Made by a program: the position numbers and the translations under genes. A stretch of 63,035 nt of DNA, counting the filler, from Reclinomonas americana ATCC 50394 (Eukaryota): the NCBI GenBank assembly GCA_048213135.1. It is 16 parts of 16 records of this genome, joined end to end, with 100 filler letters (N's around TTAATTAATTAA, not from the genome) between each part and the next. Parts side by side here need not be neighbours in the genome. Positions count along the whole stretch, not along the records: positions 1 to 6,796 come from AFZH01019190.1; positions 6,897 to 9,938 come from AFZH01019192.1; positions 10,039 to 14,013 come from AFZH01019193.1; positions 14,114 to 15,703 come from AFZH01019195.1; positions 15,804 to 18,216 come from AFZH01019196.1; positions 18,317 to 21,360 come from AFZH01019197.1; positions 21,461 to 23,445 come from AFZH01019198.1; positions 23,546 to 25,163 come from AFZH01019199.1; 8 more parts are not named here. One strand, given 5' to 3'. The notes below the pieces were generated by a model, which made no database searches, had not been told where the DNA came from, and was given only the letters and a program-made list of their open reading frames with translations. This document shows, in pieces, positions 1 through 63,035 of the stretch. The stretch's first letter is position 1. Each line of letters starts with the position of its first letter.

Positions 1-1085
1 CGTCAACTCGATTCCGCCCTCGCTCAACTCGCTCTCCATCTTCAACATCATGCTGCGCTCGTCGCCACCCGACTCGGATCTCTTGCCGTTCCTCGCGCAA
101 GTGCGCATCCCCAAGAGCACGCTTGGTGGCACCGATTACAAGACATTCATCGCCACGCTGGCGCGCGTGCAGCAGTACTTGCCCGTGTGGTACTACTCGT
201 CGCTGGTGCTCGGACGCGCCACAGGCAGCTTCGACAAGATCCTGCTCTTTGCCGCGCAGCGATTCGCACAGGGTTCGTGCCTTTTCCCATGCTACGTTAC
301 CTGTGTTCGTCGCTGAGCCACGTTGCGCAGACATCAAGACGCGACAGGCTGTGGTGTCGGCACTGGTGTATCCGGCATTCATGCTGCTGCTGTCGATCGG
401 CGGCATCACGTTGCTGCTGGCGCGCATTCTACCGCAGCAGATCAGCACGTTCGAGTCGATGGGCCTGCCGGTGCCGGCCAGTCTGGCCTTCGTGAATCTG
501 CTGCTGCAGCGCACCGAGCTCTTCTGGGTGTCGCTGGCGGTGCTGCTGCCGAGTGCGCTGTCGTCGCGCTTGCTGCCGTATCGCACCCACATGCGACTGC
601 AGTACATCAAGCTGCACACGCCACTTGGCCGACTGCGCTTCCTGCGCGACAAGGCCGCCCTGCTCAACGTGCTCTCCATGCTGACGGCCGAGCAGATCAG
701 CTCGCGCCTCCTGCTCGTCTGCACCAACCTCAATGGCAATCCCGTGCTGCAGCACATGCTGGAGAGCATGGCGGCGCGCGCCAAGAGTGGTGCCTCCTCC
801 GAAGAGGTGCTGTCGTACATGCTGACGCAGGCGCACGTCTTCTCGCCCTACGAGGTGGCCTACCTGCAAGCGTGCTTCCTCACCGGCAAGCACGCCACCG
901 TACAAGACGGTCTGCGATACTTGGCCGCCGCCGCCCAACGCGAATACCAGTCGCGACTGGACACACTGCTCGGCCTGCTCAATCCAATCACTACCGTGCT
1001 GGTGGGCATGCTGGTGGCCATGATCGCCTTCCTCGGTGTCGGCCCGCTGGTGCAACTCACCGACGCTGTCTCTGTTAATGCATAA
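1..1085 (+). CDS. gspF: Type II secretion system protein F / PilC family inner-membrane platform protein, 5'-partial, one intron (273-330)
   Basis: Splicing G|GTTCGT...TTGCGCAG joins ORF 50..316 to ORF 123..1085. The product reads LPVWYYSSLVLGRATGSFDKILLFAAQRFAQDIKTRQAVVSALVYPAFMLLLSIGGITLLLARILPQ (end of T2SSF domain 1 plus TM1). The second repeat reads FSPYEVAYLQACFLTGKH...QREYQSRLDTLLGLLNPITTVLVGMLVAMIAFLGVGPLVQL. Both match the duplicated GspF/PilC architecture with 3 TM helices. Confidence 0.88.
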   Translation, partial: STRFRPRSTRSPSSTSCCARRHPTRISCRSSRKCASPRARLVAPITRHSSPRWRACSSTCPCGTTRRWCSDAPQAASTRSCSLPRSDSHRVRAFSHATLPVFVAEPRCADIKTRQAVVSALVYPAFMLLLSIGGITLLLARILPQQISTFESMGLPVPASLAFVNLLLQRTELFWVSLAVLLPSALSSRLLPYRTHMRLQYIKLHTPLGRLRFLRDKAALLNVLSMLTAEQISSRLLLVCTNLNGNPVLQHMLESMAARAKSGASSEEVLSYMLTQAHVFSPYEVAYLQACFLTGKHATVQDGLRYLAAAAQREYQSRLDTLLGLLNPITTVLVGMLVAMIAFLGVGPLVQLTDAVSVNA

Positions 1086-1130
1086 TGAATGAAGTTTCGA
1101 GGTAGGACATCACGGCTATTGATCTTGATC

Positions 1131-2931
1131 ATGCGGAGAGAGAGCACGCTCATCTCACTCGTGCTTGTCTCGCTGCTGTGCGTGTCTATCGTCGCCCATG
1201 TGGAGGGCCAACAGCAGCCGCGCGCAGCACAGCGCTGGGTCACCGACTCGTCGGGCAGCAGTGTGCGGATGCAGCGATTCCCCGATGTGATTTTCCGCAA
1301 CTCCACGAGTGCCTCCACCACTGCGGTGACCGTGGACGTCCACACAGTGTTTCAGTCGATGAATGGGTACGGTGCGGCGCTCACCAATGCCGCCGCCACA
1401 CTGCTGCTGGCCCTGAAACACACGAATGGGACGATGTACTCGGAGGTGTTGCATCGACTGTTTGACGATGCGGGCGAGGCGCGACTGGGTGTGTTGCGCA
1501 TTCCGCTCGGCAGCACCGACTTTTCGCTGGAGGAGTACGTGTACCAGCCGACACGCGACTCGGCTTTCAGCATTGAACACGACATGCAAGATCTCGTGCC
1601 GGTGTTGCACGACATTCTGGCGGTGCAGCCGAACACGCGTCTCCTGTTGGCGCCCTTTACTGCGCCGCCGTGGATGAAGGACAACCCGAGCTTCTACTGG
1701 GGTACGCTGCGCGACGACATGATTGCACGGTACGCGCAGTACCTGGTCGATGCGGTGACTGCCTATCAGAAGGAGCTTGGCGCCTCGACTGTGTGGGCCC
1801 TCACGCTGCAGAATGAGCCGCTGCACGACCCGTTGCGTCACCCAGCTCACGTACGCGACAATGTTTGTTATGCTGAGAGGCTTGACACAGCTGCGATTAC
1901 CCTTGCATGCGCATGATGCCACCGGCGCAGGTTTTTCTGACGAACTGTCTGTCTGTCAGTCGCCTCCACAGTGCTCCTCACTGTGTCTTTGCGTGCAGAT
2001 CAAGTTGGCACCACAGGTGCGCCAGCTGCTGGATGCCACTGGTGCGGGCCGCAGCGTCAAGGTCCTGGCTTACGATCACAAGTTGCGCGACAGCCTTCCC
2101 TCTATCTCCAGGCTGCCTTTTTCACTGTCGTTCATTCATCACGATCAACAGCTGGGACACCATTTGGTACCCCACCGAGGTGCTCGCTGACGCGACGGCA
2201 GGCGCCGCACTGGCGGGTACTGCCGTCCACTGCTACGGCGGCGACGTCTCGGCGCAGTCGGCACTGCATGGCACCAATCCGACGAAGGAGATCCACATGA
2301 CCGAATGCTCCGGCACCACTGGCGCTCCCGTCTTCAAGGACAACATGAACTGGTGCGACACGTGCACTCCAAGAGCGGCGATTACCCTCTTACCTCACTC
2401 GCGTGCCGCCTCACCAGGAACTGCGCCAATCTGTACCTCGGCGGAGCACGAAACTGGGGCCAGACGGTGTTGCACTGGAACTTGGCACTCGATCAGAACT
2501 GCGGACCGCATCTGGGCGGATGCAAGAACTGCCGCGGCGTGCTCACGCTGCATCGACCGGCGTGGGACACGGCGCGCGTGCCGCAAGCTGTGGACGGCGT
2601 GCAGTACGAGGTCGAATACTACGGACTGTTTCGTCTCTAAAACACTCGTCTTGATCTCCTCCGACGTGCACCTCACCCACCATGCCAATGCAGTGCTCAC
2701 ATGAGTCGCTTCGTGCGCACCGGGTACCAGCGTGTAAGCACCACGGTGACACCCACGGACTGCATCCTGGCCGAGTCGTTCTCCGACGGCACCACCACCG
2801 TCACCACAATCATCAACAATCACTGCAGCGCGCCCGTCGACGTTGCACTCGTGCAAGGCGCCAACGGAGGCACTGCCCTGGTCGCTGCCACTCCACCCGG
2901 CATGACCACACTGACGTATCCCATACTATAA
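1131..2931 (+). CDS. Glycoside hydrolase family 30 (glucosylceramidase / beta-1,6-glucanase-like), secreted, 5 introns
   Basis: Signal peptide; motifs FQSMNGYGAALT, LRIPLGSTDFS, TAPPWMK, LTLQNEP (acid/base), YDHNWD, AVHCYGG, IHMTECSG (nucleophile), WNLALDQNCGP, YYGLAHMSRFVR after splicing. Confidence 0.92.
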
Positions 2932-2999
2932 CGCCGCAATAAAACGCGTTTCTGTAGTCAAACTTACGTACATACGTATTTTTATCATCGCGCGGAGAG

Positions 3000-4370
3000 A
3001 TGTTGTCTATAACGCGAAGGCTGTTCTCTTCGTTGCGCAGCTCGTTGGGCATTGCTTCCTCACACTCACTCACTCACTCACTCACTCTGCACGCAGTCAC
3101 TCCACACTGGCCACTGGCACTCCACTGGCCGAGCAAGTTGTCACAGTCATTGGTGGCAGTGGCTTTCTCGGTCGCGCTGTGGTCGCCGCTCTCCACGACC
3201 GTGTGAAAGAGGTTAAGAGAGAGAGAGTAAGAGAGACAGTCTCCACTGTGTGAGTGCCGACGTGTCGTGCTGCAGATTCGCGTGGCCTCGCGCAAGCCCG
3301 ATCCCTCCAAGTTCACTGAACATCCGCGTGTGACGTGTGTGCCTCTGGATGCCACTGATGCACGCGGTGTGATCACTGCCACACAGGTGTGACGATAGAG
3401 AAGAGTGAGAGTCGTCGAGCGTGCCTGATTCTCTCTCTCTCTCGCTCCCTGTTTGTGTGCGTGAAGGGATCGACATCGGTTGTCAATCTGGTCGGCATTC
3501 TGTACGAGACTCCGCAACAGTCGTTCCTCGACGCGCATGTCAAGATCGCCCGCAATGTGGCCGAGGCCTGTGCGGCCAACCGTTGCGTTCATCCTGCTGC
3601 ATGCTCCTGTGTTTTTGAAGCTGTCCGATGATGGATGGGCTGCAGGCGCCGAGAATCTCGTGCATGTGTCCTCGATTGGATCGGAGACCGATGCACCCTC
3701 GCGCTACTCGCAGACCAAGGCGCAGGCGGAGCGCGAGGCCAAGGTCATCTTCCCCAACATTACCATCTTGCGCCCGTCGATTATCTTTGGAGAGGAGGAC
3801 AGCTTCTTCAACATGTTTGATCAAATGGCCAAGTACTCGTTCATGCTGCCGCTGATTGGCGGTGGTGAGACGCGTTTCCAGCCTGTGTACGTGCAAGATG
3901 TGGCACAGGCGGTGCTCAAGTTGCGTGCGCCGATGCAAGCCACCCATACGCGTACGCAGTTGTGCCTTGTCTTGTTCATTGCGTCTTGGCAGAGTGTTGT
4001 CGGATCCGACGACTCACGGCAAGACGTTTGAGATTGGTGGCGCGCGTGTGTACACGTTCAAAGAGCTGCTGGAGTTGATGCTTCGTGTGACCAATCGGAC
4101 ACGTCTCCTCGTGCCGGTGCCGTTCGCGGTGGCCGCGCTGCAGGGTCGCGTGCTGGAGATGCTACCAGGCCGCCCAGTTGCGTTTTCTGCAACGTGAGAT
4201 CCCTTCCTCATCCTCCCTCCTCACTGCCTGCCACGCAGCTACTGACCGTGGACCAAGTCGAAAGTCTGAAGCGAGACAATGTGGTCTCGCCGACGGCGCG
4301 CACCTTGTCGGACCTGGGAATCGTACCGCGGTCGGTGGAAGACCTGCTGCCGACGTATCTCAAGCCGTGA
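3000..4370 (+). CDS. NDUFA9: Complex I NDUFA9-family atypical SDR with mitochondrial presequence-like N-terminus
   Basis: MLSITRRLFSS N-terminus; VTVIGGSGFLGRAVV, VVNLVGILYE, VHVSSIG, YSQTKAQAE, ILRPSIIFGEED, GGGETRFQPVYVQDVA, LLTVDQV motifs across about 6 introns. Confidence 0.88.
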
Positions 4371-4655
4371 GCGCGGAATCGTTTTTCTCTTGGCCCGTCC
4401 CCTCCCCTCCTCTCCCCTCCCCTACTCCTCCTAGACACTATGCAGTAGCTCATGTTGTGCGCGTGCGTGTGTGTGCCCCGCAATGTAGTTGACACACGAC
4501 AACGGCACAAAAACAACCAAACACGCACGTTATACTCTACAAGCTACCACCACCACGGCCTTAAAAGTTAACGGACGCCAAGCATACAAGAACACAAAAG
4601 AAAGGAGGGCACACGGAAACAGAGAGAGAGAGACACACAAATCATCATCACCAGA

Positions 4656-4690
<35 letters not shown>

Positions 4691-4694
4691 CTGG

Positions 4695-6585
4695 TTATTG
4701 AGATCCACTGGCCATGGAGCCGCCACTGGCCAACAGCAGCGCCTGTGCGGCGGGTGGCGGGGGTGCCAGGTCGGGGTGGAACGAGCGCAGCTCCTCCCAC
4801 AGGTGTGCCTTGATCATGTCAGTGTTCAACTCAATCACCTCGAAGCTGAAGTCGAGCTTCTCCGGCGCCTCGACCTCCTCATCCAGATTCCGGATGGGCG
4901 CAAAGTACGGGTGCTCGAGTGCCTGTTGGATTGTCATGCGTTCCTTGGGGTGGAATCGCATCATGCCCAGCATCAGGTCGAGGGCTGCGGCGTGCAAGTG
5001 AGTACAAGGGGCATGCACCAACGAGGGAGTCTTGTCGCCAGTGCAAACCTTCAGGCGGTGCATTCGGCATCAGCGTGCTGAAATCGGCGGCCTTCTTGAC
5101 GGGCTGTCGAGCCAGCCAATCCAGAGCCTGCGTCGGTCACAGAAGGGGGGTGAGTGGCAAGAATGCATGAGGAGGAGAGACAAGAGGTGTCTGACCTCGC
5201 GCGAGCCAATGTCAGCAATGCTCTCCCTCGATGGTGTGCCCACCAGCGAGCAAATGACCATGATCTGGTCCAAGTCTGCGGTCCCACGAAGTGAGTACGG
5301 GATCCCGTCGAGCGAATACAGGAGACGAAGGGAGAACGCAACAGGACTTGCCCGGAATCAGCGGTCGGCCAGTGTAGGTCTCGGCAAAGATGCACCTGTT
5401 ACCCGGCGAGTGAGTAAACACAAGTGATGGGAGAGAGAGAAAGAAGGGGGTAACACCACGGGACGAAACGCTGCACTCCACACATCGATCGCTTCGCCGT
5501 ACGTCTTGAGTTGCATGAGCAACTCCGGAGCACCTACAAACACGCAGAAGGTGAGCACGTGCGACAACGGCTCGACATTATTTGAAGCAGTTCATCAGCA
5601 TCATCATCACGCAACGATACCCTGCAGTCGTGAGAATCGAGAGTGAGACACGCAGAACATGATGCATGAACGGGGGCAACAGGAGGAGACGCAACATCGA
5701 GTCGTGACGTACAGGGTCATTTCGACCTTCTTCTCCTCCTCGTAGTGCATGGAGCGAGCCAAACCAAAGTCGCACAGCTTCAAATGACCGTCTTCCGAGA
5801 TCAGCAAGTTGCCGGGTTTCCTGTGTGTGAAATTCACGTTCAGACTGGACTTCAAGACGCGACGCGGATGCCAAAAGACGCAACAGATCGCGATGCAAGA
5901 TGTTGCACGAGTGGCAGTACTTCAATCCCTTGAGCAGTTCGTACATCCATAGCCGACGGTTGTGTTCCGACACCATCGACGGACCGGCCTTGAGCTCCTT
6001 GGCCAGATCGCGATCACCAAGCTCAAACACAAAGTACAGCTGCTTGAAGTCGCTGCGCCGTGAATCACACGAGCAAGTGAGGACGCAGAGCAGCCACCTG
6101 CGTAACACAGCAACAACAACAAAACGCAACTCGTACGACTGCGGCCGCGCCATGTCGAACAACTCAATCACATTGGCGTGCTTCAGGTGACGCAGAATCT
6201 TGACCTCGCGCAGCAGACTGCCAGAGGAAGGGTAAGCACAACGCGGCGTGAGATAATTAGCAACAGAGAAGAAGAGGGGGCGCACCGCTTGGCCTCGGGA
6301 GCACTGCGGAACACGCCATCGACTCGCTTGATGGCCACATCGCGACCTGTGCGGAAATCCGTGGCTCGCCTGTGACATGCAATGAGTGGAAGACACACAC
6401 AGAGTGAGCATGACAGAGAGAAACGCAACACGACAACACCAAAGGCGCCGGCTCCGAGCACCTCATGGATCTCATAGCTGTCATGACGGAAAGCATGCTT
6501 ACTGTCAGTTTGATGCCACTTTGTGAGAGAGAGAGAGCGGGTCTGTGTGCAAGTGGACTCACCGCGTCGGAAGTGTCCACTCTGC
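4695..6585 (-). CDS. MAP kinase (CMGC), 5'-partial, about 10 introns including a 6-nt microexon
   Basis: Spliced: WTLPTRYEIHEVLGAGAFGVV, VAIKR, LLREVKILRHLKH, HRDLKPGNLL, CDFGLAR, MTLYVTTRWYRAPE, IDVWSAACIFAE, ALDLMLGMMRFHPKERMTIQQALEHPYF. Confidence 0.93.
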
Positions 6586-6796
6586 CAAGCAAGAGAGAGA
6601 GAGAGTGGCGTGAGAAAGAGGCCATGGTCGTCCGGACAGCACACACACGAAACACACACATTAACACAAGCAGCACACGAGACACGCGCAAGCACAGAGA
6701 GGAGAGAGCATAGTGCGGCAGAAGCAGAGCAAAAAGGGGGTGTTGCAGTGCAAAGACAAAGCAAAACACACGCGCCATTTTTCCCGTGTGACAAAC

Positions 6797-6896
6797 NNNN
6801 NNNNNNNNNNNNNNNNNNNNNNNNNNNNNNNNNNNNNNNNTTAATTAATTAANNNNNNNNNNNNNNNNNNNNNNNNNNNNNNNNNNNNNNNNNNNN
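6797..6896. other. Assembly gap linker (first of 15; others start at 9939, 14014, 15704, 18217, 21361, 23446, 25164, 28071, 30552, 35831, 50430, 54877, 57275, 60425)
   Basis: Identical 100-nt N-TTAATTAATTAA-N spacer with stops in all six frames; artificial. Confidence 0.98.
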
Positions 6897-9800
6897 GGTC
6901 ACTGTGGCGCGAGGGTCAGCCACCGCAGGTGCTGGAAAAGTGGATTGCCAACCTGCGGCCTGTTCATCGGTGAGTTGTGAGTGTGAGTGCATGCTGGAGG
7001 AGTGTCATGTGTGAGAGTGCTGATTCGCAATCGCTGCACAGGTGCTCGGTGGAGGCACTGGCGTCGATTGCGCGAGTCGGTGAGATCCTGTCGCTGCGTT
7101 CGCGGGAGGAGATGCGATCGCTCGGCCGGCGTCGAGTGATTACCATGTGGTCCAAGTACGACCCGTTGGTCCGCCGTCTGAGAGAGTTGCGGACGTGATT
7201 GCGTTTTTTTTCTTCGTCACATCTCGCCTGACTCATTTGTTTGCAGGGATTTTGCGTTGGAGGCATACAGACACGATCTGTCAAACACTATCCAGTTGCT
7301 GGTCACGCAAGACGCGTCTATTGTGCAAGAGGGCGTGTTGCGCAACGAATTCGGTCAGCGTGGACTGCATCAGCGCGAGCAAAGCTACCAGCGCATGCGA
7401 GGTGCGTTTGTGTGGTCGTATTGTTGCGGAAAGGCGCGGGAGTTATCTCTGAAACATGTGTGCTTTTTTGCGCTCGTGTAGCGGTCATGAGCGCGATGAA
7501 TTCGCTGGAGATGTTTGAGGTCCGTGTGCGTGCCGTGGCGCAGGAGTTGGCCGAGCGTCTCGTGGCCGGCCATCAGACATTCGGTATGGGCCATCCGGGC
7601 GACCGCGATCTGGACACGCACCAACACGTGTTTGCCATCTATGGTCCAAACACCTACGTGGATTACGGAGCTGTGGCGCTCATCATCAGCCCCGATGTGA
7701 TGAAGCATCCCGACGTGTATGGTTTGTGTGCGAATCGCTCAAAAAAAAACGAACCGAGCTGCACATCTCACTCTCGTCAACAGTGACGCCAGTGGCTGCG
7801 CTGTCATTTACCAGCATGCAGGGATACGGGTTTGTGGTGGTCCTTGTCGGTGTTGTTGTTGTCACTCTCTCGTGTCGCTGATTGGCTCGAGCGCAGCGGG
7901 TACGAGATGCGTCCGTGGAATTTAAGTGAGCGGCTGGAGGAGGTGAATCGCGGCGTGCAGACCTCGTCCGCGGTGGCTGCGCTGTATTCTGACTTGCTGC
8001 TGCATCGGTAGGGAGTGGACGTATCGTCACGCACCCCGCTTCGATCTGGCACGTCGCATGGACCACAGGAGAATGCCTTGTACGTGGACCCCGACGTTGG
8101 CGAGCAGGTACGGCCTGGGCTGTCTTGTTCTCTGGATTGGCAGGAAGGAAAGTAACACTCCCGTGCACAGCTCTTTGAGGAGTCACGTGTGCATCCGTAT
8201 TTGACACCAGACGCCGCCAGCCTGCTGGCGCACGACATTGCGTGCCGGGTGCGCCTCGTTCTCAGTGGTGGCCGCGAACCGCGACCGTTTGACAACTGGT
8301 GCGTCTCTGACTGCAGCATTCTGTGCATGTGGCATGCGGGTTACCCCACTGACATATCTGATACAGGCCGCGAGTACGTGAGCTGCTGCACGACATGGGA
8401 TTTGAGGATCAGCTGGGAACACCGGAGATGCTTCGAGTGTGCGTCCAAGAAACACAGCAGAGCAATGCCCGTTGATGTGCATTTTTTGGCTCATTCCACA
8501 TTACAGCATCGACGAGCACCCGCAACTGTTGATCGAGGTCTACACGGCGATGGATGCACACTCGTGTCTGGAGGCGCACTTGCCGCCGCGTGTGCCCGTG
8601 GAGTGGGTCGAGCGTGTTGTTCTGGACCAGGAGTCGTACAGTCGTGCGTTGCTTGCAGTGATGTGGGATCGGTACAGCGCAAGACGGATGTCTGATCTTG
8701 CTACTGTTCTGCTGCAGAGCTGATGTCGAGCATCGACCTGGCCAAGTACCCCGCCGGCGCATTGTTGCTGGAGCGAATGGTGGTGCTCGATACACCCGAG
8801 GCCGTCGAAGACTATCAGGTTGCGTACATGCTGGATCCGTCGTTGCGAAGACCGCTGTTGGATGTGTCGCCGGCAGGTAAGCATGACGGACCTGTCTCTC
8901 CATCCCTCCTGCCCCTGCACACCTCGTTGCTCATTTCCACCAGGTCTGTGCTGCGAGCTGCGCGATCTGCGACTGCGACCCGTGTGGCTGCCGGTGGCAC
9001 TCGGCGACGATCCAACGTACATTGAGATGAAATTCGAGGCCCGTGTGTACGGCGAGATGCGCATCATGCTGGCCGACAGCACTGCCGTGCATTCGCTGCG
9101 ACTGGATGGCATCCGTCGCGCTCCCGTCAACTTTGGTGACAAGTCATACACCATATGCTTTGGGTGTATCTCTGCGGCGAATGCCAGTCAGCCGTGCGAA
9201 ACCGCCATTCGTCGCGGTGGCGGGCCCGAGTGGACCGTGTCTGTTGCGTTGCATGCGAACATCGTCCTCATTCCTGTTGATGTAAGCTCACCGTGTCATG
9301 ATCAGACCACGAACAATGCGGCGCTGGCAGTGGAGGGTTCGCGCGACTCCTACTGGGTCGTGTACGAGCGCAAGATGACTGCCGACGGACCGCTGGCGCG
9401 CATCCAAATCCGTCGCACCACCGATGTGGGCGACGCGCCGCTGTTGGTGTGGGAGGACCCGTCTCCGTTCACAGTGCAGAACATTGCCGTCACCTGCTGC
9501 GATGATCCGGTCAGTGTCTACCAGCTGCACGTGCGAGTCATCAATGAGGTTGGTCGGACGCTGCATGTAGGTGTTTGCACCATTTCCCCCCCTGACCCAG
9601 CCTCCTTTGTGTGCAGAATCGTGACGGTCGAAAGGTGTCATCAACCTTTCCGCCCACTGCGTCGGAGACGTTGTCGAATGATCAGCTGGTGAGTGTTTTC
9701 TCCCTTGTTGTGCATGAGTGGTTCTCGAGGAGAGGTTGTTGACGAATATCACTCTGTGTAGCCGACGGGAGTGCGGCGTGTGGCCAACTCGTCGAGTGTG

Positions 9801-10392
9801 TTGGCCTTTGACGTAGCCGCGTTGCGAACTCGCAATGTCGTCTTCTCGCTGGCTTCGCTGGTGCAACCGTCGCTGCCGCCGCCGCCCACGCGATTCTCTG
9901 CCGACGGTACGTCATCGTCAGTGTGTGGTTTTGCGCTTNNNNNNNNNNNNNNNNNNNNNNNNNNNNNNNNNNNNNNNNNNNNTTAATTAATTAANNNNNN
10001 NNNNNNNNNNNNNNNNNNNNNNNNNNNNNNNNNNNNNNGGGAGTGGGGGCATGTCTCCGCCACTGCCTCCGTCGTCGCTGCCGCTGTGTGCGCCTCTCGT
10101 TGGCACATCTGCGGCCATTGCCGGCGCGCCTAATCTGCCGGGTGAGTCCAGTGTGTGTCTGTCTTCGTTGGTTGGCGCCACAATCACTGACGTTGCTTCT
10201 GGTCGTTTTTTAGGCACTCCGACCGGTGCATCACCAAAGCCGTACGCACGCCGATCGAGCAGTCCTTCGCCTTCACCAGTGTTGCGTCCAGCACCACCGG
10301 CACTACCGCCGCCACTGGTCGCCACCACCACCGCCACCACGACTTCCGTGACGCGTTCTGGCGGACCATACCGACCTTCGTCGCAGTCGTGA
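6897..10392 (+). CDS. Large multi-exon uncharacterised protein with a possible ADP-ribosyltransferase-like domain; 5'-partial; Pro/Ser-rich C-terminus probably lies beyond the gap
   Basis: Canonical introns give a continuous frame: RPVHRCSVEALASIARVGEILS...DRDLDTHQHVFAIYGP...YGAVALIISPDVMKHPD...RPW...DAHSCLEAHLPPRVPVEWVERVVL. Confidence 0.6.
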
Positions 10393-10512
10393 TGAAAAAA
10401 ATACTTGTACCTGTTTATGTATGCGTTACTGTTACATCAATTCATTACACATTGATTATCAAACTACAAGCGGTGTGTGTGTCCCTGGAATTCGTTTCTT
10501 TTTTAAAAGGCC

Positions 10513-13500
10513 TCACGCCACTGGGGGTGGCGGAGTTAAAATCCACATTGCACCGCTCTGCTCGGCGACCACGATTGGATCTCGGGTGATCGAGTCGGTC
10601 TCCGTGTTGATGGTCCACGAGCTGGAGGGTTCACGTGAGAGCGGAGCCGGCTTCATGTCGACGCGTGGCGACGATTCTGCACTCTTGATGCCGCCGCCGC
10701 TGACGCCACCGCTGCTCAGCAGGCGCGCTGAAGTGTTGACCTTGGTGGTCGTGTCCGCATGCCGCAGTCGTGGCGGAGGTGGAGTCGGCGTCTTCCCCGC
10801 CGATCGCATGCTGTCGACGGCGCTGAGTGAATCACGTGACTCGGACGACTCGTTGTCACTGTCGGCATCGTCGCCACCACCGACGGCTCGAATAAGCGAG
10901 TCGCCATCCCAGGCCATGGGCTTGATCAGCGCACCCGTCGAGTGCACTGTCGCCGCGCGTCTGCGACTCGGCGACTGACTGCGCGTCCGTTTGACCGCAC
11001 CGTCGTCGGCCGGCAGCGCCAGCTCGTCAGGATCCTGCGTCCACATGGCGTCGATGGTGATTGACCGCGAGTGATGTGGGCGGTGATGGCCACCTTCGTT
11101 GAGCTTGGCGCGTGTTCCTTGCGGAAGCAGGCGCGGTCGAGCTGCCGCTGCAATGACGTCTGGCAGCGGCGCCGTGATCGCGGTGCCGTTTCCGCGCGGT
11201 GATCCGCCGGCACTGAGAGAGGTGCGGCGAATACCACTGTCGTCCATGGAGAGCGACGAGGCACTGCGGCGTCGGCGATCGCGCTTCTCTCGCAGCTTCT
11301 GCTGCAACACCGGGAACTGGTTGGGATCGACCATGCGATCCGACGCGCGGCTGCAGTCGGAGAAGGCCGATTCGGAAGGTGCGTGTCGCGCGAGTGGCAA
11401 CAACATGCCAGGTGTCCGTGGCGAGCTGGGTGCACTGAGCGAGTACGCCGGTGACAGTGGCATACTGGCGGCGTAGCCAGGTGGATACAGGCTGCCATGC
11501 ATCGACGGCGAGAAGCGCGAGTTCGACGATGGTGTGATCAGCGGCGAGTCGAGCAGCAAGTCGCGCGACATGATCGACAATGGTGGCGGCGGCTGCGCCT
11601 GCATCTTGGCCGGCATGTGTCGAAGCGACTGCATCTGTTGCTGCTGCTGTTGCATCTGCTGCCACTGCTGCTGTTGTTGTTGCTGCTGCTGCTGCCATTG
11701 CTGTTGTTGTTGTTGTTGCTGTTGCTGCATTTGCCATTGCTGCTGCTGTTGCTGCTGCTGCTGTTGCTGCTGTTGCTGCTGCTGTTGCTGCTGCTGTTGT
11801 TGTTGCTGCCACTGCAGCAGCTGCTGGTGTTGTTGCTGCATCTCCATCTGCTGCGTGTGGCGAAGACTGCCGAACAAGAGCTGGTTGCTGCCGACTGCCG
11901 GCACCATCGGCGACATGAGGTTGGCTGGCACCTGCATGAACGGATCCGTCACTGTCGACAGCGTCTGCGACGGTGGATCGTTCGACCGCATGCTGCGGCT
12001 TGCCGGGAAACCACGCGGACGCGGCGGTGATTTGATCGGGCCGGTCTCTGTGAGTTGGGAGGTGGTTGAGAATCACTGTCTCCCCCAGAACGTGCGGCAG
12101 ACGTGCGCGCTGCGCAACTCGTCTCACTCGTCGTCCGTCGCACACTTTCGTGGGAGTTGTCGAGTATTCCCGTCTCGCCGAGTCGCATGGGCGGCTAATG
12201 CAGCACGATGACGGTGGTGAGTAACACGCACACAAGAGACACAATCAGTCACATTCACACACGCTCTCACCAATGTGTTGTGTCGTCGGCGTCCCTGCGG
12301 CTGCGGTTGCTGTTGTGGTATCGACTGGGTGGGTGCCAACATGCTATCATCAGGCGCACTGAACGTGGGCTGCAACAATCCCGAGTCGTCGTCGGCTGCG
12401 GCGCCGCTGTCGACGAGACCATCCACAACCAGTTCTCCGTCCATGCCAGCAACGCCACTCTCCGAGTCGTCCACCATAAAGTGTGCCGTCGACTGCCCAC
12501 CGTTCTGTTGCTGCTGCTGCTGCAGTTGCTGCTGCTGCAGCTGCGCCTCCTCTCCAGCATTGACAATCACCACACGTCCACTGTTGGAGCGCGACGGACC
12601 GGGGCTGCCTCCTCGGGAGAGTGCACGAAGAATTCCCGTCGGCAGCTTGCTGGTCGACGTCTCGGCACTCGACGCTGCTGTGATGGCGTTGCGGACCGTG
12701 TTAACAAATTGGGTCGCACGCGCCGAGTCGTACCCGGCCGCCGCTGCGGCAGCGCCACCACCCGTACTCAGAACCGATGACGTGACGCTGGCACCGCGCG
12801 GCGAAGTGCTTCGCGAAGCCGACCGCAGATAGTGGCCAATGATGGTGAACGCCACACCGCCGGACGCACTCTGTCGCAGGCTTCCCGACGCCGAGGCCAG
12901 ATCGTCGCCGTCCGCCTGTGTCGCTGGGTCGTCGGCACGGCTCGCGGTGGGCGATGTCTCGTCGAATGAAGCATCGTCGCCACCATCGGGACCGGCAACC
13001 AGCATGGCACGTCGGCGCAGATATCGCTGACGCGTGTTCTTCAAGCGGTCACGCAGCGAGTCGCTGATGGTCTTCCAGTGGTCCACATTGTCGGTGATCA
13101 GTTCGTCACTCGAGAGCTCCGCGGCAACAATGGAATCGTCGAGAGTGTCGTTGAGGTCGACTGGTGCGCCGCCGCCCAGTACAATGTCGTCCACGTGTCC
13201 GTGCAGCCACGGGTGCTCCAACATTTGCTCGAGGGTCAGTCGTGCAGAGCCGTCCTTGACCAGGAGGCTCTTGAGGAAGTCGATGCACAACTCGCTCACC
13301 AGACCCTCGGGGTAGTGCACTCTGTGGGTTTTGTTTGCACACTGTAAGCAACAACTACCGCAGCCGGGAAACGGTCGTGCAGAGTGGGGTTAGACGGCAC
13401 GACACGCAACTCCTTGGTCTTGATTTCGCGATACATGCCGATTTCGCTGTCGGCAAAGAACGGCAGCTTGCCAAAGAGCATGACATACAGCGTGACGCCC

Positions 13501-14013
13501 ATGGCCCACACGTCAGCCGCACGCCCGGGCACCGATTCGCCTTGCAAGGCTTCGGGGGCCACAAACGCCGGCGTGCCCTTGGTCATTCGCATCACGTCGT
13601 TGTCGGCAGTAAAGGTGGAGCTGACACCAAAGTCGCCAATCTTGAGACGATCGTTCGAGTCCACCAGCAGATTCTCCGGCTTGATGTCGCGATGTACAAT
13701 CTTGTTCTCGTGCACTGTCGAATGCGACTGCAAGTCAGAAGCTGAATGCAGCACGGGGACTGCGTGCAGTCAGTCACGCAACAATACATCATGCCCTCGA
13801 TCATGTCAATCATGTACTTGCGAGCTTGCGTCTCGTGCAACGCCGGCTCCTTGGAGTACCCGTTCTTCTCCAAACTCATCACTGCTCCGCGCTCAACATA
13901 CTGCATCGAAAGATAAACAAATAAACAGTGAGACTCGAGCTACTACTACTCCCACGAGCGAGCACGACGACGCACTCACCTCCATCACCATGTACAGCTT
14001 GTGCTTCGACGGA
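10513..14013 (-). CDS. CaMKK/SnAK(GRIK)/Sak1-like Ser/Thr kinase with a long low-complexity, polyQ-containing C-terminal tail; 5'-partial
   Basis: KLYMVMEYVERG, LHENKIVHRDIKPENLL, IGDFGVS, TKGTPAFVAPE, GRAADVWAMGVTLY, LTLEQMLEHPWL; spliced in frame to ORF 10513..11991. Confidence 0.85.
11630..11855 (-). repeat. CAG/CAA coding trinucleotide repeat (polyglutamine punctuated by Trp/Met)
   Basis: (ctg/ttg)n on the + strand; encodes QQQWQQQ...QWQMQQ in the kinase tail. Confidence 0.9.
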
Positions 14014-14113
14014 NNNNNNNNNNNNNNNNNNNNNNNNNNNNNNNNNNNNNNNNNNNNTTAATTAATTAANNNNNNNNNNNNNNNNNNNNNNNNNNNNNNN
14101 NNNNNNNNNNNNN

Positions 14114-16211
14114 TCGTGTGCATCACTTGTGGCGCGACAGACGCGGAGGGGCTCGCCAAACCATTTCCTGCACACCCTCAAACGTCTCGTGCATGAACTC
14201 AAACAACTTGAGGACGACCGTCTGCAAGAATCTCCAGTGTTCCACCAGAAACTCGGGGTACTGGCCCACAACATACATGATGTTGGTGGCCACCACCGCC
14301 TTGTTCTCCTTGCCACGACGCCCCTCGCACAGATGAAGCAAGTCCTTGATCACCGACACCAAGAATCTCTTCTCGGCATCCGGGTCTGCGGGGAAACAAG
14401 GGGCAAGGGTGAGTACTCTCTGATAATTCGATCCAACTGTGGGGCAGGCACACACACCCATGGCTCCACTGATGGCACCCACGGCCCAGCACAAACTGTT
14501 CAAGCTGTCCCAACTCGTGTCGGTGCCAGTCATCTGCCACGCGAACAGGGCGGTTGGTCGACGGCATCAAGAAAGCAAGAGGAAATGAGAGAATGAAACA
14601 CGTACCTGGTGGCCGAGCTTCTCCTCGATGATGGCCACCGTGTCGGCCGAGTCCAAGTGCGTCAGATACACCAGCGTCTCATGCAGCGTCTTGTACCGCT
14701 GAATGGATTCCACATCTTCCAGCTGCTCTCTTACCAACTGGCCAGTGTCGTCCTCCACGAGTCGCACCTGCGATGCCGTCAAATGAGTACGCCACGACGC
14801 GACAGCGGTGGGTGACGACGTGTGACGCAATCAGCACCAAACAACAAACCTCTTCTGGCTTGGCCATGCGAGAGATCAGCAGCATGCGAACGTGAGACAG
14901 CACGGCGGCGTACTTCTGTTTCCGAATGGCACCCGGGTCACGCCCGGCGCCCAGCAGGAGCCCGCGCCCCTGTGACGGACGTGGTGCCGAAGAAGCGTGC
15001 AAGTTGGCCGTCTACGAGAGGAGAGAGAAGCGGGGATGAGACGACCTTCAGCACAGCGTGCAGATGTGTGTGCTTGGGGTGAAACGCACCAAAAACAGCC
15101 AGTACTCGACACACTCCATGAAAATGTCAATGTCATCGATGCTGGTGAGCGACACCATGTACTGGTGACCGGCCACCACCAACTCGACCAACTCGGGCAC
15201 ACTTTCCAGTTGGCCCAGATGTGCTCGGAAGATGGCCGAGAAGAAATGCACCAGGTTGCGCAGGAACTCACGCTCCTCCTCCGTGGCCGACGAATACGCC
15301 GAAGTGTAGTCTGCTCACAAGGAGGACCAACAGTCAACACGTCGACCCCTCACTCTCGTTTCCCGCCCATAAACATGCACACACACACACCGATCGAGGT
15401 CGGCAGGAACTCGAGCAGCTGGCCCACCACGCCAGCGTACAATTGCGCAAACTTGGGGGCATACTCGCCGCCTGGATCTTGGCCGGCGATCTCAATCAGG
15501 CAGATGGTGGTCGGGTTGCGGAAGGACGGGTACATGAAGAACTGCCAGCAAACGCGTAAACAAGCACACACTCAGTGCCGAGCACCACCACGAGGACAAG
15601 TGGCGACTTGACGCGGACCTTGTGAACCAGCTGGTCGATCAGCGTGGTGTCAAAGATGAAGCCCGACGGAATCCACGACAAGAACTGATGCAGCGTGCGC
15701 AACNNNNNNNNNNNNNNNNNNNNNNNNNNNNNNNNNNNNNNNNNNNNTTAATTAATTAANNNNNNNNNNNNNNNNNNNNNNNNNNNNNNNNNNNNNNNNN
15801 NNNGTCGACCACGGTCCACGAGCGCACGTCGTCCTTGAACTCGTTGAGGATTTTCGATGCCGCATCAATCTGTAGTCAAAAAACACAATGAGTTAACCGA
15901 CTCGACGTCTCTCTCTCTTATCATTGGCAGGGGCAGTGCATGCGTGTGTGTGCGCGACAGAGAGAGAGAGTGTGTGTGAGAGAGAGAGAATGTGTTGCGC
16001 GCGCGCGCGCGCACGTCACTGTAGATGAATCGCACACACATAGAGGAAACTCAACATGCGCAGGCACTCCACTGTGCATAGCCGAGCACACATGCTCCAA
16101 CAACGGGATCATCTCGGCACTGCCGGCGCCCGTGTTGACAACAGCCTCCAACATGCCCATGAGCGCCACGCGACACTCCTCCCACGAAGACGGCGCTCCA
16201 ACGTTCGACAT
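14114..16211 (-). CDS. XPO1: Exportin-1/CRM1, N-terminal half, interrupted by the gap at 15704 and truncated at 14114
   Basis: [117 protein letters not shown]. Confidence 0.95.
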
Positions 16212-16730
16212 CAGTGGATTGCGTGTGGGCACCCAGAAGCTGATCTCTACCTCCTCGTCAGCGATGATTTGCGCCACAGACAAGTCGAGCAAAGTGGCAG
16301 TGGACCTTCGTCTGTCGACTGGCTGGATTTTGCAAAATGACTTGGCGAGGGAGCTGCCCTGGACTGTGTAGGCTCATCCTGAAGCTGATACAGTGAGCTG
16401 CGTGATGCCGCTCTTGAATCTGCCTGACATGCTGCCGATGACGAGGAGAAACGAGTTTAGAGTCGGAGATCATGAAATTTCATTTGCAATTGAAGTTGGT
16501 GAGTGCGGGCGAGCGAAGGACACCTGCTTCATCGCTTTGTCGTGCGTGTCTTTCCCCTCCCCCTTCTCTGCGCTCCTGCTCTCTTCATTGCCTGTGCCTG
16601 CGCGTGTGTGTGTGTGTTTGTGTGGTTTATGTCGGGCGAGCATGACCAAAGTGCCTCACACTCACTTCACTCACGCCGCGTGTCGTTGCTCACAGAGAGT
16701 ATCAACACAACCGCAAGCAAGGAACACATC

Positions 16731-17156
16731 ATGTCGACCGTTACCATTCTCTACTGCATGTCCTGGTGCGTGGTGGTTTCCGTCTGCACTGATGCAGTAA
16801 CGTGTGTGTCTCACCTTCTCACCCTTACTTTCTCTCTCTCTTTGTGCCTCCTCTCTGTGCAGAGGTTATGGTGGCCGCTTCGCAGCCGTGAAGCGGGCCA
16901 TCCAAGCCGAGTTTGGCGACTCGGTGGAGGTTGTGGGCAACCCGGCCGGAGCTCCCAAGATGGGCAGCTTTGAGGTCGTTGCTCCCGACGGCACTGTCGT
17001 CTTCTCCAAGCTGTCCTCGGTGCGTGTCCAGAGCAATAGTGAGAGCATCTATCGGGGTGCATCGGAGTTCTGACGGAGCGAGAATCAACACAGGGTCGGT
17101 TCCCCTCGTCCCCCGATGAGGTGATTGTGCCTCTGCGCGAGGCCATTGGCAAGTAA
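16731..17156 (+). CDS. Rdx-family (SelW/SelT/SelH-like) selenoprotein with CxxU motif; exons 16731-16765, 16863-17019, 17094-17156
   Basis: Spliced product MSTVTILYCMS-U-GYGGRFAAVKRAIQAEFGDSVEVVGNPAGAPKMGSFEVVAPDGTVVFSKLSSGRFP...; YCxxUGY, GSFEV and FSKL..GRFP are Rdx hallmarks. UGA = TG(16764-65)|A(16863). Confidence 0.88.
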
Positions 17157-17352
17157 CTCGATTGCCACCCTCGTCGCCGCTCTCTTCTGTTGGTGAGGCC
17201 GCACACAGAGAGAGAGAGAGAGAGTTTGTGTATTGTGGCGCTCATTGTCGGAGTAGGAGGCCTCGGCGAGGGTTTTTCCCCGTTTATTCTGTCTCTCGGC
17301 GGCCTGCTGTGTTTTGTTCAGCCCGTCTCCACTGTGCCCCTGCCGCGCTCTC

Positions 17353-17437
17353 CTCGCATGAAGCCGCTCTCAAAGAAACCGTGAAACATAACGTCCCGTC
17401 ACTGGGACTCGGTGTGAGGCAGCTGATCGATTGGCGA
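17353..17437 (+). promoter_or_regulatory. Candidate SECIS element in the selenoprotein 3' UTR
   Basis: TCGC-ATGAA(17358-62)-GCCGCTCTC-AAA...GTGAGGCAGC-TGAT(17424-27)...GCGA: kink-turn quartet, helix II, unpaired AAA, helix I pairing TCGC/GCGA. Confidence 0.65.
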
Positions 17438-18027
17438 ATGCCGCGTGTGTGTGCGCGCGTCGTGTGTGTGCCGGTGTGTATGGCACGTGGCCACTTGAGA
17501 TACTCGTGTGTCTCGGGTGTGTCGCGTGTTTTTTTCATTGCACGGCATGCATTCGCGCGCGTACTGCGCGCTTTGCTGTGGAGTTCGCGCGGTGGGGGAT
17601 GTGGAGATTTGGTGCTGGAGCATGGCGGCTGCTGGTCGTGAGTAAACAACCATCAGAAACGCAACGTCGGGCGGGGCGGGGGGACGAAGGGCTGTGTGTT
17701 CGTTTTTTCTCTCGAGTCTTACACGCGACGAATGTTGACTATTGAGGACATTGAGCAGGGCGCGAGTGACGCCTGGAACGATGTGCAGCAGGGAGTTGCT
17801 GCCGCTGGTAACGACCTCGGCCACCTGCTGGGCAACCTGTGAAAGAAAAGAGAAGATGTTTGTCTGTTTTTTTGTTGTGAGTAACGTGCGTTGACCCCCT
17901 CCCCCCACTCTCACGTTCACGCAATGTTACAATGTGAGCTGCGGCGAGTGAGTGAGTATGCGTGGGTTGGTGGTGGCTTCGTGCGTAAACACCTCTCGTT
18001 ATGTGTGCGACTGCGAGAAGATTGTGC

Positions 18028-18553
18028 TCACATTTCATTGTTGGTGATTCGCGACCGAACACGCTGCATGAGTCTCCTCATGAAGGTCACGTTGTGTTGC
18101 GTGACCAGCACCTGCGCACAGACAGTGAGTAGGCGAAGAATGAGAGAACAGAGTGCGTGTCGCATTCACCTGCGCTGTGCCCTCCTTGGCCTTGAACAGG
18201 TGATGCAGATACGCTCNNNNNNNNNNNNNNNNNNNNNNNNNNNNNNNNNNNNNNNNNNNNTTAATTAATTAANNNNNNNNNNNNNNNNNNNNNNNNNNNN
18301 NNNNNNNNNNNNNNNNTTGTCAGCGTCTTGATCGCCGCGTTGGTGGCTGCACACACGAGTGAGAAAGTCAGCGTGAAAGGACAGCTTGCAACAGTGCGTG
18401 AGGAGGCAGACCGACAGGCACAAAGTTAGGCGTCTCAATGATCCCATGTGGAGTGTGCACGCGGCCCACACGCGCACGACTGCGACTGCTCTCATGCAAC
18501 ACCTCGAATCGAAAGAAGAGTCGGCGCTGTACTCTCCACACATGTGAGAACAT
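18028..18553 (-). CDS. tgt: Queuine tRNA-ribosyltransferase (TGT), chlamydial-type; middle lost in the gap at 18217
   Basis: N-term [57 protein letters not shown]-term [39 protein letters not shown]. Confidence 0.88.
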
Positions 18554-18610
18554 TTGTGTTTTTTTCGCTCGCAAATTCGTGCGTCTGTGTTTGTGTCTGT
18601 GAGAGAGTGA

Positions 18611-20769
18611 ATGATGGGCGGAGCATCGAGCAGTGATCGACGCACAGGCCGAGGCGAGGTTGAGGAGCGACCGCGACCTCGGAATGTTGGCGTGTTGGCA
18701 CTGGAGGTGTACATTCCGCACACGTATGTGTCACAGAGAGCACTCGGTGAGTGAATGAGTGCGCGTGCTCTCTGTGTCTCTGGCGTGTTCTCACGGTGCT
18801 GGCAGAGAAACACGATGGAGTCTCCGAAGGTCGATACACAGTGGGTCTTGGTGTCACTAATATGGCGTTCTGTGGCGACGATGAGGATGTCATCTCCATG
18901 TCGCTCACTGGTGAGTGAATGAGAGAAGCAGAAGAGTGTGTGTGTTGAGCAGAGACAAGCGAGATGCATGTTATTTTTTCGAGTCTTCTCTTTTCCTATT
19001 CCGGTCTCTGTGGGTGTGCGTACGTGCAAGCGCGTGTGTATATGTCGCGCACGATTGCAGTTGCTGCGTTAATAGTCTGGTGATTGTCTTTTTTTCCCCC
19101 CTCGATGAACAGTGGTGTCGACCCTGTTCGAAAAGTATGGCGTGTCGGCCGGCGATGTGGGTGTGCTGGAGGTCGGCACCGAGTCGCTGCTCGACAAGTC
19201 CAAGTCGGTCAAGACCGAGTTGATGCGCGTGTTTGAGGCCGCGGGCAACTTTGATGTGGGTGGCGCCGACAACCTCAATGCGTGCTACGGTGGCACGGCG
19301 GCGCTGTTTCATGCGGTGCAGTGGGTGGAGAGCAGTGTGTGGGACGGGCGGTATGCGCTGGTGGTGTGTGCGGATGTGGCCACGTATCCGCCAGGCAATG
19401 CGAGGCCGACAGGCGGCTGCGGAGCGTGTGCCATGCTGGTCGGACCCGATGCGCCGCTGGTGTTGGAGCCAGGCACGTCTCGCTCTGATGTCTCTGTCGC
19501 TTCTCCTGCTTCTCACTTCCTCATGCACTCACAGTGCGTTCGTGTTATGCACGCAACGTGTACGACTTTTACAAACCGGAGCCGATGAGTGAGTATCCGA
19601 TCCTCGACGGCCAGCTGACGCTCATCATGTACATGCAAGCGCTGGATTACTGCTACGAGCGTGTGTGTGGGCGGCTGCGAGAGATTGTTGCGTGTGGGGG
19701 ATTGTAGGCCATGTGTGTGGGTGGATGAAGGGTTGTTCACACGCTCTTTCGTGCAGGAAAAGAAGCCCATTGGCACGGCCGACATTGACGTGTTCCTGTT
19801 CCACTGCCCGTTTCTGAAATTGATTCGGAAAGCCACTGGTCGATTGGTGCGCCACCGCCTGTGTATCGCGTGGGAGAGAAGACAGAGTCGGTTACTGAGT
19901 GTCATGGTGGCGTGTGTGTGCGCAGCTGTATCGGGACTGGCGTGCGGGCATGTTGAAGCCGCCGCCGGAACATCCCGTCATCCCCTTGCTGCTCGGAGCT
20001 GCCGTCGAGGAGACGTATGGCAATCGAGAATTCGACACGCTGATGCTGGAGCAGAGGTGTGTGTGTGTGCGCGCCTAACACGTATGTGTGTGCATGCCTC
20101 TCCTCACTGTCGTCTTGCAGCGAATCACTGTACGCGGAAAAAGTGGCGCCGGCCACTCTGCTCAGCCAGGAGGTTGGCAACTCATACACCGCCTCGTTGT
20201 ACATGAGTCTCGGTGCACTCGTGTACAAGTACGGGGAGCAGTTGGTATGTCTGCGCACGCACACACACAACGGGTTGTAGAAGCTGTTCACCCATGCGCT
20301 CTCGCGCGCAACGCAGGCGACCCGTCGCATCGCGCTGTTCTCGTACGGCTCCGGCTTGTGTGCCGCCATGTTCACAATCCGTGCTCGCTCCACGACCTCG
20401 TCCGTGTTCTCGCTGGCCAACATTCAGGAGCAGGCAAGTCACGAGAACGCGACACTTCGGCGGTCTTCTGTCCTCACTTCCGCCCTCTCTCCTCAGTTGT
20501 GCCTGGAGGAACGACTGCGATGTCGAGAGGAGATCGATCCGCGAAGGTACGAGGACGCCATGGCTCTACGCTCGGCAGCATACGGCAAGTGCTCGTACAC
20601 GCCACGGTGGTCAACCGCGGTGAATCCATGCACGGGCGTGTGGTACCTGACCGACATTGACGAACGACATCGGAGATCGTACCGCAGATGTCGCGGAACA
20701 GGTGCCGCCGATCTGCCCGCTCCCGCCCACCTCACAGCGTCCTCAGCAGCCGCAGGCAGTGCTCCCTGA
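18611..20769 (+). CDS. HMGCS: Hydroxymethylglutaryl-CoA synthase (eukaryotic type), 8 introns (two GC-AG)
   Basis: [77 protein letters not shown]. Confidence 0.96.
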
Positions 20770-20816
20770 CATAAAATCGTCCTGCAGTCCCTCTGTCACT
20801 CAATCTGTTTGCAACC

Positions 20817-21360
20817 ATGTCAGGCCGCACACTCGAGGGCAAAGAATCCGTAATGATCCTGCGCGTGCCTCCGCGCCTCAAGAAGCGCATCGATGCGCGC
20901 TTGAGTGAACCACGCGACTTTTACAGAGATGTCTCGCTCCAAATCAATAGTGCGCTGTCAAACCTGCATTCGTGTGTGTGTGTGTGTGTATGTGCGTGTC
21001 TCACGCGCACTCTCTCTCTCTCTCTCTCTCTCATGTCATAGGTGACGACGGACATGCGACATTCGCGTTTGAGGGAGAGCGCTTTGCGGCGCGAGTTGTC
21101 AATCTGCCGGGTGTGGTGGAGACGTACAAGACCTTTGACAGTCGATCATACTACAAGGCGCAAGACATTGGCTCGGTGAATGAGAGTGAAATAGAGAGGG
21201 AGACTGTGCAAGCCAACTCACGGCTTTTGTCGTGCAGATGATGATTGTGAGCGAGGACCCGGAGGAAGTCGAAAAGTTGCCAGTGGACTACCCGGATGGA
21301 CTCACATTCCCGCTGCAAGGCATCCGCTCGCAATGGGATCGCAAGAAGATGAAGGTGCCG
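20817..21360 (+). CDS. TAF7: TFIID subunit TAF7 (TAFII55 N-terminal domain), 3'-truncated by gap
   Basis: MILRVP...ARVVNLPGVVETYKTFDSRSYYKAQDIGSMMIV...YPDGLTFPLQGIR. Confidence 0.88.
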
Positions 21361-22029
21361 NNNNNNNNNNNNNNNNNNNNNNNNNNNNNNNNNNNNNNNN
21401 NNNNTTAATTAATTAANNNNNNNNNNNNNNNNNNNNNNNNNNNNNNNNNNNNNNNNNNNNCATTCAGAGTGTCGCAGGAAGAGGTTTATGTGAGGGCGAG
21501 AGAGTGGGCGCAAAAGTGTGACTTACCATTTGCTCACAACGTGCGCGTTGATGGGGCGATGTCGTCGGCATCCATCAGGTGCCAGTCGCGTCCATCATTG
21601 ATATTATTTTTGGTTTCTTCATGCACGCAGGAAGGCACTGTGCAATTGTGAACGCGGACACAAGGTTGGACAGCGCACAGATTGCGGCGTCGAGGTGCAA
21701 CTTGACTTTCCGCATCGGCCGGACCACAGCGATATCAATGCATGCACGCCTTCTTTTGACGAGTGTACATGCCGTGTGCACCTCGCAGCTCCGCAGAGGC
21801 GTGGAGATGCACACGCGGGTACTGTGCCTGACGTGTTTGGCGCGTTTCAGAATCACCCCAGGATCCCAATTTGGACCAAAATATTATGTAAGGTGACGTC
21901 GAAATCAAATCCGCCAGTGCGGACAGCTTATAAAATCCGACAGTCTGCCCCCACCCAAATCAATTCTCTCATTTTTTCCTGTTCGTGAGCGCAGACAACT
22001 CATCCTTTTTATTTTTTCCTTTACTTTGC

Positions 22030-23672
22030 ATGGCTTCATCATCCGATCGCAGTGATTTCAAGCCCTGGTTGCCGACCGAGGGCGATGTGAGGGACGAGCT
22101 GGCCGTGCTCGTCTGCTCGGCGCTGCTGAGCGAGCCGCGCTACTACGACAACGGCGACCTGAGTGCGCAGGCCAGCGAGATCCGCCGCGTGGCCCGTGCG
22201 TGCGCCGCCACAGAGGAGATCGACGCCGACTTTTTGCTGTGTCTGGCGCGCTACGTCAGAGTCGACCTGGGCCTACGGGCCTCCTCGTGCTTCCTGCTGG
22301 CGCTGGCGGCTGCAGATGAGGAGTGTGCACCGCGCTGCTCACGATTTGTGTCGCACTACGTGCCTCTGGTGTGCCAGCACCCAGGCGACCTGCTGGAGCT
22401 GGCCAACAGCGTGACGGCGCTGTCCGGGCGCGACAAGTGGCTGCCGTCGTGCATTCGACGGGGCGTGTGCCTCGCCCTGCCGCGGTACGACGAGTACCAG
22501 CTGGCCAAGCACAACCGCGACAAGGTCCGGCGAGCGAAGGAGCGTCAGCGCAAGGCGGCCAAGAAGCAGGCACAGCAGCAGGAGCTGGAGGCAGCTGCTG
22601 CCGCGGCGGCGGCTGTGGCGCCGAAGGGCAACAAGGCCAAGGCCATGGGGAAGAAGGACCAGCGACAGAAGGTCGCAATGAAGGCTCGCGGCAGCATTGC
22701 GGCCATGGCGGCTCGTGCACAGACCGCCAGTGCCGCCGGTGCAGACGGCAGCGGCAGTGGCAGTGGCAGTGCGCGCCAGCCGTGGACGCTGAAGCAGCTG
22801 GTGCGCACTTGCCACGCCCACGAGCCGTGGAACCTCGTGTCGAAGATCCTGGGCAAGCGCGACGAGACTACGGGCCAGCGCCTGGCACTCGCCACGCCGC
22901 AGACGTGGGAGACGCAGGTGGCCGCCCACGGCAACACGAGCGCAGTGTGGGAGGAGTTGCTGCGGGCGAACAAGCTGCCGCTGCTCGCCACCCTCCGGAA
23001 CCTGCGCAGCCTGCTCACGGTGACGCCAATGGTGGACGCGAGCCTGTACCGTGCCACTGTGCTGGCTCGGCTCACCAGTGAGCGGGCGGTGGGCATCTCG
23101 CGGCTGGCGCCGCACCAGTTCCTGGCGGCCGTGCACGTCGTCGGACAGCTCGCGGACTCGGCCGAGTTGTCTGCGAGTGCCGCGGCGTTGGCGCGGGAGA
23201 CGACGGAGGCGCTGGACACGGCGTGCGCGTGCGCTGCCAACCGCAACTTGCCTCAGCTGCGCGGTCGGACGGTCGTGTTTTGCGACACCAGCGGCTCCAT
23301 GGGCTCGGTGTGCAACACGGGCAGGGCGACTGGCCTCGGCCAGCAGCAGCGGCAGAGAGGCAATCGTGCTGCCGGCGCCACGCACGTCACCTGCCGCGAC
23401 GTGGCGGTGTTCCTCAGCCTGCTGATCAAGTTTGCCGGCGGCGATNNNNNNNNNNNNNNNNNNNNNNNNNNNNNNNNNNNNNNNNNNNNTTAATTAATTA
23501 ANNNNNNNNNNNNNNNNNNNNNNNNNNNNNNNNNNNNNNNNNNNNGAATGCCGGCACCGCAGCCGGCGCTGTCGTTGCTCGCGTTGGAGACGAGCAGGCC
23601 ATGGAGGTGGAGGAGCTCGAGGGAGCAATGAGTGTGGACGAGGAGGGCGAGGCTGATGAGGCGGTCGTGTAG
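22030..23672 (+). CDS. TROVE + vWA domain protein of TEP1/p80 type; gap at 23446; probable C-terminus 23546-23672
   Basis: FLLCLARYVRVDLGLR, YDEYQLAKHN, TLKQLVRTCHAHEP..ILGKR, PQTWETQVAAHGN..VWEELL..KLPLLATLRNLR, GRTVVFCDTSGSM (MIDAS). Confidence 0.85.
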
Positions 23673-23841
23673 GGACAGAGAGACGAAGAAGAGGGGGAGG
23701 ATACATAATGAATCTTTAATAATAATGATATCAACTTCTGGAAACGCTCTTGCTTTACAGTTTCTCTAAATCCATTCTGTTGAGAGCGACCACCGCGCCG
23801 TCTTCGAGACTGACACGTGCGCAACCTCACTCACCGCTTAC

Positions 23842-24246
23842 ATGGACACTTCAGAACCAGAACCAGACAGCACCGCTCTCGCACGCGGTGAGTTCATTCG
23901 AATGCACGAATAATAACAGCGGGTGAGTAAGTGAGGAAGAGGCTCTTTCTGACACCTCTGCTCCCCCTGCCATCAGCCTCGCGGCAACGAGCACTTGCTG
24001 CACGCCAACGTGAGACCATCTCTCTCATTCAGGAGAGCAGCACGCGGCTGTTGGAATCCGTGGATCTCTCTCGCCGTGCAGTTGGTGAATTCGAATTCAA
24101 TCATCGTCACCTCATCACCATGCACTCGCTCGCAGAGTTGCTGACTGATGCGTTGTACAGCACGAATGGAAGCACTCAAGGCTGCGATGGCGGCCCAAGC
24201 CAGCGCAGCGAGTGGACCACCTGGGCCATCCAATGATCATCGATGA
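23842..24246 (+). CDS. Small coiled-coil hypothetical protein (2 introns)
   Basis: ATG plus GT-AG introns give MDTSEPEPDSTALARASRQRALAARQRETISLIQESSTRLLESVDLSRRAVARMEALKAAMAAQ... Confidence 0.45.
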
Positions 24247-24574
24247 TGATGACTTTGATTCGAAAGCCCCTCTCTCGTGCATTCGACGGAGTGTGTGTCT
24301 TCCCTCTCTCTGCCGCAGTGCGACGAGTGCCAAATGGGCAAGCACAACCGCACGCGCGCACAGAAGCGAGCGTGGCGCCGGTCGTGTGAGAAATTGAATG
24401 AGTGAAACAGCATACGCGTGTGGCTGGCGCCGTCGCTGCGGTGCCTGCCTTGATCAGGAGCATGATCCCGAAGGAGGGAGAGAGAGTGCGCGCGAGAGAG
24501 CGATGAGTGTACACTGATGATGAAGACGAACTCAGTAACGCACTTTACAGTGTCCACTTCATTGTCCACATCTG

Positions 24575-25163
24575 ATGTCTTCACGCGGGTTCCCACCACC
24601 CCCCGCTGCCTTCACCACGGGTCTCGGCGGCGCGTCGTCTGTGCTGAATCGCGTGCGCAGCTTCCTGCCGACACTCGCAGCGGCGAACGAAAGCCTGCTG
24701 GCCGATCCGAGCAGTCGCGGTGTCGCCGATCCCGAGTCACATGTGCGCTCCGCGTCGCACAGCGGCGGTGATGATGATGACGACGACGAGGAGGAGGATC
24801 CAATGCAGGCAGAGGACGAGGACGACCCCATGGGCGAGGAGGACGACGACGACGGGGCGCAGGCAGTGGAGATGGCAAGTGCACATTCACATCACCAGCC
24901 GCCCTTTCTCTTTCCCCCCATTGGTTCGAAACTCACGCGCACGTCATCCTATATCACACAGTCACTGGCGCTGGGCGTGTACATTACATCATCGTCCTCG
25001 TCGTCATCATCAGCCGGAGAGGAAGACGAGGACGAAGATGAAGAGGCAGGGGAAAAGCAGGCAGGTGCGAACGATGGTGACGAGGGAATGAGACCAGCAG
25101 GTCGCAGAAGACGACTGCGTTTGCCCACGGCGGCCTCCTCAGCCGCCGCCGGCCACGCCTCCT
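24575..25163 (+). CDS. DUF4598 / NOPCHAP1 (C12orf45)-like protein, 3'-truncated
   Basis: SSVLNRVRSFLPTLAAANESL...acidic tract...VEM|SLALGVY (GC-AG intron at 24875). Confidence 0.7.
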
Positions 25164-25438
25164 NNNNNNNNNNNNNNNNNNNNNNNNNNNNNNNNNNNNN
25201 NNNNNNNTTAATTAATTAANNNNNNNNNNNNNNNNNNNNNNNNNNNNNNNNNNNNNNNNNNNNCGCTTCCTGAATGGCGGCGAGCCATTGATCTGCCACA
25301 AGAGAGAGTGTTACACGCGAAAGAGAGAGAGAGAGAGGAGTGTGCTGTCGACTGACCGCGCACAGTGGGCGACGAGTCGGCAGCAGCAGCAGAAGGCGAC
25401 GAGGGACTGTGGTAGTTCATTTTGTTCTCTGTGTTGTT

Positions 25439-26601
25439 TTACATGCGTGTGTTGGTGATGACGGTGGAAGGACGACGGACCAAGGGCTCGCCGTCGTCTT
25501 GCACGTCGAGGTGTGGCTGCTCCAACCAGCGCACTGCGCATTGCAGCAGGCGCCACACACCACCGAGCACCGGAGTGCCGCGATCGTGCGCGTCCACCTG
25601 GCTCGGAATGGACAAGTGATAGAGATTCCACAGCAGCAGTGTCAGCACCAGCGCAATCAGCACGTCTGCCACACGAACAAGTAAGTGTGTGAGGAGGAGT
25701 CACAGTGCACAAGTCGCAGCAGCAGCAGCAGCAGCTGACCGATGGTGTAGTGGTAGCGACATGACAAGAGGAGCGCCATGCCGGCAAAGCTGAACAACCA
25801 CGCGACGACATGCGACTGCGCAGCTGCGATTGAGCAGCAGCGGAGCGGAAGGGGAGCACACACACGCACAGTCGACTCACCAGCCTCGACTTGGAGTACG
25901 ACTGCCAGGCGAGAGTCATAAGCAGGAAGTGCACCGTGTGCCCGGAAAACATCAAGTCTGTCGCAACACACAAAGTCAGACTCCCTCTTCTCTGCCTCTT
26001 TCTCTCGCGCGCGCAAGGCCGCACCTCCACAGCTCCAGAACGGAAACCTCGACACAGTCATCCACACGGCGCCCCACACGGTGGTGGGACACTCGGAGCC
26101 ACAGTGATTGCATCGCGGATCGGGATTGTTGAGCTAGTCAATGAATGAGCGCGGGGTGATTGGATTCATCACGTGTTGTGTGTGAGTGCCGCTCACCGAG
26201 GTGGAGATAATGGTCACAGCGCGCGAGAACAACAACACCCCGTCAATCACCATCCACCGGATAGCCACTGCCCACCGTCGCGAGTCCAACAACAAGAAGC
26301 GCGCGCCAGTCACCAACATAAACAGCACCAGCACATATGTCGGCAGCTGGCTGCTGCTGCCAAAGTACCTGTGCGTGTGCATATGTGTGAGCGTGAGCAG
26401 TGAGAGTGGAGTGTGTGCGAGAACTCACGGGATGGCATCGTAGCCGAGATCTGGCAACACGGGGAACGGATCACGTGGTGGCCATCCGGCGCCCTTGGGC
26501 ATTCTCCACATGGCCACGCCCGAGCTCACATCGTTGACCACGTAGGCCACAAAGAAGAAGATAAAGGCCGCCCAGAAGCGCCTTGCGGTGCCCACCATCA
26601 T
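25439..26601 (-). CDS. Sphingomyelin/IPC synthase-like phosphatidyltransferase (PAP2_C)
   Basis: PVLPDLGYDAIP, SRAVTIISTSL, WSCGDLMFSGHT, RYHYTIDVLIA; multiple TM segments. Confidence 0.88.
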
Positions 26602-26669
26602 CCGTCTAGTCCGTCGACAATCACGCGCGCAGGACGACACAGTCCTCCGTCGCTCTCTGTCTTCGTTGC

Positions 26670-28848
26670 ATGAGCGCGTTGGTTGCGCTGTTTGGGCGAC
26701 TGGCCTCTGCGCTGCCGTCATTACGTGGGCGGCCACGACTGGCATCGGCAGTGTCGCGCTTGCTTGGCTCGCCCACATCGACGCCCGACGAAGGCACCGT
26801 GCATGCCAATCGCGTGTGCGACCTGGCGCTCTTTCTTCCGGTCAGCGCACGCACTGTGCTGCGAGCAGGTAGGTGTGGAGGACGGCAGATAGAGAGACGG
26901 GCACTGACGCGCACCTCCAGGCTCGGGGGTGCTCGATGCACAGACGCACCCACCAATGTCGACGGTGACGCTGACGATGAAAGTGACGGCGTATGTGCAG
27001 CATCCGCGACGCACGCTGGTGCATGGAGTGACGACGCAAGGGCAGCAGGTGCACGTGGTGTACTTTGCGCGAATGCCCATGGGCTACATCCACAAGCAGT
27101 TCCCGCGGGATCAGCTGCGCGTGGTCACCGGGCGCGTCAAGTTCTTCCAGCCGCACTCGTGTTGCGTCTTGTCGCGTCTCGCCACTCTCTCCGCGTCTCT
27201 CTAACTGTCTCTATGTGTGTGTGACGCGACAGTGGTGCTGCCGATTGTGAGCATCTCACACCCGACGTATGTGGGCTCGCCGGAGACGACTGCTACTGCT
27301 GCCGCCACCGAGCCACCATTACCCGAGTCAGCTGGCGAAGGCACACTGGCAACAACCAAGACGAAGACGAGGAAGACGAAGAAGCAACAAAAGGCGCCGA
27401 CAGAGGACCTTACTGTAGACTCCACACCACCAACGACAACAACATCGGAGGAGCAACCGGTTCCAGTGTATCCGCTCACCGCCGGGCTGAAGTCGTCGGT
27501 GTTGCAGACGTTGATCCGCGAGGCCATGGAGCAGTCGGTGGTACCGCATCTGCAGCGCGTGGAGTGGTTGTCGCCGACCTTGGTGCGTGAGCGACAGTGG
27601 ATGTCGTTCACCGACGCCTTGCGGTGCGTGCACTTTATGGATGCGCACGGCAGCTCGAATGACGCCGCAGCCAAGGCGCAACGCGAGGCGGCACGCTCCC
27701 GACTGGCCTTCGACGAGCTCTTTGCACAGCAGTTGGCGTTCTCCGTGGCCCGACACGAGCGCATGCTGGAGGCCGACGCGCGTCAGACCCTTCAACAGAA
27801 TCGTGTGACACTCAGTTTCGCTGAAGTGCAGGAACGAGTGCCGCTGATCAAGCGTGCAGTTGCCGCCCTCCCGTTTGCACTGTCGCCCGGGCAGGAGAGC
27901 GCCGTGTGTGAAATCGTGTCGGACGTGCTGCACGGAACAACGACGCGCACACCGATGTGTCGCCTCCTGCAGGGCGATGTCGGCTCCGGCAAGACCGTGG
28001 TGACGTTTCTGGCGGCCCTGGCTGCCGTACACACCGGTGGGCAAGTGGCACTGATGGCCCCGACCGAGCTNNNNNNNNNNNNNNNNNNNNNNNNNNNNNN
28101 NNNNNNNNNNNNNNTTAATTAATTAANNNNNNNNNNNNNNNNNNNNNNNNNNNNNNNNNNNNNNNNNNNNTTGGTCGGCACCACGGTGGTGGAGGTGGGC
28201 ATGGATGTGCGTCTCGCCACGCTGATGGTCGTGGAGCACGCGGAACGGTACGGCCTCTCGCAGTTGCATCAGCTGCGTGGTCGCGTCGGCCGCTCCGGCG
28301 ATCGACCGAGTCGATGCATTCTCATGGCGTCCGAGTCGGTGTCGACTAGCTCCGAGGCCACCGAGCGATTGCGCATTATGGAGTCGACTCATGATGGGTG
28401 TGTGTGTGTGTGTGTGTGTGTGCGTGAATGAGAAGGGTCGCGCGTGTGTGTGGCTCATGTGACGGCAGTTTTGTGATTGCTGAACGAGACTTGGCATTCC
28501 GAGGGCATGGCGAAGTGCTCGGAACCAAGCAGGTGTGTGAGGGGTTCGGCGGGGGGAATGGGTGTGTTTCTCATTCGACAACACGCAGAGTGGAGCGGTG
28601 GACTACCGCATCGCGCAGCCAGGTGACCCCGCACTGTACGAGGAAATGACGCTGGCGCAGGAGCACGCTCGGCAGCTGGTGGAGGTGGACCCGCACCTGG
28701 ACAACTCGCCCCGAGGCAAGGCCGCTCGCACGCTGTTGGAGGTGTTTGGGAAGCATGAAGCGTTGCAGTTCTTGCGGTGAGTGCTGCGTGTTTTGGCGTT
28801 GTGTGGTGGTGCTGCGCTGAGCAATGTGTGTGTCGCAGGTCGGGGTGA
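26670..28848 (+). CDS. recG: RecG DNA helicase, alphaproteobacterial-like, intron-containing; spans the gap at 28071
   Basis: [111 protein letters not shown]. Confidence 0.95.
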
Positions 28849-28962
28849 TCGACTTTAAAAGGCTGTCTTTTCTAGATCTCCGTTCGATTTTCACAAATTT
28901 TCTTTCGCTCGTTTTTTTAATTTTTAACGGTCGAGCGAGAAAAGACCGTCGACCAACTTATC

Positions 28963-29650
28963 ATGAGCTCAGCTTCCGACGCTCACACCGAGTACGACTC
29001 GGACGCCGGTCTGTGCCACCACCACTACCACGCACACACACACACGCACACTCTCTCTCTCCTTCACTTACACTCCCACAGACTCCTGGGCCACCGGATC
29101 CTCGTCATCCAATGATTCGGTGCTCTCACCAGCTGGGGATCTGCGCACCGACGCCCTCGGCGAACTGATGCGCGACCTGGTGCGCGCGCGGCGGAGATCA
29201 GCGGTTGGTGCACTGGCTCGCGACCTGCGGCCAGAAGACGTGCAAGGAATGGACGGCACGAGCGTGCGCATGGGCGCCGTGTATGAGTGGCTCGGGGGAG
29301 TGGACGCGGCCGCCGACACCGCCGTGGTCGAGTGTCCACCTAGTCCGGCTGTGGGTGCCAGTGGGAGTGGTGTGAGTGCGCCAGTGTCGCCGCAGAGTCC
29401 GTCGTCGCCAGTGGCGCGGCTGCGTGCGTCTCCATCGTCGGCACGCAGTCGGAGTCGACGTGTGTCGCTGTCGCTGGCCGCCGCCAGTCCACCGGCGAGT
29501 CCACCCTCACCCGCAGCACTGGCCATGGGCGGCGAATCGTCGTCTTCATCGGCGGCTGCTCCGCTGCGCTCGCCACTGCGCATGAGCAAGCAGGGAGGGA
29601 ATGGCGGCACACCGCGCAGCAGCACGGCGACTCGGCTGTCATTGTGCTGA
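28963..29650 (+). CDS. Hypothetical Ser/Pro-rich protein (1 intron)
   Basis: ATG 28963 exon spliced (GTCTGT...CCACAG) into ORF 29120..29650. Confidence 0.5.
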
Positions 29651-29705
29651 CGATTCGCATGGTCCATAGACATGTATTAAACAAAACAACAAAGATGAAG
29701 ACTGG

Positions 29706-30551
29706 TCAGCGCATGATTTGATTCATCGTGCGCACGCTGCTGTGTAGCCGCCCATTGACGCTGTCGACACCGGTCTCCAGCACCGTCAGGCGTCCATTCT
29801 GCCGATCCAGTTCCTCTCCCAGGCCGAGACTGGTCGCCCGTAGCGAGGCCACCAGCGACTCCACCTGCTGCAGATCCTGGTCCACGCTGGCGTTGATCTC
29901 GTCGAGACGACGGTGCGTCTGTGCCAGTCGCCCGCCACCGGCATCAACATCGCCCTTGCCGCGAGTCGATTGTGGTGAAGGACCACCAGCTGCTGCTGCC
30001 GCCGCAGCGGCACCTCTCTTTCCTCCTGCAGCCGTGGTTGTTGTTGCTGTTGTTGTCGTCGTCGACTGGAAAAAGGACAGCCAGTCAGTGTCACTTGTCG
30101 CTGGCGAGGTACACGAGAAAAGGCACACCCACCGATGCAGTGGCACGAGCATTACCGGCGCTGCCGCGCGCGGGTCGGGGGAGAAGCGACGGACGCGGGC
30201 CTTCCCACTCGGGCGCCACACCCGCAGTCTCGTACGTCACCTCTAACCGGCCGTCGTGCAGATTGATGATCGACTGCACCACGTCGCGATAGCGCATCGT
30301 GCACAGTTGTTGCGGTCCGTCTTGCCGAGTTCTGAGCGACGGGTGAGTTCACAACAACGACGTGCACGTGCTTCCGCTGCCTCAGCACGCAACTGAATCG
30401 TGATGTGATACGGCCGTGAGCAGATGACCACTCCCGTCACCTCGCTCAGCTGGAACTGCACCAGCTGCTGCGCGGCCAGTCCACCGTGTGCTCCCATCAC
30501 CGTCCGCAGCGTCACCTGCCCCTCCGTTCCATCGTCCTCATTCCCAAACCC
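29706..30551 (-). CDS. SNAP-25/29/47-like SNARE with C-terminal Qc coiled coil; 5'-partial
   Basis: VDQDLQQVESLVASLRATSLGLGEELDRQNGRLTVLETGVDSVNGRLHSSVRTMNQIMR*; no C-terminal TM. Confidence 0.75.
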
Positions 30552-30651
30552 NNNNNNNNNNNNNNNNNNNNNNNNNNNNNNNNNNNNNNNNNNNNTTAAT
30601 TAATTAANNNNNNNNNNNNNNNNNNNNNNNNNNNNNNNNNNNNNNNNNNNN

Positions 30652-31830
30652 GCGAGGACCGCCTCCACTATTCTCCGGTGGCGCTGCATCGTCGTCATCG
30701 GTGCTGTCGCCGACGGGTGTGTCGATGCATGGCGCAGAGAGTCCCGGCGCAGCAGCAGCAAGTGTGATGATGAGCGATAGCATGGAGGATGGTGGTGGCG
30801 ATGATGATGGTGCAGCAGCAGCCGGAGCATCGTCTCCACCACCTCCGCTGCATCACGAGCAGCCATCGTCGCCACTGCCGGGTGCTGTGATGGGAACGGC
30901 CACGAATGAGACGGCGTCGGATAGCGGTGATGAGGGCGGCGATGGCGACGAGTTGGTGCGAGGTGCGGTTTACATGTCTAACACAAATGTGTGCTATCGA
31001 ATGCAGTGCAGTTTTTCCTCAATTCGTCGTCGTCGTCGTTGGGTGTGCAGTGGCGCAAGGCTTGACGGCGGAGGAATTCAGTGAGGTGTTTACTGGCCTG
31101 CCGGAGATTGTGCGACCGCCGGCTGAGATTGTGGCGCGCTACTTTGATGCGTTTGACACGGATCACAATGGCTTGGTTGATTTCCACGAGTTCCTCGCCG
31201 GTCTCTACGTGTGCTGTCGCGGCACCATCGACGACAAGGTCAACTTTCTCTTCAAGATTCAGGACCTCGACGGCGACGGCATCATCACGAAGCGAGAGTA
31301 TTCGACTGTGGCGCGCGCCTCCATGCAGGCGTTTCATCGGGTCATGCGTGCCGAGTTGGAGGCCAGCAAGGACCCCATTCTGCTCGAGTCGTTTGACGAG
31401 GGCATTCGTGTCGGCGTCGACGAGGGCGTGGAGGAGTTCTTTCGTCTGGCCGATGTGCGTGACGGGAGAGGGGGCGAGATGATGAACCCGTGCGTCATGT
31501 TATCTCACTGGCTGTGCGCACGCTCTGCAGGTCGACTGCAACGGCGTGGTGACGCTCGACGAATTCCGAAGGCACATCAAGACGAACTCACGAGCACGTG
31601 AGCTGCTGAAGCATCTGGGCGTCAACTTTGCGACTGTATTTCCCGACCAACAGGTGACGCCCACCGCACTGTTATTCTTCAAAAGAGTCGTGCTTCTGAC
31701 ACAAGCGAGGGCACAGCGGCAAGTCCAGCGCATGCAGCGCGACTTTGAGGCGACCCGGCAAAAGTTTCGGGAGACCATCGAGGGTGGTCTCGTCGAGCCA
31801 GAGGAGAACTCCTGTTGTGTGTGCTTGTAG
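30652..31830 (+). CDS. EF-hand calcium sensor (NCS/calcineurin-B-like) ending in CCVCL; 5'-partial
   Basis: FDAFDTDHNGLVDFHEF, GTIDDKVNFLFKIQDLDGDGIITKRE, ADVDCNGVVTLDEF. Confidence 0.85.
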
Positions 31831-31849
31831 AATGTAGTCGCGCCGTGCG

Positions 31850-33297
31850 TCAGTTGCGTCCCATGCGGAATCCTAGACAGTCGACTCGTTGTGCGTCGGC
31901 GTCGTCCAGTCGCGAGACCAGACACTGTGCAGAGAGGAGGCTATAGTGGGGAGTGTGACTTGTGAGATGGAGCAACACCGCGCGCAAGTCACCTGTGGCC
32001 GACTACGACTGCTTGAGTGCAGCGCCACGGCAAACGACGGTGTGGTGTGGCCCCACGCCACTTGCGCGAACTGTCGTTTCGAGTCCACGTGAAGGGCCAG
32101 CACGCCACACAACACATGCGGGTGCTGGTCAAGTACGCTGGTGATCGCTGCCGCAGGGTCGCCGCCTCCGGAGCCGCCCTGTCGCATCGCCTCCACCACC
32201 GTGCCACTCATGCACGTCTCCATGAGTTGCTCGCCCACGCCAGAAGCAGAAGCACCGAGCAGCGATACGCCATCCGCGTCCACGGAAACCCATCCGCCGG
32301 CGCGAGGCATGGCCGCCTGCGTCAGAGTGCACTGAGCGACGGCGTCCCCAGCCACAGCAAGCGCCCACTCACCGACCCCACTCGTCCTCGCGTGGCCATT
32401 AGCGGCCCTCCCGAGCTGCAAACAAACGCACCAGCGCTGCCTCCGTCTTTCTGTTGCGCAGATCAGCATCCATACGGGCGGAAGAGTGTTTTGATTGCAG
32501 GAGCGCAACTGTGTGCAGAAAGAACAGCACACCGATCGTGTCACTGACGCCATCGTCTTGGCGCAACGCCTGCTGCGCGCTTTCGAAACGGGCGCGCGAC
32601 TGCGCCGTCACCAGGCGCTGCGGACAAGTGGCCACATCGTGCAATCGCGCAAACTCGCCAGCTCCGTCGCTCACCAGCATGCTGTTCGCACACACACACA
32701 CACGACAATCAACATCATCCTTCGTCATCTGTGCGACACGGAAAGCGCACAAACGCAACCGTGGTCGCACAAGCCCACTGGCCGAAAAGTCGCCACCCAC
32801 CAGCACATCGGCCAGCAGTCGTTGACACACAATGCACGGGTTTCGAACGTCTGCACCCCTCCACCACTGTCATGATCAGCATGTAATCACCAGCGTCGGC
32901 GACAAGGAAAGCGCGCGCGCACCGCTCAGCGCGCCAATCGAGGCCGATTTCGTCGTCGAAGTTCCGACACACCCGCAACTGGCATCGCACTGCACCTCAC
33001 CATCGGCATTCAACTGCGACCCAGTGCCTGCATTCGTCAGCGGCGAGTCCTGCACACGCATCTCTATATTAATAAGAGAGGCGCAAGGCGACACATAATG
33101 AAGCAATCCACCTCCAGCATGCACGCCACCTGCGTGGCAATCTGCAACGCCGCCACTCGCACATCACCCTCGCCTGCCACGCTCTCCACCCACTGCGGCA
33201 CACGCTCGCACGTCTCACGCAGCAGCGACTCGTATTCTTCCGTCGCGCTGTCCGTGTGTCGACCGGCGCCCGCGTGCAAGCAGATCTCCCATTGCAT
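31850..33297 (-). CDS. Taspase1 / type-2 asparaginase (Ntn-hydrolase)
   Basis: ICLHAGAG, LEDSPLTNAGTGSQLNADGEVQCDAS, VRNPC, SDTIG (autocleavage D|T), SSGG...GRVG, SGVGEQLM, WGHTTPSF. Confidence 0.85.
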
Positions 33298-33451
33298 TGG
33301 GAGAGAGAGACAATCGACGGGTGGGGGAGGACAGAAGCTGAGCGAAAAGGCCTGTGCTCTGTCTTCGCTCTCTGCTTTGTGATTCACTGATGTGCCGAGC
33401 GACACCGAGACTGATGGTGGTCACCGGCGCCCATCACGAACCGTTGTCATC

Positions 33452-34447
33452 ATGTCGCTGGGACGCAAGCAGCCCATTGACTTTCAGACCTACGAGGGTA
33501 TGCCCGCACACACACACATGCTACTGTGCGTGACACGCCATATAACCCGCCTATGCGCACACACGCAGATTACCTCGACACGTTCATTGACGACACCGAC
33601 ATTTACTATCTGCGCGACAGTTGTGTTTGTTCCCTGTCGCTGCCTCTCTCTCTCGCACACTCACTCTCTCTGTGTGCGCGCTCAGAGGAAGTTGGTCGGC
33701 GACTGGTAGAACTGGGCTTCCGCGGCAAGGATGTGCTGTCACGCGATGAGTGGCGGAAGAGACGAGAGGAGGCCGAGATGGCCAAGATGCAGGAGGTGCT
33801 GAAGAATGCGCCGCGGCGGCTGGCCTCCCTTGGCCGCACGTTTGCGCACTCGCCGTTCTTGCAGGCGCTGGCCAATCGCGAGGAGCTGGTGTTGCAGGGC
33901 AAGCTGACCACCATTATCTTTATCCGCGATCGCAACGCCAAGGGACAGGTGTGTGTCGAGCGATCAGCGTCACGAGTTGTTGTTGTTGTTGTTGACAGGT
34001 GGTGACATGGTGTTGCGTGCAGGAGGTGTCGGGCTACATTGACTACTATCACCGGCTGACCTCGGAGGACTTTGAGCAGTATTTCGACGGCACGAAGAAG
34101 CTACTGCCGACACCCAACGACCTGTCGTACTACAACTGGGATACGATGAATGTGGCCAGCAACGATTCTCCGTTGCGTCCCTCCTTCATCCGCCGACTGC
34201 CACAGGCGGAGATGCTGACGACATGTGATGCAGGTACATTGCCGTGCTGACGAACAGCGAGACGGGCATCGAGTTCAAGAACAAGCGCGATCGCAAAGTG
34301 ATTTGCCCCGACCCGAAGAGCGAGGCCACGTCGCACGCTGATGTGGATCCGGACGCGATCAAGACAGCTCGTGTGGAGATTCAGAGCCCCGAGTACCTGC
34401 ATGTGGTGATCTACGACCACCTCACCAGGCGACGAACCGTGTCATGA
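33452..34447 (+). CDS. CFAP299: Cilia- and flagella-associated protein 299 (DUF4464)
   Basis: [79 protein letters not shown]. Confidence 0.9.
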
Positions 34448-34526
34448 GTGCCGTGCGCTGCGGTAAAGAAGTCATTCGAGATTGTTGTAATTTTTACCAC
34501 TTTGTACACACAGCGCTATTCTGTTC

Positions 34527-35830
34527 TCAACGGACAAGAGTCATCCATGCGCCGTGGTCTGTCAGAACCTCGTTGACAGCTGCGCGGCCATTCTCGAAAT
34601 AGTCGTTGAATTGGGACGGGCTGAAGAATTGGTTGGCGGTGCTCGTGTGTGGGAAACGGCCGCTGGTCAACGACGACTCGTGGCAGCACTTGTTGCAGCA
34701 CTCGCAGCACATGCCGACATTGTAGCCGTGCTCCTCGCGGCGACGCGGCTTCATGTAGATGATGATGCCTTCGTTGTCGGCGAGATTGACTCCACCAAAA
34801 GCCTGCTCGTCGCCGGGGTCGAACGGCCCCACGGCGGCCACACGTTCTACGTCGGCCGGATGCACTGCTGGCGATGGATAGCGCACCTTGAAGGCCACAT
34901 AGTGGTCACGCTCGAAGCGTACACGTGTGTCTTCATGAACGCGTGTGCGCTGTGTGCACGGTTGAGCATCGATGGCAAATGGAGCAACGTGCAAGCACCA
35001 AGCGTTACCTCTTGCAGCTCAATGTCAAACCTGACAGAGTGCATTGTGTCGTCCAAGACCGGCGTCGGGAAGAACGTGTGATGCATCAGTGTCTGCAGGG
35101 GCAGCAGTGAGCACAGGAGTGTGTGTACATCGGTGCGTGCGGCGAACCAAAATGTCCTTGTGTGCTGGGTCAATCGGGTAGAACTCACATCCGTACCAGT
35201 TGCGCGCTCGTTCTAGAGCATTCAACAGATCCAGACACTCACGCGAGCTGTCCATGCCGCCGTCGAGCGCGATGATGTGCTGCAGTGGATTTTTCCTCAT
35301 GAGTCAGTGATAACTGTGTGCAGTGGATATAAGCCACGCACCCGGTGACGATCGCGCAGCAGGGCCAGCAGGGCGAGATTCTCCAGGTGGCCACCATCGG
35401 AGAGGTACACTTGAGTCGGCACCGCATCATCGACGGTGTGCAAATGAAGACCCTGGCGAATGGAGCTGACAACGTGCAGGGTGACTTCCAGCATCTCCGA
35501 GGCAGTCCAGCAACAGTTGTTGCGTTTCATCTGCACTTCAGTCCCTCCGGGCAGTCGCTCGTATCGTTCTGCATGTCGCAAGAGTCAAAAACAGCAGCAC
35601 GTGAACGGAGGAGGAGGAGGAGTGCACTCACGCAACTGCGACCGAGGAAGGGTATGAGGACCGTGCATACAATGGCCACGAGCAGCATGCCCAGCAAAGT
35701 CGTGCTGACACCGATGCGCATGCCAAAGTAGACACCCTGCGCCGTGCTCTGATCGTACTTGTTGTAGTACATGGCGCCGAGAAGGCCGCACACGGCCAAG
35801 AATGCGGCAACAAAGATCCAGCACACCACG
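34527..35830 (-). CDS. Patatin/cPLA2-like phospholipase domain protein with TM segments; 5'-partial
   Basis: VYLSDGGHLENLALLALLR, IIALDGGMD, IIIYMKP, RFPHTSTANQFFSPSQFNDY. Confidence 0.7.
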
Positions 35831-35990
35831 NNNNNNNNNNNNNNNNNNNNNNNNNNNNNNNNNNNNNNNNNNNNTTAATTAATTAANNNNNNNNNNNNNN
35901 NNNNNNNNNNNNNNNNNNNNNNNNNNNNNNGCGAGTGTGTAAACAGACAGAGAGCGCCCGGCGCGAGTGCACACTCATTGTCTCGTTGCA

Positions 35991-38900
35991 ATGCGTCCGA
36001 GAGCGCTTCTCCTCTTGGTGGTGGTGGTGGTGGTGCTCAGTGCGGGAGCACAGGGTGCAAATGTCACAGGTGAGTGGCTTGTGTGCGCGTGTGTGTGTGC
36101 GTGTGTGTGTGCTCACCCTCAACAACAACTGCTGAAGGCACGGTCATCTCGTTTTCTCCGTTCCTCTCCGCCGGCTCCGCCAGCAGCAGCAGTAGCATCA
36201 CAGTGACCGGTGTCAACCTGTACGACTCCACCGCTGGCGACAAGATCATCCTCAACCCGAGTACCACGCTTGCGCCGACGCCCGGCTGCACATTTGGTGG
36301 CACACAAGTGACGATCACCGACAGTGCCACGGCGCTCAACGGTGCCTCCGGCACCTCCACAGAGCACTATGGGAATCTGTCGACCCTCGCCACCGGCTTG
36401 TATCAGGTGTGCTACTTGTTCTCCACCGGGTCGGTGAGGTGCGTATCGGCGGCATTTTGATTGTGTGGTTTGATGAGTTGCGGTGGTGGCTCATGTTCGA
36501 TCTCCCGCCAGTCAAGTGGGGCAGGAGCTTCTGCGTGTACCGGCAGTGACAAGTTTCACGCCGACGACCATCCGTGCCAGTGACCCGGACGCCTTGATTA
36601 TCGTGAGTGGCTCTGCGTTGCGAAACACCGATCAGGTGTTGATATCGACGGCGTCGTGCCCGACGACCTTGCCGCTGACTGGCACCGGCACACTACTGCA
36701 AGGCACCATATACACGAATCCACTGGAGGTGATGGAGGAGTGCATCTCTTTCTATCTCTCTTGCGTGTGGTCACTGACGCGTACGTGGACCGCAGACCCA
36801 ACTGTTCGCGACCTTTGGTGGCACGGGTCTGGCGGCGGGTGCCAGCTACAAGGTGTGCGTGATGTTCACCACAATTATCGGCTCGAAGGTTGCGTCGGCA
36901 GGCTACGTGACGCTGGGAGGCACGCTGACAGCCAGTGAGTGGTTCCTCGTTCTGTTTTTCCCCGTGTGTGGTGTCGCCCCCTCACATTTTCCTGTCTTAA
37001 TGCAGCGGCGCCGGCCAGTCTGACGCTCACCGCCATCACACCAAGCCGCATTCCCTTTATTGACCCAGGCGCCACACTGACCATTTCTGGCAGTGGCCTG
37101 AAAGCACTGGATACGGTGGCATTCAGCACCGTCAATACGTGCACGTCGGTCGTCACCGCCAGCGGTCCGCAGATCGAGTCATTCGATGGAGTTGCGGGAT
37201 GCATCGCCAATTCGCACGTGTCTCTCTTTGCGCTCACGCTATGCGTTACGGTTTCAGACCAACGGCCCCAATAAGATCCTGATTGTGACCCTCGGAGGTG
37301 CCGGTCTCAGTACGACCGGCACGTGGTTCGTGTGCTACACGCCGTACACGGTCAGCAGCGGCACCTACCTGTCATCCCATCCGTCGTTCTCTGTCGGTGC
37401 GTCACTGGGTCTTGTGCACTGCACTGCCCTCGCAACTTTCTGCTTACTGCTTCCCGCGGCGCGCACAGTGTCGTACACGTCGTTCTCGCCCACGATGGTG
37501 TTGACCAACACGTCGACCATTACGCTCACTGGCGTCGGCGGAACTACTGCCGACAAGGCATTTGCATTTGCAGGTTCATACTGCTTCTGCTTCCTCTCTG
37601 CTGTGCGCTGCTGATTGCACACTCGCTGAGCAGGCTACGACTGTCCGCACGCCACCGACACCACGTTCACCACCTACAGCATCAATGCCTCCAGTGTTTT
37701 CACATTGACAAGCACCGGCATGCCGGCCTCGGTTCCACGTGCGTGCGCGTGAGACTGTATGCACCCTCCTCGCCGTCGCTGAACGCTTCTGCTTGTTGTT
37801 GACAGCCACCGGTGGAGCCTACACGGTGTGCGTACTGGTGGGAGGCACCGGCGCCGGTGGCGTGCTCACCCTCTCACTCTGGAACAATGGTGCGGGCTAC
37901 ACTCGTACGGCAGGCACCTTCAGCTTGCTGGGTGGCTCCGGTTCCGGTGCCACGGCGACGCTGGCTGTGAGCTCGGGACTCTACACCACTGCCACAGTCA
38001 GCGTAGCGGGCGCCAACTACGTGTATGGTGACGTTCTCACCGTGTCGGACACGAATGGCGGAGCACAGTTCGTTGTGACTGCAACTACTTCTGGCAACAA
38101 CTGGAGGAAGGTCGGCAACACTGCCAACCCGCCAGTGCCCCTCGCTCTCGGTGCGGGCGCTGTTGTTGCATGTTGCCAATTTGCTTGTAGCACCACTCTG
38201 ACAGACTGTGTGTGTTGCTGCAGTGGGCACGTTCCAACCTCGAAGCATTCCCGAGAGTGCATCGGTGACGCTCACCATCACATACAACGCTCTGGCCAAC
38301 TCCGACACCATCTCCCTCAGCACGTCGACTTCGTGCACAAGTCTCATTACCCTGTGCACCATCACCAACGCCTCCAACAATGTCGGTTTGTGCACCACCA
38401 ACTCGATTGCGACTGCCAAGGCCTACTACGTGTGCGCCACTGTGCCAACAAAGGGCTTGTATCCACTGAACGGGACCTATGATCCCCTCATTGTTGGCAA
38501 GTGTGGGGTGCGTGCCAAGAAGTGGTGTCCTTGGTTTGAGAGTGGCCTCTTTCGTGTGCTGAACACGTGCGCAGTGGTACAACACGAACTTCCGCCCCAC
38601 CCAGTACAGCAACACGGTGCCCAACATTCCGTGGAAGGCGCAGACCAGTGGAGCGTGCGCCGGCGACACCACCATGTCTACCAATGGCTGCAGTTGGTTC
38701 GTCAGTGAGCGAAAGAGCACACACTTCTGCAGTGCCTTACACGTCAGTGTCAGGTGCGCGTACACGACGGTGAATCCACTCGGCTACTTGCCTGTCAAGG
38801 CACAGATGACACAGCTGCGCGGCGTGTGTGTCAATGCTGCCGCCTCGTGCTCGGCGGCCAATCTCACCGCCACAATGGTGAACCACAAGAGCGGCGTGGA

Positions 38901-41184
38901 TTTGACCTCCTGGCAGGTGAGTCCATTGCGCTCGCCGTTGTGTCGCCCAGCGTGCTTGCAACATCTCACGCCTCTGTCACAGGACGCCGTCACGGTATAT
39001 CCACCGGTCAGTCTCTGTCACGGTCCACTGACCATTCCTTTGATTCGCTCATACGTCACCACACGCCACAGTACAATAAGAACCACGAGAACGGCGAGCA
39101 GGTGCTGGAGGAGGTGTTCCCCAACCGCTTTGCGTACTACAAGATCACACCGCAACATCGCTACTATGACCTGCACGTCATGGTGGCCACAAACGATTAC
39201 CTCGGACTCGGAGACAATTTGGACCTGTACATTAGGCGCGGTTCACTGCCGACGCTCGCTTTCTTTGATTTTACCTCGATCCGGGAGAGCAACCCGTGGT
39301 CCATCGATGTCTATGCGGAGGATTTCAAGAGTGCGCACGCACTTTTCGCTTGACGCATCTGCGCATCCCCCCTCGTCTCATCTTGCATGTGTTTACAGCG
39401 AATGGACTGTGCACGTCCACTGGGTGCCAGACGTACTACATTGGAGTGTATGGAGACAATCAGTTCCCACAAAGGAGCGGTGCCTCCCAGTTCCAGCTGC
39501 AAGTCTGGTTGGGTATGTTGTTGTCAGACGAACGCCGACATGGAATGCCACGGAAGAGCTTGCTCATGCGCACGCACGTGCAGACATGAACATTACCGAC
39601 TTCAAGTGCGCCGATGCGACGGGTGCCGCTGCAGTCAGTGTCGGCACGCCATCCACCATGGTGACCGTCGGCAACTGTCTGCTCCTCAAGGATCGCACTG
39701 GCACCACGACGTTGCTACAGACGGTGGCCACCAGCACTGGATCGCAGGCCGCTCACTTGCCGGTGTCGGTGCGTTTGTGCTGCTGCTGCCCTCTGACCTC
39801 TCCGTGCTAAGCTGGGTGTGTCGCGCAGTTTGTGTTTGACGACATTACACCGATGCCCAACCGAGTCATGCGACTCACACAGCAGAAAGCCGGCAGCGTG
39901 CTGCTGCTCACCGACAGACATCACCGCAGTGGCGTGTGGCATACCACCCCACTGTACTTGAAGATGGGTTTCGAGGTGCACTTTTCCTTCCGCATCCACA
40001 ATCCAGGCATGTGCAATGGCCTGGACGGGTTCGTATTCATCGTCTTCCCCGACTTCTCCTTCTCTCTCTTTCTCCCTCACCACCACCACCACCACCACCA
40101 CCACCATCGATGCAGGTTCTGTGCCGGTGGCGACGGATTTGCGTTGGTTTTCCAAAAGGATATTACATCGACCAACAAGGGTGTGCTGCCGACGTCCTGG
40201 AGTGGCGCTGCCAGCAACACAGTGGGCAAGGGACTCGGCTACGAGGGCATGAGCGACATTGTGGCCATCGAGTTTGACACTTGGGTGGGCGATTGACTGT
40301 CTAGCTCTGTCTGGTTTTTTTCGCTACCAGCGCACACTCGCTCACTCGCTGTGAATCAAATCGCGCAGTTCTCCAAGGACTACTACGATCCAAAACAGGT
40401 GAGCCCACGGTGAAATCCAGTGGCGCCCTCCTTTTCACGTGTGCACTGACTCGGACCGCCTGCGCGTCGCAGGGAATGGACAATTGGTGGATCAACGCCA
40501 CCGAGTACGTCAGCTACGCCGACAATCATGTGGGAGGTTCGTACAGTCGCCCCCGTCATTATCCCTGCCGACTGCTCCGTTGCTGATTTCGCGCATGCTT
40601 CTCGATCCGGCGAGTGCAGTGTTTACCTCCCTCTCGGGCACGGCCATCTCTGCCGATCATTCGTCGACGAGCCATGTGACGTCGACTGCGTCGATCCCCA
40701 ACATCTCCGACGGTCAAGTTCACACGGTGCAAGTGTGGTGCGTCGCAGTCTGTAGCCTGCGCCTGGGCCTGCGCAGGAGGAAGCACTCACTCCACGTGTG
40801 GCGCAGGTACATGCCGGCCATGTTTGGGCGTGCCGGAACCATCACCGTGTTCATCGATAATATGCAATCGCCGGTGCTGGTGGCCAACCTCACCCTGGAC
40901 TCTGCGTATTCGTGGCACCATTTACAGCAAAGAGTTTCGTGGAGGAGACGACTGCCCCACAAGAACAACTCGATTGCTGACACAAGATGTGTGCGTACAG
41001 GGCATCCTCAGTGGCACCGGCTTCGGGTACATGGGTTTCACGGGTGCGGTCGGCGACGTCACACAAGACGTCGACATTCTCTCCTGGTCGTTCTGTTCCA
41101 AACAGTTGCGTGCGCGCCCGTGGGAAGTGTTACACGCGTGAACTCACTGTATGACTTGTGAGCAGTGGTTGTGTGGCGTACTAA
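35991..41184 (+). CDS. Large secreted Thr/Cys-rich protein with repeated Ig/IPT-like modules, a PPC-like module and a C-terminal L-type (legume) lectin domain; about 20 introns
   Basis: Signal peptide MRPRALLLLVVVVVVLSAGAQG; repeated 'F.P..I...','G.Y.VC' units; DLYIRRGSLPT; lectin motifs RLT...GVWH, GFEVHFSF, GGDGFALVFQ, VAIEFDTW, YMGFTGA..DILSWSFC. Confidence 0.75.
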
Positions 41185-41278
41185 GCGATTGGGAGGTGCG
41201 GATGGTGGTGAATGAAGAGAGTTTAAGTCATGCATCGTCCTGCATCGTTTCACACGTCTGGTCGGCGCGACCGCCACC

Positions 41279-42942
41279 GTGATCGCTGCGACAATGGCCA
41301 TGTTGTACTCGCCCGCATGGCAGCCAGTGTCACTGTTCATGGTCAACTATGCCGGCAGTGTGGTCTTCACTGGACTCGTGGGATTTGTGCTGCTGCGCTG
41401 CTTGCATGCAATGGCTGCAACTGTCGCCTCGCCTCCCACGCGAAATGACGAGCCGCTGAGCGTGCTCGCAGTGTGGCGCATGAATGGAGGAGAGAAAACA
41501 CTGCGTTCTGGTGCATTCGCCATCTTTGTGGCCACGGGTGCGCTGATTGCTGTGTGGCCACACGCAATCATCCGCTTGTTTGACATTGATCATGCCGTGT
41601 CGCTGCTCTACAATGGCATCATGTACACGTTTGCGCTGTTGAAGGTGCTGGAGTTGTGTGTTGGCGCGCTGCCGATGCGCCTCACGTGGCCACCGCCGTC
41701 GGAGCAGAGCAGTGGTAGTGCGGTGCAGCCTGCACCACTCTTGCCATCGTCATCATCCTCATCATCGTCGACGACCACCTTCAAGCTCGTTTCGAAACTG
41801 AGACCACCGACTGCGTCGACGACGCCCACAGCCTCGTACCTAGCAAGGCAGCGCCCCGCACCCCGCATGCTCCCGTTCGTGGTGTACTACATCAGTATCA
41901 TCGAGCCGCAGTTCCATCCACAGGATCGCAGCAAGGCACTGCGACCGGCGCCTCTCTCCTTGCTTTTCCGCAGGCTCGGTCTGTGCGTCCTCAAGGGCAC
42001 CGCCAGTGTGTTCCTCATGTCAGTGGCGAGGCCGACGCACTACAACCCGTTCAACTGGTGGATTCTCAACAATACATTTCAGGTTTGGTGGTGTCACAAT
42101 CACGCAGCACTCTGTGCAATGTGAGGAGTTGCTGAAGCGCGCACTTGTGTGTTGGCGAGAGCAGGGCACCATCGTCTACTTTATGCTGTCCATGGTGATG
42201 GATATGGCGTCGGTGATCATGATTGGCATGACGTTTACGCCGATGGACTGCATGCGCAATCCGCTGCTGATGTCGACGTCGCCAGTGGACTTTTGGAGTC
42301 GTCGCTGGAATCTCATGGTGCACGGTGGGTTGTATGCGTGCTCACTCTCTCGTTACGCCCCCACATCGCCTGTTGCGTGCTTATGTGTGGTGAATCGGCA
42401 GGCATGCTGAAGCGACTCGTGTTCGTGCCCGCTGTGCAATCCATGTGGTTGCAGCGACTGGTGCCGTCGTCGGAGGGCGCGCGTCGTGTGCTGGCTGGCC
42501 TGCTGACGTTTTTGTGCAGTGCATTGATGCATGAGTACAGTTGCGTGGCGCCGCAGTTGATGCACACGTGAGGATTGGCGATGCTGACAAAACATCATTG
42601 TACGCAGTGTGGCAGATCGTGCTGTGGCGCTGCACCGAGTGTCGCTTCGGGCGTGTCGGCCTGTTCTTCCTGCTGCAGGGTGCATTCTGTTGCACACAGG
42701 GTATACTGAGCGCCATCGGCAACCACGGCAACAGCGTGCTGTCTCGTGCCATTCGCCGCTTTCAAGCGCTTCCTTCTCCACTCCGACGACTGCTCGGCAC
42801 GCTGACCACTGCTGCCCTGATTGCGCCAACCGTGCACCTGTTTACGGGTGACTTGATCCGTGGCGGAGTTCTCGATGGGTTTGCGGCGGTGCTCCCGAGG
42901 TTAGAGTGGGTCAGTCTGGCCACGAGCGTCGTGAAGGAGTGA
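41279..42942 (+). CDS. MBOAT-family membrane acyltransferase (wax synthase-like)
   Basis: MRNPLLMSTSPVDFWSRRWNLMVHGMLKRLVF, TFLCSALMHEY, LFFLLQG; start approximate. Confidence 0.85.
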
Positions 42943-42996
42943 ATGGAAAGGAAACGTCGCGGTTGTCCCACCCGAGTTTGTCGGGAGTCATCCTCG

Positions 42997-43340
42997 ATGT
43001 TGCGCGCTTGTCGCATGGTGCCGCGTGGAATGCTGCCTCGCGCAGTGCATCGCTTTTCCGGTGTGGCGACCGAGGAGCCGCCACAAATGCCACGAGAACC
43101 CTCCCCAAGTTGAGAATGCATCGCATCAACATCTCCGCGTCTCACACACACACAGCTGAAACGTGTCGCGCAGACGAATGCTGCGGAGTTGGTTGTCAGA
43201 ACTGTGTATGGATCTTGTACTTTGAGAAACTGCAACGCTATCAGGAGGCCGTCGCCGAGTGGGAGCGGACCCATCCGTCATCATCTTCATCATCATCTTC
43301 GTCTCCTCCTCTGCCACCGCCGCCTTCCGGTGACGATTGA
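42997..43340 (+). CDS. Oxidoreductase-like domain protein (OXLD1 family), mitochondrial presequence-like
   Basis: MLRACRMVPRGMLPRAVHRFSG...PREPSPN|ECCGVGCQNCVWILYFEKLQRYQ; intron donor A|GTTGAG at 43109. Confidence 0.8.
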
Positions 43341-45533
43341 TCAGTGGTCTGTCTTGGCCCATCCGGGGAGGGTGTGAGGCCAGTCGCGGCAGAGACCAAG
43401 GAACAGCCCGTGATCGCGGGCCTGTGATGCCACTACTGAGCTCACACACACATCAAGAACCAGACGAGCGGCGAGGCGTACCTTGGCAACAGCGGCGGCC
43501 GCCTGACTGGAGGTCGACGTGAGGTAGCGCCAATCGCGTGCCGCCAGGGCGTCGTTGATGGTCAGCAGCACGGCGACGAGATCGTCAGCCGTCGAGCAGT
43601 GGCTGCGTGCGACAAGCTCGCTTTCGAAAATGTCATTGCGCAGGTTGGCTTCGTTGACGTGCGGCAGCCTGTGTGCGCGTGTCTGTGAGTAACGGGGCGC
43701 AAGGTGACGGGGGGGGGGGGTGGCAAGTGGGGCGACTCACTTGCAGCGTTGGCTCTGTGAAAACATCTTCGGGAAGCGCTCGGACATTGTTGTCACGGCC
43801 GCCTCAATGATGCTCTTTTGCTCCGGTGCAATGGCGTCGGGCATGTCAATCTGTGTATGCGCGCGCGTGTGTGTGTTGGACGAGGGCGATCAACGGTGGA
43901 CTGCCGACATGTGCCGCGCACCTCCTTCACGGGCTGCGCCCTGTTGACCTCCAGGAACAGCTTCTTGATGTCGTGGTCGCTGGTCACTGGGTACACTTGC
44001 ACTGTGGGGTGCGAGTCAGCAACTGGGCTTGCACATGCGCCTCTCTCTCGCGCTCTCCCGCTCTCGCATCTCACCGAGCACATCGCCAACGGGAGCCGAG
44101 GCGTGTCGCTCCTGGAGTAGCAGGCGGAGGGCGCCGATTCGGTGCTGGCCGTCCACGATGGCGCGCACCTGCAGCACCTCGTAGCGGTCGACGGAGCCAC
44201 TGCCGCTCGCCTCTTCCGCGTCGCTGCGGATGGAGTAGTCGAACACCAGAATGGAGCCGGGAAAGTGTGGGTCCTGGCGCTTGTGCGCGGCGATTTGACG
44301 CAGTCGTGCCGGGTCGCAGCGACGCTGGCCGCACCACGGCGGCACCTCACGCAGCAAGCGCGTCGGGTCGGAGCGGAATAGCAGGCAGCGACCCATGTCG
44401 GCCAGCAGAGTGCCGTAGATGGGATGCTGCGTGCCGGGGGCCATCACAGACACCGGCAGTGTCTTGTTGGTGGCCGGTGTGGTGTCGGTCGCGGCCGGTG
44501 CCGGGCAGAAGCTGACACTGCGCTGGCGGCTGCGTGCCGTGAGCAGTGGTCGCTGAGGCGCCGGCACGCTGGTGGCCATGGATTCCGCCGGCGGTGTCGC
44601 GGTAGCCGTCGTGGGGATAACACATGTCGACGCACTGTCGTCGGTGTGGATCGCGGGCGCCGGAACGATTGTTGTCGTCGACACGTGGCTTGGCCCGTGT
44701 ACGCCGCTGGCCTGCTGACGGCGTGTGCGAATGCGAGGAATAGGAGTGCGCGGCAGCATGTGCGCCGGCGCAAAGACCTGGTCCGCATCGACGTCGACGA
44801 ACGAGTGGCTTTCGTCGTCGGTGGCGGCACTGGCGACCGACGAGTCGCTGTCGGTCGCGCGCGACGTGTCGTGAGCGTCTGTGACATTGGCGAGTGAGCG
44901 TGTTGGGCAGAGGTGCGTGGAATTGAGCGGAACTCACCGACAGAGGCCGAGCTGTCCAGCAGGAGCTCCTTCAAGTCCAACTCGCCGAGTTCTGCCGTCA
45001 ACTCGTGGAACAGCAGCGCGTCATCCATGCTCGGCAGCACCGCATCGTCTCCGGTGTCTGTTTCGCCAACCAGCAGTGTGTCGGTGATGCTGGCGTCGGC
45101 GCTGGCACGACGACGGCGGCGGCGAGGGCGGTTTCGAGGAGGCTGCGTCGGAGCTGGCATGTGGCTGTCGACCGGAGACTTGGTGGTGTGCCGGCGTCGG
45201 GCCATCTGCGTGGTGTTGAGTGAATGGCGTGTTTGGAATGCAGAGGGGAGGACGTGGTACCGTTGTGTGATTCGTCACGTCGTGCAGTGGCTGTCGCTTT
45301 GGCGCCGGTGCTCTGCAGGCGACGATGACATGAAAGGGAGACAGAGAGAATGGTGGGAAACATGGAGCAAGTGACCGTTACAAGGGACGCAACACACACC
45401 CCAACACCGCCTCCTTCTGCTGCGGCACGCCAGCGGCTGGCATTGTCAGAGTTTGTGCGGCAAACGCCGATCGAAGACCCTCACGAGTGGGCCGCGACGG
45501 CTCATCGAGATTGGCAGGCTGAATGGACTCCAT
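43341..45533 (-). CDS. DGQHR-motif (ParB/Srx superfamily, DndB-like) domain protein with long disordered N-terminus
   Basis: WCGQRRCDPARLRQI...FPGSILV...IVDGQHRIGALRLL...IKKLFLEVNRAQPV...MFSQSQRC..PHVN; canonical introns. Confidence 0.7.
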
Positions 45534-45706
45534 CTGGTTTCCCTTTCTCTCTCACACACAACAACAACAACAAGCAAAGGGGAAACGGTCACTTTCGTCC
45601 TTGTGTAAACAAAAACTCGAGTTGTCTCGACGTCGGAAAATCAATCAACCATCCCGTCATCCCGTCAAATAGGACACCGACGCATTCCCGTCGCCACATA
45701 CACACA

Positions 45707-48700
45707 ATGACGAGCGGTGTGTGGTCGTGCGTGTGTCTCCACGATGATCCTCTGGCACACCACACGTGAGCTCAAGCGCAGCGCATTCACCATCTCGCTT
45801 CTCTGACACAATTTCAGCAGTGTGCATCGACTCTATGTGGAGTGGCTGGTGCAGCAGTGGTCTGCACGCGCACCACAGCGTGCGGCACTGCGCAAGGCCA
45901 TGATAGATCGACATGCATCGCAAGGGGTGGGAGCGCATACAATGTGATGTGCATTTGTGTATGTGTGTGTGAGATTGATTGACTCGATTGCTGCGATGCA
46001 GATGCCGCCCAGTGGATCGCGACTCGTGCCGACGTGGTTTCTCGCAGAAGAGCGCTTGTGGCGCGGTGTTGATGCACTACTGGAGGACTTTAGTGGGGAG
46101 ATACCGCATGTGAACACTAAGGGGCGCTCGTGGAGACGACAATGGCGAAACGGTGCGCGAGTGGAATGGCTAGCGCGTCTCCGACTGCTGCTTCCCGTGC
46201 TGGAACGTGCGGAGATGGTGGCCTCATTGGTGCACGCGGTGGCTCCGAAAGACAGTGAGGAGCCATCGTCGGCGGCCTCGGCGCTGCTGGTGCGGGCGCA
46301 TTCGGCTGTGCGTGAGCACGTTCGGGAGCACTTGTCGACGGTGAACATGCGATCTGCGTTGCGAGATGCATTTGCGGCATTGTTGTTGTCTGTGGAGTCA
46401 CGAGAGGTGGTGACGGTGGATCGCAAAGAGAAAGGAGACAAGGGAGATCGACAATGGTTGTTGTGGGCTCGATGGTTTCAGTGGCGACGGCAGCGACGGC
46501 GACGTCGACAGTGGTTGATGCACACGGAGGCGCGATGGTCGGCAATCGACGACATTAGTCGCCTTGAGCGTCTGGCGACCGCTCGACTAGACCCGTCGTC
46601 GTCGTGGTTGACTGTCGTGTTCTTTCGTCGTTGGGTGTGCCACGTGAGTCGCGTGGAGCAGCAGTACCCTCTGCTGCCACCATTATCGCCTGCATCGCCC
46701 CTGTTGGAATCGACGGGTTCTCTCGTGGCCGACGCGCTGCGTTCCGGCGACTGGTCATCATTTGGCAGCGGCGCAGTGTTGTGTGCGTGGCGAGGAGTAC
46801 GTCGAGCAGTCGCCACGTATCCCGATCGCGCCCAGTGGATTACGCCGGCACTCGCAGCTGCGCTTCGTGCATCTGGTCGAAGCGAATCGCGTCCGTTTGT
46901 GCAGCATGTCGTGGCTTGGTACTTGCAACAAGCGCAGTTGGCACGGCGCAAGGAGCTGGCCGAAATCGGTGCGTGTCAACCGATGGCTGTGCTCCTTCTG
47001 CGCCGCTCACATTGTCTGTGTGTGCTCGTAGAGTTTGTGCGCCAGTTTCGTGCCCTCTTGCTGCAACTACGCGACGCTGTGCATCGTAGCCTCGAGGACT
47101 GGCGCTCGGTGGAAGAGGACCTCGGTGTGGACGGAGGCTCGGCAGGCGAAATCACCCATTCCAACTTGCTGCGTGAGCAGGTGCGCGCTTTGGAGTGGTA
47201 CTCGCACGCGCTGGAGCGGGAGTGCATAGAGCGAGAGCAGCTGGCACGCGACGCCCTGCGTGTGGTGGCCGAGTTGCCAGTTCGGCTGTGTACCACGTTG
47301 CGCAGCGCTGGATCGCCGACGACATGTTGGCGCTGTTGCTGACGTGAAGATTGATTGCACGCAGTTGCGAATGTCGCACAGCGCTTGAGTGTCTGCGCAA
47401 GCATGTCGACGAGCCCCTGACGCTCGCCGTGTGCCTGTGCTCGGATTATCTGCCAGACTACCTGGCCGTTCTTGTGCCGGCCAAGTTCCGTCGTCGCGGT
47501 GCTGCCTGGAGTTGCGTCCTGCTGTAGGCGCACGCCTGACATGTGTTCACCATCCAACCGTCCTCGCCACAGGTCAGCAGTTTGGTGGACACGACGAGAT
47601 GAACGCAGGGTACACATGCATACACGGTCGTCCGTTTCTTGATTGTTTCGCTCACCTCGTTTGTGTGTGCGGTAGGTTTCCACTCAATCTGCCGCTGGCC
47701 GTGCGTGACGCGGTGGCCACTGTCCTTCGCCACCGTGTGGCATCCTCAGGGGCCAACTTGCTCCTGCTCGAGGAATCGCTGATGAACACGAGGTACGCGC
47801 CACAGGAGTGCGCATGAACGTGAGATGATTTCCCATTTTTTCTTCTGAGCTGCAGATTTGACGAGTGGCTCCGAGAGCTAGACAACGTCGGCACGGGCGC
47901 TCGAACAAACGTGGACACGCGAGAGGCTGTGACAGTGTTTCTGTTGCGTTCCACGCAGTCCGCGGTGCGCATGCACCTGTTTCTTCCCCAAAAAACACTG
48001 ACTATGTCGAGTCAGGTTTGAGTTTCTCTGCTCAGCTCTGCCACAACTCTGGCAGACGGATTTCCACTTTCTGGTGTCGATGCCGACCCACGAACTGCTC
48101 GTTGTCAATCGGGTCTTGTTGCGTCGGAGGCAACTGCCAGCTTTTGTCGCCTGCATGTGGTGGCTGACAAAAGCGTGCGTCGCAGGAGTCACATGGCGAG
48201 TGTGGACAACCTCGGTCGCCCACTGCATTCGCTGTGGCACATGTTTTCGGAGAAGAAGCTGCTGTCCGAGGTCCTTCTCGAGTTGCGTCACCAGCAGGCG
48301 CTTTCTGGTGGCCTCCAGCGACAGTGATTCTCACCGAGTGCATGTCGCAGAAACGAACGCAAGTTGGCAGCCGCCGTAGTGCGCTCGTCGTCGAGCATGG
48401 CAGGCTCGCGATCGGCGGCCATCGTGAGCATCCCGCATGCATCGCTGCAGACGCTGTTGTGGTCGCCGTTGTTTGAGCGCATCCGCGGCGAACATCACGC
48501 TCGGACTGCGACGCTGGCCGGCGACAACTACTGGACGGTGAGTGTCAGCAGTGCGAGAGTGTGACTGTGATACGCGCACACTGATGCACACAATCAATGT
48601 GCGCAGTATCGACACAAGGAGACCGACGAGGCCGCCACCTCCCTGCCGACAACAGAAAAGGTGGTACTGTTGCCACCGGCGTGGAATGCGCGTGATTTCA

Positions 48701-48723
48701 TTGACCGCACACTGAATCTGTGA
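45707..48723 (+). CDS. Large hypothetical multi-exon helical protein
   Basis: Long ORF 45957..47342 plus downstream GT-AG-bounded exons ending ...RDFIDRTLNL*; no family recognised; start approximate. Confidence 0.5.
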
Positions 48724-50137
48724 CTGTGGAGTGCTGGTGTTCAAGACGCCACGCGACGAGGCGTGCTTCCTCTGCAATAAAACAGCGGAGCACAAGTCGC
48801 GGAAGTGGTTCCCGGTCGTCGTCGTCATCGTCGTCATCGGCATCGACGGCTTGTGTGCACAATTGTGTCAGGGCGTCGACAGCGCTCGCCGCAGCTGTCC
48901 ACTCTCGGCGCGCACACCACGGCTCGTGCCAGACTGTTGATGCCCGACGTGAGCGTCTTGATGATTATACGCACTTACACCACAAACATACCGGGCTCCC
49001 ACAAGTACAACCGGCGGTCACTGGAACACGTCAGCACGTAGCCGGTGCTGAGAAATTCCACCGACTGCACTGGGCGAGTGTGGCCGGCCAGCGCCGCCAC
49101 TCGCTTGCCACTTGCCAGATGCCACACGTGAGCCATGTTGTCTGCCGCACTCAAGCCACTCAGCTTTTTTCGATATCGCACGATGCAAAGTGCAGCACAA
49201 CGCACCCACACCACAGCTCGCCAGGTACAAGCCGTCGGTCGAGAACGCGACACCAAGAACCGGCACTGTGACACGATCGACGGCGCTCAGCGAGCGCACC
49301 ACTTCCCGACCATCCACTGTCGACATCCACACCTGACCCCACGTGTCACCAGTGGCCAGCCAGGCGCCGTCTGCAGACACCGCCTGCGACGCAAGAGCCC
49401 CCCTTCGCACAATCTCAGTGTCCACCGCTGCCTCTCCTGCCCTCCATCGACAATAATGCACCTCGCAGTCGCCAGCAAAGACAATCAGTGGCGGTGCGCC
49501 TGGGCGGTCGAGCATGGCGACATGCACCACTGGTCGGATACTCCCCTCGTGCTCAGTGCGCACCACAGCCACCGGTTCGCCGTCATCCGCCCGCGATATC
49601 ACCACTGCACCGCCGTGAGATCCACTCAAGAGAAATACAGCATTCGGGGAGAAGCGCAACGCCGTCACTCGCGTCAAATGACCGACGACGGCTTTCGTCC
49701 AGCAATGAGTTGGCAGCAGCACATGCTCACCGTCGCCTCGTCCATCTCGCCTCCATTGCATGTCCCACACACCGATTCGAGTGTCTCTGTCGCTGCTGAT
49801 TGCCAGTGTCACCGTCGCCTGATCGGTCTCTAACTGACGCGGCTTTCGCACCATGCACACACGGCTGACGTGCGAGATAGCGGTGGCCGACTCGCTGAAT
49901 GCACGCTCGATGCGACACGTACAGCGCACCGTGGTCTCCGAGAATGCAATCACACGCACAGTGGAGTCGGCGCAGCTGGTGGCCACCAGGTGCTGGTCGG
50001 CATGCAGCGAGACAGTCGACATGCAGCATATGGGAGACGAGTGCTCCCCTTGCGCCAGATGGATTGGTGGTCGGCGCAGAGTCTGCATGTGAACGAAGCA
50101 AGCGATGGGAGGGACAACCCGATGTACACATTTCCAT
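48698..50137 (-). CDS. WD40-repeat protein
   Basis: GHLTRVTALRFSPNAVFLLSGS, VSADGAWLATGD, VAFSTDGLYLASC, LAGHTRPVQSVEF...LYLWE. Confidence 0.85.
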
Positions 50138-50264
50138 GGGGCGCTTCACTTCTCTGTCGGCGCAGGCGGCAGTGTGCATTGCACAGCGTGCCTCCCCACG
50201 CCACAGAAGGAATGAGACGCAAGATAGAGAGAGAGAGAGAGAGAAGGGCGAGAGAGCGCGCCGA

Positions 50265-51855
50265 TCAGTAACCCTCATCATCGACGTCGAAGCCAGAAAG
50301 AGGACTGGTGAAGTACGCGTGTGCCAACACTTCAGTGGCAGTCGGGCGTAGTTTCGGGTCCACTTGGAGGCAGCGCTGCAGAGATTACACGTCAACAATT
50401 CTGCACCGTTTGAGAAAGGGAAAGGGGAGNNNNNNNNNNNNNNNNNNNNNNNNNNNNNNNNNNNNNNNNNNNNTTAATTAATTAANNNNNNNNNNNNNNN
50501 NNNNNNNNNNNNNNNNNNNNNNNNNNNNNCACACACACATACAGGGAACAGCTTTCAGACAGAAAACACGGAGATTGATTGTGCAGACAACGCAGACACA
50601 CAGAACCTGTGGCTTTACATCGCGATGCACCACTCCACGCGCATGACAGTACCGCAAAGCCTGGAACAACTGGCGAGAGATATCCTGCCCATCGAAACAA
50701 ACAAGGTAAGCGTGAGTCACCGAAAAACCAGACAGAGTCGGTATGTCAGACAACTCGGCACTGCACCACTCAGGTAACACACTCGCACTCTGTGCTTGCA
50801 CGTGCGCCCACTGATGCACATGTGCACACACAGAGAGAGAAAGAGACAGTGCGAGGGCCGTGCACGGAAGAGATTTCGAACAGTGCGAGAATGCAGGATT
50901 CATCACGGAAGGAGAGGAGCATGCATCACTGGTGCAGCATCTGCACGCGCACCTTTTCTTCCCCAGAGAGAGAGAGAATGACAACGAGGCAAGCGCGCGT
51001 GTGTGTGTATGGGAAAGGTGAGTGGGGAACGCACCTGCACGAGCTCTGGTCTCATGCCACTCTCGCACCCTCTGTCACCCATGGCCATCCACAAGTCGCG
51101 TTCCACCCACTCAAAGATCAAAAACACGCGATTCTTGAACACCACCACATCCTCCAGTCTGGCACACGTGCATGAGACACACAGAGACAGACAAAGCAAG
51201 CAAAGGGAGAGAGAGGCGGAACTTTACAATGTTGTCGTGCTGCAACTCACGCAACAAGGCCACCTCACGCAGCGTGTGCGCAGGCACTCCATCCGTCTCT
51301 GTGGAGACCTTGGTGCGCTTCACCGCCACACGCCGGCCAAGCAGCGAGTCATACGCCTGGCCAAAACACAAGAGTGTGAGGGCGACATTGCGCACTCAAG
51401 ACACACGCGCACGTACACACCTTCATCACGGTGCCAAACGCCCCCGACGCAATCTCCTCCACATCTTGCAGATAGGTCAGACGAGCGGCGGCACTGCCCT
51501 CGCTCTCGTCTTCCATTGGCAAAACGAAATCGGAAAATCTGTTTGCACTTTCATGTTCAAATAACTCATCAATGAGCGTCGTCAAGTGCAGCTTCTTTGT
51601 GTTTGATGTGGACGATGATGATCCGTGTGTATTGGTGCAAGAGGCGGTGAGAGTGTTGCTGTGTGGAGTGGGAGTGTCGTCGGTTGGGTTGCCGCTGGTG
51701 CAGCCTCTGTCGTCATCGTCGTGGCTCTTGTCGTTGTCCGTGGCGGTGGTGGTCAGCTGTGGTGGTGGTGCTGGTGACGAGGCAAGGGAGATGGCGGGCG
51801 CGGCGGAGGATGTGGAGAGGGTGAGGAAGAGAGATGCAAAGACTGTCAACCGCAT
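50265..51855 (-). CDS. Cyclin-dependent kinase-like protein (PAHTLRE); middle lost in the gap at 50430
   Basis: IASGAFGTVMK, VAVKR, DGVPAHTLREVALLRELQHDNIV, FEWVERDL, HRDVKPQ; C-term LQVDPKLRPTATEVLAHAYF. Confidence 0.88.
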
Positions 51856-51896
51856 CAGCTGACGATGCGTACTAGGATCTGTGCACTGACTGGTGG

Positions 51897-54005
51897 ATGA
51901 TGCTGCCGGAGAGACCGCCTGGTGTGACGCTGCGCATGTTGCGAGCGAGTGATACGCCGTTTGTGGTGTCGCTGGCGCCCAAATTCATTCGACCGGGAAT
52001 GGTTGGCGTGTGTGTGTGCGTGTGTTCTCGCTTTCAGCATTGCTCTCGTCGTGCTCACGGTCTCTCTTTGGTAGTCGGCAGAGAAGCGTGCGGAGTGTGA
52101 ACGGCCTACGTCGTGCCTCTTCCTGGCGAATGTGCTGTTGACACAGGTGGAGGAGACGGTCCGCGATTTGTGCAGCGTGTGCGCCGGTGACGGTGTGCAG
52201 GCGTGGGGCATTCATCCGGGTCGGTCGGCCATGTCTGTGCGCTTCTCCAGCGTGCAAGAGGCGTGCGCCGTCAAGGCTGCCATCGACGAGGGTCGTCTGG
52301 TGAATGGGCGCAAGTCGGTGTGCGCGTTTTGTGAGCTGCAGGAATTCGACTTTTGTGCGGCACTGGCGCGGCACCTGCCCACGGGAGAGCGGCAAGAGGA
52401 TGTGATGGAGTCGGAGCATGTGCGAGTACCGGGGCTTGTCTTCATTCCCAACTTTGTCAGCGAGGCTGAGGAGGCGGAGTTGCTGCGGGCGATTGACGAC
52501 TTGCCGTGGCACGATCTCAAGTCGCGCCGTGTACAACACTACGGCTATGCCTTCGACTACAAGGTCAACAACGTCGACGTATCGCAGCCGCTGCCGGGTG
52601 GATTGCCCGAGTGGACGCAGTCGGTGGCGGCACGCATGTGTGCAGATCCGCAAGTGGTGAGCTGAGGTCGTTACCGACCAACCACATGCCGTGTGGGTGT
52701 GCGTCTCACACCGTGGTCTCGCCTCTCGCAGATGCCGTTTGAGCCGGACCAGTTGACAGTGAACGAGTACTTGCCGGGTGTGGGCATTCGACGCCATGTG
52801 GATACTCACTCGGCGTTTGAGGATGGCATCGCATCGCTGTCGCTCGGCAGCTCGACGGTGATGGAATTTCGCCATCCCGAAACGCAGGTGCACAAGCAAG
52901 TGCATCTGCCTCGACGCTCGCTGGTGGTGATGCTGGGCGAGTCGCGTTACGTGTGGACACACGGCATTGCTCTGCGCCTGTCGGACCGAATTCGTGGTCG
53001 TCGCATCGTGCGCTCCCGGCGTGTGTCACTCACCTTTCGCCGTGTGCGGCCGGACAAGAATTGTCAGTGTGCGTACCCTGCACATTGTGATTCGCGGTCG
53101 TCCTCCATGTCGGCCGTACCGTCGGCAATGTCCATTGGCGACGTTGATCATCGGCCGGGAGTCGATGATGGCGATGGTCGCATGTTGCCGTCACTCGAGC
53201 GGCAGCATGTGTGGGACTTTTACAATGCGATTGGCAAGCACTTTTCCGCCACACGATCTGTGCCATGGCCGGGCGTGCAGCGCTTCGTGGCGGAAGAGCT
53301 GCCTGTCGATTCGCTGGTGCTAGACATTGGTTGTGGAAACGGTCGGTACATGGAATGTGTACTTGCACGAGGCGATCTGAGCTGTGCTATTGGGTGCGAT
53401 GCGTCGCGCACGCTGCTGGAGGTTTGCATCGAGCGTGGCTTGCAGCATGAGGTGTTGGCCGACTGCTGCGCTCTTCCGTTCCGCTCGGCGGTGGCCGATG
53501 CTGTGCTGTGTATTGCCGTCCTGCATCACATTTCGACCGAGTCGCGTCGACTGCGAGCGCTGCACGAGCTGTTCCGTGTGTGTCGCCCGAACGGATCAGT
53601 GCTGATTTATGTGTGGGCGTTTGAGCAGGTTTGGTGATCAATCACAGGGCGATGATCGTCGTGCGCGAGTGAGTGCATGTACTAACTGCGCGTATGGTCG
53701 CTTCGCAGGATCGCCAGTCGATTCACCACTTTGAGAATGCCGACTGCTTTGTTCCATGGCACATGCCGTCGGCCTTTGCCGTCGACACGGGAGGCAGTGG
53801 TGATCAAGAGGGTGCAGCCGTCGGAGGTGGTGACGGGGCATCGTCGTCGGCGAGTGGAGTCGACTTGAAACTGCACCAGCGGTACTGTCACGTGTACCGC
53901 GAAGGAGAGTTGGAGAGTCTCATTCGACAAATACCCGGGGTAGAGATTGTGCGTGTGTATTACGAGCGCAGCAATTGGTGTGTGCTGGCTCGCCGAGTAG
54001 CTTGA
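51897..54005 (+). CDS. ALKBH8: ALKBH8 tRNA wobble-uridine modifier (RRM + 2OG-Fe(II) dioxygenase + Trm9 methyltransferase)
   Basis: RRVQHYGYAFDY, PDQLTVNEYLPGVGIRRHVDTHSAF, RYVWTHGI, RVSLTFR, CQCAYPAHCDS, HFSATR..PW, DIGCGNGRY, IAVLHHIST, YVWAFEQ, RYCHVYREGELE. Confidence 0.95.
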
Positions 54006-54033
54006 CAATGTAGAGCGTCAGTACTTAACTCTT

Positions 54034-56507
54034 TCACTTTTTCAGGGCCGAGAACATATTGGGCGCTCTCTTAGCTCTGGCCGCGGCCGCTGCCGCCGCT
54101 GCTGCCTCGTCGTCGCTGTCGTTGTCCTCGCCAAACACATTGAGTGGCTTGATTGGAGTCGTCTGTGGTCGCGAAGGCGGTAGTGTTGGCGGAGGAGTCG
54201 GAGCCGCACGCGCCAGGCTGCATGCACATCAGAGTACGTCAGCATCTTCATGAATGTGCAACAGAGAGAGAGAGAGAAACACGAACAACGGTGACGAGTG
54301 CGGGTGTGATGCAAAGCCGCTGGGGCTGGGCGCTAGTGGCGGTGGCGGTGGCGGTGGCGGAGGTGGTGGCGGTGGCGGCTGGAATTGAGATTGAGATTGG
54401 GGAATGCCGCCGAGCACGGCGCCGCCGGGAGCAAACCGCGATTCAAATTGCTGGCGGTCTCCCGGCGACGGCCGTGCGACCGCAGCTGCTTGGTGGCCTC
54501 CATACGAGTCACTGAAGCGAGATCGAGGTGGCCGTCGATCATATTCTGGAGATGGGCTCCGTCGTCGAAATCGCGAACCTGGCGGCGACAGTGGCGAAGG
54601 ACTGCGGCGGCGACGTGGGGGCGAGCGACTTCGTCGACGATAAAACTCTGGCGAACGACTCCTCCGTCCACGATCGCCTGGAGATCGACTTCGTCGGCGA
54701 TACGACTCTGGCGAGCGACTCCTTCGTCGTCGATCGATTGGAGAGCGACTCCTGCGACGGTCGGAGGATGGTGTCGGCGACCAACGATTGCCGCGGCGTG
54801 AGTCCGGTGGAGATCTCCTATCATATGGCCGAGGGGGAGCAGACGATGGTGGCGGTGGTGGAGGCGGCGGCATTGANNNNNNNNNNNNNNNNNNNNNNNN
54901 NNNNNNNNNNNNNNNNNNNNTTAATTAATTAANNNNNNNNNNNNNNNNNNNNNNNNNNNNNNNNNNNNNNNNNNNNCGGCGACGAATCCACCCCTGTGCG
55001 AAGAAGGGATCAGTCATCATGTGCCGTCGCACAGCAAGCACAGCACACGCACCTCTCCACCTTGGGTTCAGGAGTGGCGACGGCGACGAACCCACCCCTG
55101 TGCGAAGAAGGGATCAACAACCTTGTTACATCACACAGCCAGCACAGCACAGCACACGCACCTCTCCGCTTTCGGTTCAGGAGTGGCGATGGTCACGAAT
55201 CCACCCCTGTGAATACTACCAACCTTGTGACATCGCATCACTTAATCCCCGCACGCAGTCCCAACTACACACCGCTCAGCATCCTTGTCCTCCGCCTGGC
55301 CGCCTGTGACTGCACTTGTTGCCGCTTCGGAGGGCCGCGCCGACGGGCCAATCTGCATGCCCTGTGCTGTCTTGGCCATCTTGACTAGCTTTTCCAACTC
55401 TCGCTCCTCACGATCGCGCTCCCGCTGCCGCTTCTTCTCGGTCGACTGCGGCGTGATATGCAGCTTCTTGGTCTCCAGCAGACGCTACGAGACAAGGCAA
55501 CAACCGTGACACAATCGAGGCGCGACCCAGGACGCACAGGAGACGCGGATACGAAGCGCGTCGGCACACCTTGCGATGGTGATGGTCGTACGAGCTGAGG
55601 TGATTCTCCAGTTGCTTCACGTTGGTGTACTGTTTCTTGCACAGATCGCAGTAGAAGCTCTTGTTCATGTCGCGAACATCCGTCTCGATGGCCTCCTGTC
55701 GCTGTACCACTTCCTCACTGCGCATGTGCGACACGGTCACATTCGGCGAGCAAGAAGAGGTGAGCGAGAGCAGCCACGCAACAGTTTCTCACGTCGTTCC
55801 GCGGTGAGCTCCATCTCGATCTCCATCAGCCGTCGCTTAAAGTTCTCCGGTCGCGTCATCTCCTCGTCGTGTGTGTCTTTGCCGAGGCCAGTCGTGTTGG
55901 TCTTGAGGCGCACAGGCACCGGCTCAAGTCGTCCCTGACCCTCCTTGCCCAGGCCCTTCTCCTCGTTCCAGCCGAGCTTCTTCAGCATCTTGAAACCCTT
56001 GTTGGAGGACGCAATGGCCTTGTCTAGTGAGGCCGCCGTGGGTGCGTCGTCATCCGCACTGCACACGACACCAGAGATATGTGTTTGAGCGATCGTCTGC
56101 AAGCACACACACGCGCGCACGCGCGCATGCGCACGCAACTCCTGTGCGGCAGCACCCAGTGGCATCACGCGCTCCTCGAGCAGATCGTCCCAGCCGGCGG
56201 CACGCTCGCCCTGCGACTCATTCACTTGTCAGTGCGTGCATTCCCGCCATCTCACTGCCGCGATCACACATGCCTGCTCAATGCGACGCCTGCGATACTC
56301 CTCGTATGCACTGTCGGCTGCAGCCACTGCCTGGTACCGTTCGGCCACACGAGCGATGGGCGCCACAGGCAAGTGTGCCTGGGAACGCGCCTCGGCCAGC
56401 AAGGCCTGCGTCTGTTCATCGCGCAGAAAGACGGTGCGATCGGCGGCTGATGGCGCGGCGATGAATGAGGGACCGAGTCGGTCGCGCTCACGAGGGGGCT
56501 CGCCCAT
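54034..56507 (-). CDS. G-patch + C2H2(jaz) zinc-finger protein with RS/Pro-rich C-terminus (GPATCH8-like); joined across the gap at 54877 by inference
   Basis: SNKGFKMLKKLGWNEEKGLGKEGQGRLEPV...GLG; FYCDLCKKQYTNVKQLENHLSSYDHHHRK; RRRSRSP repeats at 54229-54873. Confidence 0.8.
54977..55275 (-). repeat. Tandem ~105-bp exon+intron repeat units (at least 2.5 copies)
   Basis: Repeated ggttcaggagtggcga...gaa(t/c)ccacccctgtg and cagcacagcacacgcacctctcc blocks; each unit holds a 45-nt phase-2 exon. Confidence 0.85.
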
Positions 56508-56898
56508 GGCGACGAGAAAACGAGCTCGATGAAGCAGGACAAGGTGAGTCGTCGACGTTGACATCAAACAACAGCCGTTCGTCAACATCAGTAAAGGCAG
56601 CATCTGCCGCGCCACGATTAGGTACAGCACACACATTCAAAAACAATGGCGTGTTGTGCGACGACAAAGCGACGACAAGGTACACTGTATTCTCGAAGTT
56701 GTTGAAAGTGCTCGCAAAATTGTCTTCTCACCCATGCATATGGCCACGCGACTCGCCCCCTTGCGAGTGCGTCTTGTGCCGGGCAGATGTGTATACAGGA
56801 CAGCAGCGATCGTCCATAATGCGCCAGCGATTCGCCAAAGCTGACTCCCTTCCTTTCAAATTTCTCCCACAAATTCCCTTTCGTTCTCCATTCCGTTG

Positions 56899-57274
56899 CT
56901 ACACTGACCCATCTGCACCTCGTGCATCGCTGCTGCGCTCCTCTGCCGAGTCGAGCACCACGCGAATAAACGCACTGGAAGGACTCAGAGTGAATCGTGC
57001 CTCATGCAAACCCGGCCAGCCCGGCGGCGGAGCCCGACTGACGTGCAGTCGTTCGGATCGAAGGCCGCCGCGACGGCGATGATCCACGTCGATCGAGTTG
57101 GACTCGAGCGAGCGGAAGTCGACTGCTGAGTACTCCGACAGTTCCACGTAGTGTGTGCGACCAGAGTCGGCTTGCAGACGCGGAGAGCCCACAGTGAGTT
57201 TGACATCGGGCAACGATCGACCTGCACGCACGCAGAAATCACCATGGTCATCATCATCATCTGCATCATCTGCA
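56899..57274 (-). CDS. 3' end of an unidentified gene
   Basis: Open frame from the gap edge to TAG at 56899 with coding-like composition. Confidence 0.4.
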
Positions 57275-57759
57275 NNNNNNNNNNNNNNNNNNNNNNNNNN
57301 NNNNNNNNNNNNNNNNNNTTAATTAATTAANNNNNNNNNNNNNNNNNNNNNNNNNNNNNNNNNNNNNNNNNNNNCCGACCTACACCCCCCCACGATGGGA
57401 CACAATCTGCGTGCAAGCGAGCCTCACAGGTAACTGTCCTATGGCGTCTTTGCGCCACGCAGCTGTTTCGTCTTTCTCTCTGTCTGCTCACTGTGCAGCT
57501 TATCACTGACTTCTCTCTTTCTTTCTCAGAGATCAATTCGCGATCGTTTGCTGCACGATGAGTATCACCACTCTGTGCTGCACAGTGTCGACAATGGTTT
57601 TTCCTTGAGTGTGTGCTCTTCTTCCTCACACTCAGTGTCTCTGTGCTCATCTGTCTCTCTCTGTGTGTGTGTAAGCAGAGGATGAGTCACACAACCGATC
57701 ACGCCCAACGTTGCGTCTGACACACACAGAGCCGAATCCCGCGCATTGATAACACAAAG

Positions 57760-58059
57760 ACACACTTACACACACTCACTCACACTTCCACACACTTGCA
57801 CATACTTCCACACACTTCCACACACTTGCTGCACACACACACTTCCGCACACTTGCACACACTTGTGCACACTTGCGCACACTTCCACACACACACACAC
57901 TTGCTGCACACACACACACATTTACACACACTTGCGCACACTTCCACACACTTCCACACACTTACACACACTTCCACACACACTTGCACACACTTCCGCA
58001 CACTTCCACACACTTCCGCACACTTCCACACACACACACACGTGCACACACACACACTT

Positions 58060-58099
<40 letters not shown>

Positions 58100-58100
58100 C
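57760..58100. repeat. Degenerate CACACTT(C/G)CA / (CA)n satellite, probably intronic
   Basis: Many cacacttcca/cacacttgca units followed by pure (CA)n; (TG)n again at 58390-58465. Confidence 0.9.
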
Positions 58101-58162
58101 CTTCTCTCTTTCTCCTCGCATCTCCCATCGATCGCTCACACGGAACAATGTGTGTGCGTCAG

Positions 58163-58388
58163 TGCTGTTGCCAGTGGCGGAAGCAGTGGAGGAGGAGGAG
58201 GAGGAGGTGTCATCTCGTTGATCCGCGGGCTTGCGGCTGGTGTGGTCGACGGGAGTGGTGCGACAACGAACAGTCTGTATGCATTTGGGGAGCGCGCTGC
58301 TCGTAATGTCGGAGTCGATGCCAGTCGCATTCTTGCTGGTGTGTGCGCGAAGGGTGTGTTGTTCTTGTGGTCGCGCTGGTGTGCTCAT

Positions 58389-58468
<80 letters not shown>

Positions 58469-59248
58469 CGTGTCCACAGAGGCGTTTCCACACATGGGGC
58501 AGCGAATGGGCGTGGATGGCATGCGAGAGGTTGATTCCCTACTCCTTTTTCTTTTTCTTCATTTGGCGATCAACTGCTGCTGACCGTTCTGTGCAGATCC
58601 GTGGTGTCATATCGGAACTGGCGCGATCGTTGCGCATTCTGGGCGTGTGCATTCTGTCTGGCTGCTGCTTGTTGTCGCTGCCGGGACTGGTGCGCTTCAT
58701 ATTCAAGCGACTATGGAGGTGCAGCAGACCACATTTCGTGCTTCTGATGTTTTCGTCGCTCACGGTGGTGTGGCAGAGCGGTGTTTGGTCGACGCACGTC
58801 ACACACTGCCACGGTGGTGGAGGAGACACCGGTGCGAGCGGCGGCGCCTGCTTCCTCGACGACAACCACCACAACTGCTGTTTCGCCGGCGACGGCAGCC
58901 GCACCCTTGTACACGGAGCATCGATTGTCACCGCCGGCCATTGTGTCGATTCTCTGCAACGGGGAGGGCTCGCCGGCACCGTCGCCCACCAATCGGCGGC
59001 GCACGGTGACGTGGAAGCCGGAGCCGATCGAGATCATGGACGATCCTCCGATGGTTACAGACAGCACGCAGCGGCAAGTCGAAAAGAGAGATGACGATGA
59101 CGAGGAGGAGGAGGAGGAGGAGGACGTGGTAGTTTCCGCAGAAATGGAGGAGGAGGGGGAGGGGGAGGGGGAAAGGGAGGGTGCGAGTCGTGCGCATCTC
59201 GACAGTGACGACGACGAGATGGTGGAGGGGGAGAGCGAGCTGAAGTGA
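58163..59248 (+). CDS. 3' exons of a hypothetical membrane protein with acidic C-terminus
   Basis: GT-AG-bounded exons give ...LRILGVCILSGCCLLSLPGLVRFIFKRLW|RAVFGRR...RRTVTWKPEP...DDDEEEEEEED...ELK*. Confidence 0.5.
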
Positions 59249-59789
59249 CTGGCCGGTGGCCATGTACATAATGATTGAATGGAATTGTATAGCGTGTTGT
59301 TGTTGTTGTTATCCAACGTGTGACACTTTACCAGCGGCGACAGCCGTCATCATCCATCACATCCTCCATCAGCAGCAACAGCGTTTCCTCCTGCTCGCCG
59401 CCGCCGCCAGATAGTCACAATTGGTCTCCCACTACATCGTCGAAAAACGGCGCGGACGGCTGCGGCGCGGCGTCCCACGGCTGCGCTGAACAATTACTCT
59501 GCGCTCCACACTGCGCGGCCCCGACATGCATCGGGAAGTGCACTGTGCACAAGTCGTCATCGTCATCGTCACGCCAGCCAGTGTCGAGATCCGGCAGCGA
59601 GTCCTCCACCACCGACCACGCCGTCCAGTCGGGAACACACGGTAGTGGCAGTGACGGCGGCAGTGGCACTGGCGGGGACTGCGGGTCGGCGCCGAGCAGC
59701 TCGGCCAAATCGGGGCGCGGGCGCACGTCCACCAACGTGCCCGCATCATCAAGAAGGGCCACCTCCACGGGGATGGCCGAAATCGCGAC

Positions 59790-60240
59790 CTAAGGGCCCC
59801 TACCCAGGAACTTGGCGAGCGACGTGGCCGAGCGCGCCGTGCCCCGGCGCATCTCCAATGTCACCCCGACACTGCCCGCCGTCGCCCCTCGCACGGCCAC
59901 CTCCACGCGCCCACTGGCCGTGTTCTTGCTCTGCGTCGGCGCTCCCGCCGCCCAGCATATGCGCGTCCACGCGCCATTCTCCCGCGTGAATGCAATGTAC
60001 GAGCGGCGAGTCACCGAGCGAAACAGCGGGTGCGGGAGCGGACAGAACGACTCCACCGCGGACGTCGTCGTCTTGGCGGAGCTGTCCACCACGCCCAAGT
60101 CGACGCAGTGGTAGCCGCTGTCGGGGAGAACGCCATAGGGCATGGATACCACGCGACTGGCGCAGGCCGCGCGCGTGTTCCACTTGTCGTCGAGTCCCGC
60201 CCGGAAGGCGAGTAGAGGGGAGGGGTCCAGGGAGCACACT
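59790..60240 (-). CDS. Terminal exon of an unidentified gene, with in-frame coding-like sequence continuing past the stop
   Basis: Pyrimidine-rich tract and CAG acceptor at ~60241 precede ORF 59790..60239. Confidence 0.4.
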
Positions 60241-60987
60241 GTTTTGGGGAGAAAGGGAGAGGGTGAGTGAAGGGAGAAGGAGTAAGGGAAGGAGGGAAGG
60301 GAGAGAAGAGAAGGAGAGAGAATTGGAGAAAGAGATTGAAGGAGGGAGGGATGGAGGGAGAGCGAAGGGTGCGGAGAAAGGGGGTGAGTGAAGGGAGAAG
60401 GGAGAGGGAGTAAGGGAAGAAGGGNNNNNNNNNNNNNNNNNNNNNNNNNNNNNNNNNNNNNNNNNNNNTTAATTAATTAANNNNNNNNNNNNNNNNNNNN
60501 NNNNNNNNNNNNNNNNNNNNNNNNGGAAAAAGAGAGAACGTGTGCGCATAGGCGACTCGTGCACGAGTGCATGTGAGGTGCGCAGAGTTGACTGTGAGCC
60601 TGCAGAGGCCAAATATAGCCCAAATTCCTCACATCCCTCTGCAACAATGTGCGCTTTGTCGACGTAACTTGCAATCAACAAGGCAAGAGATTGTATGTGT
60701 TGTTTTGTCAAGCACAGAACGCACGCTCTCGCGAATAAGTTGCACAAATGAGTTGCGAATTGGCCGCGATTTCGACGATGACGTCACGCAATCAGTTTTC
60801 ATTTCGCGTGTTGCAGAGAGGTTTGTGGCGATTCTCCCCACGTGACACACACAGAGAAAGTGTGAGAGAATCGTCGTGCATGCAATGCTGTTCAATGTGC
60901 ACACAGCAAGAGAGCAGAAAGAGTGTGTGTGTGTGCGCGCAATGACGTCTCACACTCTTTGTTGTCTGCCTCTGTGTGCAGAGCACA

Positions 60988-61411
60988 ATGGGCCGTGACT
61001 TTTACAAGTTGTTGGGCGTGGACAGGTCGGCGACTGCCGAGCAGATTACGAAAGGTGCGCGCACACTTTTTGGTGCTTAATGGCATCTCTCTCTGGATGG
61101 ACCGGCGTGGATTGCATGCTGACTTCAACTGTTGCGTTTGTTTGTTTGTTTATGCGTGCAGCGTATCGCAAGTTGGCGCTCCGGTGGCACCCCGATCGGT
61201 GAGCTGACGACCCCCGCAGCAAGGTCGGCCTGCCTATTTTTTGCACCTGACTGACCCCCTTTTCCTCGTGTCTGCAGGAACCCCGAGAACAAGGAGGAAG
61301 GTGATGCATGGAAGAGGGATGGGAGAACAGAGGGAAAGGGGAGGGAAAGGGGAGGGAAGTCTGTTGTCAAATCGAACAAACGAGAGAGCAGAGACTGAGA
61401 GAGAGCGAGAT

Positions 61412-61457
<46 letters not shown>

Positions 61458-62225
61458 CAGCATGTCGAGCGCTTGTGTTATAAGGCGGCTGTACATTGTG
61501 TGAGTATGTGAGGATGTATGCAGACGTCAGAGACAGATCGAGAGTGCAACTTCAGGCGCTTCGTTTCGTCTGTCTGACGTATTCTGTACTCTCTCTCTCA
61601 CACACACACAGGCACACACTGAGAGAGAGAGAGAGTGAGGTTATGGCCCCGGGTGAAGGCGTGCAGTCGTTCAGATCGAGAGTGCAGGCGGAGACGCTTC
61701 TTTGTCACTTCTGATGTGAGAGAAGGATCGATCGTCGAGCAGGATTGAGAGACATACGAGGCACGCAGTCATTGCAGGTGCCGATCTTTTCTCACACGCT
61801 GCAGACAGCCAACGCTTTTCTGTCACTTTGATGCAAGAGAGCAGAGGAACGCAAGTCGCCCTTTGTGTGTCATATTCTCACTCTCTCCTCGTCACACACA
61901 CACACAGCGGAACGCAAATTCAAAGAGATTGCCGAGGCATACGAGGTGCTAAGTGACGCCGAGAAGCGCAAGGTCTTTGATCAGTACGGCGAGGATGGAC
62001 TGAAGGGAGGCGGCATGCCGGGCGGCGGTGGCGGCGGCATGGGTGGATTCTCGTTCGGACACATGGATGCCAATGATTTGTTTGCGCAAATGTTTGGCCA
62101 GGGCAGTCCGTTTGGTGCTTTCGGCGGCATGGGTGGTGGTGATGAGTGGGGTGGCGGCTTCCCTGGCATGGGCGGCTTCTCCATGGGCGGCGGATCGCGG
62201 GGTGCACAGAGGCAGAGTCGGCAGG
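60988..62225 (+). CDS. Class B J-domain co-chaperone (DnaJB/Sis1-like), 3'-partial
   Basis: [15 protein letters not shown]..|[53 protein letters not shown] followed by G/F region. Confidence 0.93.
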
Positions 62226-63035
62226 TGCGTGAGTTGGGGGGTATTGAGAAAGAGGGGGGAGAGAGAGAAGAGAGGGAGAGGGAGAGAGAAAAGAGTCGAC
62301 GAACTCGCGCTTTCTGTCTCACATTCGCACACACAATGAGAGACAGAGAGACTGAGACAAAGACACTCTTGAGTCGCAAGCACGTATTAGGGGGAATGAG
62401 TCGCTCACGTACAGACACGAACAGAAAGAGAGAGAGAGTCAATTCCACACATTTGCAGTGTCACACATTCACACACACGCACGCAGACACGTTCGACATC
62501 AGGGAAATGAGTTGCTCACATGTTCCCGACGCACCCGCGCAGAGAGAGTCAGCTTCTAATGCTTTCTGTTTCGTTTGCCGTCACGTGCTCACACATACAC
62601 ACACGCACAGAGAGAGAGAGAGAGAGTGAGTGAGATAGTATATGCAGAGACACACGCACTCTCGAGTCGGCAAGTCGCATGTTCCCATTCGCACTCACAG
62701 AAGAGAGTTCCACGTACTTCCTGCTTTTGTTTCACATTCGCCGTCACGCGCGCACACAGAACGAGAGAGAGTGTATGTGGGTGAGATAGACACACACCGA
62801 GTCGACAGGAGAAATGGCATTCATATGTTCACACGCACAGAGTAAGAGAGAGGAAGACAACTTCCGCATACTTCCTGTTTCGCATTTGCCGTCACATGCA
62901 TACACACGTACAGAGAGCGAGAGACAGAAAGATGCGTCATCAGAGGGAACACATGTTTGCACGTACACACACCCTGAGTGACAATGGTCCTCTTCTCCCT
63001 CTTTCTCACCCCCTTCCCCCTCCTCCTCTGCCCTT

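Follow-up and report, generated by a model that had tools for sequence, protein, structure and literature searches.

The window, a 63,035-nt stretch of DNA, opens with the 3′ part of a gene for a GspF/PilC-type protein, which occupies positions 1-1085 on the plus strand. Reading-frame analysis of this strand showed that frame 2, open from the second base, reaches a stop at 316 when it is read on through the intron described below, and that frame 3 is open up to a TAA at 1083-1085. Excision of positions 273-330 fuses frames 2 and 3 via a split GAC codon (D) and leaves the GspF frame intact across 341 codons. Exon A (2-272), in open frame 2, contributes 90 full codons and the first base of the split codon. 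The intron (273-330) is 58 nt long and in phase 1, with GT at 273-274, AG at 329-330, the donor GTTCGT, and the acceptor CAG. Exon B (331-1085) completes the split D codon with two bases and then runs for 250 codons to the stop. The 5′ end of the gene, which amounts to 96 codons in the published protein model, lies past the start of the contig and was not found on the other 15 contigs of the window. The G+C content is about 61%, which is not diagnostic of origin.

The window contains 30 runs of exactly 44 N, arranged as 15 pairs, each of which flanks the 12-mer TTAATTAATTAA. It consists of 16 contigs, each 1.6-14.5 kb long, with artificial N44-TTAATTAATTAA-N44 spacers between them at 15 places (e.g., 6797-6896, 9939-10038, and 14014-14113). 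Because the pieces are separate contigs, linkage arguments are valid only inside each of them, and only positions 1-6796 (contig 1) are physically linked to GspF.

Directly downstream of GspF on the plus strand is a GH30 gene (Pfam E value of 2.2e-17). Its first in-frame ATG, at 1089, lies 3 nt past the GspF stop, and from an alternative ATG at 1131, 45 nt past that stop, the N-terminus is hydrophobic and signal-like. At least one intron, near 1850-2000, interrupts the GH30 gene. Contig 1 also carries an NDUFA9-family ORF (3465-4028, plus strand), whose family was confirmed by protein search, and protein-kinase ORFs (5581-6462, minus strand). The first-pass annotation of this DNA had placed GH30, NDUFA9, and MAPK genes on the GspF contig and had regarded them as eukaryotic. 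The GH30 gene, the NDUFA9-family ORF, and the protein-kinase ORFs all fall within 1-6796, and the split frames on this contig favor eukaryotic neighbors, but the protein search does not show a eukaryotic origin for the NDUFA9-family ORF. Its matches, at 46-61% identity, extend over 40-67% of the ORF, and those among the best 120 that are named to species are all alphaproteobacterial proteins of the "complex I NDUFA9 subunit family." The open frame probably overstates the length of the true exon of this gene.

We searched exons A and B separately against Pfam and NCBIfam. Exon B (333-1082, 250 aa) matched the GspF model TIGR02120 with an E value of 1.8e-17 over model positions 159-401 of 401, and matched Pfam T2SSF with 34.5 bits, above the gathering score of 25.2. 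The second T2SSF domain (PF00482) was located at 729-1037 on the plus strand, corresponding to exon B residues 133-235 (E value of 2.3e-08). Exon A by itself yielded no Pfam or NCBIfam match at E ≤ 1. At the position of the motif, it can be aligned to the first repeat in 13 bacterial-type rows, and the start of that repeat lies outside the window. Exon A probably encodes the C-terminal portion of the first T2SSF-like repeat, in which the bacterial GExxGxL has given way to a diverged motif, and exon B covers the second T2SSF repeat together with the first and the C-terminal transmembrane segments. The initial reading of the gene as encoding a protein of GspF/PilC architecture was therefore borne out by both family models. 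At 63.7 bits, exon B does not reach the TIGR02120 equivalog cut-off of 424 bits; judged by its sequence, GspF here is a diverged relative of bacterial GspF, not an equivalog.

Three hydrophobic stretches were found in the window protein, all in exon B, using Kyte-Doolittle averages over 19-residue windows with a threshold of >1.6. The first (345-437, plus strand; exon B residues about 5-35) is likely the first transmembrane helix. The second (519-575, plus strand; residues about 63-81), likely the second transmembrane helix, is the weakest of the three, with a single window slightly over the threshold at 1.64. The third (963-1070, plus strand; residues about 211-246), with windows reaching 2.53, is likely the C-terminal transmembrane helix.

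The sequences GRATGSFD and CFLTGKH, which the first reading had taken as signs of strong divergence, are present; in the alignment, they stand opposite the two bacterial (A/V)GExxGxL motifs, one per T2SSF repeat. Both motifs, as defined on the 13 bacterial-type rows, are replaced in the window protein. The same divergence occurs in all four other eukaryotic-type GspF rows of that alignment and is thus a marker of the clade rather than a peculiarity of the R. americana gene. Since exon A has no family match, exon B scores far below the equivalog cut-off, and GExxGxL is lost, the biochemistry of the protein may differ from that of bacterial GspF.

The spliced protein is colinear with eight homologues over the exon junction with zero gaps (alignment A1), and this gap-free alignment confirms the intron by homology. 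The spliced junction also equals the published R. americana GspF at that point (PMC8134430). Removal of 273-330 is needed for colinearity both with the homologues and with the published model, as expected of a nuclear gene with a spliceosomal intron, and the 58-nt GT-AG intron proposed from the raw sequence therefore stands.

We mapped the exons of HMGCS (18317-21360; contig 6, not the GspF contig) with a homologue by tblastn and then read the junctions. A GTNNGT donor was present at the end of homology in 4 of 5 HMGCS junctions (GTGAGT twice, GTGTGT, and GTATGT), and the two HMGCS introns that could be fixed at both ends were 59 nt and about 202 nt long. At 58 nt, with the donor GTTCGT and the acceptor CAG, the GspF intron agrees with this loose pattern, which comes from a small sample of five junctions. 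The heptamer GGTTCGT showed no enrichment in the window, with 9 occurrences seen versus 7.96 expected, a result that is uninformative either way. The claim that the GspF donor is of the host type is thus weakly favored by the fit to GTNNGT and gains nothing from heptamer counts. A de novo intron scan that joined long open frames returned 5940 candidates; it was too noisy in this G+C-rich DNA and was dropped. The remaining HMGCS junction, that of the intron at 19473-19534, has no in-frame GT donor, and a 62-nt GC-AG excision (donor GCACGT) alone keeps the homology. It looks like a GC-AG intron, with sequencing error as a possible alternative.

To place the protein among its relatives, we used a word-indexed search of 5.8 billion proteins, with identities calculated over exon B. 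The search returned 13 proteins at E ≤ 1e-3. Eight of these are eukaryotic-type GspF proteins (E ≤ 1.6e-75, 51-61% identity), and the remaining five are bacterial-type PilC/T2SSF proteins (24-27% identity, E values from 1.6e-7 to 8.1e-4). Alignment A1, comprising both exons and the eight homologues, has a mean column identity of 56%. When the A1 profile was run against 1.84 billion representatives, seven proteins were found at E ≤ 1e-30; after them, matches of approximately full length appeared only at an E value of 3e-17 and weaker. Against solved structures, the same profile found one weak chain only, the PilC of PDB 3jc8 (E value of 1.1e-5). The last third or so of one Malawimonas-like GspF representative (P0015) reads as unrelated low-complexity sequence, probably reflecting a frameshifted or unspliced gene model in the source.

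We then built a quick maximum-likelihood tree in IQ-TREE from exon B only, with the window protein, 10 eukaryotic-type rows, and 38 bacterial-type rows, of which 5 are named and the other 33 were assumed to be bacterial from length and score. The window protein fell inside an 11-row eukaryotic-type clade that was separated from the 38 bacterial-type rows with an SH-aLRT of 100 on both sides. The branches joining the two sides measured 4.43 and 1.54 changes per column. Within the eukaryotic-type clade, the window row forms one arm of an unresolved four-way fork. The phylogeny thus places the gene inside the eukaryotic-type clade and not within bacterial PilC.

A mitochondrial system derived from the type II secretion system (miT2SS) was described by Horvathova et al. 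(2021, Nat Commun 12:2947; PMC8134430), whose Supplementary Data 1 lists a GspF of R. americana with a length of 437 aa and the accession "N.A." A 13-residue word from exon A, compared with the supplementary spreadsheets of that paper, gave a single match, in the R. americana row of the GspF block. Exon A, the split-codon D, and the first 213 of 250 exon B residues equal the published R. americana GspF at 304 of 304 positions. This comparison was made by eye over 400 of the 437 published residues, the first 96 of which are upstream of the window; for the last 37 residues, identity rests solely on the matching total length, as the 96 upstream and 341 encoded residues add up to the published 437. 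The published row carries no accession, which may be why the search of 5.8 billion proteins gave no identical entry. The TMHMM count listed for R. americana GspF is 3 (PMC8134430). Its listed targeting predictions are weak: TargetP 1.1 calls it mitochondrial with the lowest reliability (class 5), and TargetP 2.0, MitoProt, and MitoFates do not call it mitochondrial (PMC8134430).

Supplementary Data 1 also contains R. americana rows for GspD, GspE, and GspG. [quoted passage not shown] Nine short motifs of GspD, GspE, and GspG had no match within the 16-contig window. Ten peptide words from six other ORFs of the window, the WD40 ORF included, were absent from the supplementary tables of PMC8134430, as covered by the first 400 characters of each cell. 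Collectively, these results indicate that positions 1-1085 very probably represent the 3′ 341 of 437 codons of the nuclear miT2SS gene for GspF, cut by the contig end, from R. americana or from an organism that is indistinguishable from it at the level of this gene.

Two other origins for the gene were weighed against this assignment. The T2SSF family is overwhelmingly bacterial, and of the 5119 matches of the A1 profile at E ≤ 1e-3, nearly all have bacterial length and score. A bacterial PilC/GspF gene, whether from a contaminant, from an endosymbiont, or from a lone recent transfer into the host, is nevertheless next to impossible at this locus: the GspF frame requires a 58-nt GT-AG intron, the best bacterial identity is 24-27% as opposed to 51-61% to eukaryotic GspF, the gene sits within the eukaryotic-type clade at an SH-aLRT of 100, and flanking ORFs of the same contig have split frames. 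The intron, the identities, and the clade likewise uphold the initial argument against bacterial contamination. It is unlikely that the DNA comes from another organism with the same GspF protein sequence, for example a closely related histionid jakobid or a second strain of Reclinomonas. The match to R. americana is known from protein only, over 304 residues, and the published row is without an accession. However, the next-closest known GspF proteins are 51-61% identical, whereas the published one is identical at 304 of 304 residues and has the same predicted length, which indicates the same species. Such an origin would leave the verdict on novelty unchanged, since the host would still be a jakobid.

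A third explanation concerns function rather than origin, namely that the gene is a decaying relic derived from GspF that no longer serves in secretion. The loss of the bacterial GExxGxL motifs, the weak targeting predictions reported for R. americana GspF (PMC8134430), and the lack of a known miT2SS cargo in the literature consulted would agree with this. We consider it extremely unlikely, because the 341-codon frame is intact, the mean column identity of A1 is 56%, and strict co-occurrence with 26 other families has been reported (PMC8134430). In addition, the diverged motifs are conserved in the five aligned eukaryotic-type GspF proteins, whose named members are malawimonad and jakobid, and this conservation points to selection.

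With the assignment to R. americana GspF, neither the gene nor its protein model nor its host is new. The first-pass annotation, working only from the raw sequence, had been right about both the highly diverged GspF and its intron, and its proposal that the organism carries a miT2SS agrees with the GspD, GspE, GspF, and GspG listed for R. americana in PMC8134430. The match to the T2SSF family, the position of the gene outside bacterial PilC, and the other Gsp components listed for the species all favor a genuine miT2SS GspF. The suggestion that the host might lie outside the known lineages did not hold; it is the jakobid Reclinomonas americana, a published carrier. Because this jakobid is already listed as a carrier, the known distribution of miT2SS does not expand. 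R. americana is among the species in which miT2SS was first described (PMC8134430). The window adds only how the 3′ portion of its GspF gene is organized in the genome: a phase-1 intron of 58 nt interrupts the coding sequence, and very little DNA separates the stop from the gene that follows.

If it acts like bacterial GspF/PilC, the R. americana protein would span the mitochondrial inner membrane with three helices and serve there, in oligomeric form, as a polytopic platform. In this role, GspF would link the action of GspE, an ATPase on the matrix side, to the building of the GspG pseudopilus. The pseudopilus, in the intermembrane space, would in turn push cargo through the GspD pore of the outer membrane, if the bacterial scheme applies. 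In a bacterial two-hybrid assay, GspF of the malawimonad Gefionella interacted with itself and with GspG1 (PMC8134430). GspC, GspL, and GspM are reported missing from the eukaryotic sets, and the GspF row of Naegleria gruberi has an "M" in the proteome column of the table (PMC8134430).

Comparison with known GspF proteins showed graded similarity. No difference was seen between the window protein and the published R. americana GspF over the residues compared, the window being without the first 96 codons. GspF of Malawimonas jakobiformis (MT460912.1; P0001) and the mitochondrial GspF of Andalucia godoyi (KAF0853007.1; P0006) belong to the same clade, with 57% and 53% identity over exon B, respectively. 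Both have the same diverged motifs as the window protein and are also listed with three predicted transmembrane helices (PMC8134430). They come from other species, however, and the window row occupies its own branch of the four-way fork. Heterolobosean GspF (e.g., Naegleria gruberi XP_002682534.1) is in the same clade and is the group with the highest identities to the window protein (55-61%), but it forms a separate starred subclade of six rows and has longer N-terminal extensions (PMC8134430). The sequence listed for Neovahlkampfia damariscottae GspF reads like P0005 from an internal MDIVKF... onward (PMC8134430). Bacterial GspF/PilC (TIGR02120; PF00482; PDB 3jc8) belongs to the same fold family, with three transmembrane segments and, probably, two T2SSF repeats in the same order. 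It differs from the window protein in its low identity (24-27%), in the TIGR02120 score (63.7 bits for exon B versus the equivalog cut-off of 424), and in both GExxGxL motifs, which are replaced in the window. Unlike bacterial GspF/PilC, the GspF of the window is nuclear and has an intron.

Bacterial type II secretion systems typically export hydrolytic enzymes. The tandem of GspF and GH30 could in principle reflect co-expression and a functional tie, for instance a hydrolase handled by or working with miT2SS, although we regard this as very unlikely. The tight adjacency of the two genes is most likely a sign of a compact genome.

The remaining contigs of the window carry other genes. XPO1 (14114-15703) lies on contig 4, not on the GspF contig. 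For HMGCS, the best 120 of 3267 matches at E ≤ 1e-20 are 56-70% identical; those with names are from animals, fungi, amoebozoans, and algae, with no close relative standing out, and the gene is uninformative about lineage. At 10516-12072 on the minus strand, a 519-codon frame contains a long glutamine run (dozens of Q, with W and M interruptions) between serine/proline-rich flanks and matches no Pfam family. An uninterrupted ORF of 519 codons at 21934-23490 on the plus strand encodes a TROVE domain (Ro60-like, E value of 8e-40) and nearly fills its small contig. Finally, an ORF at 52666-53634 on the plus strand combines 2OG-Fe(II) oxygenase and methyltransferase domains in an ALKBH8-like arrangement.

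Follow-up and report, generated by a model that had tools for sequence, protein, structure and literature searches.

Roughly one quarter of the introns predicted in a 63-kb stretch of the Reclinomonas americana genome open with GTTGCG in place of GTGCG, and they do so almost exclusively where the exon ends in a base other than G. The DNA examined (strain ATCC 50394, assembly GCA_048213135.1; 63,035 nt in 16 joined parts, hereafter the window) was searched with an exon-chain gene finder that scores donors on positions +3 to +8 alone and takes no account of the exon bases, and all introns considered here are predictions or homology inferences within it. We distinguish donors of the class R0 (GT with G at +5) from those of the class R1 (GT with T at +3 and G at +6 and without G at +5), the extra T of the latter being part of the class definition. 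The main gene models yield 135 predicted introns, namely 76 R0, 38 R1, 15 other GT and 6 GC. The hexamer GTTGCG is found in 33 of the 38 R1 donors, whereas 27 of the 76 R0 donors read GTGCG. An earlier run of the finder gave 130 introns with a comparable split (R0, 54 after G and 17 after non-G; R1, 1 and 34), and called 23 of the window's 41 GTTGCGT heptamers as donors; GTTGCG itself occurs 51 times on the plus strand and 35 times on the minus strand.

The register is strongly dependent on the last exon base. Among the main gene models, the −1 base is G in 56 R0 against 1 R1 donor, A in 4 against 18, C in 8 against 6 and T in 8 against 13, so that R0 donors follow G in 56 cases and non-G in 20, and R1 donors in 1 and 37, respectively (Fisher p = 5.4e-14 for R0 and R1 among the 135 predicted introns). 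The association is seen separately on the plus (p 1.8e-8) and minus (p 1.9e-6) strands, in positions 1-30000 (p 1.4e-8) and 30001-63035 (p 1.9e-6), and in codon phases 0, 1 and 2 (p 1e-4, 2e-5 and 5e-4). When the finder was deprived of any donor-sequence term it predicted 191 introns, in which R0 donors split 52 G to 33 non-G and R1 donors 0 to 27 (p = 1.8e-9). At non-donor GT sites in the window, −1 is G at 18% of 2636 R0-like and 17% of 238 R1-like sites, without any link to register; hence, the dependence is specific to donors. Within the subset verified by homology or hand reading, a base other than G precedes each of the 12 R1 donors, and G precedes each of the 12 R0 donors. Since none of the 20 R0 donors after non-G falls in this subset, some of them may be prediction errors. 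These observations on predicted introns confirm the two donor classes and the dependence of register on the −1 base as real. They bear out the first-pass annotation, which had posited a major donor class with its conserved G at +6 rather than +5 when −1 is not G, and all 17 of the coordinates at which it had placed GTTGCG or a variant carry that hexamer after a non-G base. Its count of unshifted donors after non-G, about 7, differs from the 20 predicted here.

Ten R1 donors were checked by homology (a slash marks the exon-intron boundary; strand in brackets). Six lie in a MAPK-like gene (−): t/GTTGCGT at 5336..5342, with a gapless junction between the spliced model and MAPK relatives; c/GTTTCGT at 5463..5469, c/GTTGCGT at 5609..5615 and t/GTTGCGT at 5689..5695, by alignment to those relatives; and t/GTTGCGT at 5878..5884 and a/GTTGCGT at 6124..6130, where the same alignment is joined by a continuous Pkinase profile (71-123 to 125-155 and 46-70 to 71-123, respectively). 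The introns with donors at 5695 and 5615 flank a 6-nt micro-exon, GGTATC (5616..5621, −), which restores the conserved TRWYRAPE stretch in the MAPK alignment. The remaining four are t/GTTGCGT at 19687..19693 (+) in an HMG-CoA synthase gene, hand-read and covered by a full-length homologue alignment (E 4e-136); c/GTTGCGT at 34172..34178 (+), across which the DUF4464 profile is continuous (115-170 to 174-230); t/GTTGCGT at 13776..13782 (−) in a CaMKK-like gene, where the kinase alignment is gapless at the junction; and the R1-type a/GTTCCGC at 51216..51222 (−) in a CDK-like gene. The last supersedes a GTTGCGT donor at 51255, which was rejected as it gave 49 bits and a 12-residue gap against 69 bits and 3 gaps with 51222; homology thus favours the GTTCCG donor originally proposed for this gene. 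Two more were checked by hand. In a GH30-like gene, c/GTTGCGT at 1832..1838 (+), missed by the finder, is fixed by the reading NEPLHDP, mini-exon, IKLAPQV; the 40-nt mini-exon (1891..1930, +), followed by a donor g/GTTTTT at 1931, matches what we take to be the YP..C..P..Q stretch of GH30 proteins, and these hand-read frames show the finder's donor at 1863 to be false. In an epimerase-like gene, c/GTTGCGC at 3032..3038 (+) opens intron 1 by both hand reading and gene model. Three in-frame donor options, at 3203, 3212 and 3227, count among the faults of the gene models.

Further plus-strand donors combine a motif check with a gene model: a/GTTGCGC at 2082..2088, t/GTTTCGT at 2628..2634, c/GTTGCGT at 3582..3588, a/GTTGCGT at 3920..3926, 4177..4183, 41105..41111 and 42540..42546, a/GTTGCGG at 7186..7192 and 37191..37197, t/GTTGCGT at 27161..27167, and the R1-type a/GTTGTGT at 33620..33626 and a/GTTTCGT at 40934..40940. 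Gene models supply t/GTTGCGG at 7423..7429, c/GTTGCGC at 47297..47303 and a/GTTGCGT at 48282..48288 on the plus strand and, on the minus strand, t/GTTGCGT at 6423..6429 (MAPK-like gene, outside the protein's aligned part), a/GTTGCGT at 13404..13410 (CaMKK-like gene), 30387..30393 and 35630..35636, a/GTTGCGG at 32973..32979 (taspase-like gene), and t/GTTGCGT at 55776..55782 and a/GTTGCGT at 56133..56139 in a G-patch gene. The six MAPK and two G-patch GTTGCG donors listed at first pass are accordingly seen in the gene models, as is its single G/GTTGCG donor: the sole R1 donor predicted after G, g/GTTGCGT at 32753..32759 (−), belongs to the Asparaginase_2 (taspase-like) gene. Prediction alone gives t/GTTGCGT at 9243..9249 (+) and a/GTTGCGC at 12112..12118 (−, CaMKK-like gene), and weak predictions give t/GTTGAGT (R1-type) at 16049..16055 (−, 186-nt intron) and a/GTTGCGC at 32503..32509 (−, 193-nt intron).

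The checked R0 donors comprise g/GTGCGC at 6280..6285, g/GTCAGA at 5190..5195 and g/GTTTGC at 5043..5048 in the MAPK-like gene (−, alignment to MAPK relatives); g/GTTTGT at 14844..14849 and g/GTGTGT at 14452..14457 in a CRM1 gene (−; CRM1_repeat_2 profile 1-25 to 29-68 and CRM1_repeat_3 profile 4-24 to 27-51); g/GTGTGT at 33949..33954 in the DUF4464 gene (+, profile 30-114 to 115-170); and g/GTGTGT at 51415..51420 in the CDK-like gene (−, kinase homology). The HMG-CoA synthase gene (+) adds g/GTGAGT at 18747..18752 and 18911..18916 by homologue alignment, and g/GTGCGC at 19847..19852, g/GTGTGT at 20057..20062 and g/GTATGT at 20245..20250 by hand reading as well. For the 18747 intron homology places the true acceptor at 18803, and the finder's acceptor was rejected; in all, homology or hand reading caught at least 4 finder errors. 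Three GC-AG donors are credible: cag/GCACGT at 19473..19478 (+; hand-read, with a one-residue gap at the junction in the homologue alignment), cag/GCAAGT at 20434..20439 (+; gene model and homologue alignment) and cag/GCATGT at 56268..56273 (−; gene model).

The R1 core is the more uniform of the two: in the earlier run it had G at +4 in 91%, C at +5 in 94% and T at +7 in 80% of donors, against G at +3 in 67%, C at +4 in 37% and T at +6 in 69% for R0. R0 donors after non-G are in turn stricter than those after G (G at +3 in 94% versus 67%, same run). The R1 pairs at +4,+5 (GC 33, TC 3, GT 1, GA 1) all occur among the R0 pairs at +3,+4. On the exon side, phase-matched coding composition would put A at −1 of 8.0 of the 38 R1 donors; it stands there in 18, and G in 1 (the earlier run had G in 1 of 35, where coding composition predicts 10). 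A is over-represented at −1 and −3 in R1 and, in R0 after G, at −2 and −4; at −2 of R1 (5 of 38) it shows no such excess. Laid on R1 exons, the R0 exon profile scores a log-odds of +8.5 when slid by one base and −7.1 in the same register (bootstrap fraction at or below zero, 0.003). With column −1 left out, the difference amounts to 4.3 (CI −6.5 to 15.2, not significant), and sliding the profile the opposite way also gives +5.4; exon-side support for a shift is limited and rests mostly on column −1. The 3′ halves of the predicted introns are identical in character: a branch-like motif occurs in 50 of 65 R0 introns (median distance to the 3′ splice site, 20.5 nt) and in 27 of 32 R1 introns (20 nt), acceptor and composition are alike, and median lengths are 71 and 68 nt (p 0.35). 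As the branch-like motif, acceptor and length are common to both, the classes differ at their 5′ ends only.

We propose, at a probability of roughly 40%, that R1 donors are recognised in a shifted register, with U1 the most likely reader and one U1 species serving both registers. R0 and R1 introns alike would be ordinary GT-AG spliceosomal introns of about 70 nt, with a CTCAC-like branch motif and an RCAG acceptor, whose 5′ ends present two registers of a single recognition frame, G-[G/T]-T-N-N-G-T. Where the second base of the frame is G, the cleavage GT would start there and the first G would be the last exon base (R0, G/GTNNGT); where it is T, the GT would begin a base further upstream, with the first G of the frame as intron +1 (R1, H/GTTNNGT, nearly always GTTGCGT). 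The likeliest reader of the frame would be the 5′ end of U1 snRNA, whose pairing on R1 donors would be offset by one base, so that its C for exon G−1 meets intron G+1 and U+2 sits opposite a mismatch; U6, U5 and Prp8 may then place the cut at the GU. An A at −1 could, in a shifted register, pair with U10, the next base of U1. Simply counting matches to this frame reproduces how R0 and R1 divide by −1 base.

Duplex energies do not favour such pairing. With the 5′ end of canonical U1 as given in the available part of PMC4856993, nearest-neighbour means are −1.6 kcal/mol for R1 and −6.4 for R0 donors, and dropping the +3 T strengthens computed R1 pairing whether −1 is A, C, G or T. For a guide built to match the R0 consensus, none of 35 R1 donors pairs better with the extra T than without it. 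On these figures simple duplex stability is disfavoured as the cause; moreover, the near-invariant R1 G+4 and C+5 would face the two pseudouridines of canonical U1, an arrangement that selection for pairing would not produce. Support for the shifted-register reading of the first-pass annotation is partial: the exon-side data favour it over a bulge, and the computed energies do not favour it.

It is conceivable, if somewhat unlikely, that R1 donors are served by a second guide, a variant U1 (or U1/U6 pair) with a 5′ end fully matching GUUGCGU, for example with A opposite U+2, R0 remaining on ordinary U1. One-guide energies do not explain why R1 exceeds R0 after non-G (37 versus 20), and a core far stricter than that of R0 is expected of a rarer or more exacting guide. 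The available portion of a comparative study (bioRxiv 10.1101/2022.06.08.495308) offers a precedent in Entamoeba, where GUUUGU donors accompany a co-evolved ACAAAC U1, but it also describes a standard U1 in Mamiellales, with GYGCGY donors, and in Thecamonas, with its +4C preference. A dedicated guide would not on its own account for how seldom R1 follows G (1 of 69 donors after G). Further, all three credible GC-AG donors read CAG/GCA[CAT]GT, the pattern expected under selection by canonical U1 and thus a hint of its presence. A search for snRNA genes in the 63-kb window found none.

Less probable still is a bulge, with U1 and later U6 keeping to the normal register in their pairing with GU and GCGU, and one U of +2/+3 looped out. 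A one-nucleotide +2/+3 bulge is proven in human, with 68 predicted and 54 curated sites in the accessible text of PMC4856993, and some bulge or stretch would be needed anyway at the catalytic stage if U6 pairs with G+6 and U+7. However, the exon −1 base would still meet a G-preferring C, so that G−1 should help, yet it is all but missing from R1 donors and stands at 17% of non-donor sites; likewise the excess of A lies at −1 rather than −2, and the exon profile agrees with the shifted, not the same-register, alignment. With A frequent and G scarce at −1 of R1, the exon side agrees better with a frame displaced by one base than with a U bulge.

That no register is involved seems improbable; GTTGCGT would then be the best intron-side signal for another reader, a protein or U6, retained only where the exon has no G−1 to offer, as ordinary exon/intron compensation around an unusual motif. 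Where −1G is missing, the intron side has to be stronger, and such compensation between −1G and intron positions, +5G among them, is described as general in eukaryotes; the stricter R0 donors after non-G conform to it, and U1 pairing energies explain little here. Compensation of the general kind, however, strengthens a motif in place, whereas the main answer here is the same motif moved by one base: the R1 core is the R0 consensus core TGCGT displaced exactly so, its variants TC, GT and GA are R0 variants, and the exon-side A pattern travels with it, while after G the selected motif is GTGCG and not a relaxed mix.

A minor-spliceosome-like class with its own 5′ signal is very improbable. Two donor consensus types, one very strict and without an exon G, do recall the U12-type and U2-type pair, but R1 and R0 introns are alike throughout their 3′ halves, unlike a separate U12-type class; the U12-type 5′ signal has no known likeness to the R1 motif, and a search of the window for U11, U12 and U6atac gave no match, which is weak evidence. 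Gene-prediction artefact or chance is scarcely credible: all introns are inferred, the finder errs and its donor model can draw in stray GTTGCGT words (as at 51255), but prediction never used the −1 base, and the association persists without a donor-sequence term, is perfect among the 12 and 12 checked donors and is missing at non-donor GT sites.

Human shifted-register 5′ splice sites were reportedly described by Roca and Krainer in 2009, as Tan et al. relate in 2016 (PMC4856993). In the available part of that paper, U1 can pair away from the cut site and the shifted register is proven for some human donors, all 5′ss/U1 pairs being displaced by one position. Like R1, these donors have the conserved G at +6, with intron G+1 replacing exon G−1, and the model substrate, ACA/GUCAAGUAU, carries CA at its exon end, just ahead of the G, matching the A-rich R1 −1 base. 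The human bulge +2/+3 register described there resembles R1 in the one extra nucleotide between GU and the downstream paired block, but keeps exon −1 aligned, so that G−1 should be favoured. Unlike the R1 core GCGU, which is nearly invariant and tied to the −1 base in a register read here from sequence, the human shifted-register core given in the same text is AAGU, and the human class is rare and atypical, all validated noncanonical registers together making up 1.5% of 201,541 human donors against 38 of 135 predicted introns here. Among other eukaryotes, the GYGCGY donors of Mamiellales resemble the R0 consensus, but the available portion of bioRxiv 10.1101/2022.06.08.495308 describes Mamiellales, Thecamonas and Entamoeba with one consensus each and mentions no −1-dependent second register. 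For R. americana, a donor class of this size may reflect routine shifted U1/U6 pairing or the use of variant snRNAs, as the first-pass annotation inferred.

The introns inferred in the window use two registers of 5' splice site, and the choice between them is tied to the last exon base (position -1, the first intron base being +1); this two-register pattern is a real property of these introns, far beyond chance. They were predicted with an exon-chain gene finder whose score is built from a three-periodic coding model, a weight matrix for acceptors, a term for intron length and a first-order donor model limited to positions +3 to +8. As the exon bases -3 to -1 lay outside the score, the link between the -1 base and the intron motif cannot stem from the gene model. 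We defined R0 donors as those with G at +5, and R1 donors as those with T at +3 and G at +6 but no G at +5. In the first converged run (130 introns), R0 donors stood 54 times after G and 17 times after another base, against 1 and 34 for R1 (Fisher p = 1.5e-13), the remaining donors being 17 other GT and 6 GC sites. A refined run with cleaner gene borders (135 introns) gave 56 and 20 for R0 against 1 and 37 for R1 (p = 5.4e-14), with 15 other GT and 6 GC donors remaining. The dependence between the -1 base and the position of the conserved G at +5 or +6, which a first-pass annotation of the sequence had proposed, is thus seen among the predicted introns of the window. A run without the donor-sequence term (191 introns) gave 52 and 33 for R0 against 0 and 27 for R1 (p = 1.8e-9). 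In the refined run the association has p <= 5e-4 in every subset when the introns are divided by strand, by half of the window or by codon phase. Non-donor GT sites show no such link, G standing at -1 in 18% of R0-like (n = 2636) and 17% of R1-like sites (n = 238), so that it belongs to the donors and not to the sequence background. Three other routes were discarded: raw k-mer counts (GGTTGCG accounts for 7 of 85 NGTTGCG), which non-donor sites dilute too much to decide the matter; a gene finder without signal models, which was too noisy; and an intron penalty of -6, which added many doubtful introns within long open frames.

The R1 donors of the refined run comprise 33 GTTGCG, three GTTTCG, one GTTGAG and one GTTGTG, and in the first run predicted donors made up 23 of the 41 GTTGCGT heptamers of the window. 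Split further by the -1 base, the refined run has 4 R0 and 18 R1 donors after A, 8 and 6 after C, and 8 and 13 after T; together with the counts after G, this split tracks the simple number of matches to a single frame, G-[G/T]-T-N-N-G-T. That one frame fits both classes, the GT used for the cut beginning at its second base in R0 and at its first base in R1. Within the core, R1 donors have G at +4 in 91%, C at +5 in 94% and T at +7 in 80% of cases; R0 donors after G have G at +3 in 67%, C, T or A at +4 in 37%, 35% and 24%, and T at +6 in 69%; and R0 donors after other bases have G at +3 in 94%. The R1-type share per gene (7/10 in a MAPK-like gene, 4/6 in an epimerase-like gene, 0/6 in CRM1 and 1/15 in a large TIG-domain gene; permutation p = 0.02) follows the proportion of exons that end in a base other than G. 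Three credible GC-AG introns, at 19473 and 20434 on the plus strand and at 56273 on the minus strand, all read CAG/GCA[CAT]GT (the slash marking the cut), with A at +3, where the GT donors mostly have G.

Individual junctions were checked by homology or by hand. Among PDB entries, the MAPK-like gene (4695-6466, minus strand) comes nearest to MAPK chains, and in an exhaustive protein search its spliced model aligned to relatives over residues 16-312 with 44% identity (E = 1e-88) and five gap positions, none of them at the nine junctions within that range; these junctions have R1 donors at 6130, 5884, 5695, 5615, 5469 and 5342 and R0 donors at 6285, 5195 and 5048, all on the minus strand. A word-based protein search with a 55-residue exon of this gene returned no match, the relatives coming from the exhaustive search. 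The gene also contains a 6-nt micro-exon, GGTATC (5616-5621, minus), which restores the conserved TRWYRAPE and is flanked by introns of 74 and 82 nt, both beginning GTTGCGT. The HMG-CoA synthase model aligns to its homologues with E = 4e-136, which confirms one R1 donor, that at 19687, along with five R0 donors; the same alignment exposed a wrong acceptor in the model, which was corrected by hand to 18803. Pfam profile positions are likewise continuous across junctions in DUF4464 (114/115 and 170/174), CRM1 and a kinase.

All 17 coordinates listed in the first-pass annotation carry the hexamer assigned to them after a non-G base. Reading by hand upheld its donors at 3032 and at 1832, the latter with a 40-nt mini-exon of the GH30-like gene (1891-1930, plus strand), missed by the gene finder, that is preceded by a GTTGCGT intron (1832-1890) and followed by a g/GTTTTT intron (1931-1998). 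In the CDK-like gene, homology favours the annotated donor at 51222 (a/GTTCCG; 69 bits, 3 gaps) over the gene finder's GTTGCGT at 51255 (49 bits, a 12-residue gap). When one position-weight model describes all donors, the two registers blur, and the gene finder used here erred in that way. The intron at 3203-3232 (plus) of the epimerase-like gene offers three in-frame donors, t/GTGAAA at 3203, g/GTTAAG at 3212 and a/GTAAGA at 3227, the second of which would place a GTTAAG donor after G. Across the subset checked by homology or by hand, R1 after a non-G base was borne out in 12 of 12 cases and R0 after G in 12 of 12. The annotation's hand count of about 7 unshifted donors after non-G bases departs from the 20 predicted, a number that is itself uncertain because all 20 fall outside the checked subset, and the lower figure may be nearer the truth.

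On the sequence evidence, the best among the readings that we compared is a shifted frame, in which R1 donors would be recognized one base away from where they are cut; its molecular basis is putative and may be one U1, two U1s or another reader. The consensus CAG/GUAAGU pairs with AUAC-psi-psi-ACCUG (PMC9311317), and A at -1 of an R1 donor would add one pair in the shifted register, as it does in that pairing. Relative to phase-matched coding composition, R1 exons have an excess of A at -1 (18 of 38 against 8.0 expected) and at -3 (15 against 6.7), and R0 exons ending in G have it at -2 (19 of 56 against 10.7) and at -4 (18 against 9.5). Scored on R1 exons, the R0 exon profile gives log-odds of +8.5 when slid by one base and -7.1 in the same register; the difference is 15.7 (bootstrap interval 4.6 to 26.7), but only 4.3 once column -1 is left out, its interval then including zero. 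Since the A pattern repeats every two bases, sliding the profile the wrong way also yields +5.4.

Like the shifted donors of humans, R1 donors have G at +6 rather than +5 and fit U1 poorly in the canonical register. Their mean duplex energy is -1.6 kcal/mol (n = 35), against -6.4 for 71 R0 donors, calculated with the canonical U1 5' end from a table in PMC4856993, which may differ from that of this organism. With this same U1, subject to the same proviso, the minimum-energy duplex contains shifted pairs in about 10 of the 35 R1 donors, the rest being barely paired, and removal of T at +3 would strengthen the pairing of R1 donors after every -1 base. A hypothetical guide exactly complementary to the R0 consensus gives better pairing with the T in place for none of the 35. 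Simple duplex stability, with one guide for both classes, therefore fails to account for the excess of R1 over R0 after non-G bases, and two options remain. Under one, the G anchoring the frame would weigh more than nearest-neighbour rules give, for example through U1 proteins. Under the other, a second guide would be matched to GUUGCGU; the strict GC of R1, which would face the two pseudouridines of canonical U1, speaks for such a guide, whereas the three credible GC-AG donors have the pattern that canonical U1 would select, giving a hint, though only that, that the organism has a canonical U1. Overall, we put at roughly two in five the chance that more than a quarter of the introns are marked one nucleotide off their cut, either by a single U1 that takes its anchoring G from either side of the junction or by a second U1 matched to GUUGCGU.

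A bulged U at +2/+3, with the -1 base and GU paired in the normal register, would also accommodate the additional T of R1. Such a bulge would leave the -1 base in register and thus favour G there, but G is found at -1 just once in 38 R1 donors; for this reason the shifted frame is, with moderate confidence, preferred to the bulge. It is unlikely that R1 introns have a spliceosome apart, with a distinct branch signal, since the two classes share their 3' half, length and composition. Both are GT-AG introns (rarely with GC at the 5' end) whose removal restores the reading frame in the MAPK-like and HMG-CoA synthase genes and across the continuous Pfam profiles. Within 8-45 nt of the 3' splice site, 50 of 65 R0 and 27 of 32 R1 introns have a branch-like YTVAY, mostly CTCAC; CTCAT and CTGAC come next in frequency in both classes, and the median distance to the splice site is about 20 nt, so that R1 lacks the distinct branch signal near the 3' splice site that sets U12-type introns apart from major ones. 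The motif is led by CTCAC rather than by CTAAC or CTGAC. The RCAG acceptor is common to R0 and R1, with C at -3 in 91% and 94%, respectively; median lengths are 71 and 68 nt (p = 0.35), and base composition is alike. Finally, cutting R1 introns one base to the right or left would require a flanking exonic G, which is absent, and their origin by sliding R0 introns one base fails because the acceptor cannot follow.

The 63,035 bases of the window (58% G+C) consist of 16 short contigs, with linkers of 44 N + TTAATTAATTAA + 44 N between them (at 6797-6896 and 14 further places); hence contig ends truncate genes, and synteny from one side of a linker to the other is without meaning. Its genes are eukaryotic, with many short introns, and Pfam matches on open frames include a GH30 hydrolase, an epimerase-like protein, three protein kinases, CRM1, HMG-CoA synthase, TAF7, a TROVE protein, a helicase, DUF4464 and a G-patch protein, among others. 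The first open frame (2-1085, plus) encodes a homologue of the mitochondrial type II secretion protein GspF (Pfam T2SSF), whose best named matches are from Malawimonas jakobiformis (57%) and Andalucia godoyi (53%). With a 58-nt spliceosomal intron at 273, it is a nuclear gene of a protist carrying the rare mitochondrial type II secretion system, and this homologue places the organism with the few protist groups described as having this system (bioRxiv 10.1101/790865). Scanning metagenome contigs with aligned GspF homologues yielded five loci, of which only L003 looks related (1003 bases, 1-1003; 61% G+C; 65% GspF identity to the window); it is the closest DNA relative found and is too short to hold introns. 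Two others, L001 and L002, have 38-39% G+C. No homologue of the HMG-CoA synthase exceeds 70% identity, which leaves the protein collection searched without an annotated close relative for this protein. Rfam returned no match at gathering thresholds over the whole window, and the four weak, unrelated matches at E <= 5 include no snRNA. A weak Rfam match to the bacterial sRNA isrG (11560-11843, plus), which scores 32.7 bits where the gathering score is 100, sits inside a long repetitive coding exon and is most likely due to chance.

In human donors, the shifted register, with all pairs between the 5' splice site and U1 moved by one, and one-base bulge registers are proven to be used, albeit rarely: validated noncanonical registers together make up 1.5% of 201,541 donors, and the +2/+3 bulge is predicted at 68 sites (PMC4856993). 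What is a rare exception in human genes would, under the shifted-frame reading, be a main class in this window. Among other eukaryotes, Mamiellales have GYGCGY donors and Thecamonas a preference for C at +4, both with a standard U1, and Entamoeba has a changed U1 matched to GUUUGU donors (bioRxiv 10.1101/2022.06.08.495308). Given the GYGCGY donors, the R0 consensus is not new in kind. The genome of Andalucia godoyi is described in its genome paper as intron-poor, and hence does not have the pattern of this organism. No description of a GTTGCG donor class tied to the -1 base, including in malawimonad donors, was found in the literature searched, which had subscription journals and supplements outside its scope.

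The two donor registers would have consequences for predicting genes in this protist and its relatives. They would also be of real interest for splicing biology if RNA data and snRNA genes bear the pattern out: a genome with the shifted register as a main class would offer a natural setting in which to study the placing of the cut with U1 one base off, and would test the co-evolution of snRNAs with donor signals. If true, the genome of a deep-branching protist would offer a natural demonstration, across its whole length, that the positions of U1 pairing and 5' cleavage are separable, with the -1 base as a simple cis rule distinguishing the two modes.
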